The notes under the pieces: generated by a model
What the model saw: the letters and a program-made list of their open reading frames with translations, nothing else
Told to the model about the DNA's origin: nothing
The model's database searches: none
Part shown: positions 1 to 64,000 of the stretch, piece by piece
Numbering within the stretch: position 1 is the first letter of the stretch
Layout: every line of letters starts with the position of its first letter
Source of the DNA: Isurus oxyrinchus
Taxonomy: Eukaryota
NCBI GenBank assembly: GCA_026770705.1
Contig: JANJGN010000042.1
Span: 2,170,001-2,234,000 of the forward strand
Reading direction: 5' to 3'
DNA: 64,000 nucleotides
Position numbers and translations under genes: made by a program

Positions 1-189
1 CTTCCCAGCAGCTATGCTTCTTGTGCAGTTGCCTTGATCAATGAGCTTACATTCAATTTGGGCAATTACAGTTCTGCAGAATGATTTTCAGTGAAGACTG
101 ATCTCAGCCGGAGAAATTTTATTTATTGTCATTTTCCATGGCAAAATCCAGGTCTATTGTTAATGATAAAGGAAGGCTCATAGGGAAAG

Positions 190-435
190 TACCAGGGGAT
201 GAGGAGGTTCCAGAGACTTTGGAATTGTCTGCTACAGAAAACAAGAGGCGGCAGGGGCACTAAATATATTCAAGGCATCGTTAGACAAATTATTGATCGA
301 CAGGAGATCCAATGGTTACTCAGTCTGACAGGAAAACGGAGTTAAGGCCAGGATCACATCAGTCATGAACCTACTGTATGGTGGAGCAGGATTGTTGGGC
401 CGAAACGCTTACACCGACTCTCATCTCTTGTGATC
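190..435 (+). mobile_element. CR1-type LINE 3' end fragment
   Basis: Degenerate version of the tail of the CR1 copy at ~11280-11510 (tggaatt..ct...aatatattcaagg...atggtggagcagg...gggccgaa). Confidence 0.6.
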
Positions 436-479
436 GCAAAGACTTCAAATAACTATCCCGCCATTGTCACAGCTTGTGC

Positions 480-1368
480 CATTTGGCAATAGATTGAAAG
501 AGTATTTAAACGCCCTTTTCAGCTCCGCTTTGTATTTCGTCTGGGTCCCTGCATATAGAAATGTATTGCTACAGGGTCTAAGGAGTTAAAAAACTATCAG
601 CTTTGCTGCAGAATATATTTTGTGTCAATGGAAATGGAACTGATCAGCTATTTCCCATACTTTGTGCAAACAGGAAACGTACAATATGCGTTAAGACCAG
701 CTGGAGGAAACTGCCTGAGATGGAGAAGAGTACAACAATAGACTTGCTGTGGCTCTTCATCTCGGAGCCACTCTGATTCTCTCCATTCCTTTGGGATCAG
801 AGTCTGCTGCAGCATCTACTTGCCAGTAGAATATTTCAGAAAGTCTCAATATCGAGCAGCAAAATCAGGAGAAAGGAGAGACATGGAGTTAGAATACAGT
901 CCAGCCAATCAAATATTCTCCATGGAAATGAAATATAAAATGCATCATCTATGAGAGAGCACCGAGTTATATTGTTAACGATATAAATAGGTTCATTTAT
1001 GAAATAAAAAGGGTGTTTATCAAAGTGGACAGCACACAGATCATTCCTAAATTTCCAGTTGCTGTTTTCTAACTGCAGTATTCCATTTCCAGCTCCTGGT
1101 GACAAATGGCCAGGAAGCAGTAAAAGGTGAATTTGAAGGTTGATCAGAGAGTACAACATTTGGAACCAAAGTTTAAAGCAACAAGGACGACATAGAGGAA
1201 TGCTGGACAGAAAACTGACTGGAAAATAAACAGCTGGAAATGAGCTTAATGTCACGATAATGCTAATGACAAGGAAATCTGTCACCACCATGGATACCAG
1301 ATATTGCGTGATACATCAGGAGAGACCACATATTCCTCTGGAAAAGATCACAATCATTAGAAAGTTAG
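480..1368 (-). pseudogene. GPR139-like class A GPCR exon 2, decayed
   Basis: Acceptor (CT)n..ttacAG at 1370-1369, then (A)NFLMIVIFSRGICGLS*CITQYLVSMVVTDFLVISI. Later pieces read ICHQELEMEYCS*KTA, DWLDCILTPCLSFLLILLL, SKSIVVLFSISGSF and SNTFLYAGTQTKYKAELK, collinear with the 14033-14901 exon. In-frame TGA at 1318-1316 plus frameshifts. No exon 1 found. Confidence 0.9.
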
Positions 1369-1377
1369 CTGTAAGGC

Positions 1378-1408
<31 letters not shown>

Positions 1409-1410
1409 GA
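1378..1410. repeat. (GA)n microsatellite forming the minus-strand polypyrimidine tract of the GPCR exon-2 acceptor; also at ~3276-3315, ~48460-48497 and ~50361-50400
   Basis: Directly visible. Each copy lies just upstream, on the minus strand, of the acceptor AG. Confidence 0.9.
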
Positions 1411-3109
1411 ACAGAATTAGTGCCGAAACTCTCAGCTACACCTGCAGTTTGGTGGGAGAGGGTATGGAATTTATATCATGAATACTTGATTCAACGCTGG
1501 AACTGATTAATTTAGCAAAGTAGTACGGCTGGTTTTTTTTTTTATTAATATTGTCCCAAATAAATTGGAGGTTGGAACATGAAATAACGCAAAACACTTA
1601 TTTTCTGATTCTTGTAAAGTTTATGCAATCTAGAAGTAGAAGGAATTGAACAAGACTAACGTATTAAATTGACAAAAGGGCAGCCTGAAGATGGCATAAC
1701 GTACAGATAATAAATCAATACATTTACTCGTTTAAAATGCGGTAAATAATAACGTTATGAAATGTTATGGAACCGCTATAATACTTAAAGCAATAGAATG
1801 ACAGGAAATAAGATATGGATAATAACTCATTCCAAATAAATAAATGAGGGAACCACGGGACGATGGAAAATAAAGTTGAGCGAACGCCATTGATTCAATT
1901 CGGGTTTTGTTCCTGTGGAAACAGGGCAAGGAGCATGAGCGGTTTTTTTGCAGCTCAATGATTGCTGTAGTGCGAGATTAGTTCTCGCATTATTAGTGAA
2001 GATTTTCAATTGAAGAAGCAGAAAGACCTCCACTGATTAAAAGTGCGACAGAGCAAATAGTGCTGTCCTTCCTCAGGAGTATGCAGCTAGGTTAGGAACT
2101 CGAGATCGGGAGTAGGGCTCAAACCCATTGCTTGAACGCTGATATTTCAAAATTTAGATCCCCGAAATAAAGTGGCTATGAGCATAATAAATGCCGGCTC
2201 CGATGGGTATCACACAGCCTTGACAACAAAATACATTTTAGGAGAATTGAATGGAGCAGTTAATAGCAGCAACAGAGTTAAAAAAAAGTCTTCATAACAG
2301 TTCATCGATAGCAACTATTTGATAAATTTACGAATAAACATGTGGAGGGTAAACAAAAATATAGAAAAATACATACCACTAATATTTATGGTTTCCCGCC
2401 AATTGGAAAATATGCTGATCCCTAATGGCTAAGCTCAAAGCGCCACAAAAAACACCCTTCCATAAATTATATTTCTTCTCCCACAGTTTGCTCATTCAGT
2501 TATCCAACAACAACTCTTCGCAATGTCCTCTTCTTAACCAAAATATTTACTGTGCCACATGGCTTATTTTCGGCAGCAATTTGGATACGAAACTTACTGT
2601 TGCCTCATTTTTTAACCTCCTAAATGCGGTGAAAAGCTGAGACCCAAATACAAATCGTGCGAATCAGCTGTCACCCCCTGTCAGTTGAAATGTATTCACA
2701 GTATCCATCAACAAATTAGATGAACATTGCATATACCACAGCCATCGTGACTTAAATTTACATCGATATCACTGTAAATTAACATCTAGGCAAGTACAAT
2801 AAACGACCTGTTTAACTAAGAAATTCAAGAAATAATGACATTAATGAAGTAACAATTAAACTACATTGTGCAGCATTTGTATCATTGCCAAAAAGTCCGT
2901 CAACACACGACACAGAAATCGCAGGAACACATTAAGCAATCTTGAATCTTTTACTGTTGGAGAGCAGCCAAACATCCGGTAGAAGCTAGAAAGTAAACAT
3001 CTGACCCTCAAGCCTTCACAGTTAAACAAAGATTGAAAAGACCTAATTCCGGAAAAAAAATACGTAGAATACAATGAATTCAGATTTAGAATGTTTCTGT
3101 CTCGTCTTT

Positions 3110-3267
3110 TGAGTGGCTCAGAAAACTGACTGGAAAATAAACAGCCGAACACCGGCTTAATACCAGTGTAATGATAATAACATGGAGATCTGTCACCGCC
3201 ATGGATACTGCGTATCTGGAAAGACCACATCTTCCTCGGGAACGGATCACGATAGTCAGAAAATTAG
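3110..3267 (-). pseudogene. Truncated GPR139-like exon 2 (TM1 end to ECL1 only)
   Basis: cttgcAG|(A)NFLTIVIRSRGRCGLSRYAVSMAVTDLHVIIITLVLSRCSAVYFPVSFLS, after which homology stops. Confidence 0.88.
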
Positions 3268-4959
3268 CTGCAAGCGAGAGAGAGAGAGAGAGAGAGAAAG
3301 AGATGAGAGAGAAGGGAAGAATTAGTGCTGAATCTCCCAGCTACAATGTCCGTTTGGCGGGAGAATGGTATGGCACATGGGCCATCGATACTTCATTCAA
3401 CGCTGGAACTGATTAGTTTACCAATGCATTAATTCTGGTCCATTTTTTATTTATATTGTCTCAGATAAAGTGGAAGTCGGAATACAAAATGACACAAAAC
3501 TGTTACTTTCCGATTCATGTACATTTTATGTAATCTAGAAGGAGAAGGAATTGATCTTCACTAACGTATTAAATTGGCAAAAGGACAACCACCTGAAAAT
3601 GGCATAAAATACAGATAAAAGCTCAATACATTTATTCATTTATAAATACAGTAAATAATAACGTTATGAAACTTTAAATCACTATAATAAAGAAACCAAT
3701 CGAATGACAGGAAATAAGATATGGGTAATAACGAAATCCTAATAAATATCAGAAGGAACCAATGTACGTTGAAAAAGAAAATCTAAGCGAACACCATTGA
3801 TTCAACTTGGGTTTTGTCCCTGTGGAAGCAAGACAAAGCGCATCAAAGGCTTTTATTCAGTTCAGTGACTGCTGTAGTGGGAGATTAGGTCTCGCAGCAG
3901 TAGTGAGGGTTTTCAACTGATAAAGCAGAAAGACCTCGGTTTACAGCCTCGTCGGAAGGACCACAGAGTAGATAGTGCTGGACTTCCTCAGCGGCATGGA
4001 GCTGGGCTACAGACACCAGTTCGGAAGTAGGGAACAAACCCAGGGCTTTCCGAATGAACACTGAGATTTCAAAATTTAGTTGAGCTAAATAAAGTGGCTA
4101 CGAATATAATTATTTCCAGCTCCGAAGGGTATCTCACAGCCTTGAAAACAAAGTGCACTCTAAAGAGAATTGAATGCAGTTGTTAACAGCAGCAACAGAG
4201 TTAAAAATGGTCTTCATAACAATTCATCGACTGCAATGATTGATGTTAAAGTTACGCAATGCAAATCGAACACCAATAAACATGTGGCGGGTGAACAAAA
4301 ACATGGAAAATACTTACCACTATCATTTATAGTTTCACGCTAATTAGAAAATATGGTGACGTGCAATGGTTAAGCTTAAAGCACCAGAGAAAAACAGCCT
4401 TCCCCAAATGGTATTCCTTCTCCCACAGTTTGCTCATTCAGTTATCCAACAACAACCCTTCGCAATGTCCTGTTCTTCTCTAAACTATTTACTGTACCAC
4501 ATGGCTTATTTTCGGCAGCAATTTGGATACGAAACTTACTGTTGCTTCATTTTGATCCTTCTAAATGCGGTGAAAAGCTGAGGCCCACATACAAATCCTG
4601 CGAATCAGCTGTCACTCCCTGTCAATTCAACTGTATTTGCATGATCCATCAACAAATTAGATGAGCTTTGTACACACCGCAACCATCGTGAGTTAAATTT
4701 ACATCGATATCAATGTAAAATTAACATCTAAGCATGTAAAATAAATGACCCGTTTAATGAAGAAATTGAGGTGTAAATTACAATATTGAAGTATCAATTA
4801 AACTATATTATGCAGCATCCGTATCATTGCCAATAATCCTGTCAACACAAGAAACAGAATGCCTGGGAACTCATAAATCAACCTTCATGCGTTCCTTAAA
4901 ACGTTGCACCCAAGCAACTTTACGATTGGTAACTGGGAACATATTTTCTGCTGTCGACC

Positions 4960-5510
4960 TTATCTCAACCCGTTTAATCTAGGAAGTTTCTACCAAACAT
5001 CTCATCAATTCCCTTTCCTCCGATGAGAACAACCCAAGCTCCACTCACAGAATATTGCTGCCAAGGAGCTACATCCCTGTTAACATTCGAGTAAATCTCC
5101 TCTACACTGCATAAAGGACACAAACATTTTACCTGGTGCATGGTGACCAGAAACGGACGCAGCAATTTAATTATGGTCTAACCAGAGTGTAAATTGTTTC
5201 AACACAGCTTCCTCGTATTTATGCTCACTTTCTCGATTTATGAACTCGAAAATTCCAAAGCCTGTTGTAACGATACTTTCAACATGTCATGGCACCTTTG
5301 AATATCAATTCACATGGACCCTCAGGTCCCTCTGTCCTTGCGCACTGTTTAGAACCTTATCATTAAATGGATGTTGTTCCTCACTGGCCATTTTACTAAA
5401 TCTAGCATTTCCTGGGTTAAGTCCCATCTGCCACTTTTATTCCGATGCTGTAGACTTTTGAAATCGGAAGTCCTCTTCCTAACTGTTTCCAACATTCTGA
5501 TATGTCAGAG
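4960..5510 (-). mobile_element. Degraded CR1-type LINE fragment
   Basis: Resembles the minus-strand CR1 relic at 21470-22610 (gagaacaacccaagct; ggtgaccagaaacggacgcagcaat; ccatctgccacttt). Confidence 0.55.
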
Positions 5511-5729
5511 TTCTCGTAGTATTGTCTATGAAAAAGGTTAAATGTTGCGTTTCCAGTTTTATCTGAAACTAGCATTGCCTTCTTCATGTTGTTTCTCGCT
5601 TTTATTTCAATAATTGGGCGAGCACAGGCTTGGCTAATTTAGTTTAAATTATTCGCAACTACACTAGCTGTGCAACATTACTGGTCGCAGCTCTGTTGTT
5701 TTGCACAAAGTCCCTATTGAATAAGTGCC

Positions 5730-6980
5730 TCCAGCTGATTACCCCCCCCCCCACCCCACAAGACCACCCGCTCCCCTTCCCATACTTCCCTGAAGAATCA
5801 GTGCTGCTCCATGTTGAATGCCATTTGCAAGACAGACTAAGAGTTGCAAGGTCGCAGAATGAACTCAGGGGGCTTCAGTGTCCATCACCAAGTGTGTTTC
5901 CGAAGCACGAATAAAAATTGACCTGGCTGCATGCCTATGGAAATACCTACCAGACATTTCCTGTAGTAGGTGGTGAGAGAGCCAAAGAGAGGGAAGAACA
6001 CACCTTACCTGATCATAAGTAAACTACCTGTAGCAGATGTAGATGCACCTGTCCACCATAGTATTGAGAGAAGCCTCCAGTACGCATTCTGTGTAAACAT
6101 GAAAACTGTCACACTTTCGTGCTGTGTGGCGCTACCATTGTGCTAAATCAAATCAAGAAAATCAAAGCCGGATTTCCATTAGGTGCAGTGAGCCATCAGC
6201 AGCTATAGCATTGAATCAAATGTTAGTTTGTAAACTCATGGCCCGTTATATCCCTCACTTGGACATTACGAACAGATGAAGGGATCAATTCTGATAAAGT
6301 GAAGGGTGTCGGACAGCATGCCAAGGCCTGCACCCACCGGACCTAAAAAGGAGGTTTCGACCTGGTGAAGTAAAAAAACAGAAACCTGTGCAATCCAAGC
6401 AACTGAAAAAGCATGTGATTGACAGCACAAAGATATCCCACAAAAATTTGGTCAAACCAAAGATCTGCAATCCTTCCACATCCAATCATGAATAGCGGTG
6501 GACAATAGAAGAATAAAGAGAAAGAGGGTATTCCACGAACATCCCTAACCCTAAAGATGGGGCAGTCCAGCATATCGGTGCAAAAAGAGATGGCTGAAGG
6601 GTTTTAATCCACATTCAGCCAGAACTTCCGAGTGGAAGATCCATCTCAGACTCCTCCTGAGGTCTTTATCGTCCCAGGATTCTGTCCTCACCCAATTCGA
6701 TTGTTTCCATTTAATATAAAAGACGATTGAGTACAAAATATGCCACAAAGGCAACGGGCCCGATAAAAGAGCCGGCTGTAGAATTGAAGATTAGTGCTTC
6801 AGAATGAGCCGACTCTATTTCCGACTTCTGCACATCTGAGAAAGCTGGCAATGACTCAAACAATTGGAAGCTGCCAAAATATGGCCTGTCCAGAAAAGGA
6901 AGGAAAAATCCATTCCGGTCAAATATCGCCACATTAGTCTACATTGCATTACAAGCAAAATGATGGAAAGTCTCGCCATT
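5730..6980 (+). mobile_element. L2/CR1-group LINE ORF2 relic (APE endonuclease to RT N-terminus); duplicated at ~52810-54050
   Basis: ESVLLHVECHLQDRLRVARSQN followed by a degenerate GDFNVHH-like stretch, then RVEDPSQTPPEV, KGNGPDK, WKLPKYGL and KSIPVKYRHISLHCITSKMME (YRPISL motif) across frameshifts. Confidence 0.75.
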
Positions 6981-8059
6981 TTTGTTAATGGTTGGTCGAA
7001 ATCATTCATGTGAATGGCGCTGTGCTTCACGAAGAGTTTCATGGTATCTTTGTAATGTTTCCCTGTCCTTCCCTGGAACGTTGGCCACTTAAGTGATGGA
7101 AAATTTGGAGCATGTGGTGTGGGGTCGATTTCCTCGGGGCATGAGCATAAATTTAAAATAAATATAGTTTATTGCAGTGTTAATGGAGAGCTGCGCTTAT
7201 TGAAGTTCGGCCAATCGGGTGGCATCTAAAACTTAAGCCATTTTCACGATCCCATGTGCATGCAAGAAACATCATGTGGAGCAATTTGGCTTGGAGGCGC
7301 TTTATATGAATTAAAAATATCCCTATTTTTGCCCATAGCTTCGGTCACATTGAGCAAAACGGTGTTGCTGTGGACTGTGCGTTGACCCAAGTAATTTATT
7401 AATACTGAAACATACACAGAAGTATCGGAGTGCATGTGCTTAAAAGTACAAAGATTGGTCAAAGGGGAATATGATATTCTAACGATAATAGAAATCTGCC
7501 ACAATATGCGGGGTGATTGAAAGTTTCATATTCCTGTTTGCAATGCATTTTTGAATCATTCTTTTTAACTCTTTGCAAAGTAAACGTCTCTCATCTTCCC
7601 ACTGTTCTGCGTCCGATGGAACAGCCCAGGTAGCGTGGCAGCTCAAGTGCGATTTATCAGCTCCCAGCAGTTGGGTTATGTGTTTGATATGAGGAAGACA
7701 TTCTTACTAGGACTGCAATATTGTCTCCACTCAATACTGATACCACCTTTTCTATTTATCCCTGCAATATGGCCCTAGGTGGCAAGGTCAATCTTTATTG
7801 CGAATTGCTAATTTTCTTTAGAATTTCGTGGTGAGCTGCCTTCTTGGGCCCCTTCAGTCCATGTGCGCTATCTTCATCCATAATACTGCAAGGCAGGAAG
7901 TTTCACAGTTTGACCAAGTGATGAAAAATATTTTCAAGTTTCGAGCGTTAGTGAGATGCAGCTGCTGGTGTTTCCATGTGCCTGTTACCTTTGTTTTTCA
8001 ACACAGTAAAACCCGGACTTTGGAAGGTGCAGTTACAGAATACTGATAACTTGATTTTT

Positions 8060-8330
8060 TTACCCCATGGGATGTGGGCATCGATCAGAAGGCCATATTT
8101 GTTATCAATTTGAGTGCAGTTAAGAGGCAGACATTTTACTGTGGGTCTGCAGCCACATGTAGGCCAGATCGGGTAAGGACGGCACATTGTCTTCCCTAAA
8201 GGACATTCGTGAAGCAGATGGGTGTTTGTAACAATCGATGACCGTTTTTTGTGGGCACAGTTACCGAGACAAGCTTGATAATCTAGTCGCATTAAATGAA
8301 TTAGCTGCCATGTTATGATTTAAAACAATG
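8060..8330 (-). mobile_element. SINE relic sharing a 3' tail with the LINE at 29050-30290; other copies at ~18580-18930(+), 19800-20170(-), 41925-42300(-) and 55130-55400(-)
   Basis: Recurring block gtgggtctg.agtcacatgtaggccagacc.ggtaa.ggacggca.atttccttccct.aaggacat..gtgaaccagatgggtttt, next to the tail gggatgtgggcatcg. Confidence 0.7.
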
Positions 8331-9129
8331 TCACAATGGTATGTGCCTCGGCCTCAGGATCACCCTATCACGCTGCCCCGAATGTTGACGTAGGGGGTTC
8401 GACTATCGCAATTACATTAAATTCCAAGGGGAAGTTGTTTGACGTCCTCATCCTTGAATTGGTAACATTCTGCTGTATCCTTACTGAATACATTCTGCAC
8501 ACCTGGATCCCTTGTTACAGGTTAGAATCAAAAAATACTGTTCATTGTCACGATAAACATATAATACTGCTGAAAAAGACCAGTCCAGAATAGTAGATAT
8601 TGCTCACAACTGGACCTGCACACACTGAATGTAACCGTACTGAAGAAGCAATGTGCACACTAAACCTAACTACGATGACTTTAAAGAGATCTCATTGCTT
8701 GCAATACTGATGATTTGGGATTGCTAACATTGAATCGAATGAGGTTGAACTGGAGTAGCCCACGCCAGAAGTAACAGTGTATAACTGAACCAGTCCCCTT
8801 TGAACACCGGTGTCAAGAAATGAGATGTGGACGTTGAGAATTACTGTGCAGACCTGAGTCATTTCACACTCATTATGGACCAGCAGGCCCCATCTCTGTG
8901 GAAAACAATCATACATAAATTGAACTTTTCACACTTGAAGGAAACCATGTCGATGAAATCAGTGCGAGAGTGAGAGAGGGATATTGGCTTAGAAAATCTA
9001 GATGTAGATTCAACCTGGGTGGAGCTAAGAAGCAACAATGAGTGGAAAAGATCACTTATCTGTAGACCTCCAGACAGCAGTGCCGACATAGGGGTCGGCA
9101 TAAAATAGGAACTTGGACTTGCATGTAAC

Positions 9130-11515
9130 AAGGGTGCTCCAGAAATCATGGATGACTTTTAACTACATATAGAGTGTGCAAACCAAATTAGCAATTACAA
9201 TGGCGAATGGATTCCTGTAGTGTGTACGAAATGTTTTTTTTTTCAGACTCGTATGTTGAGGAACGGACTGGGGATCAGGCTATCCTAGATTTGGTATAGT
9301 GAAATGAGAAGCACTTAAATCATAATCTTGTTGTGTTGGGTCCTTCGGGGAACAGTGACCAACATGATAGAATTCTTCATTGGAATGGAAAGTGAAGTAG
9401 TCTGGTCTGAAACGAGGGTGCTAAATCTAACAAAGGAATCGACAAAGGTAGGAGATTTGAGTTGGCTAAGATTGATTGGAGTACTTTATTAAAAGGAAAG
9501 ATGGTACGTAGACAACGTCCAATGATTAACGAAAGTGTGCATACATTTCAAAAGTTATACTTTATTTTCTTGCCCAAAAGAACAAGACAGGAAAAACGGC
9601 CCCACCATGGGTAACAAAATAAATTAAGGATAGCTTTAGATCTAAAGAGAGTTCATGTGAAGATGTTAGAAACATTAGCAAGCCTGAGGATTGGGAACAG
9701 TTTAGAACTCAGCAAAGGACGACCAAGAGTTCGAATAAAGGGGGAAAATATTGGATGAGGGTAAACTTGCAAGTAACATAAAAGTGGTCATTAAAAGCAT
9801 CTATAAATATATTTATTAAAAAACCTCACAGTCTGAAACGGGAGCATTTATAATAGAACAATTACTTTAGCTCTGTCTTCACTTAGGGAGATATAAATAA
9901 CTTCACAGAAATACGAAGGAACCTCGGGTCTATTGAGAAGGAAGAATTCAACGAAATTAATGTTACAAACACAGTTGTGCTGGAGAAAGTAATCGGACTG
10001 AAAGCCAATCAATCCCCAAGACCTGATAATATACATCTTGGGGTACTAAAGGAGGTGGCCATGTAAATAGTGAGTGTAGTGGTTGTCATCTTCCAAAATT
10101 ATGTAGATTCTGCAACAGTACCGGCAGATTGCAGCGTGTTAATTATAACCCCGCTATTTAAAAAAAAAATGAGTGAGGGAGAAAACAACGAATTACAGAC
10201 CAGTCAGCCGAACCTCAATAGTAGGGGAAATGCTAGAGTCTATTGTAGAGTATGTGATAACAGGGCACTTGAAAAATATCAATGGGATGAGACAATGTCA
10301 ACATGTATCTATCAGGGGAAATCATGTTTAACAAACCTTATGGAGTTTTTAAGGACATAACCTGCAAAAAAGATAAGGGAGAACCAGTGGCTGTGATGTA
10401 TTTGGAATATCAGAAAGTCTTTGACAAAGACCCACATAAAAGGTTAGCGTGTAAAATTAAAGACAGGAAAGAGAGCAGGAATAAGTGGGTCTTCTTTGGC
10501 GTGGCAGGCGGTGACGAGTGGACTAGCAGGGATCAGTGTTTTGGCCCGAGCTATTTGCAATATATATAAATATATGTATATATACGATTTGCATGACGCA
10601 ACAAAAGGCAACATTTCCAATTTTTGATGACACGAAACTTGGTGAGGATGTGAGAGACGAGGCGAGTGTTCAGACGCTTCAAGGCGACTTACGCAGGTTG
10701 AGTGATTGGGAAAATAAGTGTGAACTTATCCACTATGGCAGGAAAAGCAGATTAGCATAATATTATTTAACTGGTGATAAATTTGGAAATGTTGATGTGC
10801 AAAGGGGCCGAGATGCCCTTGCGCAGCAATCACTGAAAGCAAGCATGCTGGTGCAGCAAGCACTTAAGGACGTAAATGGTACGTTGACCTTTATTGCGAC
10901 AGGATTTGAGAGCAGCAGCAATGATGTCTTACTGCAGCTGTGCATGGTCATTGTGAGATCACACCTGGAGAAGAGTGTGCAGTTCTGGTCTCCTTACCTA
11001 AGAAAGGATATATTTGCCATAGAGGGAGTTCAGCAAAGGTCCACCACGCTGATCTCTGGGCTGGTAGAATTGTCGTATGAGGAGAGATTGGGCCAGCAAG
11101 GCCTTTATTCATTGGAGCTCAGAAGAATGAGAGGCGATCCCACTGAACCATATGAAACTCTGACAGGGATCTACAGGCTGGTGCAGGGATGATATTTCCT
11201 CTGACTCGGGCGTCTAGAACAAGAGGTCACAGACTCAGGATACGGGGTAGACCATTTAGAACTGAAATGACGAGAAAGGTCTTCAATCAGAAGGTGGCGA
11301 ACGTGTGGAATTCTCTAGCACAGAAAGCTGTGGAGGTCAAGTCACTGCATATATTTAAAAAGTAAATAAATAGACTTCTAGCCTTCAAATGCATCAAGCG
11401 GTATGGGGAGAGTGCAGGACTAAGGCGTTCAGATAGAGGATCAGCCATCATCAAACTGAATGGCGGAGCAAGCTCGAAGGGCTCGAAGGAGTAATCCTAC
11501 TCCTATTTTCAATAT
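9130..11515 (+). mobile_element. CR1-type LINE ORF2 relic, endonuclease through RT and 3' tail
   Basis: Fragments GKSCLTNLMEF, DKGEPVAVMYLEYQKVFDKDPH, FDDTKLG, RSHLEKSVQFWSPYLRKDIFAIEGVQQR, LSYEERLGQQGLYSLELRRMRGD. Many frameshifts. Tail gaatggcggagcaagctcgaaggg. Confidence 0.92.
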
Positions 11516-12450
11516 TTCGGTGGATAGTTTTTTTCCGGATACTGAAAGGAAGCATGAGGAATTAACTATCTGCGCAAGATTTATAACACTGCTTCACATG
11601 TGCACATTGAAGATAGCAGTTAAAATGGGGCCTGTCCATATTCAATGCAAGATGACTGAACTGGGCCTTTGCAGACTTAGTGCAGCCGTGCATAATCTCG
11701 CCTGGCGACACGGAAAGCGATTTACGGGAAAAGGACGTGCACACTTACCCTTCCTTATCCGTCATGAATGAATGTAACGTGGCAGAAATGGAGCCTCGAC
11801 ACATCACATAACCATACCGAACTGGAACGGTCCGCATTAACTAGAATCGTGCTCAACTGGACCTCCGTTTACGGAGTTTAAGCGTACTCTCTATAATTAT
11901 GCAGAATTAACGCATAAGCGCTTGATTGCATCTGATCAAGTAAAACGTAGCCGTTCACAGCTACACAACTGTGCACAATCACTACAGCTGGATTTGACAT
12001 GTCTGCAATGAATTTAACTCATGTGGAATAATCCACAATGCAAGAAGCCGTACACAAGATTTGAGTACTTTAAAGCTAAATAAAGGTGATGAGTTGAACA
12101 TTTCCATACCAAATGCGAACAGAATGAGACAAAAAATGCTGGAAATACGCAATAGACCGTTCAGCATCTGTGGAGAGAAAACGGTAAAAGGTTCAGATCC
12201 ATGACTTTACATCGAAGTTGGGGAATAGGGAGCAATGGAAGAGTTCTTGTTTTCACTATAGCGGCGGGAAACGGTTGTGGTAAAGGGCAGATGATAAAGA
12301 AACATCAATGTAGATTTGTGTTAATGTGGAAGACAGAAGGGCACTTTGTGAGGATGTTCCTCCAGAACAATGTCAGTGACCTTGAAGAGCTTTCTACTCC
12401 GTCAAAACAAAAATAATTTCCTGTCAGCTGCAGCACGACCATCTTTGTTT

Positions 12451-12520
12451 CAATTAGCGTAATTATTGCAAAAGATCAAAGCGTCTAATTGTCTCCCTGG
12501 AGGCTGGCTTGAGATATATA
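12451..12520 (+). promoter_or_regulatory. Putative proximal promoter of GPCR gene A (homeodomain sites, O/E-like site, TATA-like box)
   Basis: TAATTA 12460-12465, TAATTG 12486-12491, TCTCCCTGGAG 12492-12502, TATATA 12515-12520. Spacing is identical to the promoter of the minus-strand paralogue. Confidence 0.6.
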
Positions 12521-12571
12521 TGTGACTGTCTTTAGTTGTGGTGCAGAACACACTCGCAGCTGGTGACAGAA

Positions 12572-12641
12572 ATGCACGGATTGCCAAAAGGTCTTATTTT
12601 CATCATATATTATCCCGTCATTGCAGCGATCGGGATTCCAG
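12572..12641 (+). CDS. GPR139-like GPCR gene A, exon 1 (MHGLPKGLIFIIYYPVIAAIGIP+G)
   Basis: 70 nt = 23 codons + 1, ending at G|GTTAAG. The IYYP...GIP motif matches exon 1 of the minus-strand gene, and phase 1 fits the acceptor at 14031-14032. Confidence 0.88.
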
Positions 12642-14032
12642 GTTAAGTATTTTGGTTTGCTATGCTATTGAAATCATTGTTTAATCACTTCTCTTTGGTT
12701 TGCTTTCATTTTAGTGAATCATTGTTCGTATTTAGGAGCTTTGCTTCTACATGGTACGATATTCTTTCTCCCATTAAACAGGACAATCTATCAACATTAC
12801 GGCGACATCGTCCCAATTTATCACGCTAGACAATGTCACTTTTTTCCACTTCAAGGGAAATGCTTAATTTAATTCTCCATTTTAGCAACACAATTGTTTT
12901 CTTTTACTGACATGATTAGTCGTCATCACATGTCGAGTCGCTCAAGTTTGTCTGTGTCATTTCTTCCCTTGAACATAGTTTCTCCCCAATACAAGAATAA
13001 TAGTTCAGCAGTAACAATGCACTATCTTCCCTGAGCTAGTAACATTTAGTCAGTTTAATTGGACACTTTCATCAGTTTACCGCCACCGTTCGAGGTTTTA
13101 GATGTTCTTTTATTTTATTCTTGGTATTTTTAAAAAGCTTAATATATAACGCTGTTACCACTGAGGAAATGTTTTTCTATTGTTTCAACGGCATTGTCAC
13201 CGTGGGTGAATTATTACAGAGGAACTGTATCTGTATTATGCACTATCTCATTCTTTTCCCTTTAACCTTTCGTTGGAATATGAACAGTATTTATCTGATA
13301 AATCTGTGCAGAATATTAAATGACTGGCCCAGGGTTTCTTACCTTAGCGGAAACCTGGCACCCTGGGCAGCGAAGAATTCTCAGGGAGCTGAAGTTGGGC
13401 TTTAATCCAGGACGTTTTGACTCTAAAGCTTGACGTCTTTCAATTTAAAAGCAACTGAACCTTAAACTGTGTGTGGATTTCCACCCTGCTGTGAAGGATA
13501 GTTGTGTTCGCTGCACGTCATCATAACTCAGGAGTTCTAGTTACCCTTTATTTCCTTCCAAAGGAGTTTTTTTTTTCCATTCTTTCTGTTCTCATTTGCT
13601 GGATTATGCCCACAAGAGTAACACTTTGTATTTAATTCCATTCAACGCCATCTACTCAGTTTCTGTCAAATTCGTAGGTCGATTTAACATTGTGTACCTT
13701 TCTTTTTCCAATGTCCTAGCCTGTTCTTCTCTAAACAACAAGCAAGAGGATACTTGATTGTTTTTCATTTAACTGAGTAACAATGCAGCAATTTGAATAT
13801 TCACTATAGGACTGAGCCCGCATTCCTCCTGTAAATCAGCACAGTATTGACAATTTGCTGCATTTTGGAATGAGTCTTTCTTTCTCCACTGGAGTATATA
13901 AGTCATAGGACTGAAATGGGAACATTGCTCTCTTTTCATGACCAATGCTGTATTTGTGAGTTTCTCAACATTTTCTGTTCTATATTCATTTGTCCCCACC
14001 GCAAACTTACTGGTTATATTCCTCTGTCACAG

Positions 14033-14901
14033 CTAATTTGGCAGTAATTGTGATCCTGTCCCGAAGAAGATGCGGTCTCACTGGATGTATCACATACTAC
14101 CTGATGTCCATGGCCGTGACGGATCTCCTGATCATGATCCTTGCTGTGATGTTAAACCGGATTGTAGGTACATATTTCCCATTTAGTTTCCTCTCCATCA
14201 CTCCGGCCTTTGCTCTCAGTCTTGTGTTCATATATGGCGTCAGGGATTCTTCTGTCTGGGTGACAGTTGCTTTCACCTTTGATCGATTTGTAGCCATTTG
14301 TTGTCAGCAGCTGAAAACCAAATATTGCACCAAGAAATCAGCAGCTGTGGTCATAGGAACTGTCTGCGTTGTGCATTGTGCTAAAAGAATACCCTTGTAC
14401 TTTGCTTGTGAACCTTCTGTTATCACGGACAATACACCCTGGTACTGCAAACTAAAGCCAATATATTATTCGTCACCCGGATGGGTGGCATATGACAGCA
14501 TAAATGCCGTTTTAACCCCTTGTCTCCCATTCGTTCTTATTTTGCTGCTCAATGTTCTGACGGTCAGGCACATTGTTGTGGCCAGTCGAGCCCGCAGAAG
14601 ACTGCGAGCCCTCAGCAAGAGCGAGAAACAAAGCGACCCAGAGATGGAGAAGAGGAGAAAGTCCATCGTTTTACTCTTTGTCGTCTCGGGAAGTTTCATC
14701 CTGTTATATTTCCTCGCTCTTAAAACTTTCCTCTACGCACGAATTGCCAGCGTTAGTTATTTCGATGGCTCGAATTTCAATCAATCAAATATAATAATGG
14801 AGGAATGTGGACTTATGCTGCAGCTTTTAAGTTCCTGCATCAACCCCTTTATTTATGCAGGTACCCAGAGTAAATTCAGAGAGGAGTTAAAGAAGGTGTG
14901 A
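14033..14901 (+). CDS. GPR139-like GPCR gene A, exon 2 (312 aa spliced); C-tail truncated and C3.25 lost, possibly an incipient pseudogene
   Basis: tcacAG|CT AAT. Motifs ANL (TM1), MAVTD (TM2), TFDRFVAIC (TM3), LTPCLPF (TM5), NPFIY (TM7). A 1-nt deletion relative to copy B at ~14895 gives ELKKV* instead of ELKNGVKYP...FFK* (old stop at 14937-14939). Confidence 0.88.
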
Positions 14902-15899
14902 AATATCCATTGAGTCTGATTGTTAATTTTTTTAAATGATGAAAGCAGTGAAATCCAACATGAATTCTACATTATACCCCACCCATTGCTGTTGCTGTAC
15001 ATGTTACATATGGCTTCAACCCGCAGAAACAGAGTTACCTCCTGTCCGAGGTGTGAATTCAGAATTATATAACTAACTCTGCATTTTCCCAGTTTGTTTT
15101 TATTTTTTGTCCCCTTTCCAGAGCGGGCCTGGTACATTCCCAACTGTCCCTAAGGTCCCGGGGTGTCTCGACGTTCATGTAGGAGACAAAGTGTCCGACA
15201 AAAATGTATAACTTGGCAACAAAGTTTCACTATTAAATGTAGGAACCTTGCTACCTCCCCTTCCTATGTTTTGGAACTTGATGGTAGATGGCGCCCTGAA
15301 ATGGAAACGGACACTGTCCCCACCCATTGATCTATATTGAGCAGTCTCCGCTTCACACTTGAACTCTTTTTCCCATAAACATAGCAAGAGGGAACTGGAA
15401 TATTACAGACACAGATAAAGGAAACATTTTGTTCGCCTCTTCCATTTGGCAATGGAGGCGAAATCCGCAGAGTCATCATACAATATAAGTTACACTGGCA
15501 ACAATCTCCCCTTTTAAATGATTACAAATCGCAACTGGCCAGAACAAAAAGAAAACAAATTTAATGGAAACATTATCTTCACCATCCACAATGCATTATA
15601 AAAGTTTATTGCCAACCTGATACAGAAACAGTAATTAGAATGCAATTGTGGGTTACGCTTCACAATGACCCCCTATCCCAATCGTGGATTAAATATTACA
15701 CACTTGCTGTTATTTGGAATTTCCCGTGTCGTGACTTACAACCAACCGAAAGTCTCAGGACTCAGCATTGATCTCAGCAGAAAATCCAATCCAAGACATT
15801 CATGCTGTGTACATATTATCATTTGTTATGTCTTCCGATGTTAATTGAAACAAACCGATTGCTCTGCACTTTATAAGGGATTTGTCTAAACGATTAAGT

Positions 15900-16305
15900 A
15901 GCAGAAAAATGCACATGTTGTAGAAGCTTATGCTCTTGCACTTATCAGGACAATTTGCAAGAGTAACGCCGATTTCAACTGAACAAAGGACGGGAGAGCC
16001 TGTCTCTGGCTCATGGCCTCATGAAATGTCTTGACCAATCAGAGTCAACATACTTGATTTGAATGTAAACAACGGTTGACAGTTAACTTCCATTCATCAG
16101 GTCATTATCGCATTCTCTATTGCAACGCCACGAGTAATCCATTTTCACTCGCCCATCAATCATCACACTCTTCTCATGACGTTTTAAGTGTTGTTCCCTT
16201 TGATTTTTTTGTTACTCTTGCGAATTGTCCTGATGAGTCCAAGGTGAAAAGTTTCGAAAGCATGTGTCTTTGATCAGCACTCTCACATTCTGTTCTACCG
16301 AACAA
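15900..16305. mobile_element. Non-autonomous Penelope-like pseudo-LTR derivative with inverted arms; duplicate at ~62975-63375
   Basis: 15935-15967 is the reverse complement of 16211-16243 at 30/33 nt. The interior resembles the sequence following the Penelope-type C-terminus at 23240-23500 and the segment at 39270-39520. Confidence 0.65.
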
Positions 16306-16309
16306 CGAG

Positions 16310-17700
16310 TGAGTCCCATGTCAGTGGTCCGGAAACTATTGGAGAAAATTCTGAAGGAAAGAATCTACCTTAACTTGGAGAGAGAAGGTTTGATAAGAGA
16401 TATTCAGCATTGATTCTTTAGAGGTAGGTCATGCCTAACAAATTTGACTGAATTTTTGAGGAGGTGACCAGGTGTGTACATGATGGTAGTGCAGTTGATG
16501 TAGTTAATATGGATTTCAGAAAAGCCTTTGACAAGGTCCCATATGGCAGCCTTATAAATAAGGCAAATACACATGGGATACAGGGTAATTTGAAAAGGTG
16601 GATTATAAATTGGCTTAGTTGTAGGAGACAGAATGTAATGATAGAAGGCTGCTTTGGTGACTGAAAACCCGAGTCCTGTGGTGTACCACAGAGATCTGTG
16701 CTGGGTTGCCTATTATTCATTATTTATATAAATGACATAGATGACTATGTGGGGAGTAGGAATAGTAAGTTTGCGGATGACACAAAGATTGGCCGGTTGG
16801 TTTACAGTGAGGTTGAGAGGCTTGGGCTGGAGGAAGATATCGGCGTGGTGGTCAAATGGGCAGATAAGTGGCAGATGGAATTTACCACTGAAAAGCAAGA
16901 GGTTATACACTTTGGAAGGAGTAATTTGACAAGGAAGTATTCAATGAACGGCATGGCACTAGGAAGATCTGAGGAACAAAGGGACCTTGGTGCATGTGTC
17001 CATAAGTCTCTGAAGGCAGAGGGGCATGATAGTGGGGTGGTGAAAAAGGCATTTGGGACAATTGCCTTTCTCAATCGAGGCACGATTGCAAAAGTGGAGG
17101 GGTCATGTTGGAGTTGTATAGAACTTTGGTGAGACCACAGCTGGAGTGCTCTGTGCAGTTTTGATCGCCAAATGATAGGAAGGATGTGATTGTGCTAGAG
17201 GCGGTGTAGAGGAAGTACACGTGGATGCAGCCTGGGATGAACCATTTACCTTATAAAGAGTGGTTGGATAGAGTTGGGTTTTTTCGGCGAATCAGAGAAG
17301 ACTGAGGAGCGGCCAGTTCAAGGTGTACAAGCTTGTGAGAGGTATTGAAGGGGTGGATAGGGACAGCTGTTCCCCTTAGTCAAAGGCTCAGTCACGAGGG
17401 AACACAAGTTCAAGGTGAGGGGCAGGAGGTTTCGTGGGGATGTGAGGGAAAACCTTTTTTACCCAGGTATTGGGGACGGTCTGGAATACGCTGCCTGGGA
17501 CAGTGGTGGAGGCGAGTTGCCTCACATCCTTTATAAAGTGTCTAGATGAATACTTGGCACGTCCTAACATTCAAGGTTGTGGGCCAAGCGCTGGTCAATG
17601 GGATTAGTTAGGTAGGTCAGGTGTTTCTCACGTGTCAGTACAGACTCGATGAGCCGAAGGGCCTCTTCTGCACTGTGCGATCCTTTGATTCTGTGACTAC
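16310..17700 (+). mobile_element. 5'-truncated CR1-type LINE (RT and 3' tail)
   Basis: AVDVVNMDFRKAFDKVPY, LFIIYINDID, KFADDTKIG, WADKWQMEF, QRDLG. Tail ccgaagggcctcttctgcactgtgcgatcctttgattctgtga. Confidence 0.93.
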
Positions 17701-20479
17701 TTATTAAATTTTCCATGAAATGATTGTCATGATTATAAACAGCAGAATCAAATCTCTAAATTCGCTGACCTATCAACAATTGAAGCGAATGACTGAGTCT
17801 CTTCTCGCCTAAACATCGTTTTAATCATTTTATTATCTGAGTGAATGCACTTGAATTTGAAAGAATGGGACAACTGGCAATATGCTTCCTCGCCAATGGT
17901 GCAGGTGAACGATTTATTACCTGTGGAAACATTTCAATAAATCTCCAGCTGGGGTGGGCAAACGAATCCCATTCTATGGTCCAGGTATTGTCAAGCTTTG
18001 CTTCCGTAGAGTACGTCCTGCCCAGGTTGGGTAATCCATTGAAATCTATTCCACAGACAGAAGTGTTGCAGCGTCTCTCCCCGTTGCAAATGCTGCAACT
18101 TCAATTTAATTCTATGGAAGTGATTGCAGATCTTTGCATCGTCATTGCATTAGAACACTCTCAGTTGGGTGCCTGTTTTATTGTGCTTCCAGCAACACTG
18201 GCCTTTGAAATTAAATTCCACTGTCTGTATTGGCAAACATTGCTCCTTTTTTTTGTTTTACTTTCTGTTCTCCATTCGCAGGATCCCCTCTCGCTGTCGC
18301 CTGAAAGAATTGCTTTTGGATGGTTTTTAGTTTTGCATTTACCCAACAGCCTTGGAGTTCCTCTCCTGAACATGTTGACTCAGAGGAAAAGCAGGATACA
18401 TCCAGCTGCTCTAATATTTCCTATACTTCAGTTAGATCATGGGTAATCTATATATAACTTGCATCTACCCACTTTAGTTTTATTCTCTTTCAATGGTTTT
18501 CCTGAAAGTAGTCATTCTATCTCATTTTCACATGTTCGATTGACTCCGATTCTCTTTGAATCTTTAGGAGAAAATGGTCCAGGGGCATGGTAGCATAATA
18601 ATTATTTTAATGGACTAAAACACGAAATCCATTTTATTGATTCGCGACATAATTTAAGATCCCACAGCAGTGGCTAAAGTAGTTGAATTAAGTTCTCTAA
18701 ATGCAACTGAAATTAAGAAGGCAAAGAAAAAGAAAAATGACACATCACGAATAATGACCATGAAAGTATATTCTTATCAAGAAGGAAAAAATTGCGTTCT
18801 GTTTCATTAATGCATCTTAGTGCAAGGATTGTGCTTTAGTTCCCCTGCTTGGAGAACATGTGGTTCCAGACCCATGGAGAAGTATTTAAGTGATAACCAT
18901 TGTCTGAAATGGTCGAGCAAGCCGCTATGAAACAAAAAAAGAAAAGTAACAGTGTGAGGAACACTCGTGATTTTCCCAGATGCTGGAAGCTACAAAGGGA
19001 AAGCCAGCCCAATCGATCCTGCAAAGCCCTCCTCATTCACATCTTGGGACATGAGAGCTGACTCTCAAACTAGCCAATGGAAGGTCTGACATTGTCGGAC
19101 TCGCCGAATCAAACCATTGAGAAAATGTTCCAAACTCTACCATCACCAGCTCTATTCATGTGCTGTCCCAAAGGCATAATAACAAAATGTATCATAAAAT
19201 GTGGCACGCTATTTGGCCACAACAGGATGGAACATTTGTCCTCAAACTCGGTAAGGGCTAAATCACAATTAAATTTAGACAATGTTCAGATATCTCTTTG
19301 AGTTTTGCGAAGAGCAATTAGATCTCCTGGCCTTGAAGAAAAAAGCTTTGTGATCTTGAATACAACTATATCATTGCAGTAAAAATAATACATTGTACAT
19401 TCCATGGCTAGTAATTATAAAAACGTCAATCTTTCAAATTTGCGCCTATAGTTTTGGAGCCAATGTAGTTTTTAACCGCCAGGCATCAGAAAGGATACGA
19501 AGCAAAACACACAAGTTCAGTTATTGACCTGTTGCAGCCATCTTCTTAATTAATATGATCCATATAGAGAAGTCGTTTTCAAAATGGACATCATTTCAGC
19601 AGTTCAATGTTGCAATTGTGATCCATCTTTGAAAGTAATAATACCAGGCATCCAGTGTAGTTATATTACACATAGACTCCCATGTGGAAGTGTTTTCATA
19701 ATTATATGCCAATTTGAATTTTGTCTAGTTAGCAAATGTCATGTGAATTTTGATTGCTTCCTATACTAGGCTGTGCTATTAAAATCAGGGATTTGAATTG
19801 TTTATTTATTCTTGATGCTTTCACATGTCATGGATGTCACTGAACAGGCCATCATTTGTTGCCCATCCCTAATGACCTTTGTCCTGAGTGGCTTACTAGG
19901 CCATTTCAGAGGACAGTTAAGAGTCAACCACATTGTTGTGGGACTGGAGTCACAAGTAGGCCAGGCTAGTTAAGTGAACCAGATGAGTTTTTACAACAAA
20001 CTGTGATAGTTCCATGGTCACTATTGCTGGGGCTAGTTTCACAATTTCTGATTCATTCAACGAGTTTAAACTCTATCTGCTGCCGTGGTTTGATTTGATC
20101 CTCCCTCTCTAAGGTGTTAGCCTTCACACCTGGATTATTAGCTTTATGACAGTGCAACGGCGCCACCATCATCCCAATGATATGGAGAGAAAAAACATGC
20201 AGAGAAACACAGAGAGGTTTGGAAATCACACATACAATTGTGCTGCTTTAGGTTACACTGGGGATACGTAACTCCTTTCAGTTTAAGATTCTACTTCAAC
20301 CAATATATTGGTTTCATTTGTCCAATCCAGATATTTGAAGAAAGTTTATTTGAGATGTAAACTATTGTATCTCAATTAACCAATTATAAGAAACAATAAT
20401 TCATCGAAATGGATGAAATTATTTGAAAAGCAAGTATACAAAAATAAATCTGCAGTCTCTTTGTCCGCAGTGCTTTAGG

Positions 20480-21020
20480 CAAACTCACTAAATGGTCACA
20501 GCTTTCCCTTTCGGGCCTGAAAAGACCTGGGTATATCTCAAATTATTCGGGAAGACTCAGGTAGCCCAAAATTGGAGCAACAAAAAAAAAATGTTGGCAC
20601 TATGCAACGGCGACACGAGTGGTATTGTCCACGAATTGGTTGAAGATAATAGAACAAGCCAAGTTTCTACTCGCCAGGCAATTGAGTAACGCAATGTATG
20701 AATCCCAGCGCCAGCAAAGTGAGTCAGAGATCTCAGCGATTGGTCGGTCAAGTCAAACAAAATGTCCCTCCACCCGGTACGTAATATACCGAACAAAGAT
20801 CCAATTGAAGCAGCCCGCGCTTGTAAAACTCGAATCAAAACTCCAACAGTTAGAAATAATTCCACGAATGGTCACAGTCATTGAGAAGCCTTGAGTGCGC
20901 TAATTGCGGCACACTAGCAAGAACTTCAAGGTAATCAGTCAAGTTGTTCACGTGGTTCATTAAAACTTGTCAGGGGCAACATGCATTCATAAACAAGGAC
21001 TCGATCTCTGCAAACTAAAT
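20480..21020 (+). mobile_element. Penelope-like element relic (RT C-terminus / GIY-YIG region)
   Basis: FGPEKTWVYLKL, LSNAMYESQRQ..SQRLVGQVKQNVP, FKVISQ and ATCIHKQGLDLCK. Homologous to the minus-strand piece at 23438-23731. Family assignment is from recall. Confidence 0.6.
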
Positions 21021-21049
21021 AAATTTTCCTAGGTTTTTTTCAAATTTTG

Positions 21050-21430
21050 TGTCCAGAATTTAGGCTTCACTGGCTAGGCTAACATTTATTGCCAATCACC
21101 AATTGTCCTTCGGAAGGTGATGGTGAGCCGCGTTCTTGAACCACTGCAGTCCATGTGGTGTACATACAGCACAGTGCATTTACCGAAGAAGTTCAAAGAT
21201 TTAACCTCCACCACAGTGAAGGAGCGATGATCTGATCGAAGTCTGGATGGTGTGTGGCGTGGAGGAGAACTTGAATTCGATGGTGTCCTTATTTATTTCT
21301 TGCCCTTGATCTTCTAGGCAGTAGAGATCGTAGGTTGGTAAGATGATGTCTAAGAAGCCTTGGTGAGTTCCTGAAATGCATCCTGTACGTTGTTCACAAC
21401 TGCTGCCTCTTTGCATCGGTGGTGCAGGGA
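21050..21430 (-). mobile_element. 3' tail of the L2/CR1-group LINE seen at 29050-30290; a similar piece lies at ~7770-8050
   Basis: Reverse-complement similarity to 29900-30285 (catttattgcc...gaaggtg.tggtgagc.gc.ttcttgaac..ctgcagtcc). Confidence 0.75.
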
Positions 21431-21469
21431 CTGTTTGTTTGTCGATGCGGTGGTAATAGCTAAGTGATG

Positions 21470-22612
21470 ATAAGAAATTGCAACAGCAGTAAGCCATTAG
21501 GCCGCTCAAGCCTGCCCCGCCATTCAATAACATCATGGCTGATCTGCACCAGGTCTCAAATCCTCTTTACTGACAGCTCATCATGAAGCTCAACTCACGA
21601 TATTTCAAAAATCTATCCATCTCTTCTTTAAATACCTTCAGAGATCAAGCCTCCACAACTCTCTGGGGTAGAGAATTCCAGACATTCAATACTCTCAGAG
21701 AGAAGATATTCCTTCGCAACTCAGTTTTGTATGTGTGGCCCCTTATTATGTAACTATGTCCCCTAGCTCGAGATTCCCCCACTAAAGCGAACATTTTCTC
21801 AACATCTACCTGTCAAGCAACCCCTCCCCTCAGGATTCTGTTCGTCTCAATAAGATCATTCCTCATTCTTCGAAGGGCTAATAAATAAAGTCCTAATGTG
21901 TTTAGTCGTTCCTGATAAGTCAACTCCATCATCCCAGGAATCAGCCTAACGAATCCCCTTTGAACTGCATCTGATGCCAATATATCAATTCTTAAATACA
22001 GGGGCCGAAAGCGTTCACAGCACTCCAGGTGGGGCCCCACCGAATCCTGCATATTTGTAACAAGACCTCTCTATTTTTTAAACTGTAACCCCCTAGCAAC
22101 ACAGACCAAAATGCCATTTGCCTCCTTAATTACTTGTTACATTTGCATGTTAACGTTTTGTGCTTCGTACACAGGAACAATCAGAGCCTGCACGTTTTTG
22201 AAGTCTCTCTCCATTTTAATAGTCTGTCTTTTGATTCTTCCTACAAAAGTGAATGACCTCACACTTTCCAGCATTAAACTCCATCTGCCAAGTGTTTTTG
22301 CTCACTCACTCAACCTATCTACAACACCTTTTACATTCCTTATGTCCTTTCACAACATGTCTTCTCACCTATTGCTGTAGCATCAGCAAATTTGGATACA
22401 TCACACTCTGTCCGCTCCTCCAAGTCATTGCAATAGCTAATAAATAGTTGAGGTGCTAGGACTGATACTGTGGCACTCCATTTGTTGCGTCTTTCCAACG
22501 CTTCTGAAAAGGACCCATTAATCCAGACTCTTTGTCTCCTCTCTGTTATCCAATCCTCAATCCGTGCTAATACATCTCTCTCAATACCACGGGCTCTTAA
22601 CTTGTGCAATAA
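21470..22612 (-). mobile_element. CR1-type LINE relic (RT and 3' tail)
   Basis: HKLRARGIERDVLARIEDWITERRQRVWING, VSKFADAT, PHLECCERFRPLYLRIDI, LTYQERLNTLGLY. Confidence 0.9.
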
Positions 22613-22631
22613 GTTCTGTCAAGTTCCCTCA

Positions 22632-22735
22632 AGTTCTGTCGAAGGGTCATGAGGACTTGAAACGTCAACTCTTTTCTTCTCCGCCGATGCTGCCAGACCT
22701 GCTGAGTTTTTCCAGGTAATTCTGTTTTTGTTTTT
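22632..22735 (+). mobile_element. Short Penelope-like terminal repeat; related copies at ~12120-12220(-), 25425-25530(-), 26120-26230(+), 41310-41415(+) and 46020-46430(+)
   Basis: Shared motif gttctgt.gaag.gtcat..ggact.gaaac.t.aact...gatgctgccagacctgctgagtttttccagg.a.t.tgtttt. Confidence 0.65.
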
Positions 22736-23239
22736 AACTTGTAACAGATGTTCCTCATCCCTGTCATTATTTCGAAAGCTATAAATTCCTTGCAAAATGT
22801 TCTTCCCAGAACTGGACTCAGATGCTCCAGCTGAGCCAAAACGTTCTTGTGTTTTTATCCTAGGTTGCTACTTATAGAATCAAACATCCTGTATGCCGAT
22901 TTATAAACATATGGGACATGTATTTTGCTCCTGCAATCCCATTACCATCATATCCTTTAATCGAAATTTCCTATCCTTATTCTTCATTCGAAGATGATCC
23001 ACTTGACAGATAGCTACGTTAAAGTTAATCTACCAACTTGTATGCCCATTTTATAAATCTGTCTATGGCTTTTGGAAGTTCAGCACCCTCTCACATTGGT
23101 TTGCAATATTTCCAAGTTTTGTCGCATCTGTAAGCTTTGAAATTATGTCACGTACACCCAAGTCAAAGCCATTATATATATCCAGAAAAAGGGTGCTGAC
23201 ACCAACTCCTGGCGAAATCTTCCTCCAATTAGAAACATT

Positions 23240-23790
23240 TTTTGACTCGTAAGGTCACTTTTTAAGAATACTGATGTAAGAGGAAAACAGCAATTTATAC
23301 TGCATGTGAAGAGAGTGCTGATTGCTTGGCAAATGGACTCTGGCAGAGGAATTGTCATGGAGAATGCACCAATTATGGCGACTGAAAGTTAACTTCTAAG
23401 CTTTGTTTGAAATTTTAGCTAGGCAGCTTGGCCTTGATTAGTCAATGCATTGCCTTGAGGAATGAGTCAGCGAATGGCTGTCACTTATTGTGTTCAGCTG
23501 AACCAGGCACAATGTGTGTGCATGTCTTTTCTGCTTGCAAAGAACAGGGCCCTGTGTATTAAAATATGCAGCGCCCAAATACATGCAAATGCAACATTCT
23601 GCAAGCCCAAATGATAATCTAAATTGGTTGTCAGCGTTATTCTTAGTGCAATTATTTTTTTTTAAACAAATGTTCTCGAGTTCTGGAATCGCATCCAATG
23701 TTGAACACTGTAATTTGAGCTTTACCAGCATGGCCCGGCCGGTTGGATATGTTCTGTACTTTGCCCGTTTCGAGGTTCAGTGAGCAGCAA
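23240..23790 (-). mobile_element. Penelope-like element C-terminus plus pseudo-LTR relic
   Basis: NNCTKNNADNQFRL...LGAAYFNTQGPVLCKQK, followed by non-coding sequence similar to 16010-16100 and 39270-39400. Confidence 0.6.
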
Positions 23791-26700
23791 CATTTGTATG
23801 ATTTATGCCATTTAGAAACATTATATTTCCCTTTCTTAACGCCAAAGTGCACAACTTCACATTTGTGCACTTTGTGCTCCGATAGGAAGTCCATCTGTTG
23901 CCCTCTCCCTTAACCTTTCGACATCAACTTTCAGCCTCCTTGTGTTCACCTCACAGCTTGCACCCGCACCTAGCATTGAATCGTCAGCAACTCAATTATT
24001 TTCCAGGTCTTTTCCGAAGTGATTAATGCAAATTGTAGCTGAGGCCATCATTGAAAGTTGCGGCACTCCACTGGTGACAGCCTGCCAGCCTGAAAGTGCC
24101 CAGTAAACCGTATTATTTGCTTCCTCGACATTGACCAATCTTCTACTCATGCTAATGTATTCGCTTCAAACCCATGAGTTATCATCTTACGAACTAACCT
24201 TTGTGTGGAATCTTGAGGGATTTAAGTTCGAAGTCCAAGTCTATGACATCAACTGGTATCTAAAAGGGGGCAAAAACGATGTCACTATCATAACCCATGA
24301 AGATCCTCCCCAATCATAGCATAAGTCTATTAATGAGTTGTTCAGAATTCTTAACAATCGATTCCCACAGTTCCTGGTGACCGAAGAAAGGTTCACTGTA
24401 CTTCTGGTCGACATGTGGCATTTTTTTTACCATCTCTCTCTGCTGAAGTGCAAATAATGTCTGTCTCTCCAATTCCAAACATCTTTCTACAGCTTATCTT
24501 CTTCAGGTTTTGCAGTCGACCATCTTCAACAGCTTTGTTTCCTCCACAAATTCGGCCATTGTTGTTGTGTCATCGAGCTTCGGGTAATTATTAACGGCAT
24601 TAAAAAAAAAGGTTCAAATAAGGAGACTCTAGGATATCCACTTTAACAGCCCCTCAGGCCAATTCATCTCTGTATCCATGCCTTATAGGCACTATGCATC
24701 AACATGCTAGTAACCCATTGAAAAATATATCCACTGATTCCAGCAACTGATTCCTAGATGAACTACGTACAAGGACTAAAAAAGCCAAGGGTATCACATC
24801 CATTAAATGGACCCTACCTAGTGAAGTTTAATGATACAGACTCCCTTTCATGAACATATATCGACTATATATTGAGATAACTTTACATCCATCTGTTCCA
24901 TGGCTTTATTTGCAGCAACGGTTGCACAGCATTACACACTCTGAACATCAAACTTATTACTTTGTACTTTCCTGGATCAAATTTGCATCTGCTTTTCTGG
25001 AGCACCAACCACTCTTTAATAGTCAGGGCTTTCTCTTTGATTCGTGTGCGGCACCCTGCAGGTTGCTTACGTATTTGCATAAGGAAGCTCGATTAAATTT
25101 AAGTGGCCACTTAGGTCGACGAATCAGAATTGAATTTTGGACAGCTGTTCATCAACCATGTTGATCGCAATGTGACCTGAGTCACAACGATTCTCTGACG
25201 CGCTCCATAAAAACAGTCATTTTTTAAATCCATGGAGGTGTTTTAAATATCTGCACGAAATTCGCCTATTCCCACTTCTCTACTAACAGTAAAAGAATAT
25301 ATATCTGGGTCGCAATTACTGATGATTGAAAATTTGTCTGTCCCAATATCCCACTCCAATAACATGAAAAAAATACAATATCAATTTATTGTGCTCTCTT
25401 CGGAGAGTGTTTCTATATGCACGAGGAAATGCTGGACACATTTCGTCGGCTGGATAACATCTCGGGATTGAGAACAAAAAAACAGTTAACTGTTTCAGGT
25501 CGATGAGCTATCAACGAAACTGAAAAGTGTTAGGGGAGTTTTATGGAAATGCTGATTGGACTTTCAGTCAACATGCGTGGACTATTCAGTGGACATATTC
25601 GTGAAAACTTTATCTTGGAACATTTAATCAGTTGAAATTTCCCAACCATCTGCAAATGTTGCGGCATTTATCTCAATGGGAATTCCTTGATTTTTGAAGC
25701 ACTACCATTCTGGATGACCCCGAGTCTTAATCTCATTTACGATCATAATTTCCAACCAGTAGATTTCCTCGGCTTAATCTTCCTACCAAATTACACCACT
25801 TCAATCTTGGTCAGAATCAAATTACTTTGCCATTTATTCTCATGAGTTTTTGATATTCTTGTATTTGGTCACATTTGGCGCTCATATCCAAATCATTCAA
25901 GTGTTGTGAACAGCTGGCTCTCAAGTAGTGAGCCTTCCAATTCCCCACTGGCCAGATGCTGACAAATTTTGATATTTCACTCTATACTCCATCACCCCCA
26001 CCACCCCCACCGCCACAATAAAAAAACACATACTTAGGTCGCCGGCGCCCCTCACCCCACACCTCACACTTTGAAATGACATGCTTCAGTTACTGCAGTA
26101 GCAGGAGTCCTTTGGATCACGTAAGAGTGTCACAACACTGATGGAAGCCCTTGAAGCATTAGTCTGTTTCTCGCTACACAAAGGTAGCGAGGGCTGCTGA
26201 TTATTCCCAGCATTGCTGTTTTTTATTTCAGTTCCGAGCACATTAGCCCCCCCTCTCTCTCCTCTCCTGAACATACTTTTTGCAGATGAGTTCAGGGGAC
26301 ATTTGAATTGACGAATTTCACTGGAACATAACTTGTGCAGTGGAAATAAATCTTTATTTGAAACGAGGAGACTTCCCACTCCGAGATACTGTGACTGTTC
26401 AGCTCTAAAAACACTGGAATAAAATCACAGAAAGATTTTGAAAAGCTGAAATCACTGACTTTCGAACCTCTAAAACCCACCCTCCCATCTGCAGGTTGGT
26501 CCGAAATGTTTTGAACAAGGTTTCCCTGGGATAGTGGAGACACTGCAGCATGTCCGCCCTTGGACTGTAACCTGCACAAGTGGCCTTATCCTCCAAAGCC
26601 CCTTTGGGTAATGACATGGAACTCGAGCCTGGTGGGTGGGAATTTCACACACCAGGCCCAAGGACAACAAGAGAGTTGGAATAGCATGGAAACCAGCAGG

Positions 26701-26862
26701 ACAAACAGGACTGAGGTAAATTACTTCCCAAATGCACCGTTTCTGTTAGTCATTGAATCCTGGCCGTGAAAGATGAAAACTGGCCTCACCCTGTGCTCAT
26801 CACCGAGGTGAAGAGATTGGGAATAAAACAGCGTCAACTCGTATTGATAATGGATATTCTTG

Positions 26863-27764
26863 TCACTGTTTAATAAATTGAAAAATTACAGAAAAGGGAT
26901 ATTTCACCACATTCTTCAGCTCATTTCTGAATTGAGTCTGGGTCACTGCATAAATGGCCGTGTTAGTGCAACAACTCAGGAGCTGAAATATAAATCCCAG
27001 TTCCTGCACAAACCTAGGAAGGTATACAGGAATAGCATCTAACACATATAGCCTATTACAAACAGAATTTATCATAAAAACTACCCACAACAGAATAAAA
27101 TTCCCCGATATAGCAAACAGTAAAATGATGGATTTCCTGCGTTTCTCCATCTGTGGGTCCCTGGGTCTCTCCCCACTGCAGTGAGCCTGGAGTCTCCTGC
27201 GGGCTCTGCTCGACACTAAAATATATCTGACAGTTAAAGCGTTCAACATCAAAATCAAAACAAATGGCGCAAATGGTGTTAAAATATAATGAAGACATTC
27301 GATTGCTGCCCACATTGATGAGAATTCAGCATCCGTCACTAATGTGCAAAACCAAGGAGCATTGGAAAGCGAATATTGACCTACATACATAAAGTACCAG
27401 AATGTATCCTTCACACAGAATAGCAGACTGACTGTTCCGAGAACCACAGCCGCCGTATGCTGGGTGCAATATTTTGTTTTCAACTTCTGGGAACAAATAG
27501 CCAGAAATCTATCAAAGGTGAAAGAGACTGTGAACCAGACAGAACAATCTGTGGCTGCATAAAGCAGGACTGCATGGATATTACACACTTTAAACCTCCA
27601 CATGAACTGAAACTGAGCCCAGTAAAGAATAGCAATTTGCCTGAATATGAGATCAAGGATAACGACCAGTAGATCCGCGGTTGCCATGGACACCAGGTAA
27701 AGGGAAACACATTTTGAGAGACCGCACTTTCCCCGAGACAGGGTCACAATAGTCAGTATGTTCA
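26863..27764 (-). CDS. GPR139-like GPCR gene C, exon 2 (apparently intact, 332 aa spliced)
   Basis: tttctcttccttacAG|TG AAC acceptor at 27766-27765, open to TGA at 26865-26863. Motifs VNIL, MATADL, VC (3.25), TFDRFLAIC, PWFC, LTPFAPF, NTAIY and an intact helix 8/C-tail FRNELKNVVKYPF. Confidence 0.93.
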
Positions 27765-29049
27765 CTGTAAGGAAGAGAAAGGCAGGATAGTTATTGTTTA
27801 ACTTAGAGCAACTGTTACAGACTGATGGAGTGACATTTGAACAGAGTTATCCAAGGTCAGAATCTAATTACTTTACCAGTGTTTGAGCTTTACGCTGGAG
27901 GGAGTGTTTCGAGTTAAACACCATCCTGTTGTAGCAGGAAAACAAATCCTGCAGCAGGTCCCATCGCCACTTCCCTAAATTATTCATGGAATTCGGAGTG
28001 AAAATCACTCACCCCATTACTAGTCCTGCTCAATATCCCATGAAAATGCTGCAAACTGCATCAGAACGATATGTTGGGCTATGATTTGTACTGAAGGAAA
28101 ATGGTTCATTTATTTTTGAGAAGATATTTGAGTGGAACATTAAGGTTGTGTAAAGAAGTAAATACAGATTTGAATTCAGAAATTGTATTTCAAATCAGGA
28201 TGTCCAAATGTGCCTTCCTGATAATTATTGCCTTTGCCAAAAGGCACAATGAACGCTTAGACTGTATCCCAGTAAGAAATAGACTCTCGAAAAGAAATAA
28301 AGAACAGGGAGGGAAATGGATCGCTAGACTGAAGAAAATAAATTAGAGATTGAATCAGAGCTGGATTCTGGCCAACACGAAGGAACAGCAGAGAGTGGCA
28401 GCACCCAAAATTCAGGCTGGCAAGCAGGAGAGAATTTACCAATGGATCTAATGTCTGTGTTTTGGGACAGGAATTAAATGGGCCAATGGTTGGGAAATGA
28501 AGTTGTTACATAAGAATGCAAGAACTAGGAGCAAGAGCAAGCCATATTTCCCTTTGGTCAACTCTAATGTTCACTAAGCCCATGGCCGTTCTTCGACTTC
28601 TACTATCCAAAACTATCAACATTTATCTTAATGGCCTTAGAGCACAAAAATCTACCGACCAACATCCCTCTAGAGTTGATAATTCGGACGTTTCTCCACT
28701 TTCTGAGTGAAGAAGATTCTCTTCATCTCAATTCCAAATGGCCAACATTTTATCTCAGGGATCGAGTTCTCGACTCCCCACCTAAGGGAAACATTCTCTC
28801 AGCATCCATGCTATGAGGACACTAAATTATTTTCTATGACTCGATGAGATAATCACACATCCTCTAAATTTAAGAAGATGCATGTCAAATTTGATTGATT
28901 GATTGATTACTTAAGTATATTTTTCCTTAGGCAAGAAGGCCAAAACTGTACACATTAATCGATATGTTTTCTCACCAATCACAAAGATAATTCTATCAGA
29001 ACTTCCTTACTCGAATACAGGGAAGAATGCCATTTATTATCCTATTCAC

Positions 29050-30290
29050 TTGCAATATTGCTGTATCCTAACCTCATTACAGCTTTGTTTCAAACATGGA
29101 AAAAAGAGCTGAACTCCCGGGGGGAGGTGAGAGCGGCTGCCCTTGACATCAAGGCAACATTTGGCAGAGTGTGGCATCAAGGGCCCCTAGCAAACCTGGA
29201 GTCAATGGGAATCAGGGGGGAAATCTCTGCTGCTTCGAACTATACCTAGCAGAAAGGATGATGGTTGTGTTTGTTGGGGGTCGATCATCTCAGCGCTAGG
29301 ACTTCACTGCAGCATTCCTTCAGGGTACTGTCCTCGGCCCAACCATCTTCAGCTGCTTCATCAATGACCTTCCTTCCATCACATAGTCAGAAGTGTGATG
29401 TTCACTACTGATTTCACAATGTTCAGCGCCATTAACGACTCCTCAGGTACTGAAGTAGCCCATGCTCAAATGCAGCAAGAGCTGGACAATTACCAGGCTT
29501 GCACTGACATGTGGCAAGTATCTTGCGCACCACTCAAGTGTCAGGCAATGACCATCTCCAACAAGGGAGAAACCAACCATCGCTCTTTGTCATTCAATGG
29601 CATTAACATCACTGAATCCCCCACTATCAAATCCTAGGGTTCACCATTGACCAGAAACGGAACTGAACGAGCCATATAAATACTATGGCTACAAGAGCAG
29701 ATTAGAGGCAAGGAATAGTGCGACGTGTAACTCACCTCCTCACCGCCAAAGCCTGTCCACCATCTGCAAGGCACAAGTCAGGAGTGTAGTGGAATGCTCC
29801 TCGCTTGCTTGGATGGGCGCAGCTGCCAGAACGCTCAAGAAGCTTGACACCATTCAGGGCAATGCACCTCGCTGGATTGGTAGCACATCCAAAACTATTT
29901 ACACACTCCACCACTGTTGCATAGTAGCACCAGTGGGTGCCATCTACAAGATGCACTGCAGGAACTCATCAAGGCTCTTTCAGCTGCACGTTCAAACCCC
30001 GACCACTACCATCTAGAAGGAGAAGGGGAGCAGCCAGATGTGAACACCACCAAACGGAAGTTCCCCTTCAAGTCACTCACCATTTTGACCTGGAAATATA
30101 TCGCCGTTCCTTCACTGTCGCTGGGCCAAAATCCTGGAATTCCCTTCAGAACAGCACTCTGGGTGCGCCTACACCCCGAAGACTGTAGCAGTTCAAGAAG
30201 GCAGCTCAGCACGACCTTCACAAAGGCAACTAGTGATGGGTAATAAATACTGGCCCAGCCAACGAAGCCCAGTTCCCATGAATGGATAAT
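29050..30290 (+). mobile_element. 5'-truncated L2/CR1-group LINE in the intron of gene C, antisense to the gene
   Basis: PNLITALFQTWKKELNSRGEVRAAALDIKATFGRVWH, QGTVLGPTIFSCFINDL, WQVSCAPLKCQAM. Tail ggtaataaatactggcccagccaacgaagcccagttcccatgaatg. Confidence 0.9.
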
Positions 30291-33034
30291 AATAACACAT
30301 ATTGCATGTTCGCTTTCTCTAGATTGTGTACCCGAGCACACAAATTATGAAAATTTACAATTTTTACCAGTTTCTCGCCTGTTTAAACGCTGGCTGAGGA
30401 TAGAATGAAACTCGTCTGTGTTATTATTTCAGGGAAACTGAAGATTCTGGTGCAATATTAACACAGGGCTTTGATGCGTGTGTAAATTAATACGTAAGAT
30501 AATTCATAAAATTAATGGTCCTGGCCTCCTATTTGGTGGCGATACTCAGATAATCAGCGGTGATTGTAAATGTAATTAAAGCCGTATCTTTTTCCACCGT
30601 TGCAGCTTGTTTTTTTTGCCTACGTAGCGGGGTGGGGGAGATGAGGTGTGTATGAGGTGCGTAGATGGCGGGTGGTCAGCAGTTGGGATGGGGATGGGTG
30701 AGTAGTTAACGTGCTTTGCAGTCGGTTGAGGGTTGAATGGACGGGCGATGGCTAATGAGAGCTGTGCAAGTTGATCGAGGGGAAGGCAATCGAGTCAGAT
30801 TAGATATTCTGGGGTCAGTAGTTGGGGGTGTTGTGGGTTGTTGTGTGTGGGATGAATGTGGGAGTTCTGTAGGTGGGGGTTGGGCGTGCATGGGCTTTGC
30901 TTGAAAGTTATTCACTGACACATGCTAGAAATTAATAGCGGGAAAATACTACGCCAAGCATCTGTCACACAACAGGCATAACAGTCCAAAACTAAAGTCA
31001 GCATTGGAGTCATTGTTAGAGGGGCCTGGGCAGTATAAATCTGCCCATCTGAAGTTTAAAGTTCATGGGAAATTACCATGCATGCTCCTGGATCAAGACT
31101 TCAGATGGGTCCTGATATGCAGAGCGGCAGACATTTCAATATTCACCACTGTTGGCATCAGGAGCTCCGGTTAATGATATAGTCAGTATTAATTTCACGG
31201 CAATGGACTCCAGACACTAGCTGCAGATAGAGGGAAATTACACAAGAGCGGAATGGAGATCAGGTCAACGAAGGCTGGCTCAGGATGAATAACAATAAAG
31301 AACACATTTTAAGAATTATCTTAAAGGATGATAAGTTTGTGGCGAGGACAAAGGATTTAGGAGGAAATTCAGAACATGAAACTCTTAATATTTCATTGTG
31401 GTCACCCATGACAAAGGCTGCAGACATGTCGACAAAAGGGAAGAGAGGCAGCTCGGCATTAGCAGAGTCACATAAGATATAATTTGTGCCTTTGCTAAGG
31501 ACGGTGTAAGAGTTGTAATAAGGGAGAAAAATGGTTAGAAAGATTTAAGCATGGTGTCCCTGGAAGGTGGGGCAGAAACGTGGGGGGTAGCAACAGGGAC
31601 AAGGAATTTGTAGAGGAAAGAGAGGTTAGAGATGGAGTGTTTGCTTACAAGGACTGAGGCAACAGGGGTTGCTTATTTACAAGGGCAGGGGTAATGACTA
31701 CAGAATGGAGCAGCAAAGAACAGTAGCTAAGCAGATGGAACTATTAACTATATCACCAACTGAGGAACATGATGAGGAAGTTCGGTGTTCAGCAGTTTGG
31801 TGGGAGTACGGTGAACCAGTCCCCACCAGCAGCCGCCCCTCCGCCCACATCCTACACCATGCCTCCCATCAACCCAATCAAACGCCTGGAAATCTCGCAT
31901 CTGAAACATAATGGAACGCTCACTACTCATCAGTATGGTTATCAGAGCAACACCCAATAAGCAGAATCACCTTCAATAATGGAATAGATTTTCCATCAGT
32001 GTCCGTCCATCATTAAACTTGCTATTTCTCCACCTCCACCTCTGTGGATGCAGGAAGAATGTCTACAGAATCAACTACAACAACGCACCGGGGCTACTTC
32101 GACAGCACGTCCCAGGACAGCAAAATGCAGAAGGTGTGCAATGCCGTGAGATTCACCTTCTCTAACGCACCATCCTGACTTGGAACGGTAACCGCTCCCT
32201 TCATCAGCGTTCCGGAATTCCCTAACAGCAGGTAGGAGCACAGTCAGCAGAGGGAATACTTCAGCTCAGCAAGAAGACTCAGCACCAACTTCTCAGCTCA
32301 CTTCCGGATGGGTAATAAATGGAAGTTTGTCACAAGAATCCATTTCCCAAGGACACATTTTGAAAATAAAAAAACTTTGGGAGGGGGATAATGATTTGCA
32401 GCTCTAAATAACGTCATGCAGAGACAAGGGAAGGAAATTAAGTCTGTGGACAGAAATGGGAACGGAGCCAATTGTTGGTGAGGGGAGCAAGTATTGTTGA
32501 ACAATTATTACATTTTAAATTCTCTCCTAAATATCTAAATTTTGTTATTGTTAGGCAAAGCGGGAGATGGTGAAATGGAATTTGCCTGGAGCTGAATTAT
32601 TATGTGAGATCTTCCCTCGTTCCTGTCTGCCCTAATTTCCACAGATCAGTGCAAATTACTATCTGCATCACACTGCAAAACCAATACCTGCGCAACATAT
32701 TCTGCTCAGATATTGGGATTCAGTTTAAACAGCAGACTGCAGCTGTTCAACAGCTATAATTCATCACTAATATTTATTGCGTGAAATATTACACCAGCCA
32801 AATTCTGAAGAAAAAAATCACTTGAAGCAAGTTTTGAGATGTACAAACGGTCCAATGAACTGTGAACAGTGAATCAGCAACTGCTGAAATGCTAGTTCAC
32901 AGAAGCACAGGGCATTACATGTCACAGGACACAAGAATTACAGAGAATAAAATTAATTAACTTACGTTAAGGGCAAGGACAACAAACATGGTGAAAGATG
33001 TTTTATAAAATAAGTTTCTAAAATAATCACTCAC

Positions 33035-33131
33035 CAGGAATGCCAACAGCAGCGAGGAGCGGATAGTAAATCCTTTGCAAATCATAAATCACCCAGAAAA
33101 TCCGAACTTCAGTTGGAATTTCAAAGAACAT
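33035..33131 (-). CDS. GPR139-like GPCR gene C, exon 1 (MFFEIPTEVRIFWVIYDLQRIYYPLLAAVGIP+G)
   Basis: 97 nt = 32 codons + 1, canonical G|GTGAGT donor, IYYP..AAVGIP motif. Phase 1 joins to give ..GIPVNILTIV. The start is the only in-frame ATG and is less certain than the donor. Confidence 0.85.
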
Positions 33132-33222
33132 GATCTCATTTGCTATGAGATCCAATGATCGCTGTTTATACTGGCGACCACACTCTGTCAAACACTGATA
33201 TACACATTGAAAACATTGCCTA

Positions 33223-33284
33223 GATATAGGCTGAGGAGAGTCCTGGTGATTCAATTAAACAATACACTGGCTGGCATTAATTAC
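33223..33284 (-). promoter_or_regulatory. Putative proximal promoter of gene C
   Basis: On the minus strand: TAATTA (33283-33278), TAATTG (33257-33252), TATATC (33228-33223). Same 20-nt and 23-nt gaps as gene A. Confidence 0.6.
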
Positions 33285-33394
33285 AGTCACTTAACAAACA
33301 AGATGCCTTAACCCTTTCATCCCATCACTTTGTATGGAAAAAATATACTAAAAACTACATGGCATTCCTGTCAAGATAATTTATTCAAAGCAAG

Positions 33395-33406
33395 CACGTG
33401 ACGTCA
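33395..33406. promoter_or_regulatory. Overlapping E-box (CACGTG) and full CRE (TGACGTCA)
   Basis: CACGTGACGTCA read directly, ~170 bp upstream of the gene C TATA-like box. Motif match only. Confidence 0.35.
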
Positions 33407-33847
33407 GCCACTTTTGTGATAAACAGGTTATGGAATTCTGCAGGCTTGCAGCATAGATAAGAAAAGAAAAACAGACTCAAATCCAGAGCTTTGATTATTC
33501 CGGAGATAAAATGCTGCCAAACAATTTCATGGTTTCAATTAATTTCTCAGAGGATGAACACAAGTGCCAGAGTATGGACAGAAGCAGTAACTGTCCAAAA
33601 GGATGCATAGTTGATCATTGTCTAGTGATCAGAAAGGGAAATAGTAGACTGATGATTTGAAACTGCTTGGTTTAACAGTAAACGTAAAACTGATGCTATG
33701 GATCAACAATTACCATGGAAATGATATGAGAGTTTAACTTTAAAGCTGACCTGGAAAATAATGCCCCGTTGTAACTAAACCCTGTAATTGAAATCCATGG
33801 AATATTAGTGTCCATGTGAATGACACTACACAATCTAAAATGACTTT

Positions 33848-34265
33848 GTACCTGGCACCACGGACTTACAGTGATCATGCAACTAATACCTGGTCATACA
33901 GTGCTCATTTGAATTATGCATAGGTCCATCAGTGGGCTTCCTACAGATACTGTTGTCAAACGGTCACCATGGGATTGAAATATGATATCCTATTCGCCTT
34001 GTACCCGAAACTTCGCTGTAACTGATAATCGAGTACAACAGTGACGTTGTAACTGATATCCCGATCTTACATTGACTATGTACATGACATTCAAGTCTAT
34101 CAGTGCTATTCTAAGTGATAATTCAGTCTAACAGTGGCTTTGTACCGGATACCCCAATTTGAACGTGAACATATACCTGACGCCCCGGTCTAACTGTTAC
34201 TTTGGAACTGGTATACCAGTTTAATAGTAAATTTGTACCTGATACTGCGGTGAAAAATTCACCTT
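33848..34265 (+). repeat. Degenerate 31-bp minisatellite
   Basis: Units start at 34018, 34049, 34080, 34111, 34142, 34173, 34204 and 34235, with looser units from 33848. Approximate consensus GTAcCTGATAcccCaGTCTaACAGTGACtTT. Confidence 0.85.
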
Positions 34266-34859
34266 CTGTTACCCATGGCTAGTGTCATAATTCAGCTGAT
34301 TTTCAATCCAATTGTTAGTTTTAGGAATTAAAGATTTAACTATAGGCAGTGGGGATATCTGGTAAAAGCAGCCGTAAATTAAATGCAATTTAACCAACTT
34401 TGAAGTTTATTATTCTTAAAAGTTTGGAGCCACGTTGACTTAAGAGGCTCACAGCTAAAATTACAAGATCATGATAATGTGGGCGCTTTTAATTAGCTAA
34501 GGACAAGGAGGCAGGACCTTTGAAGTTATTCCAGTAAATAAAAAGCTTGTTACGTAGTTTCCCAAGATTGAGGTAAGCTTTGGAGCTAACAGGTAGTTAA
34601 ATTGCATTTCTCAGTGGTAACAGACCTTGTGTCTCACTTGAGGATCAGTGAAGCTCAGTTGAGATTTTAGAACAAGGTGGAGTGAAGGAAACGTATTTGT
34701 CATCAGAATTCGGTTCAAATTCTGGGTGTTTGCTTAAAGAATTAAAACTTTTGTCATCTGCAGGGTTTTTTCAACCCTGATTTAAATGTCTGATATGGCC
34801 AAGCTAAGGGAGCAGAGAAGGAATGATTTATAGATACAACCATCCATAGTCGGAGATGA

Positions 34860-35797
34860 TCACAGCAAGGGGAGCCCTGGCTGGAGGCCGCTATGTCGCC
34901 AGAGACAGCGCTGTTGAAAGGTGTGGGGGTCCTCTGCCAGTCCGTGGCCTCTCAATGTTGTTACGGGCTGCCTTCTCCTGAAAGCACAGAGGAGCATTCA
35001 TTAGTCCACATCCAACATGCAGCGCCATTACAGCCTGGCGAAGGCCAGCATTGGGGCGCCTTGCAGGCCACATCCATATCATGGCCGGTGATTCGCATGG
35101 CACTCAGTCAAAGCAGCCAATGCTCAGCAACTTGGCCAGAGCCGGAGTGATTGACAGTTAGGACTCAGGTTCTGACACGCTGAACTGCATGGGGAGGGCG
35201 GCTAGTTCAAAACAATTCCACACACTGACTGATGCCAACACAGCAATCACCTTTTCCAAGTGCAGTAGGTCAGTCAAACGCCTCTGGCACTGCACCCAGG
35301 TGTGCATTATGGCTGTTCACCGAGGCTGCCTCTTCCTCCCAATGCTTCTTTGTGAGGTTTGGAGGCGTCCTCCTTCCATCTCTTCGGACAAGGGTGTCCC
35401 TTCCGGCAGCCATCCCCTCCATGAGGTCAGCGAGGCACACCTCAATAAAACTGGGGGCCGAATGCCCAAACAACATGCCCTCCAGTCTGGTGTTTGCTGC
35501 CGCACAGGAGTCTATATTTGCAACAGCAGACAGAGGTCATTCTCCAGCAGCCTTCCTGGGGCTGCCTGGGCCGTTTTCAAACTGGCGGCCGGATCGCCAT
35601 TGGACCCGGCGGCCGAGAGGCTCCCATCCCCGCTCAGCCTCTCCAACCTGTCACCAGCTGAGTTTCACGCGGGGTGGCCCTTAATTGACCTGCCAGCGTG
35701 AAATCGCTTTCCGGCCCTGATCGCGGGCTGGCAGTCGCATTCCGGAAAGCTCCTGTCCACCTCTCTGTGCCCGCCCGATGAGGACAAAACTCCTCCC
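34860..35797 (-). mobile_element. GC-rich PIF/Harbinger-like DNA transposon relic with a Myb/SANT-like ORF remnant
   Basis: Minus strand ~35470-35260 reads GHSAPSFIEVCLADLMEGMAAGRDTLVRRDGRRTPPNLTKKHWEEEAASVNS, then after a frameshift TWVQCQRRLTDL. This is the F...W..(V)A..V...TW.QC..R..DL Myb/SANT-like pattern. Sharp GC boundary. Confidence 0.65.
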
Positions 35798-38700
35798 TTT
35801 GACCTAGTGGCCATTGGTAAAACCCCCATCTCTTTCATCATAAACTGCACTCTCTATAGCGTGATGGAGAATTGAGAGTTTAATTTGAGTCCATTTTACT
35901 TTGGAAATAGGTTCAGACTTCGTGACCTGCTGAGAAACCTATAAGTCCACACCTGGGCTGTGTAATTAGCCTGCCATGTGTGCAGGAGAGAATGCACCTA
36001 CTGTCCAACCTGCTGAGTTTCTAGTGGCTCTATGCAGATCAAGCGATGCGGCTTAATTGGTTAATCACCATTTAGATCCAGGTTCACTCACACGTTCCAC
36101 CAATAAAGGCATAATTGCATTCAGATACAGTAAGAGCAAGAAGAGATCTACTGCCCCTCCTCAATACTGTCTCATACAATCACACCGGTGAGTAGCTGTT
36201 ACCCACTCCCAATGACTTCAATCTTCCATTTCACTTGGTGACTCATTGACACAGCGATACCAAAGAGTGGACCTGCAACAGTCCGGGCTGTGGCCAGGCG
36301 TTACTTTCTGCTTATGCACTAGAGTATTCACATTGATAAGAGGTCAAATATCTCTTTGGCGTTTCTGTGGGATTTCAACCAGCAAATATCACTGCGAAAG
36401 GGATATCATGCACCTGTTCCAGCTCTGAGAAGGGCTGTGCATAGTTGCCCTTCACAATGAGACACGAACGTCCTTGAGTAATGGGGGGAGGGCACTGGAA
36501 TATATAGATATATTTTTTCAGAATATCTCTTAGAGAGAAAAAAATGCCTGATCTATAATTTACATCATTATATGACTCTAGAAAAAGAGGATATAGAACG
36601 TTTTGAAAATTGACTCATGGGAATTTGAAGTCGTTCCTGTGCTGTAAGTTCACTATTGTGTCACATAGTTTGAGCTATCGAAGTCTTAGAGCAATTTCGG
36701 GCCTCAATTAGTTGCTTATCGAAAATATTACAATAGCTTCCAGAAAGAACCTGAATTGGCATCAAATTTGCAAACACAAAAATAGTTTCAAGCCCCTGGA
36801 AGAGTAACGATTGGTGTTTGGAATTAAAATTATTCTAGGATTTATCCAGTTTACTCTATTTATTTTTGAGTGACATGAGTTGAAAGATGCTGTTCAGAGT
36901 CCGGAGATTTGCAAGCATTTTTAAATTATATAAATTGAGGATTTCCCTCACCATCCATTGCTCCTTGTTCATGCCTCTACTGGTATCTTCTATTTAACTA
37001 ACTTAGCCAGCCGTCACGTGTAGCTAATTGTGGACACAGATGTGACTGGTAACTGATCAGTCACTGGACCAAAGAGTAATAGATAGTCGTTGAGCATGTG
37101 ACCTTGATATTCATCACCAAGCGGTGCATAAAAGATCAACTTAACACTGTTGTCTGATTGCCTTCTGAAATGTTAGGCATAAAAGCCTGTGTTTGGGGAT
37201 CCTTATGGCCTTGGTAACTGCTTGAATGTAAACGTTTGTTAAGTGAATATGAACCTGAACTGTTTGAGGGAACAACTGCAGCGCCACCACTAGCGATACA
37301 CGGTGGAGGTGGTATCACGGGTGTATGAGCAATGTTTACTCCCCTCCTCCTTGCACCCTGACAGTGTTGTTGGGTTCTCCATTTTGATAGACTGTGCATT
37401 AATAAAATAAGTCAAAATAGCAGCCAATGTTCTTCCAGTTTGTCCGCTTCTATTTCCATTTAAAACGACATTAAATATATACAGATACATACATGTTGAT
37501 TTCAAAATGCATGTGGTTGTGTGGGTACGTGCATGCTTGCGTGTGTGCAAGCGCGCCTTTGTGTGTACGCGTGTGTGTTTGTTTGTGTAGCCTCTTTGAC
37601 AAGTGTCTGTGCGCATGCCTGCCTGTGTTATTATAGTTCAGAGCTTCAACATTTTTTTTTTGACCAAGAGTCTGTTTATCTCCGCCTTGATGCCAGGTCA
37701 TTTTAATCTGGCTCTTTCTATGCAAGGAGGTGCGAATGTGACACATAAGTTTTCGTTTAACGTTGTGTGGTCTACGGTTAAACTATGTCATCAAATAGCA
37801 GATGACAAGATTCACTGGAGCAGGAAGCATGACTTATGCTGCCTGAGAGTAACTGAGAGCTGTTAATTACCTTTGATCATAGATCCGTTGGTTTCTCTGA
37901 CAATAAACTAAGAAGCGGGTATCCAATGACTCCTCCAGCTTGCAGCAGTTATAATCATTCAAAGGATTTCATTACAATTATTTAACTTCCTTAACTTCTC
38001 CTTGCGCTTTTAGAACATAAAAAAATAAACATCTTACTGATTGGAGAATGCTTAGAGGCCTGATTCTTTGTTCCAAATTTCTGTGAATTTCATGCTGTAC
38101 GAGTGAAATTTTAACAGAGCAGAAGTTGAAAATTCAAAAGACCTTTACATCTCCTGGATCTTCATCAAGCATCGTAAATACAGGGAAAGAAAAAATCACG
38201 TTTATATCTCTTTCTTAAGATGTTATTTAAACAGATTCTGTATTTTCCTCTAACTCTATCACTAGATTAAAGGAGTGACTATTCTTCACTAGATATGCCC
38301 TTGTCGTTAAGCATCCTGGGACACTCTGAACTATTGAAAGACTTTATATAATTTCAGAAGGTGCTGTCTCCCAGTAACTATGAATGAATAATGAGATGGA
38401 ATTGTGAAATGAATGTACAGCTTCTTTCCACTAATTGTCAGTTTCTATGCCTGTTTCCCTTTCCCTTGTCTAGGACTCTCCTTCAATTTATCTCTGTCTA
38501 TTTGACTCTGTCTCTATCCTTAACTCTTTTTTTTTTTCTCATTTGCTCGCCTTGATCTCTCTGTGTGATGAATATTCTCGCTCTCGCTCTGGTTAATTAG
38601 GCCAGGATTGTTTCTAGATCGATTATTGCTCTGACATGGAATTCATAGCTGTGCAATGGATTAGCTTCGATTCAATACAATGAAGACTAAATCCATCCCT

Positions 38701-39084
38701 CACTTTTGATTCGGTACTCGGAGGAACATAGTGTTTTTTTGAGTTGCCATTTTGTATCTATAGCTCTCTGTCCGTCTTCGAATTAAATACGTACAGAGAG
38801 AAAGGGAAGAGCCAAAAATATGCAGGAGAACAATGTCTTTATGTTTTTTTTCTCAGTTCAAACTGGTTAATAACAAAGACTAATCAACAGTGTTTGTGAA
38901 GCCGTCGCAAGAGGTTTGGATAAGGAATGTAACGAAGCTTTGCTGCAAATATAGAAGATGTTGTTAACAACACATTTGGAGAACTGTGCTCAGTTTTGGT
39001 CCACCTAACTGGGGCTGGGTAGCTCTGCCATAGATTGGTGCAACCAGATTCACCAGTCTCATTACAGCACGGAGCCGGAAAGGA

Positions 39085-39250
39085 GGGGAGGGGGGCGCTG
39101 TGGTGGCGGGGTTGGGGGGGGGGGGGTGCGGAATGGTGGGGGCGGGGAGGGAGGCATTCGACATACACAGTCTTTGCCGGACCTCCGGAGAGCAAACAAG
39201 TCAGATCAGCAATATCATCTTCATCTTCTTCGTCTTCTTCTTCATCATCA
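39085..39250 (+). repeat. G-run cluster followed by a (TCT/TCA)n trinucleotide tract
   Basis: Multiple G>=4 runs at 39085-39150, including a G13 run. (TCW/TCG)n at 39215-39250. Confidence 0.8.
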
Positions 39251-39269
39251 TGAGAAACGAATCAGCCTG

Positions 39270-39520
39270 AACCTATCAGGGTCAAGGTGTCTGGTTTAAA
39301 TTTCAAACAATTCTTGGCAGTAAACTGTCCTTCGCCATAGGTGGTGCATTATTCAGGAAAATGCCACTTGCCAACCAATCATCATTCTCCTCACATACAG
39401 TATAAATTGTGCTCCCCCCTCCCATGTATTTTTATTCTTGTGAGTTTCCAGATGAGTGCAGGGTGATAAGCTGAGACCTGTCTCTTCTTCAGAAATACTC
39501 AAGTTCTGTCCGAGCAAAAA
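39270..39520 (+). mobile_element. Penelope-like pseudo-LTR relic upstream of V1
   Basis: ctggtttaaatttcaaacaa..cttggcagtaaactgtc...ccaaccaatca.ca.tctc...ccagatgagtgcagg, similar to the reverse complement of 23260-23450 and to 16040-16300. Confidence 0.55.
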
Positions 39521-39986
39521 CCGAAGTGTATTCTTTCTGCATTGAATAACAATGCGCAGTGTTGATTGTTATATGAGTGTCCATGACACCAATGTTATAT
39601 TGGTGTCCATCACACAACTTGCATCTGGTAAGGAACAGCATTTATTGGAGTCAATGAAATATTAAAGATCAATTGTGTCTATTAACTAACAAATGCCATT
39701 GATGTACCTCGATATTGAGGCCGGGCTATAGATATGAATTTGGATTTTTTAAAATTTTGATTCGTTGCCTTTGTTTGTCTGCCCCACCCCTGCCAGCATC
39801 GCACCTATCGGCTGCTGGAAGACATCAAACTGAGGAAACTTCCATTTGCAATTTTTGTGTTGTTTATAAATCTCGGAGCCATACTCATGTGCAGCTAAAC
39901 GTGGTGGTAGGATGTAACAAATGTCTTGAATATACATCACATACTTCCGTACAACATGGAATTCTGACACAGGATACAACTTCAAC

Positions 39987-40068
39987 ATGTCTTCTGATCG
40001 CCAGTGTGTCTCCTGGACAAGAATAATATTCGTCAAAGTGTTCCTTTTCCTCATAAATGTTCAACCAA
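39987..40068 (+). CDS. TCR V segment 1, leader exon (MSSDRQCVSWTRIIFVKVFLFLINVQP+A)
   Basis: 82 nt = 27 codons + 1, hydrophobic core, A|GTAAGT donor. Phase 1 matches the V-exon acceptor. Confidence 0.8.
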
Positions 40069-40536
40069 GTAAGTATTTCATGCGATTGTAACGCTTTTAT
40101 TTTGTTAACTGTATTGTTATTTTTCCTCCAATTTTTCTTCACTCCATTGGTGAGGTCAGCTTCCTCGACTTCGCTCACTGGTCAGTGAGTGTTCGTACAT
40201 TATCTAAATTAGTCACAAGCTGACCTGTCACTGTCTCAGTGGGCCGGAGAAGGGCTTCTCTATTTCCTGCAGAAATGGTAGCCTTGGTTGAACACTGCCA
40301 GAAGGAAATTATACCGATGATGGCCTGGGATCAGTTAACTGAGGGGTGAAATCGCTGAAGCTCCCTGTTTTTGTTGTTGTCTTCACACTCGAAATGCAGT
40401 CAACCGTTGTATTGAAGGGAATGATTTAACGTGAGCTCGTGTGTGTGCGCGTGTGTGTGTGCATTGGAAAGCCTATTTCGTCCAAATGAAAAAAATCTAA
40501 AAGTTGCATTGATAACATTCTGTTATTGTTTTCCAG

Positions 40537-40844
40537 AATGCGGCCAACAGGAGAGACTTTCCCAAACACCCTCAATTGTAGCAGTGAGTGAAGGTGATAC
40601 TGCGGTGTTGTCATGTATCTACCCAGCGACATACACAGCTGCTTACCTATTCTGGTACGTACAGTACTCGGGAAAAGGCCTTCAGTATATGCTGCTCAGA
40701 CACACGGCTGGGAATGAAGAGAATGCACCAGCTTTTGCAAAGCGCTTTTCAGCCATACAGGATAGGAGCAACACAAACATCCCTTTGAACATCACAGACA
40801 CCCAGCTCTCTGACTCAGCCGTGTGTTACTGCGCGGCTATGAAG
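40537..40844 (+). CDS. T-cell receptor alpha/delta-type V exon, germline, open reading frame
   Basis: ttttccAG acceptor. ERLSQTPSIVAVSEGDTAVLSC IY..YLFWYVQYSGKGLQYML..RFSA..IPLNITDTQLSDSAVCYCAAMK has both canonical Cys and the Trp of a V-set domain. LFWY.Q and LSDSAV.YCA are TRAV/TRDV-like. Followed by an RSS. Confidence 0.92.
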
Positions 40845-40883
40845 CACCACGTTACATAAATCCTTACCACTGGTACAAAAACT
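40845..40883 (+). other. 23-spacer recombination signal sequence of V1
   Basis: CACCACG (40845-40851) + 23 nt + ACAAAAACT (40875-40883). Consensus is CACAGTG / ACAAAAACC. Confidence 0.8.
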
Positions 40884-40959
40884 ATCAGCTCCAGTTGTTG
40901 TAAATTCTCTGAATTCCCTGCTTCAATCAGCCGTCACACTGCTGTTATTCCTTTACAGA

Positions 40960-41185
40960 TTTGTGGATCAGTGGTGGCACTCTGGCCTCAGAATCAGAAA
41001 ATGTTATTTTAAGTCCTAGTCCGGAGATTGCGTTTTTAATGTAGACTGGCATTTCGGTGTACAACTGTGGGAGCTTTCGAATGTATTGTACTGAAGCACG
41101 GTTTGCTTTCTCTGTTACACATAAATGATGGCATATTTCAAGAAGGGCATTGCTGGTCTCCCAGTGCCCTGAATTAATACTTCAT
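40960..41185 (+). mobile_element. tRNA-derived SINE relic (Deu-SINE-like); related minus-strand relics at ~2015-2135 and ~3925-4055
   Basis: A-box-like gtggatcagtggtggcactctggcctcagaatcagaa, degraded B-box ttaagtcctagtcc, and tail ctcccagtgccctg. Family name is from recall. Confidence 0.5.
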
Positions 41186-43447
41186 GCCGGCAGAGCAGCA
41201 GACTCCATCTGAACATGACTTTAATGGTGGAATGTGTTGTCAACATTGGGAAGGGACAAAGATGAAGAAACTACAACCATTTGCATGCGTTTATTCGGAC
41301 AGCAGGCACGTTCTGTTGAAGAGTCATGCGGACTCGAAACAATAACTGTGTTCCTCCTAGCAGATGCTGTCAGAAAAGCTGAGGTTTTTAGATGTATTTT
41401 TATTTTTGATTTCGTTTAATACAAATGCGGCTCATCCCACCATTTGACAGCGAACACACGGTCTGCAGATTCAACATCAATATCTATTGTATAAAATGGC
41501 AAACTGCATTTGATATTCACAAGTCTATAACTTGGTACTCCGCGGCATATCTGTGTGTGCAGGAATGGACAGTGTTAAAGTCACACGGATTCTGCTCAAT
41601 AACAGAACAGTTGTGGTGTATCAGTTGTGGGCTACAACATTCAGTTGTGACAGTGAAAACTTCACATTACATATTGAAGAATTTCGATAGGAGGAATAGA
41701 GATAGGAATGCTGGAATGGAAGAACGAAATCAGGAAGGGGAGAGGAAGGATGAAGTTAGGAAGGTGAGTAGGATGGAAGGGAGGAAACTATAGATCTGCC
41801 TGATCTGTTGGTGAGCATCTATTCTCAACCAATATAATAAAAAGGGGTGATATCGTCAGGATCATATTGCTGCTTTTTGGGAGCTTGCTGGGCTAAAGTT
41901 TCCTGACGTGCTTCCTAAATTTATTTTATTTATTTCATAGGATGTCGGCATCGCTGGCAAGACCTGCATAAGCTGTCCATTCCTAAATGTCACTGAGCTG
42001 AATGGCTTGTTAGGGTGTTTCATCAAAGGGCAGTCATCAATCAATCTGGAGTCACATAGAGGCCAGACCAGGTAATGGCGACAGATTTCCTTCCCTGAAA
42101 GATATGAGTGAACCACATGGGTTTTGTGACAATCACTGATAATTCACAGACACGATCATTGAAATGAATTCTCGTTTCAGATTTTGTTAAGTTAATTTTA
42201 CCAGCTTTCCGTGGTGGAATTTGAATATGCATCCTCCAAAGATGAGCCTGAATCTCTGAATAATTACTCTAGTGACATTGCTAATAAGCCATTGTCTGCT
42301 CTCTAAGAGGTGATGTTGCACGGCGTAACTTTACATGTAAAGTACTTAAAGAGCAGCCTTGGTTTCATGTTTTGCAGGAAAACATTCCCCACCCCCTTGT
42401 CTGTTCCGATCCTAATTCATGTCCTTTATTTAAAAAAAAATTCTATAATCAGTTCCCTAGAAATGTACTTGGAGAGTGAACAAGTGGTGTCACCAGTGTT
42501 TTCAAATGTTGACTCATTTTCTATGAAAGTTTTGTCTCATAGAATTGCCCTACTTTCCATTCAGCCTTTTTCTTCTGTCATCACTCAGTTGGAGATAAGG
42601 AGCCGCCGTTAGAGCCGGAAATGCACCTGTCTCGTTCTGTCCCACCTTGTACCGCAACTGTCACTCCCAGGTTACAGCAGCAGCGAGAAGCGTCACCTCA
42701 CGAGGTGATTTTAACATAACCTCAACAGTTAAAAATGCCCACGTGTGTTTTACGTCTCATGGAGGCTTTGCTGTGGCAAAAGCGATATCATTAGAATTTC
42801 ATTGCCTATGCAAATTATTGCACTTGTTAATGTCACAGAAGGAAGTAAAATACAAAGTATCGTTTTGATAAGCAGTTGGTAACAAATAATGTAACAGAAT
42901 TGTCCAAAGGGGAAACGTTTTATTTATATGTCCCTTGTTTATTTTTTGTGAAATCCAGGCAGGACTCTAATATCCTGGTGCCTCTAATTGAACTCAAACA
43001 AAAAAACAAAGGTTCAATATTTACAAAATATTCCCTGCAAGTTAATGACTTCTGCCACGTTCTGTGACACGCTATATTATATACAATACGTTGGTGAACT
43101 TCAATGTACTTGGTGAAATTCAATCGTAATTTCCAGCTGTTAGTCATTGCAACAAGTTCACACTTGCGTCGAGAGTGAATAATCTAAATTTGATGCTGTA
43201 AAAATATATTGCTTCCTTCCCTCTGAATAAACTCGTTATCCTGTTTGGATTTTTGATGCTTGCAGCTTTGTCGATTGTAACGTTTCCTTTCTCATTGCCT
43301 GGAGAATCGTAGCCCTGGTTAACCGCAAAGATTGAACATTACGACATATCAGTGGGGACACAAGAAGGGAACAACAATCCTCAATGCGGCTAGTTTCAGA
43401 GGTCAATTTGTGCCATTTTCTCTAGGTTACTATGTTAATACACGTTA

Positions 43448-43940
43448 ATGAGAGCTGCAGTGCGCTTACTCCTTTTCGGTGCCGTATTTGGAGCATTTAT
43501 CACGGGTAAGTATTAGTGGAAGTATTTTTGAACCAAACGTAACAGCACTTTAAAAATGGGTTAGCTTTTGATTTTATTTTCGATTTAAAGCTGGCCTGAC
43601 TCAGGAAATCTCTGTGACACAACACCTCCTGACAGTGCTTTGGACAAAAGGAGGCATTACAACTTCAGAATGCTTCTATTTCAGTACCAAGGGTTCCTTC
43701 CGCTTATTCTGGGTCTTGCAATAACCGGGCAAATAATTACAAATTCTACTTCGCAAGATTTCGGCTGGTTACCAAATGAGAGCACATTCTGCTCGAAGCC
43801 TTTTCTCGTCTGTACTGGTCACTACGAATACCATCATTATCTTAAAATTCTCCAAACTGCGGCTCTCTGACGCAGCCTATGTATTACTACGTATTGACGC
43901 TCGCAGCGATTGGAACCAGCCCGATAATCGTACAATAACT
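43448..43940 (+). pseudogene. TCR V segment 2 pseudogene: leader 43448-43505, intron, V exon 43591-43901, RSS 43902-43940
   Basis: Leader MRAAVRLLLFGAVFGAFIT+G|GTAAGT, 85-nt intron, aaAG|. V exon (A)GLTQEISVTQHLLTVLWTKGGITTSECFYFSTKGSFRLFWVLQ*PGK*LQILL..FSS..LKFSKLRLSDAA(+1)MYYYVLT. RSS CGCAGCG + 23 nt + ACAATAACT. Confidence 0.9.
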
Positions 43941-46599
43941 TGGTTGGCCCATGTGACTTGGAGGTAAGCTCTCATTGCGACTGTGGAACCTGGTAGTGAG
44001 AAGAACAGCACTCGCTATACGGTGTGCTGTCAGGGTCACAGGACAAATATAATATAGCGGTTCAGATAAATATTTGCAAACGGTACCAAAGCCTCAAATG
44101 TACCAATATGGCTTATAGAGTGGAATGAGTTAGATTTAATTTCCCAGTTATCGATCCAAACATGAAAGTCATATTTCTCTGGTGCATCTCTAGTGAAATG
44201 GTAAAGAAAGGCTTCAGCAAGGACAGGATTTACATTATAGTGATTTTTTTAAAAAAACTTTGTCGATGATGTGAGTTTCAGTGAGTAGCGCACAGTTTCA
44301 TAGAAAGCATTTCCAAGAGGTTAAGGTAGATCAGTTCAATCAAGGGCAGATTTCTTTGCTTGGGAGGTCACTTTGCTTACTATAGATATGTCAGGAATGA
44401 GCTAGTCTTCATCTCTCTTGGTTATGTGGTAACCTTCAGCTCCATACGGTAGACCCTCAGAAAATGCCTCTATCGAGGCAGGTGACATAAGAAATGCGGG
44501 GAGTCCCTGTTGGGCGCTGTAATTGTCTTCCGTTGAATGATTAGATTGGCAGTTCAGCCAAAGGCAAAGTCTTTTGAGCGATCCTTGCTAAAGCTGATTT
44601 TCTTTCGCAGCTAAATCGGGAGAAGTAATGGGCTGGAACACGTAACATGTAATAAGAGAGAAAGTAACGTTCAAAGAGTTGATATTAGGGCAGGTACGAA
44701 TCAGCCATTCCTGTTCAACCAGGGAGCTGTAATAGGAATTCGCCAGAAACTTGTGTTTCCCGAAATGCTCTATTAAATGTAAAGGATGAATAAAATCGTT
44801 CTGCAATTTCAAACTTTCAAAGCGTCGAAACTACACCTGAGCTCAGAAAAGAAAATGTCATTGCCAAACCGATGACTAATTTCACAGCTATTCTAAAATT
44901 CATACCGTTAAGATTGTTAATGATGCGTTTTTGCTCATGAAAACATCAGAAACAACTGGAGACGGATTTCACCCGAATTTAATGATACATCACAAACAAT
45001 GGCAATAATATTGAAACCCATAAATTTAAAATGCATTATGTTAAAACGTCATGACATATGTTTTCATACTTAGTTTGTTTATCCTATATCTGCCTTCATA
45101 GATATTATATTTTAAACCTGCATAAAATGTTTGAAAATCTATATGAGAAATTGTTATCAGTAGTATTTTTCTATGCGTGGGTAATGACCACGAATGCGAA
45201 CATATGGGCTTGAACTTACTAAATTGTCAGATAACTTATAATCTGAACATTAAGGGAGACCATTCACTAAAATTACAACACATCGATAAAAGGAAATGTT
45301 TGCCATATTTGTCACATGTCTCACAAAGGCATCAGGATGAAACACATACCACATATCACCATCCCTGTTCTATTCTAGATGACGAAAACGAGCAGAGAAT
45401 GTTAGAATTAATATTTATCTATCCTATTCATATGGATAAAATAGATCAGATACAGAAGCAAGATGACGTTATTTTGAAACTCCAAGCTCCTTTGTCATTC
45501 GCTAGAATCATGACTAAAATTATTGACTGAAATTCATGGCAACATTTATTTGATTCTCTTTGATTTATCGATTTCTCTCTTGAATACACCTACAGTCCAA
45601 TTGCGGTCGAGATTTCCAATGATTCACAATTCTCTGAGTTTGAACATTTATTGCCACCTCAGCTCTAAATGGCCGATCTCTTACTTAGTATGTAATATAT
45701 TAATTACACCAAAAACACTAAATCTGGACTAGCACCCAGTATTTGACAAGGGTTTAGAGGAAAATCACTCCTCTTGTACGTATTCCTCTATTACGAAATC
45801 TATGGTCCTGAGAAACCATCTCTGTTCATCCTGTGACCTACAAATTTTGGTTTCATTTAATCCCAGGAGCTCTTGCCCCCTGATAAAATCACGCATTTAA
45901 TCCATATTACCTTTCCTCACTATACCTACCAGAATGGATAATTTAATACTTCTCCGAGATAAGTGTGACCTGTTATGTGTCTGTCTATATCGCCAGAATG
46001 TGTCAATTATTTTCCACATCATTAGTGGATTGCATAGCTTCATTGTTTTATCTCTGCCTTTTAGCCTATTTCGATCCCTTCCCTTTACCCCACTCCACCC
46101 CCACTAGGGCTATCTGTACCTTGCTTGTCATGCTTTCTACCCTTAATTAGAACATTCCTTAGATAATATCACCACCTTCAATCCGTCTTTGTCCTTTTGT
46201 CTGTGACATCATTTGGTTATCTCCACCTATCACTGGCCCTCTATCCAGCTCTACCTGTTCCCCATCCCCCCGACACCCCACTTAATCCAGCTTATATTTC
46301 ACCTCTCTTCTATTTTTACTTAGTTCTGTTGAAGAGTCATACGTACTCGGAACATTAAATGTGTTCCTCTCCACAGAGGCTGCCATACCTGCTGAGTTTT
46401 TCCAGGTATTTTTTATTTGTGTTACCTAAATCTGTATTCCTCCTTCCCCTTGCAGTAAGCAACAGCAATCCATTTGCCATCCACATCAATTGTTGCATCT
46501 GGATTCCAGCTTTCCTTTTGTTATTCATGTAGCAGAACACAAAGCTCCCTCTGTACAGAAGAATTCTGCAATATCTTTCAATTTAAATATAATTGTGCT

Positions 46600-47400
46600 T
46601 TTTGTTCTCCACTATCCTGCCAAGTGGACATCGCAACAGTTCCATGTGCCCTAAATTCCCACTTAATTAACAGTCCCTCTGTATCCTCACTGACCATTCG
46701 TTCATCAGTTCCCATGTTTCTGAAATTTAATTTCATGATTGCTCCAAATGTATCCTTCCTGACCAATGCATTAAGAGCCCCATAGGCCTGGGCTGCCGAT
46801 TCTTTATTAGTCGTCATATATTCTTGCTGACCACGCCATTGTTAGTCCTGGATTTCTGAATGAACCCGTTGTTATCAGTCTCCATATCTCGGATTTTACC
46901 TTGGGATTCTTCGTCTCCATGTAACCTTACTGCCAATTCAATCATCATACAAGTATCCTGACGGACCATAGAATTTTCTGTCATCATATACCCTTATTGA
47001 AAGTTCAGTAGTCTATATTCTTGCATTCACAGAAAACATTTTATTTATGCTCCCCATCTATTCTACTGAGCATTTAATTCTCAGTCCCAAAGTATCCTTC
47101 AAGACCATTGTATTAACGTTTCCCATGCATCATTCCAGGCCATTCGATTGCTTTGCCCCATGTATCCATCCTGATCATTCAATTTTTAATACGCGTATTT
47201 GATCACTGACTTGCTTTATGAATCATCATGCTTAATTACAGGTCACTTCGTTGACAGTTCCCATGTTCCCTTACAGACCATTGCATTTTCAAACCTCATG
47301 TTATTATTAGCCCCTTTGTGTCCTTAATAATTTACGAATTTGCAGTCCCCGTTTATCCATACTAGCCATATATTATCAATTCCCGTTTGTCCTTGATCTG
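46600..47400 (+). repeat. Degenerate ~35-bp minisatellite (roughly 20+ units)
   Basis: Units at 46671/46706 and 47082/47117/47152. Approximate consensus CAGTCCCCATGTATCCTTACTGACCATTCAATTAT. Confidence 0.75.
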
Positions 47401-48299
47401 CCTCTTTCAACTCTGTGAAGTTGTTAGATAATCATTTAATTTGGAAGCCTGATATTGCATGGTAACATGATATCACATGGACACTGATTACCATGTATAT
47501 GAATCTGTTCCATTCAGACTAGTTGCTGTGAGACTGCATTGCTCACCTAATTTGTCTTCCAAAGTTGCTTTTTTAAAGTTATTTTATTCATTTTGGATAA
47601 ATTTACTCTGTTTAGATGGCACGTTATTTTTGATGAACTATAAAATAGAAAATCATGGGATAAAAGCATGAATTCACGTTGTTTGGTCCTTGACTGTAAT
47701 TAATGTAAACCAGTGCGTAGTTGTATTGCCTCAGTAGGGAGTTCCTATGTATTATAAATAGATATTATTTTTGCTGTGAGTACCGGTGTTTAGTTGACTG
47801 TTGTTCACGTTACAAACCATAATCTTTGGATACCACTAACAGTCATATAATTTTCTGGAACCTTCCAATTCGAGTCCAGAAACTTTGGACAATTTATGAT
47901 TTAGAAGAAATTTACTACCCACTCATTGCTACACTAGGTTTGCCAATTGAGTTATCATTTCGTAAGTTACTTATGGACACTGCACTTCACTACACATAAG
48001 CTAATTTACATCAGATTATTATTTGTTTACTGCATAATCCACGTGCTCTGTTTAAGATGCTTGTGAAATGTAATATTTGATCTTTCGCTGATTCTGTCTT
48101 GTATTTCAATAAACATTTTGATTTTCTCATGACCTGCTTCAACTAGCAGTCTCTGAAGTCTTGCACAATATCCATTCATATTTCAGGTCCCTTCAGTTCG
48201 CTTTCTTTCCACCGTCTCCTGCTGTTTCATGTCATGACTGATTCTGGATTGACAGTGTAGATGAAAACCTGTAACACATGTTCTCGTAAAATGTTTATT

Positions 48300-48395
48300 C
48301 GACTGATAGCTGGGATGGGGTGTGAGGCTTATTTTATGAGGACAGTTTGGTCAGGCCTGGGACTGTAACCATTGGAGTTTAGAATATAGAGAGAT
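48300..48395 (+). mobile_element. CR1 fragment cut at the duplication junction
   Basis: Degenerate LIAGM..L.YEDSLVRPGL*PLEFRI*RD, homologous to LSYEERLGQQGLYSLELRRMRGD at ~11070-11137. Ends exactly where homology to 1293 begins. Confidence 0.65.
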
Positions 48396-48449
48396 GATAC
48401 CAGATACTGCGTGACACATCAGGAGAGACCACAATCATTAGAAAGTTAG
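48396..48449 (-). pseudogene. Stub of the GPCR pseudo-exon 2 (copy of 1293-1368 with a 22-nt deletion)
   Basis: Same acceptor and ANFLMIV. Lacks tattcctctggaaaagatcaca, which lies between caca microhomologies in copy A. Confidence 0.85.
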
Positions 48450-48453
48450 CTGT

Positions 48454-48496
<43 letters not shown>

Positions 48497-50194
48497 AGAA
48501 CAGAATTAGTGCCGAAACTCTCAGCTACACCTGCAGTTTGGTGGGAGAATGGTATGGAATTTGCATCATGAATACTTGATTCAACGCTGGAACTGATTAA
48601 TTTAGCAAAGTAGTACGGCTGGTTTTTTTTATTAATATTGTCCCAAATAAATTGGAACTTGGAACATGAAATAACGCAAAACACTTATTTTCTGATTCTT
48701 GTAAAGTTTATGTAATCTAGAAGTAGAAGGAATTGAACAAGACTAACGTATTAAATTGACAAAAGGGCAGCCTGAAGATGGCATAACGTACAGATAATAA
48801 ATCAATACATTTACTCGTTTAAAATGCGGTAAATAATAACGTTATGAAATGTTATGGAACCGCTATAATAGTTAAAGCAATAGAATGACAGGAAATAAGA
48901 TATGGATAATAACTCATTCCAAATAAATAAATGAGGGAACCACGGGACGATGGAAAATAAAGTTTAGCGAACGCCATTGATTCAATTCGGGTTTTGTTCC
49001 TGTGGAAACAGGGCAAAGAGCATGAGCGGTTTTTTTGCAGCTCAATGATTGCTGTAGTGCGAGATTAGTTCTCGCATTATTAGTGAAGCTTTTCAATTGA
49101 AGAAGCAGAAAGACCTCCACTGATTAAAAGTGCGACAGAGCAGATAGTGCTGTCCTTCCTCAGGAGTATGCAGCTAGGTTAGGAACTCGAGATCGGGAGT
49201 AGGGCTCAAACCCAAGGCTTGACCACTGATATTTCAAAATTTAGATCCCCGAAATAAAGTAGCTATGAGCATAATAAATGCCAGCTCCGATGGGTATCAC
49301 ACAGCCTTGACAACAAAATGCATTTTAGGAGAATTGAATGGAGCAGTTAATAGTAGCAACAGAGTAAAAAAAAAAAGTCTTCATAACTGTTCATCGATTG
49401 CAACCATTTGATAAATTTACGAATAAACATGTGGAGGGAAAAAAAAATATAGAAAAATACATACCACTAATATTTATGGTTTTCTGCCAATTGGAAAATA
49501 TGCTGATCCCTAATGGCTAAGCTCAAAGCGCCACAAAAAACACCCTTCCATAAATTATATTCCTTCTCCCACATTGCTCATTCAGTTATCCAACAACAAC
49601 CCTTCGCAATGTCCTCTTCTTAACCAAAATATTTACTGTGCCACATGGCTTATTTTCGGCAGCAATTTGGATACGAAACTTACTGTTGCCTCATTTTTTA
49701 ACCTCCTAAATGCGGTGAAAAGCTGAGACCCAAATACAAATCGTGCGAATCAGCTGTCACCCCCTGTCAGTTGAACTGTATTCACAGTATCCATCAACAA
49801 ATTAGATGAACATTGCATATACCACAGCCATCGTGACTTAAATTTACATCGATATCACTGTAAATTAACATCTAGGCAAGTACAATAAACGACCTGTTTA
49901 ACTAAGAAATTCAAGAAATAATGACATTAATGAAGTAACAATTAAACTACATTGTGCAGCATTTGTATCATTGCCAAAAAGTCCGTCAACACACGACACA
50001 GAAATCGCGGGAACACATTAAGCAATCTTGAATCTTTTACTGTTGGAGGACAGCCAAACATCCGGTAGAAGCTAGACAGTAAACATCTGACCCTCAAGCC
50101 TTCACAGTTAAACAAAGATTGAAAAGACCTAATTCCGGAAAAAAATACATAGAATACAATGAATTCAGATTTAGAATGTTTCTGTCTCGTCTTT

Positions 50195-50352
50195 TGAGTG
50201 GCTCAGAAAACTGACTGGAAAATAAACAGCCGAACACAGGCTTAATACCAGTGCAATGATAATAACATGGAGATCTGTCACCGCCATGGATACTGCGTAT
50301 CTGGAAAGACCACATCTTCCTCGGGAACGGATCACGATGGTCAGAAAGTTAG
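50195..50352 (-). pseudogene. Truncated GPR139-like exon 2 (copy of 3110-3267)
   Basis: Near-identical to 3110-3267. Confidence 0.85.
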
Positions 50353-53300
50353 CTGCAAGCGAGAGAGAGAGAGAGAGAGAAAGAGATGAGAGAGAAGGGA
50401 AGAATTAGTGCTGAATCTCCCAGCTACAACGTCCGTTTGGCGAGAGAATGGTATGGCACATGGGCCATCGATACTTCATTCAACGCTGGAACTGATTAGT
50501 TTACCAATGCATTAATTCTGGTCCATTTTTTATTTATATTGTCTCAGATAAAGTGGAAGTCGGAATATAAAATGACACAAAACTGTTACTTTCCGATTCA
50601 TGTACATTTTATGTAATCTAGAAGGAGAAGGAATTGATCTTCACTAACGTATTAAATTGGCAAAAGGACAACCTGAAAATGGCATAAAAATACAGATAAA
50701 AGCTCAATACATTTATTCATTTATAAATACAGTAAATAATAACGTTATGAAACTTTAAATCACTATAATGAAGAAACCAATCGAATGACAGGAAATAAGG
50801 TATGGGTAATAACGAAATCCTAATAAATATCAGAAGGAACCAATGTACGTTGAAAAAGAAAATCTAAGCGAACACCATTGATTCAACCTGGGTTTTGTCC
50901 CTGTGGAAGCAAGACAAAGCGCATCAAAGGCGTTTTTTCAGTTCAGTGACTGCTGTACTGGGAGATTAGGTCTCGCAGCAGTAGTGAGGATTTTCAACTG
51001 ATAAAGCAGAAAGACCTCGGTTTACAGCCTCGTCGGAAGGATCACAGAGTAGATAGTGCTGGACTTCCTCAGGGGCATGGAGCTGGGCTACAGACACCAG
51101 TTCGGAAGTAGGGAACAAACCCAGGGCTTTCCGAATGAACACTGAGATTTCAAAATTTAGTTGAACTAAATAAAGTGGCTACGAATATAATTATTTCCGG
51201 CTCCGAAGGATATCACACAGCCTTGAAAACAAAGTGCCTTTAAAGAGAATTGAATGCAGTTGTTAACAGCAGCAACGAAGTTAAAAATGGTCTTCATAAC
51301 AGTTCATCGACTGCAATGATTGATGTTAAAGTTACGCAATGCAAATCGAACACCAATAATCAAGTGGCGGGTGAACAAAAACATGGAAAATACTTACCAC
51401 TATCATTTATAGTTTCACGCTAATTAGAAAATATGGTGACGTGCAATGGTTAAGCTTAAAGCGCCAGAGAAAAATACCTTTCCACAAATGGTATTCCTTC
51501 TCCCACAGTTTGCTCATTCAGTTATCCAACAACAACCCTTCGCAATGTTCTGTTCTTCTCTAAACTATTTACTGTACCACATGGCTTATTTTCGGCAGCA
51601 ATTTGGATACGAAACTTACTGTTGCTTCATTTTGATCCTTCTAAATGCGGTGAAAAGCTGAGGCCCACATACAAATCCTGCGAATCAGCTGTCACTCCCT
51701 GTCAAGTCAACTGTATTTGCATGATCCATCAACAAATTAGATGAGCTTTGTACACACCGCAACCATCGTGAGTTAAATTTACATCGATATCAATGTAAAA
51801 TTAACATCTAAGCATGTAAAATAAATGACCCGTTTAATGAAGAAATTGAGGTGTAAATTACAATATTGAAGTAACAATTAAACTATATTATGCAGCAACC
51901 GTATCATTGCCAATAATCCTGTCAACACAAGAAACAGAATGCCTGGGAACTCATAAATCAACCTTCATGCGTTCCTTAAAACGTTGCACCCAAGCAACTT
52001 TACGATTGGTAACTGGGAACATATTTTCTGCTGTCTACCTTATCTCAACCCGTTTAATCTAGGAAGTTTCTACCAAACATCTCATCAATTCCCTTTCCTC
52101 CGATGAGAACAACCCAAGCTCCACTCACAGAATATTGCTGCCAAGGAGCTGCATCCCTGTTAACATTCGAGTAAATCTCCTCTACACTGCATAAAGGACA
52201 CAAACATTTTACCTGGTGCATGGTGACCAGAAACGGACGCAGCAATTTAATTATGGTCTAACCAGAGTGTAAATTGTTTCAGCACAGCTTCCTCGTATTT
52301 ATGCTCACTTTCTCGATTTATGAACTCGAAAATTCCAAAGCCTGTTGTAACGATACTTTCAACATGTCATGGCACCTTTGAATATCAATTCACATGGACC
52401 CTCAGGTCCCTCTGTCCTTACGCACTGTTTAGAACCTTAACATTAAATGGATGTTGTTCCTCACTGGCCATTTTACTAAATCTAGCATTTCCTGGGTTAA
52501 GTCCCATCTGCCACTTTGATTCAGATGCTGTAGACTTTTGAAATCGGAAGTCCTCTTCCTAACTGTTTCCAACATTCTGATATGTCAGAGTTCTCGTAGT
52601 ATTGTCTATGAAAAAGGTTAAATGTTGCGTTTCCAGTTTTATCTGAAACTAGCATTGCCTTCTTCATCTTGTTTCGCGCTTTTATTTCAATAATTGGGCG
52701 AGCACAGGCTTGGCTAATTTAGTTTAAATTATTCGCAACTACACTAGCTGTGCAACATTACTGGTCACAGCTCTGTTGTTTTGCATACCGTCCCTATTGA
52801 ACAAGTGCCTCCAGCTGATTACTCCCCCCCCCCACCCCACAAGACCAGCCTCTCCCCTTCCCATACTTCCCTGAAGAATCAGTGCTGCTCCATGCTGAAT
52901 GCCATTTGCAGGACAGACTAAGAGTTGCAAGGTCGCAGAATGATCTCAGGGGGCTTCAGTGTCCATCACCAAGCGTGTCTCCGAAGCACCAATAAAAATT
53001 GACCTGGCTGCATGCCTATGGACGTTGCCTGTAGGAGGTGGTGAGAGAGCCAAAGAGAGGGAAGAACACACCTTACCTGATCATAAGTAAACTACCGGTA
53101 GCAGATGTAGATGCACCTGTCCACCATAGTATTGGGAGAAGCCTCCAGTACGCATTCTATGTAAACTTGAAAACTGTCACACTGTCATGCTGTGTGGCGC
53201 TACCATTGTGCTAAATCAAATCAAGAAAATTAAAGTCGGATTTCCATTAGGTGCAGTGAGCCATCAGCAGCTATAGCATTGAATCAAATGTTAGTTTGTA

Positions 53301-56199
53301 AACTCACGGCCCGTTATATCCCTCACTTGGACATTACGAACATATGAAGCGATCAATTCTGATAAAGTGAATGGTGTCGGACAGCATGCCAGGGCCTGCA
53401 CCCACCGGACCTAAAAAGGAGGTTTCGACCTGGTGAAGCAAAAAAAAACAGAAACCTGTGCAATCCAAGCAACTGAAAAAGCATGTGATTGACAGCACTA
53501 AGATATCCCACAAAGAATTGGTCAAACCAAAGATCTGCAAGCCTTCCACATCCAATCATGAATAGCGGTGGACAATAGAAGAATAAAGAGAAAGAGGGTA
53601 TTCCACGAACATCCCTAACCCTAAAGATGGGTGAGTCCAGCATATCGGTGCAAAAAGAGATGGCTGAAGGATTTTAATCCACATTCAGCCAGAACTTCCG
53701 AGTGGAAGATCCATCTCAGACTCCTCCTGAGGTCTCTATCGTCCCAGGGTTCTGTCCTCACCCAATTCGATTGTTTCCATTTAATATTAAAGACGATTGA
53801 GTACAAAATATGCCACAAAGGCAACGGGCCCGATAAAAGAGCCGCCTGTAGAATTGAAGATTAGTGCTTCAGAATGAGCCGACTCTATTTCCGACTTCTG
53901 CACATCTGAGAAAGCTGGCAATGACTCAAACAATTGGAAGCTGCCAAAATATGGCCTGTCCAGAAAAGGAAGGAAAAATCCATTCCGGTCAAATATCGCC
54001 ACATTAGTCTACATTGCATTACAAGCAAAGTGATGGAAAGTCTCCCCATTTTTGTTAATGGTTGGTCGAAATCATTCATGTGAATGGCGCTGTGCTTCAC
54101 GAAGAGTTTCGTGGTATCTTTGTAATGTTTCCCTGTCCTTCCCTGGAACGTTGGCCACTTAAGTGATGGAAAATTTGGAGCATGTGGTGTGGGGTCGATT
54201 TCCTTGAGGCATGAGCATAAATTTAAAATTAATAATAGTTCATTGCAGTATTAATGGAGAGCTGCGCTGATTGAAGTTCGGTCAATCGGGTGGCATCTAA
54301 AACTTAAGCCATTTTCACGATCCCAGGTGCATGCAAGAAACATCATGTGGAGAATTTGGCTTGGAGGCGCTTTATATGAATTAAAAATATCCCTATTTTT
54401 GCCCATAGCTTCGGTCACATTGAGCAAAACGGTGTTGCTGTGGACTGTGCGTTGACCCAAGTAATTTATTAATACTGAAACATACATAGAAGTATCGGAG
54501 TGCATGTGCTTAAAAGTACCAAGATTGGTCAAAGGGGAATATGATATTCTAACGATAATAGAAATCTGCCACAATATGTGGGGTGATTGAAAGTTTCATA
54601 TTCCTGTTTGCAATGCATTTTTGAATAATTCATTTTAACTCTTTGCAACGTAAACGTCTCTCATCTTCCCACTGTTCTGCGTCCGATGGAACATCCCAGG
54701 TAGCGTGGCAGCTCAAGTGCGATTTATCAGCTCCCAGCAGTTGGGTTATGTGTTTGATATGAGGAAGACATTCTTACTAGGACTGCAATATTGTCTCCAC
54801 TCAATACTGATACCACCTTTTCTATTTATCCCTGCAATATGGCCCTAGGTGGCAAGGTCAATCTTTATTGCGAATTGCTAATTTTCTTTAGAATTTCGTG
54901 GTGAGCTGCCTTCTTGAGCCCCTTCAGTCCATGTGCGCTATCTTCATCCATAATACTGCAAGGCAGGAAGTTTCACAGTTTGACCAAGTGATGAAAAATA
55001 TTTTCAAGTTTCGAGCGTTAGTGAGATGCAGCTGCTGGTGTTTCTGTGCCTGTTACCTTTGTTTTTCAACACAGTAAAACCCGGACTTTGGAAGGTGCAG
55101 TTACAGAATACTGATAACTTGATTTTTTTACCCCATGGGATGTGGGCATCGATCAGAAGGCCATAATTGTTATCAACTTGAGCGCAGTTAAGAGGCAGAC
55201 ATTTTACCGTGGGTCTGCAGCCGCATGTAGGCCAGATCGGTTAAGGACGGCACATTGTCTTCCCTAAAGGACATTCGTGAAGCAGATGGGTGTTTGTAAC
55301 AATCGATGACCGTTTTTTGTGGGCACAGTTACCGAGACAAGCTTGATAATCTAGTCGCATTAAATGAATTAGCTGCCATGTTATGATTTAAAACAATGTC
55401 ACAATGGTATGTGCCTCGGCCTCAGGATCACCCTATCACGCTGCCCCGAATGTTGACGTAGGGGGTTCGACTATCGCAATTACATTAAATTCCAAGGGGA
55501 AGATGTTTGACGTCCTCATCCTTGAATTGGTAACATTCTGCTGTATCCTTACTGAATACATTCTGCACACCTGGATCCCTTGTTACAGGTTAGAATCAGA
55601 AAATGCTGTTCATTGTCACGATAAACATATAATACTGCTGAAAAAGACCAGTCCAGAATAGTAGATATTGCTCACAACTGGACCTGCACACACTGAATGT
55701 AACCGTACTGAAGAAGCAATGTGCACACTAAACCTAACTACGATGATTTTAAAGAGATCTCATTGCTTGCAATACTGATGATTTGGGATTGTTAACATTG
55801 AATCGAATGAGGTTGAACTGGAGCAGCCCACGCCAGAAGTAACAGTGTATAACTGAACCAGTCCCCTTTGAACACCGGTGTCGAGAAATGAGATGTGGAC
55901 GTTGAGAATTACTGTGCAGACCTGAGTCATTTCACGCTCACTATGGACCAGCAGGCCCCATCTCTGTGGAAAACAATCATACATAAATTGAGCTTTTCAC
56001 ACTTGAAGGAAACCATGTCGATGAAATCAGTGCGATAGTGAGAGAGGGATATTGGCTTAGAAAATCTAAATGTAGATTCAACTTGGGTGGAGCTAAGAAG
56101 CAACAATGAGTGGAAAAGATCACTTATCTGCAGACCTCCAGACAGCAGTGTCGACATAGGGGACGGCATAAAATAGGAACTTGGACTTGCATGTAACAA

Positions 56200-58600
56200 G
56201 GGTGCTCCAGAAATCATGGATGACTTTTAACTACATATAGAGTGTGCAAACCAAAATAGCAATTACAATGGCGAATAGATTCCTGTAGTGTTTACGAAAT
56301 GTTTTTTTTTTCAGACTCGTATGTTGAGGAACGGACTGGGGATCAGGCTATCCTAGATTTGGTATAGTGAAATGAGAAGCACTTAAATCATAATCTTGTT
56401 GTGTTGGGTCCTTCGGGGAACAGTGACCAACATGATAGAATTCTTCATTGGAATGGAAAGTGAAGTAGTCTGGTCTGAAACGAGGGTGCTAAATCTAACA
56501 AAGGAATCGACAAAGGTAGGAGATTTGAGTTGGCTAAGATCGATTGGAGTACTTTATTAAAAGGAAAGATGGTGCGTAGACAACGTCCAATGATTAACGA
56601 AAGTGTGCATACATTTCAAAAGTTATACTTTATTTTCTTGCCCAAAAGAACAAGACAGGAAAAACGGCCCCACCATGGGTAACAAAATAAATTAAGGATA
56701 GCTTTAGATCTAAAGAGAGTTCATGTGAAGATGTTAGAAACATTAGCAAGCCTGAGGATTGGGAACAGTTTAGAACTCAGCAAAGGACGACCAAGAGTTC
56801 GAATAAGGGGGGAAAATATTGGATGAGGGTAAACTTGCAAGTAACATAAAAGTGGTCATTAAAAGCATCTATAAATATATTTATTAAAAAACCTCAGTCT
56901 GAAACGGGAGCATTTATAATAGAACAATTACTTTAGCTCTGTCTTCACTTAGGGAGATATAAATAACTTCACAGAAATACGAAGGAACCTCGGGTCTATT
57001 GAGAAGGAAGAATTCAACGAAATTAATGTTACAAACACAGTTGTGCTGGAGGAAGTAATCGGACTGAAAGCCAATCAATCCCCAAGGCCTGATAATATAC
57101 ATCTTGGGGTACTCAAGGATGTGGCCATGTAAATAGTGAGTGTAGTGGTTGTCATCTTCCAAAATTATGTAGATTCTGCAACAGTACCGGCAGATTGCAG
57201 CGTGTTAATTATAACCCCGGTATTTAAAAAAAAAATGAGTGAGGGAGAAAACAACGAATTACAGACCAGTCAGCCGAACCTCAATAGTAGGGAAAATGCT
57301 AGAGTCTATTGTAGAGTATGTGATAACAGGGCACTTGAAAAATATCAATAGGATGAGACAATGTCAACATGTATCCATCAGGGGAAATCATGTTTAACAA
57401 TCCTTATGGAGTTTTTAAGGACATAACCTGCAAAAAAGGTAAGGGAGAACCAGTGGCTGTGATGTATTTGGAATATCAGAAAGTCTTTGACAAAGACCCA
57501 CATAAAAGGTTAGCGTGTAAAATTAAAGACAGGAAAGAGAGCAGGAATAAGTGGGTCTTCTTTGGCGTGGCAGGCGGTGACGAGTGGACTAGCAGGGATC
57601 AGTGCTTTGGCCCGAGCTATTTACAATATATATAAATATATGTATATATATATAATATATATATATCAATGATTTACATGACGCAACAAAAGGAAAAATT
57701 TCCAATTTTTGATGACACGAAACTTGGTGAGGATGTGAGCGATGAGGCGAGTGTTCAGACGCTTCAAGGCGACTTACGCAGGTTCAGTGATTGGGAAAAT
57801 AAGTGTGAAGTTATCTACTATGGCAGGAAAAGCATATTAGCATAATATTATTTAACTGGTGATAAATTTGGAAATGTTGATGTGCAAAGGGACCGAGATG
57901 CCCTTGCGCAGCAATCACTGAAAGCAAGCATGCTGGTGCAGCAAGCACTTAAGGACGTAAATGGTACGTTGACCTTTATTGCGATAGGATTTGAGAGCAG
58001 CAGCAACGATGTCTTACTGCAGCGGTGCATGGTCATTGTGAGATCACACCTGGAGTAGAGTGTGCAGTTCCGGTCTCCTTATCTAAGAAAGGATATATTT
58101 GCCGCAGAGGGAGTTCAGCAAAGGTCCGCCACGCTGATCTCTGGGCTGGTAGAATTGTCATATGAGGGGAGATTGGGCCGGCAAGGCCTTTATTCATTGG
58201 AGCTCAGAAGAATGAGAGGCGATCCCACTGAAACATATGAAACTCTGACAGGGATCTACAGGCTGGTGCAGGGATGATATTTCCTCTGACTCGGGCGTCT
58301 AGAACAAGGGGTCACAGACTCAGGATACGGGTTAGACCATTTAGGACTGAAATGACGAGAAAGGTCTTCAATCAGAAGGTGGCGAACCTGCGGAATTCTC
58401 TAGCACAGAGAGCTGTGGAGGTCAAGTCACTGCATATATTGAAAAAGTAAATAAATAGACTTCTAGCCTTCAAATGCATCAAGGGGTATGGGGAGAGTGC
58501 AGGACTAAGGCGTTGAGATAGAGGATCAGCCATCATCAAACTGAATGGCGGAGCAAGCTCGAAGGGCTCGAAGGAGTAATCCTACTCCTATTTTCAATAT
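56200..58600 (+). mobile_element. CR1-type LINE relic (copy of 9130-11515)
   Basis: Near-identical, with a longer (TA)n tract at ~57626-57667. Confidence 0.9.
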
Positions 58601-59656
58601 TTCGGTGGATAATGCTTTTCCGGACACTGAAAGGAAGCATGAGGAATTAACTATCTGCGCAAGATTTATAACACTGCTTCACATGTGCACATTGAAGATA
58701 GTAGTTAAAATGGGGCCTGTCCATATTCAATGCAAGATGACTGACCTGGGCCTTTGCAGACTTAGTGCAGCCGTGCATAATCTCGCCTGGCGACACGGAA
58801 AGCGATTTACGGGAAAAGGACGTGCACACTTACCCTTCCTTATCCGTCATGAATGAATGTAACGTGGCAGAAATGGAGCCTCGACACATCACATAACCAT
58901 ACCGAACTGGAACGGTCCACATTACCTAGAATCGTGCTCAACTGGACCTCCGTTTACGGAGTTTAAGCGTACTCTCTATAATTATGCATAATTAACGCAT
59001 AAGCGCTTGATTGCATCTGATCAAGTAAAACGTAGCCGTTCACAGCTACACAACTGTGCACAATCACTACAGCTGGGTTTGACATGTCTGCAATGAATTT
59101 AACTCATGTGGAATAATCCACAATGCAAGAAGCCGTACACAAGATTTGAGTACTTTAAAGCTAAATAAAGGTGATGAGTTGAACATTTCCATACCAAATG
59201 CGAACAGAATGAGATAAAAAATGCTGGAAATACGCAATAGACCGTTCAGCATCTGTGGAGAGAAAACGGTAAAAGGTTCAGATCCATGACTTTACATCGA
59301 AGTTGGGGAATAGGGAGCAATGGAAGAGTTCTTGTTTTCACTATAGCGGCGGGAAACGGTTGTGGTAAAGGGCAGATGATAAAGAAACATCAATGTAGGT
59401 TTGTGTTAATGTGGAAGACAGAAGGGCACTTTGTGAGGATGTTCCTCCAGAACAATGTCAGTGACCTTGAAGAGCTTTCTACTCCGTCAAAACAAAAATA
59501 ATTTCCTGTCAGCTGCAGCACGACCATCTTTGTTTCAATTAGCGTAATTATTGCAAAAGATCAAAGCGTGTAATTGTCTCCCTGGAGGCTGGCGTGAGAT
59601 ATATATGTGACTGTCTTTAGTTGTGGTGCAGAACACACTCGCAGCTGGTGACAGAA

Positions 59657-62012
59657 ATGCACGGATTGCCAAAAGGTCTTATTTTCATCATATATTATCC
59701 CGTCATTGCAGCGATCGGGATTCCAGGTTAAGTATTTTGGTTTGCTATCCTGTTGAAATCATTGTTTAATCACTTCTCTTTGGTTTGCTTTCATTTTAGT
59801 GAATCATTGTTCGTATTTAGGAGCTTTGCTTCTGCATGGTACGATATTCTTTCTCCCATTAAACAGGACAATCTATCAACATTACGGCGACATCGTCCCA
59901 ATTTATCACGTTAGACAATGTCACTTTTTTCCACTTCAAGGGAAATGCTTAATTTAATTCTCCATTTTAGCAACACAATTGTTTTCTTTTACTGACATGA
60001 TTAGTCATCATCACATGTCGAGTCGCTCAAGTTTGTCTGTGTCATTTCTTCCGTTGGACATAGTTTCTCCCCAATGCAAGAATAATAGTTCAGCAGTAAC
60101 AATGCACTATCTTCCCTGAGCTAGTAACATTTAGTCAGTTTAATTGGACACTTTCATCTGTTTACCGCCACCGTTCGAGGTTTTAGATGTTCTTTTATTT
60201 TATTCTTGGTATGTTTAAAAAGCGTAATGTATAACGCTGTTACCACTGAGGAAATGTTTTTCTATTGTTTCAACGGCATTGTCATCGTGGGTGAATTATT
60301 ACAGAGGAACTGTATCTGTATTATGCACCATCTCATTCTTTTCCCTTTAACCTTTCGTTGGAATATGAACAGTATTTATCTGATAAATCTGTGCAGAATA
60401 TTAAATGACTGGCCCAGGGTTTCTTACCTTAGCGGAAACCTGGCACCCTGGGCAGCGAAGAATTCTCAGGGAGCTGAAGTTGGGCTTTAATCCAGGACGT
60501 TTTGACTCTAAAGCTTGACGTCTTTCAATTTAAAAGCAACTGAACCTTAAACTGTGAGTGGATTTCCACCCTGCTGTGAAGGACAGTTGTGTTTGCTGCA
60601 CGTCATCATAACTCAGGAGTTCTAGTTACCCTTTATTTCCTTCCAAAGGAGTTTTTTTTTTCCATTCTTTCTGTTCTCATTTGCTGGATTATGCCCACAA
60701 GAGTAACACTTTGTATTTAATTCCATTCAACGCCATCTACTCAGTTTCTGTCAAATTCTTAGGTCGATTTAGCATTGTGTACCTTTCTTTTTCCAATGTC
60801 CTAGCCTGTTCTTCTCTAAACAACAAGCAAGAGGATACTTGATTGTTTTTCATTTAACTGAGTAACAATGCAGCAACTTGAATATTCACTATAGGACTGA
60901 GCCCGCATTCCTCCTGTAAATCAGCACAGTATTGACAATTTGCTGCATTTTGGAAAGAGTCTTTCTTTCTCCGCTGGAGCATATAAGTCATAGGACTGAA
61001 ATGGGAACATTGCTCTCTTTTCATGACCAATGCTGTATTTGTGAGTTTCTCAACATTTTCTGTTCTATATTCATTTGTCCCCACCGCAAACTTACTGGTT
61101 ATATTCCTCTCCCACAGCTAATTTGGCAGTAATTGCGATCCTGTCTCGAGGAAGATGCGGTCTCACTGGATGTATCACATACTACCTGATGTCCATGGCC
61201 GTGACGGATCTCCTGATCATGATCCTTGCTGTGATGTTAAACCGGATTGTAGGTACATATCTCCCATTCAGTTTCCTCTCCATCACTCCGGCCTTTGCTC
61301 TCAGTCTTGTGTTCATATATGGCGTCAGGGATTCTTCTGTCTGGGTGACAGTTGCTTTCACCTTTGATCGATTTGTAGCCATTGGTTGTCAGCAGCTGAA
61401 AACCAAATATTGCACCACGAAATCAGCAGCTGTGGTCATAGGAACTGTCTGCGTTGTGCATTGTGCTAAAAGAATACCCTTGTACTTTGCTTGTGAACCT
61501 TCTGTTATCACGGACAATACACCCTGGTACTGCAAACTAAAGCCAATATATTATTTGTCACCCGGATGGGTGGCATATGACAGCATAAATGCCGTTTTAA
61601 CCCCTTGTCTCCCATTCGTTCTTATTTTGCTGCTCAATGTTCTGACGGTCAGGCACATTGTTGTGGCCAGTCGAGCCCGCAGAAGACTCCGAGCGCACAG
61701 CAAGAGCGAGAAACAAAGCGACCCAGAGATGGAGAAGAGGAGAAAGTCCATCGTTTTACTCTTTGCCATCTCGGGAAGTTTCATCCTGTTATATTTCCTC
61801 GCTCTTATAACTTTCCTCTACGCACGAATTGCCAGCGTTAGTTATTTCGATGGCTCGAATTTCAATCAATCAAATGTTATACTGGAGGAATGTAGCTTTT
61901 AAGTTCCTGCATCAACCCCATTATTTAGGCAGGTACCCAGAGTAAATTCAGAAAGGAGTTAAAGAATGGTGTGAAATATCCATTGCGTCTGATTGTTAAA
62001 TTTTTTAAATGA
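59657..62012 (+). pseudogene. GPR139-like GPCR gene B (duplicate of A): exon 1 59657-59726, exon 2 61118-62012
   Basis: Exon 1 coding sequence matches gene A. A 13-nt deletion after 61893 shifts the frame at the start of TM7 (stop at 61900-61902), and TAT>TAG at 61926-61928 hits the NPxxY tyrosine. Retains the ancestral tail ELKNGVKYPLRLIVKFFK*. Confidence 0.92.
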
Positions 62013-63384
62013 TGAAAGCAGTGAAATCGAACATGAATTCTACATTATACCCCACCCATTGCTGTTGCTGTACATGTTACATATGGCTTCTACCCGCAGA
62101 AACAGAGTTACCTCCTGCCCGAGGTGTGAATTCAGAATTATGTAACTAAATCTGCATTTTCCCAGTTAGTTTTTATTTTTTGTCCCCTTTCCAGAGCGGG
62201 CCTGGTACATTCCCAACTGCCGCTAAGGTCTCGGGGTGTCTCGACGTTCATTTAGGAGACAAAGTGTCCGACAAAAATGGATAACTTGGCAACAAAGTTT
62301 CACTATTAAATGTAGGAACCTCGCTGTCTCTCCTTCCTATGTTTTGGAACTTGATGGTAGATGGCGCCCTGAAATGGAAACGGACACTGTCCCCACCCAT
62401 TGTTCTATATTGAGCAGGCTCCGCTTCACACTTGAACTCTTTTTCCCATAAACATAGCAAGAGAGAACTGGAGTATTACAGACACAGATAAAGGAAACAT
62501 TTTGTTTGCCTCTTCCATTTGGCAATGGAGGCGAAATCCGCAGAGTCATCATACAGTACAAGTCACACTGGCAACAATCTCCCCTTTTAAATGATTACAA
62601 ATCGCAACTGGCCAGAACAAAAAAAAAAACAAATTTAATGGAAACATTATCTTCACCATCCACAATGCATTATAAAAGTTTATTGCCATCCTGATACAGA
62701 AACAGTAATTAGAATGGAATTGTAGGTTACGCTTCGCAATGACCCCCTTTCCCAATCGTGGATAAATGCTACACACTTGCTATTATTTGGAATTTCCCGT
62801 GTCGTGACTTACACCCACACCGAAAGTCTCAAGACTCAGCATTGCTCTCAGCAGAAAATCCAATTCAAGGCATTCATGCTGTGTACATATTATCATTTGT
62901 TATATCTTCCGATGTTATTTGAAACAAACCGATTGCTCTGCACTTTATAAGGGATTTGACTAAAGGATTAAGTAGCAGAAAAATGCACATGTTGTAGAAG
63001 CTTATGCTCTTGCACTTATCAGGACAATTTGCAAGAGTAATGCCGATTTCAACTGAACAAAGGATGGGAGAGTCTGTCTGTGGCTCATGGCCTCATGAAA
63101 TGTCTTGACCAATCAGAGTCAACATACTTGACTTGAATGTGAACAACGGTTGACAGTTAACTTCCAGTCATCAGGTCATTATCGCATTCTCTATTACAAC
63201 GCCACGAGTAATCCATTTTCACTCGCCCATCAATCATCACTCTCTTCTCACGACGTTTTAAGTGTTGTTCCCTTTGATTTTTTTGTTACTCATGCGAATT
63301 GTCCTGAGGAGTCCAAGATGAAAAGTTTCGAAAGCATGTGTCTTTGATCAGCACTCTCACATTCTGTTCTACCAAACAACGAGT

Positions 63385-64000
63385 GAGTCCCACGTCAGTG
63401 GTCCGGAAACTATTGGAGAAAATTCTGAAGGAAAGAATCTACCTTAACTTGGAGAGAGAAAGTTTGATAAGAGATATTCAGCATTGATTTTTCAGAGGTA
63501 GGTCATGCCTAAAAAATTTGACTGAATTTTTGAGGAGGTGACCAGGTGTGTACATGATGGTAGTGCAGTTGATGTAGTTAATACGGATTTCAGAAAAAGC
63601 CTTTGACAAGGTCCCACATGGCAGCCTTATAAATAAGGCAAATACGCATGGGATACATGGTAATTTGAAAAGGTGGATTATAAATTGGCTTAGTTGTAGG
63701 AGACAGAATGTGATGATAGAAGGTTGCTTTGGTGACTGAAAACCCGAGTCCTGTGGTGTACCACAGAGATCTGTGCTGGGTTGCCTATTATTCGTTATTT
63801 ATATAAATGACATAGATGACTATGTGGGGAGTAGGAATAGTAAGGTTGCGGATGACACAAAGATTGGCCAGTTGGTTTACAGTGAGGTTGAGAGGCTTGG
63901 GCTGGAGGAAGATATCGGCGTGGTGGTCAAATGGGCAGATAAGTGGCAGATGGAATTTAACACTGGAAAGCGTGAGGTTATAGACTTTGGAAGGAGTAAT
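63385..64000 (+). mobile_element. CR1-type LINE relic (copy of 16310-16925), cut by the window end
   Basis: Near-identical to 16310-16925. Confidence 0.9.

Follow-up and report, generated by a model that had tools for sequence, protein, structure and literature searches.

A candidate inherited TATA-type promoter with homeodomain-type sites in an expanded GPR139-like receptor family of Isurus oxyrinchus

Promoters of chemosensory receptor genes are the closest described systems for the locus considered here. Mammalian OR promoters combine TAAT-core and O/E-like sites near large clustered GPCR genes, as is the case at this locus (PMC5318403, PMC3247230), and O/E-like sites are present in both OR and V1R promoters (PMC3247230). 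OR promoters are mostly TATA-less and the OR coding exon is single (PMC5318403). In the Lhx2/Ebf composite of the mouse Greek Island enhancers, TAATTG is followed directly by an imperfect EBF palindrome, again as found here, and the composite is already impaired by a 2-nt insertion (PMC5608512). Cartilaginous fishes have been described as GPCR-poor (PMC8455134) and possess approximately 10–50 known olfactory receptors, yet large olfactory organs (PMC10116579). For the receptors themselves, the described groups for comparison, via a match to GPR139, are GPR139/GPR142 and, from fish and coelacanth, GPR210A/B (PMC6504862); a separate amphibian and sturgeon gene is a nearer bony-vertebrate relative. 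No paper on an elasmobranch GPR139-clade family was found in the open-licence PMC and bioRxiv full texts.

The window analysed is a 64,000-nt stretch of Isurus oxyrinchus DNA (contig JANJGN010000042.1, positions 2,170,001 to 2,234,000), in which a preliminary description had recognised paralogous GPR139-like GPCR genes of an expanded family. This was borne out; the expansion is a great one, and the genes have two coding exons. In Pfam at E<=0.01, all 24 alignment members match 7tm_1, with one match to Srx and none to any other family. The best match of the family profile to solved structures is GPR139 (E 2.9e-14), a distant one (56 bits), and 117 of the top 120 database matches are named "probable G-protein coupled receptor 139". 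The databases hold 2116 clusters at E<=1e-40, and amphibians have one relative per species in 20 species. The family is thus a class A, GPR139-clade group (7tm_1, nearest solved structure GPR139) with many paralogues in elasmobranchs. An OR, TAAR, V1R or V2R identity was rejected, with no such entry among 44 solved-structure matches and a Pfam assignment to 7tm_1. The A-type and C-type subfamilies share 47% protein identity, A-type genes are present in sharks and in batoids, and the split between the subfamilies is shown to be older than that between sharks and rays. The family is tandem and pseudogene-rich, and has the following features in the window.

12445..12450, plus strand: gene A, TTGTTT word upstream, lying at -15 here but at -18 in both C and D, missed in the preliminary description
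12459..12468, plus strand: gene A, motif 1, homeodomain-type G-TAATTA then TTG
12486..12491, plus strand: gene A, motif 2, TAATTG
12492..12503, plus strand: gene A, O/E-like site, six of the eight specified bases of TCCCNNGGGA, gap 0 or gap 2
12515..12522, plus strand: gene A, TATA box TATATATG, fitting TATAWAWR
12542..12547, plus strand: gene A, initiator-like TGCAGA, read from the sequence by consensus
12572..12641, plus strand: gene A, first coding exon (23 codons and one further nt), followed by a GT donor
14033..14901, plus strand: gene A, exon 2, 7tm_1
33269..33301, minus strand: gene C, motif 1 TAATTA (33283-33278) with TTGTTT (33301-33296) upstream of it
33252..33257, minus strand: gene C, motif 2, TAATTG
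33240..33249, minus strand: gene C, weak O/E-like site, 5/8 at gap 2
33221..33228, minus strand: gene C, TATA-like TATATCTA, differing from TATAWAWR at a single base
33194..33199, minus strand: gene C, initiator-like ATCAGT, read from the sequence
33035..33131, minus strand: gene C, first coding exon (32 codons and one further nt)
26863..27764, minus strand: gene C, exon 2, 7tm_1, intact
47679..47790, plus strand: gene D, putative promoter, with TTGTTT at 47679, TAATTA at 47697 and GTATTG at 47723
47731-47740, plus strand: gene D, O/E-like site, 6/8
47753, plus strand: gene D, TATA TATAAATA, perfect, at +56 and not +55
47784-47785, plus strand: gene D, CG, YR bases
47850..47946, plus strand: gene D, exon 1, C-type, ATT for ATG and TT for the GT donor
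59530..59635, plus strand: gene B, putative promoter, a recent copy of that of A with two differences in the element
59657..62009, plus strand: gene B, exon 1 (59657-59726) and exon 2 (from 61118)

Gene C is the sole fully intact family member in the window; its closest single-domain match, P0003 (79%), begins at the equivalent Met. The exon junction of gene A at residue 23 agrees with 90 of 121 database relatives, and its exon 2 is one base short near the end when compared with copy B, so that the frame stops about 14 residues early. Gene B is frameshifted near 61896, has an in-frame stop farther on, and is therefore probably a pseudogene. A third lineage, gene D, was overlooked in the preliminary description and is represented by a decayed orphan first exon (47850-47946); no exon 2 was found up to the duplication edge at 48396, and by its sequence D is a pseudogene.

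It had been claimed that genes A and C share the trio TAATTA-n20-TAATTG-n23-TATAT with unchanged gaps and diverged spacers. A window-wide pattern search confirmed the trio, returning exactly three matches in 64 kb: 12460-12521 (plus, A), 33283-33224 (minus, C) and 59545-59606 (plus, B). In both A and C the gaps are n20 and n23, which places TAATTG at +26 and TATAT at +55, and the spacers are identical at only 14 of 43 columns. Gene B differs from A within the element at +25 and +49 only and keeps the cores, as described; because it lies inside a 15.6-kb duplication that is 97% identical to the A copy, it provides no independent evidence for the trio. Base-for-base spacing, exact in A and C, does not extend to every lineage, since D has its TATA moved by one base and GTATTG, without a TAAT core, as its second site. 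The window therefore holds three lineages, two with the exact trio and one with a variant. Homeodomain-type TAATTR sites near the predicted start number two in A, B and C and one in D, and GTAATTA with TG after it is the same in A, C and D. All three lineages share a common layout of TTGTTT, TAATTA, TAATTG, O/E-like site and TATA, with the TATA 57–97 nt upstream of the start codon.

A TATA box has the consensus TATAWAWR, with transcription starting at an initiator or YR approximately 30 nt downstream. Such a pairing is found in all three lineages: the box is perfect in A, with CA at +30, and in D, with CG at +32, and fits at 7/8 in C, with TCAGT at +32. Start sites had been predicted near 12545 and 33200, and initiator-like bases indeed sit at 12545 and 33196, which we take as candidate start sites 30 nt from the first T of the TATA in A and 32 nt from the TATA in C. 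The sequences upstream of A, C and D are promoter-like in these respects. They could alternatively form the 3' end of an intron behind a non-coding first exon, a type of exon that many OR genes have, with the TAAT words acting as branch points. Gene C does have the pyrimidine-rich CTCTCCTCAG about 25 nt past TTTAAT, and several database gene models resemble A from approximately 9–13 codons before the Met, diverge farther upstream and look spliced in near the GCAG of A (12543-12546). However, the upstream portions of those models appear mutually unrelated, the acceptor-like AG of C is absent at that position in D and A, gene A is without a pyrimidine tract and has several nearer AGs, and the perfect TATA boxes of A and D are left unexplained. 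We consider this alternative most improbable.

None of 100 shuffles matched the trio pattern, a null that overstates the case because the pattern was taken from the data itself. Pairs of unrelated 300-nt regions (2893 random pairs, and 3000 pairs including the A or C upstream region) provide fairer nulls. Three exact matches, no shorter than 6, 6 and 5 nt and lying on a single diagonal inside 70 nt, occurred in 46 of 2893 and 60 of 3000 pairs (about 2%), and the best ungapped 62-nt identity was 33 or higher for 220 of 2893 and for 277 of 3000 (8–9%). TAATTR words are common (124 in the window), and when 400 nt of A and C were aligned locally, with gaps and on lenient settings, the match did not rise above shuffles (150/500). 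The A–C match thus exceeds chance for unrelated DNA, though only moderately. These frequencies leave some room for a chance alignment in the wrong register, with the promoters of A and of C/D non-homologous over these columns, and MAFFT did place A against C/D in a different register. A profile built from C and D alone ranked the A site as the top non-training match among approximately 128,000 positions in four of six window choices; in the other two it came sixth to seventh, and a register 52 nt downstream, also the MAFFT one, scored more. However, recovery of the described register in four of six windows, and the canonical TATA-to-initiator distance that this register gives in all three lineages, argue that the alignment is unlikely to be spurious, and we regard a wrong register as quite improbable. 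A profile from A and C found D as its best new match (26.2, against 12.6 for the next), which is partly expected because C and D are close relatives.

As A and C are paralogous, common descent is the proper null, and the three words could be chance-surviving columns of neutral descent with no spacing grammar. Synonymous divergence is unsaturated: A–C identity at fourfold-degenerate sites is 33/53 (62%, CI 48–75%), above the 52% of the element. In simulations of neutral descent at 50–62% per-site identity, 62 ungapped nt contain runs of 7, 6 and 5 with a probability of 0.02–0.22. The C–D alignment, moreover, extends approximately 545 nt upstream and through 420 nt of intron, motif 2 and the TATA spacing are altered in D, and between C and D the homeodomain columns show no significant excess of conservation over the spacers (10/12 vs 25/43, p=0.10). 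Against this, the motif-anchored block from -30 to +62 is significant (A–C 0/300 shuffles, A–D 2/300), whereas most flanking blocks are not (A–C 158, 32 and 130 of 300; A–D 38, 238 and 273 of 300) and two are marginal (A–C -400..-250, 10/300; A–D +62..+112, 11/300), and the introns are likewise unaligned or marginal (A–C 5/100, A–D 81/100). The A–C spacers (14/43) are less alike than the fourfold sites (p=0.004, post hoc), and the 32 A–C matches show clustering across the 62 columns (945 of 200,000 permutations, for a pattern defined post hoc). The longest exact run over 529 aligned C–D columns, 15 nt (33289-33275 in C), falls on motif 1, with a simulated chance of 0.002–0.007 for a pre-specified hexamer, a value that rises somewhat once A=C columns are taken into account; of the 12 gap-free C–D blocks, the longest, at 118 nt, spans the element. 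What survives also belongs to known motif classes at canonical distances. We therefore consider a purely neutral remnant unlikely.

The best reading, in our view and on statistics that are modest, is a TATA-type promoter with homeodomain-type sites that is inherited, probably selected, and predates the shark–ray split. More specifically, it seems fairly probable that the element is an inherited core and proximal promoter, an island of about 90 nt under purifying selection since the ancestor of the A-type and C-type genes. Several observations weigh against a selected promoter: D lacks a second TAAT core, although D is a pseudogene; the TATA of C is imperfect, with an extra TATA word, TATAAACA, at 33170 that is not retained in D; and only C is intact in the window. 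Mechanistically, TBP would bind the TATA box, with transcription starting approximately 30–32 nt downstream (12545, 33196), and TAAT-core homeodomain proteins would bind near -85 and -60, the first site presumably being the more constrained one. An EBF-type factor beside the second site may assist, and spacing fixed relative to the basal machinery would account for the few indels.

The O/E-like site was described as imperfect in A and weaker in C, which agrees with our scores: against TCCCNNGGGA, genes A, B and D each match at 6/8 and gene C at 5/8, none reaching 7/8, and against the consensus of the preliminary description the matches in A, B, C and D are 9, 9, 7 and 10 of 12. In the window, 173 of approximately 64,000 positions reach 6/8 and 1225 (1.9%) reach 5/8. 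The best fit lies 2 nt after the hexamer, or 0 nt in A and B; at gap 1 the scores drop to 4, 4, 4 and 3 of 8. The Greek Island spacing of 1 nt between hexamer and TCYCNNRGGA, taken from one probe, is therefore found in none of the four genes, which have 2 nt (or 0 in A and B) instead (PMC5608512). That probe, mouse Sfaktiria, likewise scores just 6/8 against TCCCNNGGGA, fits best at gap 1 and is also readable as gap 2 at 5/8 (PMC5608512). Unlike OR promoters, the element has an imperfect O/E site and a TATA box (present in A, B and D) whose distance from the sites is fixed, and unlike OR genes these GPR139-clade genes have two coding exons, the first being separated from the second by an intron at TM1. 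Promoter homology among paralogues that is strongest within subfamilies, as between C and D, is also seen in V1R genes; the promoters of different V1R subfamilies are said to have no evident homology, whereas the present island persists between subfamilies at 47% protein identity (as summarised in PMC3247230). The loose resemblance to smell-receptor gene promoters is a hint, though no proof, of an overlooked set of chemical sensors in sharks, and a family-wide cis code, which would rest on three lineages of a family with probably hundreds, is not supported as written.

A stronger form of the best reading, in the direction of the preliminary proposal, would be a family-wide Lhx2/EBF code with sparse, OR- or V1R-like expression of unrecognised chemoreceptors in olfactory neurons. 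Genes A, C and D share one register for the O/E-like site behind motif 2, its left half (TCCC) being kept by A and its right half (GGGA) by D, and among 204 homeodomain hexamers in the window only those of A and B have a 6/8 O/E match at gap 0 or 2, with none at gap 1 or 3. The size, tandem arrangement and pseudogene content of the family, set beside one relative per amphibian species, would also suit such a repertoire. However, no site reaches 7/8, and the 5/8 of C is met at 1.9% of positions. EBF acts in B cells and many neurons as well. The O/E-like sites of OR and V1R promoters (PMC3247230), the few known olfactory receptors of large-nosed cartilaginous fishes (PMC10116579) and a TCR alpha/delta-like V segment among these genes, recalling mammalian TRAV among OR genes (PMC2275272), favour the proposal; the spacing one base off the Sfaktiria probe (PMC5608512) and the mostly TATA-less state of OR promoters (PMC5318403) weigh against it. 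Moreover, catshark olfactory neurons are almost all TRPC2+/Go+ microvillous cells, with 0 of 8 OR genes detected in situ (PMC10116579), and a catshark brain-plus-olfactory library has no GPCR among its 50 most specific genes, a weak point as no V2R is among them either (PMC11979771). On balance, we find the stronger proposal rather doubtful.

The same promoter may instead serve another programme, either non-olfactory sensory or neuronal, for example through a POU4/Brn3-type factor on TAATTAATG, or immune. Candidate cells are taste, solitary chemosensory, lateral-line and ganglion cells, and the immune version corresponds to MRGPR- or FPR-like expansions. The best-kept C–D block runs to TAATTAATG, which we take to resemble POU4 sites, and away from the O/E site; many homeodomain proteins bind TAAT cores; and the TCR-like V segment inside the cluster has a 23-nt-spacer RSS. 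However, A has TAATTATTG at that place, and the V segment, whose leader carries a stop, may be an orphon; this alternative, too, strikes us as somewhat unlikely. Tentatively, and as a possibility that falls short of probable, we suggest an overlooked GPR139-clade-derived chemoreceptor repertoire whose homeodomain/EBF/TATA promoter was gained independently before the shark–ray split, with sparse expression and TCR V neighbours. This view entails a large birth-and-death family expressed in olfactory or other chemosensory neurons.

With a homeodomain-driven promoter in common, many paralogues would fall under one cell-type programme, most likely neuronal or sensory. The GPCR-poor picture of cartilaginous fishes contrasts with more than 2000 database clusters of this GPR139-clade family. 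If the family is olfactory, the shark nose would no longer be seen as a small V2R system, and OR-like regulation would have arisen anew on a different receptor scaffold. If it is not, what remains is a large receptor family, so far undescribed, whose promoter is conserved.

The preliminary description reported a promoter element upstream of exon 1 in which TAATTA (motif 1) is separated by 20 nt from TAATTG (motif 2), and TATAT lies a further 23 nt downstream. The sequences that it quoted are present in the window at the positions assigned to them, and the pattern occurs three times there, at genes A (12460, + strand), C (33283, - strand), and B (59545, + strand), B being a copy of A. Genes A and C belong to the GPR139 clade of receptors; a phase-1 intron falls where TM1 begins in both, and the proteins encoded by exon 2 are 47% identical (134/284 codons).

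Receptor genes, remnants, and neighboring features (window positions)
12572-12641 and 14033-14901, + strand: exons of gene A, a two-exon class A GPCR (Pfam 7tm_1)
33131-33035 and 27764-26863, - strand: exons of gene C, a two-exon class A GPCR (Pfam 7tm_1)
514-1372, 3116-3268, 48395-48439, and 50201-50356: further exon-2 remnants
40394-40883, + strand: TCR alpha/delta-like V segment (Pfam V-set) with an open V exon, between gene C and exon D
40845-40883, + strand: RSS with a 23-nt spacer, a perfect nonamer, and the heptamer CACCACG
10761-11192, 16665-17132, and 29651-30016: LINE-like reverse-transcriptase fragments (first and third judged by eye; 16665-17129 has a weak similarity to RVT_1 that falls short of the curated threshold)

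Gene C is the sole fully intact family member within the window. Gene B is frameshifted, and gene A lacks one base relative to B late in exon 2 (14893-14940, + strand), so that the A protein stops approximately 14 residues early; this difference is either real or an assembly error. Gene B lies inside a 15.6-kb duplication with 97% identity (1293-16925 and 48396-64000), and we dropped it as support for the element, as it differs from A at 28 positions in 2000 nt and both of its two differences within the element would be expected to fall outside the cores approximately half the time. Nested in this recent segmental duplication is an older tandem duplication of 1.7 kb (78%; 1208-2943, 3119-4885, 48427-50029, and 50204-51965), which holds exon-2 remnants from this GPCR family.

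Searching with the first exon of C revealed a fourth such exon, D (47841-47945). It is an orphan exon without an ATG or a splice donor, and no exon 2 for it was found before the duplication edge. A first-exon profile derived from 84 of 120 proteins recovered four first exons in the window, where the promoter profile gave no further matches above 13.5 bits. The region upstream of D is homologous to that of C (alignment score of 220 against 61 for shuffles; 0/500), and the TAATTA of D lies inside a 15-nt stretch shared exactly with C; no exact run in the 529 aligned columns is longer. Motif 2 of D reads GTATTG, and its TATA box, a perfect TATAAATA, is displaced one base further. Thus, the layout is present in three lineages, and the claim of unchanged motifs and spacing holds for the A and C lineages and fails in D. 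As D is decayed, its changes may postdate the loss of function.

A window-shuffle null for the exact pattern is circular and was replaced by other tests. Among unrelated 300-nt regions, a trio of exact runs (at least 6, 6, and 5 nt, on one diagonal within 70 nt) occurred in 46 of 2893 random pairs and in 60 of 3000 pairs including the A or C upstream region, and an identity of 33 of 62 in 220/2893 and 277/3000. When A and C were aligned leniently with gaps, the result was not significant (150/500 shuffles), and alignment of the introns and most flanks of A with those of C and D was absent or marginal. The block from -30 to +62, counted from TAATTA, does align (0/300 shuffles for A and C, 2/300 for A and D). 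A profile built from C and D only placed the A site first among non-training positions in four of six windows; in the two windows starting at -40 this site ranked 6th-7th and a register 52 nt downstream scored higher. The first spacer of gene A contains AGATCAAAG (12473-12481, + strand), a match to the TCF/LEF site, and similar words, GATGAAAG and GATAAAAG, lie approximately 38 nt upstream of motif 1 in C and D; the competing register arises from these TCF/LEF-like words. A MAFFT four-way alignment, which placed A and B in a different register from C and D, was not used. Judged from these sequence comparisons, the block is homologous.

Selection, in addition to descent, has more probably than not acted on the block, although this is unproven. 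In its favor, the matches in the block are clustered (post hoc; 945/200,000 permutations), the 15-nt run over motif 1 has a chance probability of 0.002-0.007 before columns identical in A and C are allowed for, and the A-C spacers are identical at only 14/43 positions against 33/53 fourfold sites. Against selection, fourfold sites remain 62% identical between A and C, neutral simulation yields the trio at 0.02-0.22, and the homeodomain columns are not significantly better retained than the spacers between C and D (p=0.10). D retains a larger share of the columns identical in A and C (22/27 against 14/28, p=0.014), but this was dropped as a sign of selection because neutral evolution on the same tree predicts it.

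Within the element, TTGTTT lies at -15 (A) or -18 (C and D) from TAATTA, TAATTG lies at +26 with an O/E-like (Ebf-type) site after it, and TATA lies at +55 or +56. The TATA-box consensus TATAWAWR fits exactly in A and D and with one mismatch in C, and initiator-like bases follow the first T of TATA by 30 nt in A (12545) and by 32 nt in C (33196) and D (47785). This TATA/initiator core probably drives the start of transcription, and homeodomain proteins would bind at about -85 and -60, possibly with an EBF-type factor as partner. An Rfam search gave no matches. The 27 nt preceding the gene A ATG (12545-12571, + strand) look conserved in A-type relatives that read through them in frame (P0144, P0154, P0323, P0366, P0399, and P0409), which suggests a conserved short 5' UTR. 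In gene C, an out-of-frame upstream ATG of weak context lies 8 nt before the start codon and opens a 16-codon overlapping frame (33139-33089, - strand); the main ATG has an A at -3.

The preliminary description likened the element to an olfactory promoter. With 2 nt between it and motif 2, the O/E-like site agrees with TCCCNNGGGA at 6/8 positions in A, 5/8 in C, and 6/8 in D, with the left half kept in A and the right half in D. Scored against the 12-base O/E consensus put forward earlier, A, C, and D reach 9, 7, and 10, as do 141, 3069, and 22 window positions, respectively. The mouse Sfaktiria probe, a Greek Island Lhx2/Ebf composite, reads best when the gap is 1 nt (PMC5608512), whereas the shark sites match only 3-4/8 at that gap. 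According to the respective sources, OR promoters combine homeodomain and O/E sites mostly without a TATA box (PMC5318403), the juxtaposed composite marks enhancers and not most OR promoters (PMC5608512), and TAAR enhancers conserve TAATNN sites but not O/E sites (PMC8213819). When tested for membership, the shark genes and element fell outside both the OR genes and the Greek Island composite, and the element resembles an olfactory-type promoter loosely.

The receptor family itself is very large. At E<=0.001, exon 2 of gene C matched 2151 clusters out of 3489 candidates; the best 120 of the 2151 comprised 54 from Heptranchias, 47 from Heterodontus, 17 from Pristiophorus, and 2 from Scyliorhinus (hand count from the listing), and 117 were named probable GPCR 139. 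The gene A subfamily was placed via a quick-search tree, in which a skate protein lies beside gene A (support 87). With E<=1e-40 as the cut-off, that protein matched 2116 clusters out of 6417 candidates, the best 120 of the 2116 being from sharks and batoids, with one unnamed. The 23-residue first exon of A was found in 90 of 121 proteins drawn from this search and the search giving amphibian relatives, was longer in 11, and its pattern was unmatched in 20. As A-type relatives occur in both sharks and batoids, the A/C split predates the shark-ray split. In Heterodontus, and likewise in Heptranchias, the contigs carrying the two types have the same length, which points to conservation of a mixed cluster. 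Paralogue promoters sought via over-long N-termini of database gene models gave nothing usable: the extensions are N-terminus repeats or unrelated exons, and similarity to A ends approximately 9-13 codons before Met. Many C-related paralogues (P0009-P0120; Heptranchias, Heterodontus, and Pristiophorus) have N-termini of 1-5 tandem 14-residue repeats, each opening with Met and containing an N-x-T glycosylation site, and repeat number differs among paralogues.

A 24-member profile found GPR139 as its best solved structure (E 2.9e-14) and matched no olfactory family in Pfam. The nearest bony-vertebrate relatives found were a sturgeon protein and clusters from 20 amphibian species, one per species (21/25 matches in a word-limited search). 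Birth-and-death evolution is typical of chemoreceptor and immune receptor families; the present family shows it, and the pattern does not separate the two. A vertebrate GPCR survey, in whose text sharks do not appear, places GPR210 groups of fish and coelacanth close to GPR139 (PMC6504862). GPR139 names had no matches in 12 of 24 supplement files of PMC8455134 or in 8 supplement files of PMC13188829, and among open-licence PMC and bioRxiv texts we found no publication on the elasmobranch expansion or its promoters. According to PMC10116579, catshark olfactory neurons are almost all microvillous, in situ hybridization detected no OR, and known receptors number approximately 10-50 per species; a catshark brain-plus-olfactory top-50 list contains no GPCR (PMC11979771).

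The TCR-like V segment between C and D recalls the mammalian TRAV segments that are interspersed among OR genes (PMC2275272). Further V segments in the window were sought via an ORF list and an RSS scan, the latter giving one match, and the leader exon of the segment holds a stop codon.

Two tissue assignments, an Lhx2/EBF olfactory code and use of the same promoter in other sensory, neuronal, or immune cells, are refinements of the best explanation rather than alternatives to it. This explanation, which we favor with some reservation, is that the element forms a genuine promoter island, inherited and probably under selection, within a very large and apparently undescribed elasmobranch receptor family. 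The further proposals that the element is family-wide and that the receptors are chemosensory are less likely than not.

Follow-up and report, generated by a model that had tools for sequence, protein, structure and literature searches.

The window, a stretch of 64,000 nucleotides from Isurus oxyrinchus, carries two T-cell receptor (TCR) variable segments, V1 and psi-V2, with G protein-coupled receptor (GPCR) genes on both sides. This arrangement raises the question of whether the V segments belong to a working TCR locus into which an orphan GPCR family has spread, or have been displaced from one. We favor, with a probability of about two in three, the view that V1 and psi-V2 are displaced, orphon-like V segments that are neutral passengers of an IgM/GPCR block copied about 30 times. 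This view draws on five direct observations: an amplicon, the number of its copies in the assembly, IgM neighbors, a TCR J/C core that lies on other scaffolds, and neutral variation of V1.

Organization of the window and the repeated block

The gene order and strands given by the initial annotation, namely relics (minus), GPCR A (plus), GPCR C (minus), V1 and psi-V2 (both plus), relics, and GPCR B (plus), were reproduced on re-mapping. The relics at 47850-50350 had all been assigned to the minus strand, which holds for 50201..50350, whereas 47850..47945 is a plus-strand exon 1. The following features were located:

487..1366, minus strand, GPCR pseudogene relic with stops and frameshifts, just outside the amplicon boundary (tblastn)
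1293..47394, amplicon copy 1, about 46 kb, 97% match to 48396-64000 and to C42:2234001-2269538
3116..3265, minus strand, relic of a GPCR exon-2 5' fragment
12572..12641, plus strand, GPCR A exon 1, from the ATG to a phase-1 GT donor
14033..14901, plus strand, GPCR A exon 2, in which a 1-nt deletion near 14896 replaces the normal last 13 residues, leaving GPCR A C-terminally truncated
26863..27764, minus strand, GPCR C exon 2, intact
33035..33131, minus strand, GPCR C exon 1, intact, with GT donor (full protein 332 aa)
39987..40068, plus strand, V1 leader exon, ATG to GTAAGT
40537..40844, plus strand, V1 V exon, TCR alpha/delta-type, open, with Cys for the conserved Tyr of YxC
40845..40883, plus strand, V1 23-RSS, CACCACG-23-ACAAAAACT, non-canonical heptamer
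about 43590..43901, plus strand, psi-V2, interrupted by two stops and a frameshift upstream of the second Cys
43902..43940, plus strand, psi-V2 23-RSS, CGCAGCG-23-ACAATAACT, invariant CAC lost in the window copy
47850..47945, plus strand, GPCR exon-1 relic without GT donor
48396..64000, amplicon copy 2, which extends to C42:2269995 and carries a second GPCR C, V1, and psi-V2
50201..50350, minus strand, GPCR fragment relic, copy of 3116-3265 (tblastn)
59658..59727, plus strand, GPCR B exon 1
about 61118..62012, plus strand, GPCR B exon 2, with a TM7 frameshift near 61896; pseudogene copy of GPCR A

Positions 1293-16925 are repeated at 48396-64000 (97%), and the match extends 36 kb past the window end, where the second GPCR C, V1, and psi-V2 lie at C42:2249026, 2262691, and 2265741. 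Therefore, GPCR A and GPCR B are one gene in two tandem amplicon copies. Across the genome, where 150 of 1280 candidates were scored, this amplicon of approximately 50 kb accounts for 30 V1 copies with 86-100% identity on 11 scaffolds and for none in the main V array. Eight of them are on C42 and 10 on C38, in both orientations and with private substitutions and indels. Counted from best-match lists, and thus as lower bounds, GPCR A lies 26-34 kb upstream of V1 in at least 21 of the 30 copies, GPCR C 9.9-13.7 kb upstream in at least 19, and a same-strand IgM VH 119-172 kb downstream in at least 12; psi-V2 follows V1 at about 3 kb in all 29 other copies. The proposed co-expansion of V segments and GPCRs is thus borne out, as joint cargo of one amplicon, and a misjoin at 33-40 kb, considered in the initial annotation, is unlikely because the GPCR C-V1 spacing recurs in 19/30 copies.

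C42, the 7.08-Mb scaffold that holds the window, is unplaced, and related blocks were found at C20:75.9-78.2 Mb and C26:0.6-12.5 Mb. It bears IgM clusters at 0.12, 1.44, 2.39, 2.59, 2.65, and 3.91 Mb and an IgW cluster at 1.07 Mb. The intact IgM cluster at C42:2382072 starts 172 kb downstream of V1 and is arranged as V(23)-(12)D1(22)-(12)D2(12)-(23)J plus C-mu exons. The alternative already named in the initial annotation, V orphons in a GPCR cluster, comes closer than a TCR array, although the cluster proves to be an IgH/GPCR region with an IgM minicluster downstream.

Characteristics of the V1 and psi-V2 segments

V1 has a split leader, consisting of a leader exon, a phase-1 intron (GT..AG, 40068 to 40537), and the V exon. 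The V exon matched Pfam V-set (E 2e-13), contains both Cys and the Trp, and had TCR alpha chains as its best single-domain PDB matches. It is 27-46% identical to the V's of the main array. In the phylogenetic tree, V1 fell outside the VH/TAILV clade in its own clade with support of 98/99, the tree resolving its position only to that level. These results support the assignment of the V segments to the TCR alpha/delta type, V1 being closer to TRAV/TRDV than to VH. The supporting V-delta of NAR-TCR is a leaderless V downstream of a NAR V-D-J cassette; this identity was rejected for V1, which has its own leader and no other V-like frame upstream within the window. No full-length shark TCR chain with V1 was found at E<=1e-8. 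A profile search gave mostly multi-V gene models among the 120 of 295 matches listed, and the 50%-cluster library contained no relative above 46% identity among the 150 listed. These searches thus identified no V1 ortholog in any named shark.

The Tyr of the YxC motif is conserved in V segments. The window V1 reads CYC, and YYC is kept in 18/30 copies and lost in 12/30. Open frames with intact splice sites were present in 22/30 copies, and the other eight were broken. The V1 RSS combines a spacer of 23 and a good, near-consensus nonamer with a heptamer that keeps CAC but has three mismatches; CACCAYG occurs in 30/30 copies. By contrast, position 4 is A in those array V's whose RSS could be read. 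Both the V1 and the psi-V2 RSS were missed by an RSS scan allowing two heptamer mismatches. V1 is open, as first described, with a poor RSS (CACCACG), and the RSS ascribed to psi-V2 was located, with a spacer of 23, but is likewise poor (CGCAGCG).

GPR139-like GPCR genes

GPCR A, B, and C matched Pfam 7tm_1 (E 3e-22 to 3e-16). GPCR C was confirmed as intact, and it is the only fully intact one of the three. Open copies made up 17/18 for GPCR C and 7/22 for GPCR A, and pN/pS was 0.59-0.83 for C and 0.60-0.81 for A, significant only at kappa 1. The genes encode rhodopsin-type 7TM proteins, begin with a short exon, and are interrupted by an intron within TM1, a structure also found in the human GPR139-type gene. 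Compared with the GPR139/GPR142/GPR210 group, they are likewise class A 7TM receptors and human GPR139 structures align over nearly the full length, although the match to human GPR139 is weak (E 5e-5). All 120 best relatives listed were chondrichthyan, and 117 carried the database label 'probable GPR139'. At E<1e-20, 2148 proteins in the database were related, and a first look at this genome gave more than 7000 candidates. In the available text of Rinne et al. 2019 (PMC6504862) on GPR139/GPR142/GPR210, the word 'shark' is absent.

Dozens of further scaffolds also contained GPR139-like GPCRs, whereas none lay in the TCR core as sampled; the idea that they are specific to the TCR locus was therefore rejected.

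TCR core and main V array

A J pattern search of the genome placed 16/16 matches on C242 (reversed control, 0), which has about 80 J-alpha-like segments. C-alpha is single copy and on C242, and C-delta is on C242 and at C26:29.9 Mb only. A single Pfam PF09291 (TCR alpha C) match on C5 was doubtful and was set aside, the core being located by the J pattern instead. The J and C segments that the initial annotation envisaged downstream of V1 were not found on C42 (7.08 Mb), nor on C38 or C49; TCR-type J/C were found only on C242 and at C26:29.9 Mb. The diverse main V array spans C26:23-40 Mb. GPCRs were found in 0/27 sampled 10-kb stretches of this array and in 0/27 in the TCR core on C242, so the idea that GPCRs are interdigitated with the shark TCR V array is not supported. 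A PSMB5-like gene lies on C88, beside IgW clusters.

An orphon is a segment that has left the major locus and lies at a distance from it or on a different chromosome. V1 is not part of the main V array, and its scaffold, which is unplaced, lacks J/C. One V1-family copy, at C26:5.96 Mb, shares its scaffold with the main V array and a TCR-delta cassette.

Variation, selection, and transcription

Among the V1 copies, which are not independent of one another, pN/pS was 0.82-1.28 (P 0.4-1.0), with three stop variants observed versus 2.6 expected, and variability in 23 recent copies was 0.110 per site in the exon versus 0.126 in the intron. The test has little power because recent copies differ by a mean of only 2.4% in the intron. 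The IgM VH gave pN/pS of 0.31-0.42 (P up to 0.002; the frameshifted copy L184 excluded from the ratio), and 20/21 examined copies were open. V1 copies thus drift neutrally, whereas the co-amplified IgM VH is under purifying selection. In other organisms' contigs (transcript and main DNA copy, leaving out the second paralog of organism B), four of five differences absent from G000 were synonymous (P about 0.02, calculated by hand), a weak sign of V1 constraint; that second paralog showed mostly non-synonymous changes. The DNA runs of organism B contain an open V1 ortholog, and in one of its variants the fourth heptamer base is A.

One contig of run X1 (probable RNA, depth 3.1) showed the V1-type leader-V splice, 40068 to 40537. 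It was the only transcript-like V1 contig; the search for rearranged V1 transcripts proposed at the outset yielded this spliced leader-V product, which stops at 40724, before the V end, and showed no V-J join. Runs X8, X9, and X10 gave no coverage of V1, which says nothing about expression.

Origin and possible use of V1

According to the favored reading, an ancestral V pair would have moved into the IgH/GPCR region before the split of two related species. Unequal crossing-over or segmental duplication would then have multiplied the block, which selection acting on the IgM clusters and on some of the GPCRs would have kept in place. V1 would give a germline (sterile) transcript driven by its own promoter and would seldom rearrange, because its heptamer is weak and TCR J segments are not nearby. 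On this view, T cells would only rarely lose GPCR genes through V-to-J joining, and such a loss would serve no function. The 22 open copies with intact splice sites and the X1 splice count against a passenger role, as do the weak sign of constraint noted above and the V1-family copy on C26, the scaffold of the main V array. Distance alone is no proof of disuse, because the TCR V's of published shark maps are scattered among IgM clusters across 9 Mb (PMC12227049, table S1).

The intact splice sites and the X1 splice suit an improbable but still credible reading, in which V1 is a functional distal TCR alpha/delta V subgroup. It would reach J-alpha or D-delta segments megabases away, whether through deletion, through inversion, or in trans. 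Amplification would have raised the repertoire share of V1, and each deletional join in a T cell would strip the rearranged allele of GPCR and IgM genes. The leader, both Cys, the Trp, the 23-spacer, and the near-consensus nonamer are kept in most copies, and the organism B ortholog with its position-4 variant fits as well, as do the published shark maps, in which V's among IgM clusters are the rule (PMC12227049). However, C42, C38, and C49 carry neither TCR J nor C, V1 varies neutrally, and the heptamer in all copies departs from that of array V's. Moreover, the delta cassette on C26 lies upstream of the C26 copy in the same orientation, so that a join between the two would leave the coding joint on an excised circle.

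IgHV-to-TCR-delta trans-rearrangement is known, and its reverse would be the joining of the V1 23-RSS to the 5' 12-RSS of IgM D1/D2 about 120-170 kb downstream in shark B cells, giving antibodies with TCR variable domains and somatic deletion of the GPCRs and VH between. The 12/23 rule allows such a join, since the D segments of the intact cluster at C42:2382072, which also has C-mu exons, carry 12-RSS. The same-strand geometry recurs in the 12 or more copies counted above, and the IgH region would be accessible in B cells. We consider this very improbable: no V1-IgM transcript was seen, and the native VH, which has a good RSS and is only about 0.4 kb away from D1, would outcompete V1, with its weak heptamer and neutral variation. 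In the lists used, 18/30 copies lack the same-strand geometry, and according to the available text of PMC12227049 shark IgH rearrangement mostly stays within one cluster.

It is also highly unlikely that the true locus holds only a few copies and that most of the others arose in assembly, as haplotigs that were retained or as false duplications. In favor of this, most copies are on unplaced scaffolds, L054 and L055 are identical over 1 kb (some V1 copies may be haplotigs), and organism B contigs suggest only two or three V1 variants (depth giving no copy number). Against it, the C42 and C38 copies occur in both orientations and carry private differences, the introns differ by a mean of 2.4%, and no N occurred in the fetched stretches checked.

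Comparison with known systems

TCR V exons between shark IgH clusters have already been published as the elasmobranch antigen-receptor complex, AgRC (Flajnik et al. 2025, PMC12227049). As far as its available text describes, the AgRC shares with this genome IgM/IgW miniclusters with TCR alpha/delta-type V exons between them, here on C42 with eight V1 copies, a TCR core with TAILV and C-delta then C-alpha, and PSMB5 beside IgW clusters, here on C88. In the catshark sheet of its table S1, an IgM cluster close to IgW and psmb5 has a single TCRa/dV at a distance of 72 kb. The locus studied here differs in that a single V subgroup has been multiplied about 30-fold together with GPCRs and IgM clusters, and in that the TCR core (C242), the PSMB5-like gene (C88), and V1 (unplaced C42) are on separate scaffolds; the text and two supplements of PMC12227049 contain no GPCR term except 'olfactory epithelium'. 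A link of GPCRs to the IgH/TCR region was not found in the literature by title and abstract start, some key papers being outside that coverage. Relative to the published region, the GPR139-like family is added to its gene content.

These results show how shark IgM cluster number can grow, through large segmental duplications carrying orphan GPCRs and a stray TCR V, with selection visible on the IgM VH and not on the co-carried TCR V. TRAV counts from this assembly would overstate the repertoire by about 30. TCR-V/IgM chimeric chains would be new if found, and the V1 locus makes a specific test possible.

Among human orphons, TRBV/OR9-2 and IGHV/OR15-16 are V segments that moved out with their RSS by segmental duplication; some are open and most are unused. 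Unlike these, the shark V's lie inside an IgH region with downstream 12-RSS partners, are tandemly amplified, and may share a chromosome with the TCR core. Mammalian TRA/TRD is flanked by olfactory receptors, and trypsinogens lie inside TRB. The likeness to the mammalian loci is that antigen-receptor genes are duplicated in common units with a bystander family that itself duplicates fast. The shark GPCRs differ in being two-exon, GPR139-like genes, in occurring on dozens of other scaffolds, and in having no member in the TCR core or main V array as sampled.

Organization of the amplified unit

The window corresponds to C42:2170001-2234000, on a scaffold of 7.08 Mb. The gene order of the initial annotation was borne out by six-frame translation, Pfam, and tblastn. 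Self-comparison of the window revealed 97% identity between positions 1293-16925 and 48396-64000, and the match extended past the window through C42:2269995. The window thus holds a tandem repeat of a unit of ~50 kb, present one and one-third times and ordered as GPCR relics, GPCR A (+), GPCR C (-), V1 (+), and psi-V2 (+). GPCR A and GPCR B lay where they had been annotated, but they are tandem copies of one gene rather than separate genes. The unit also harbors a tandem duplication of earlier date, 1.9 kb long with 78% identity, which involves a 5' fragment of GPCR exon 2 (1208-2943 and 3119-4885, with copies at 48427-51965).

The V1 gene consists of the following exons:
39987-40068, +, leader exon, followed by a phase-1 intron
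40537-40844, +, V exon, open frame

RSSs obey the 12/23 rule and carry an invariant CAC; in that of V1, a 23-spacer separates the heptamer CACCACG from a good nonamer. The best single-domain structural matches of V1 were TCR alpha chains, and in a tree of 43 rows V1 formed a supported clade separate from VH and TAILV, its deeper position being unsettled. The YxC motif of the window V1 has Cys where the conserved Tyr is expected. Its neighbor psi-V2 contains two stops and a frameshift ahead of the second Cys, and this frameshift was common to all 27 copies that were inspected in the relevant frame among the 29 others, indicating that psi-V2 died before the amplification.

GPCR genes

GPCR C is intact, with two exons encoding 332 aa, whereas a 1-nt deletion removes the final 13 residues of GPCR A and GPCR B carries a frameshift in TM7. 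A total of 2148 database proteins resembled the window GPCRs at E<=1e-20; the 120 best relatives listed were all chondrichthyan and nearly all named 'probable GPR139', and human GPR139 structures matched weakly (E 5e-5). Another GPCR, with a 319-aa frame and 73% identity to GPCR A, was found 4 kb before the window (C42:2164951-2165808) and has roughly 40 copies, most without a stop. This gene is a better candidate than GPCR A for cargo under selection.

Copies and genomic neighborhood

Among 150 scored of 1280 candidates, 30 V1 copies (86-100% identity) were identified on 11 scaffolds: 10 on C38, 8 on C42 (7.08 Mb), 3 on C49, 2 on C131, and one on each of seven others, including C26:5.96 Mb. 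The next-best matches in this set were <=49% identical and mostly located at C26:23-40 Mb. Based on the best GPCR matches listed, GPCR C lies 9.9-13.7 kb upstream of V1 in at least 19 of the 30 copies; for GPCR A the upstream distance is 26-34 kb, in at least 21.

Past the window, C42 contains the remainder of copy 2, three further GPCRs, and, from C42:2382072, an intact IgM minicluster, V(23)-(12)D1(22)-(12)D2(12)-(23)J and four C exons. By their secretory tails, the C1-set exons on V1-bearing scaffolds are constant exons of IgM and IgW. A near-identical VH family (36 full-length copies, 89-100%) occupies largely the same scaffolds as V1, and among the best matches listed, at least 12 of the 30 V1 copies have a same-strand member 119-172 kb downstream. 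Three IgM clusters differ between D1 and D2: those at C126:336200-338400 and C38:11192879-11194900 lack ~400 bp and both inner RSSs while keeping the outer ones, as in a germline D-D join, and that at C101:1253376-1255400 has an insertion of about 630 bp.

The C42 IgM cluster was 94-96% identical in the coding region to one at C20:76.1 Mb, and the C42 IgW and V1 blocks resembled blocks on C26, at 0.7 and 5.9 Mb, with 82-87% identity; these similarities do not place C42 on a chromosome. On the chromosome-scale scaffold C20, the same GPCR/IgM block was observed at 75.9-78.2 Mb (GPCR A 88%, GPCR C 91%, VH 92-95%), where the genome search (150 of 1280 candidates scored) gave no V1 match.

The TCR alpha/delta core and main V array

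A complete TCR alpha/delta core was found at C242:590-752 kb, on a scaffold of 814 kb:
C242, core: TAILV-like V and 8 J-delta-like segments
C242:617-619 kb: first C exon and TM exon, named C-delta
C242:660-743 kb: about 80 J-alpha-like segments
C242:749-752 kb: second C exon and TM exon, named C-alpha

All 16 matches to the RSS-plus-FGxG pattern fell on C242, and the reversed control gave 0. The C exons were tentatively assigned by order and TM motif; a PDB search with the first returned mostly Ig C domains, with TCR delta at E 1e-4. C-alpha is single copy, and just downstream of it lies a long satellite whose period is about 43 bp (C242:764-777 kb). A second C-delta copy occurs at C26:29.9 Mb in an apparently intact cassette (29.90-29.93 Mb, - strand) with a TAILV-like V, 7 J-like segments, a C exon (85% aa), and a TM exon (98%). 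Its identity of about 90% to C242 over 50 kb indicates a paralog rather than an allele, and no C-alpha copy was found beside it. In the surrounding 17-Mb array (C26:23-40 Mb), TCR-type V's of mixed orientation are interspersed with dozens of IgM miniclusters.

The initial annotation had proposed that GPCRs are interdigitated with the shark TCR V array and, should J/C segments lie downstream, would be deleted by V-to-(D)J joining in T cells; its alternative was V orphons captured in a GPCR cluster. The former proposal is unsupported, since searches turned up neither TCR J nor TCR C on C42, C38, or C49, and no GPCR in sampled 10-kb stretches of the array (0/27 at C26:23-40 Mb, <2% coverage) or of C242 (0/27). 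Stretches from C26:12.9-22.5 Mb (0/12) and C88 (0/6) gave the same result; GPCRs occurred in 7/23 beside the window and 4/8 at C26:5.8-6.0 Mb. The stretches were chosen mostly around V or C matches.

Selection, expression, and age

Selection was assessed as pN/pS from distinct variants counted against the majority codon; common ancestry of the copies makes P values optimistic for V1, VH, and GPCR C, and the intron divergence of the recent V1 copies is a mere 2.4%, which leaves the neutrality test little power. V1 was indistinguishable from neutral (pN/pS 0.82-1.28; stop variants 3 vs 2.6 expected), with 8 of 30 copies broken and 12 of 30 without YYC. The IgM VH gave 0.31-0.42 (P<=0.002, one frameshifted copy outside the ratio) and was open in 20 of the 21 copies examined, from 37 family matches. 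GPCR C was open in 17/18 copies, with 1 stop variant vs 4.8 expected (P=0.049, likewise optimistic), and GPCR A in 7/22.

None of the sequencing runs was annotated as RNA. In X1, a probable RNA sequencing run, one 263-nt contig (depth 3.1) omits exactly the predicted V1 intron (GT..AG) and stops inside V. This contig points to transcription and splicing of a V1-family gene in the organism of X1, and it is silent on rearrangement; it had no exact match among the V1 copies of the assembly. V1 and psi-V2 are both covered, at about 95%, by DNA-like runs of a related organism, B. These runs contain two or more V1 variants, of which one shares 8/8 listed differences with the C26 copy, indicating that the V pair and its first duplication are older than the split from B. 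Four of five private differences of the X1 transcript and the main copy of B are synonymous, a weak hint of constraint outside the assembly studied here; the other variant of B shows mostly replacement changes.

Origin of the V segments

We consider it probable, at roughly two in three, that an ancestral V pair (V1, psi-V2) moved out of place into the IgH/GPCR region, where later duplications of blocks containing IgM genes carried it along as a passenger and raised its copy number. That V1 is instead a functional distal V subgroup is unlikely; the spliced contig might be read in its favor, but the C26 copy lies downstream of the C26 delta cassette on the same strand, and would thus make no productive cis join to it. 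Use of V1 by the D segments of the downstream IgM cluster, which would yield a chimeric antibody, is very improbable, although cheap to test. Equally improbable is inflation of V1 copy number by the assembly; introns of recent copies differ by 2.4%.

Comparison with known systems

In the literature searched, we found no report of a GPCR link to the shark IgH/TCR region, and a term search of the text and two supplements of Flajnik et al. (2025, PMC12227049) gave no mention of GPCRs. The GPR210 subtypes named by Rinne et al. (2019, PMC6504862) are, in the parts consulted, from bony fish, with sharks absent. Nine expressed V-alpha families are described in the nurse shark in the portion consulted of Ott et al. 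(2018, PMC5931798). The portions consulted of Flajnik et al. (2025) also describe TCR alpha/delta-type V exons between shark IgH clusters and common IgHV-to-TCR-delta trans-rearrangement. The initial observation is real and was accurately read: a stray TCR V rides on an IgM/GPCR block that has been amplified, a variant of a known arrangement.
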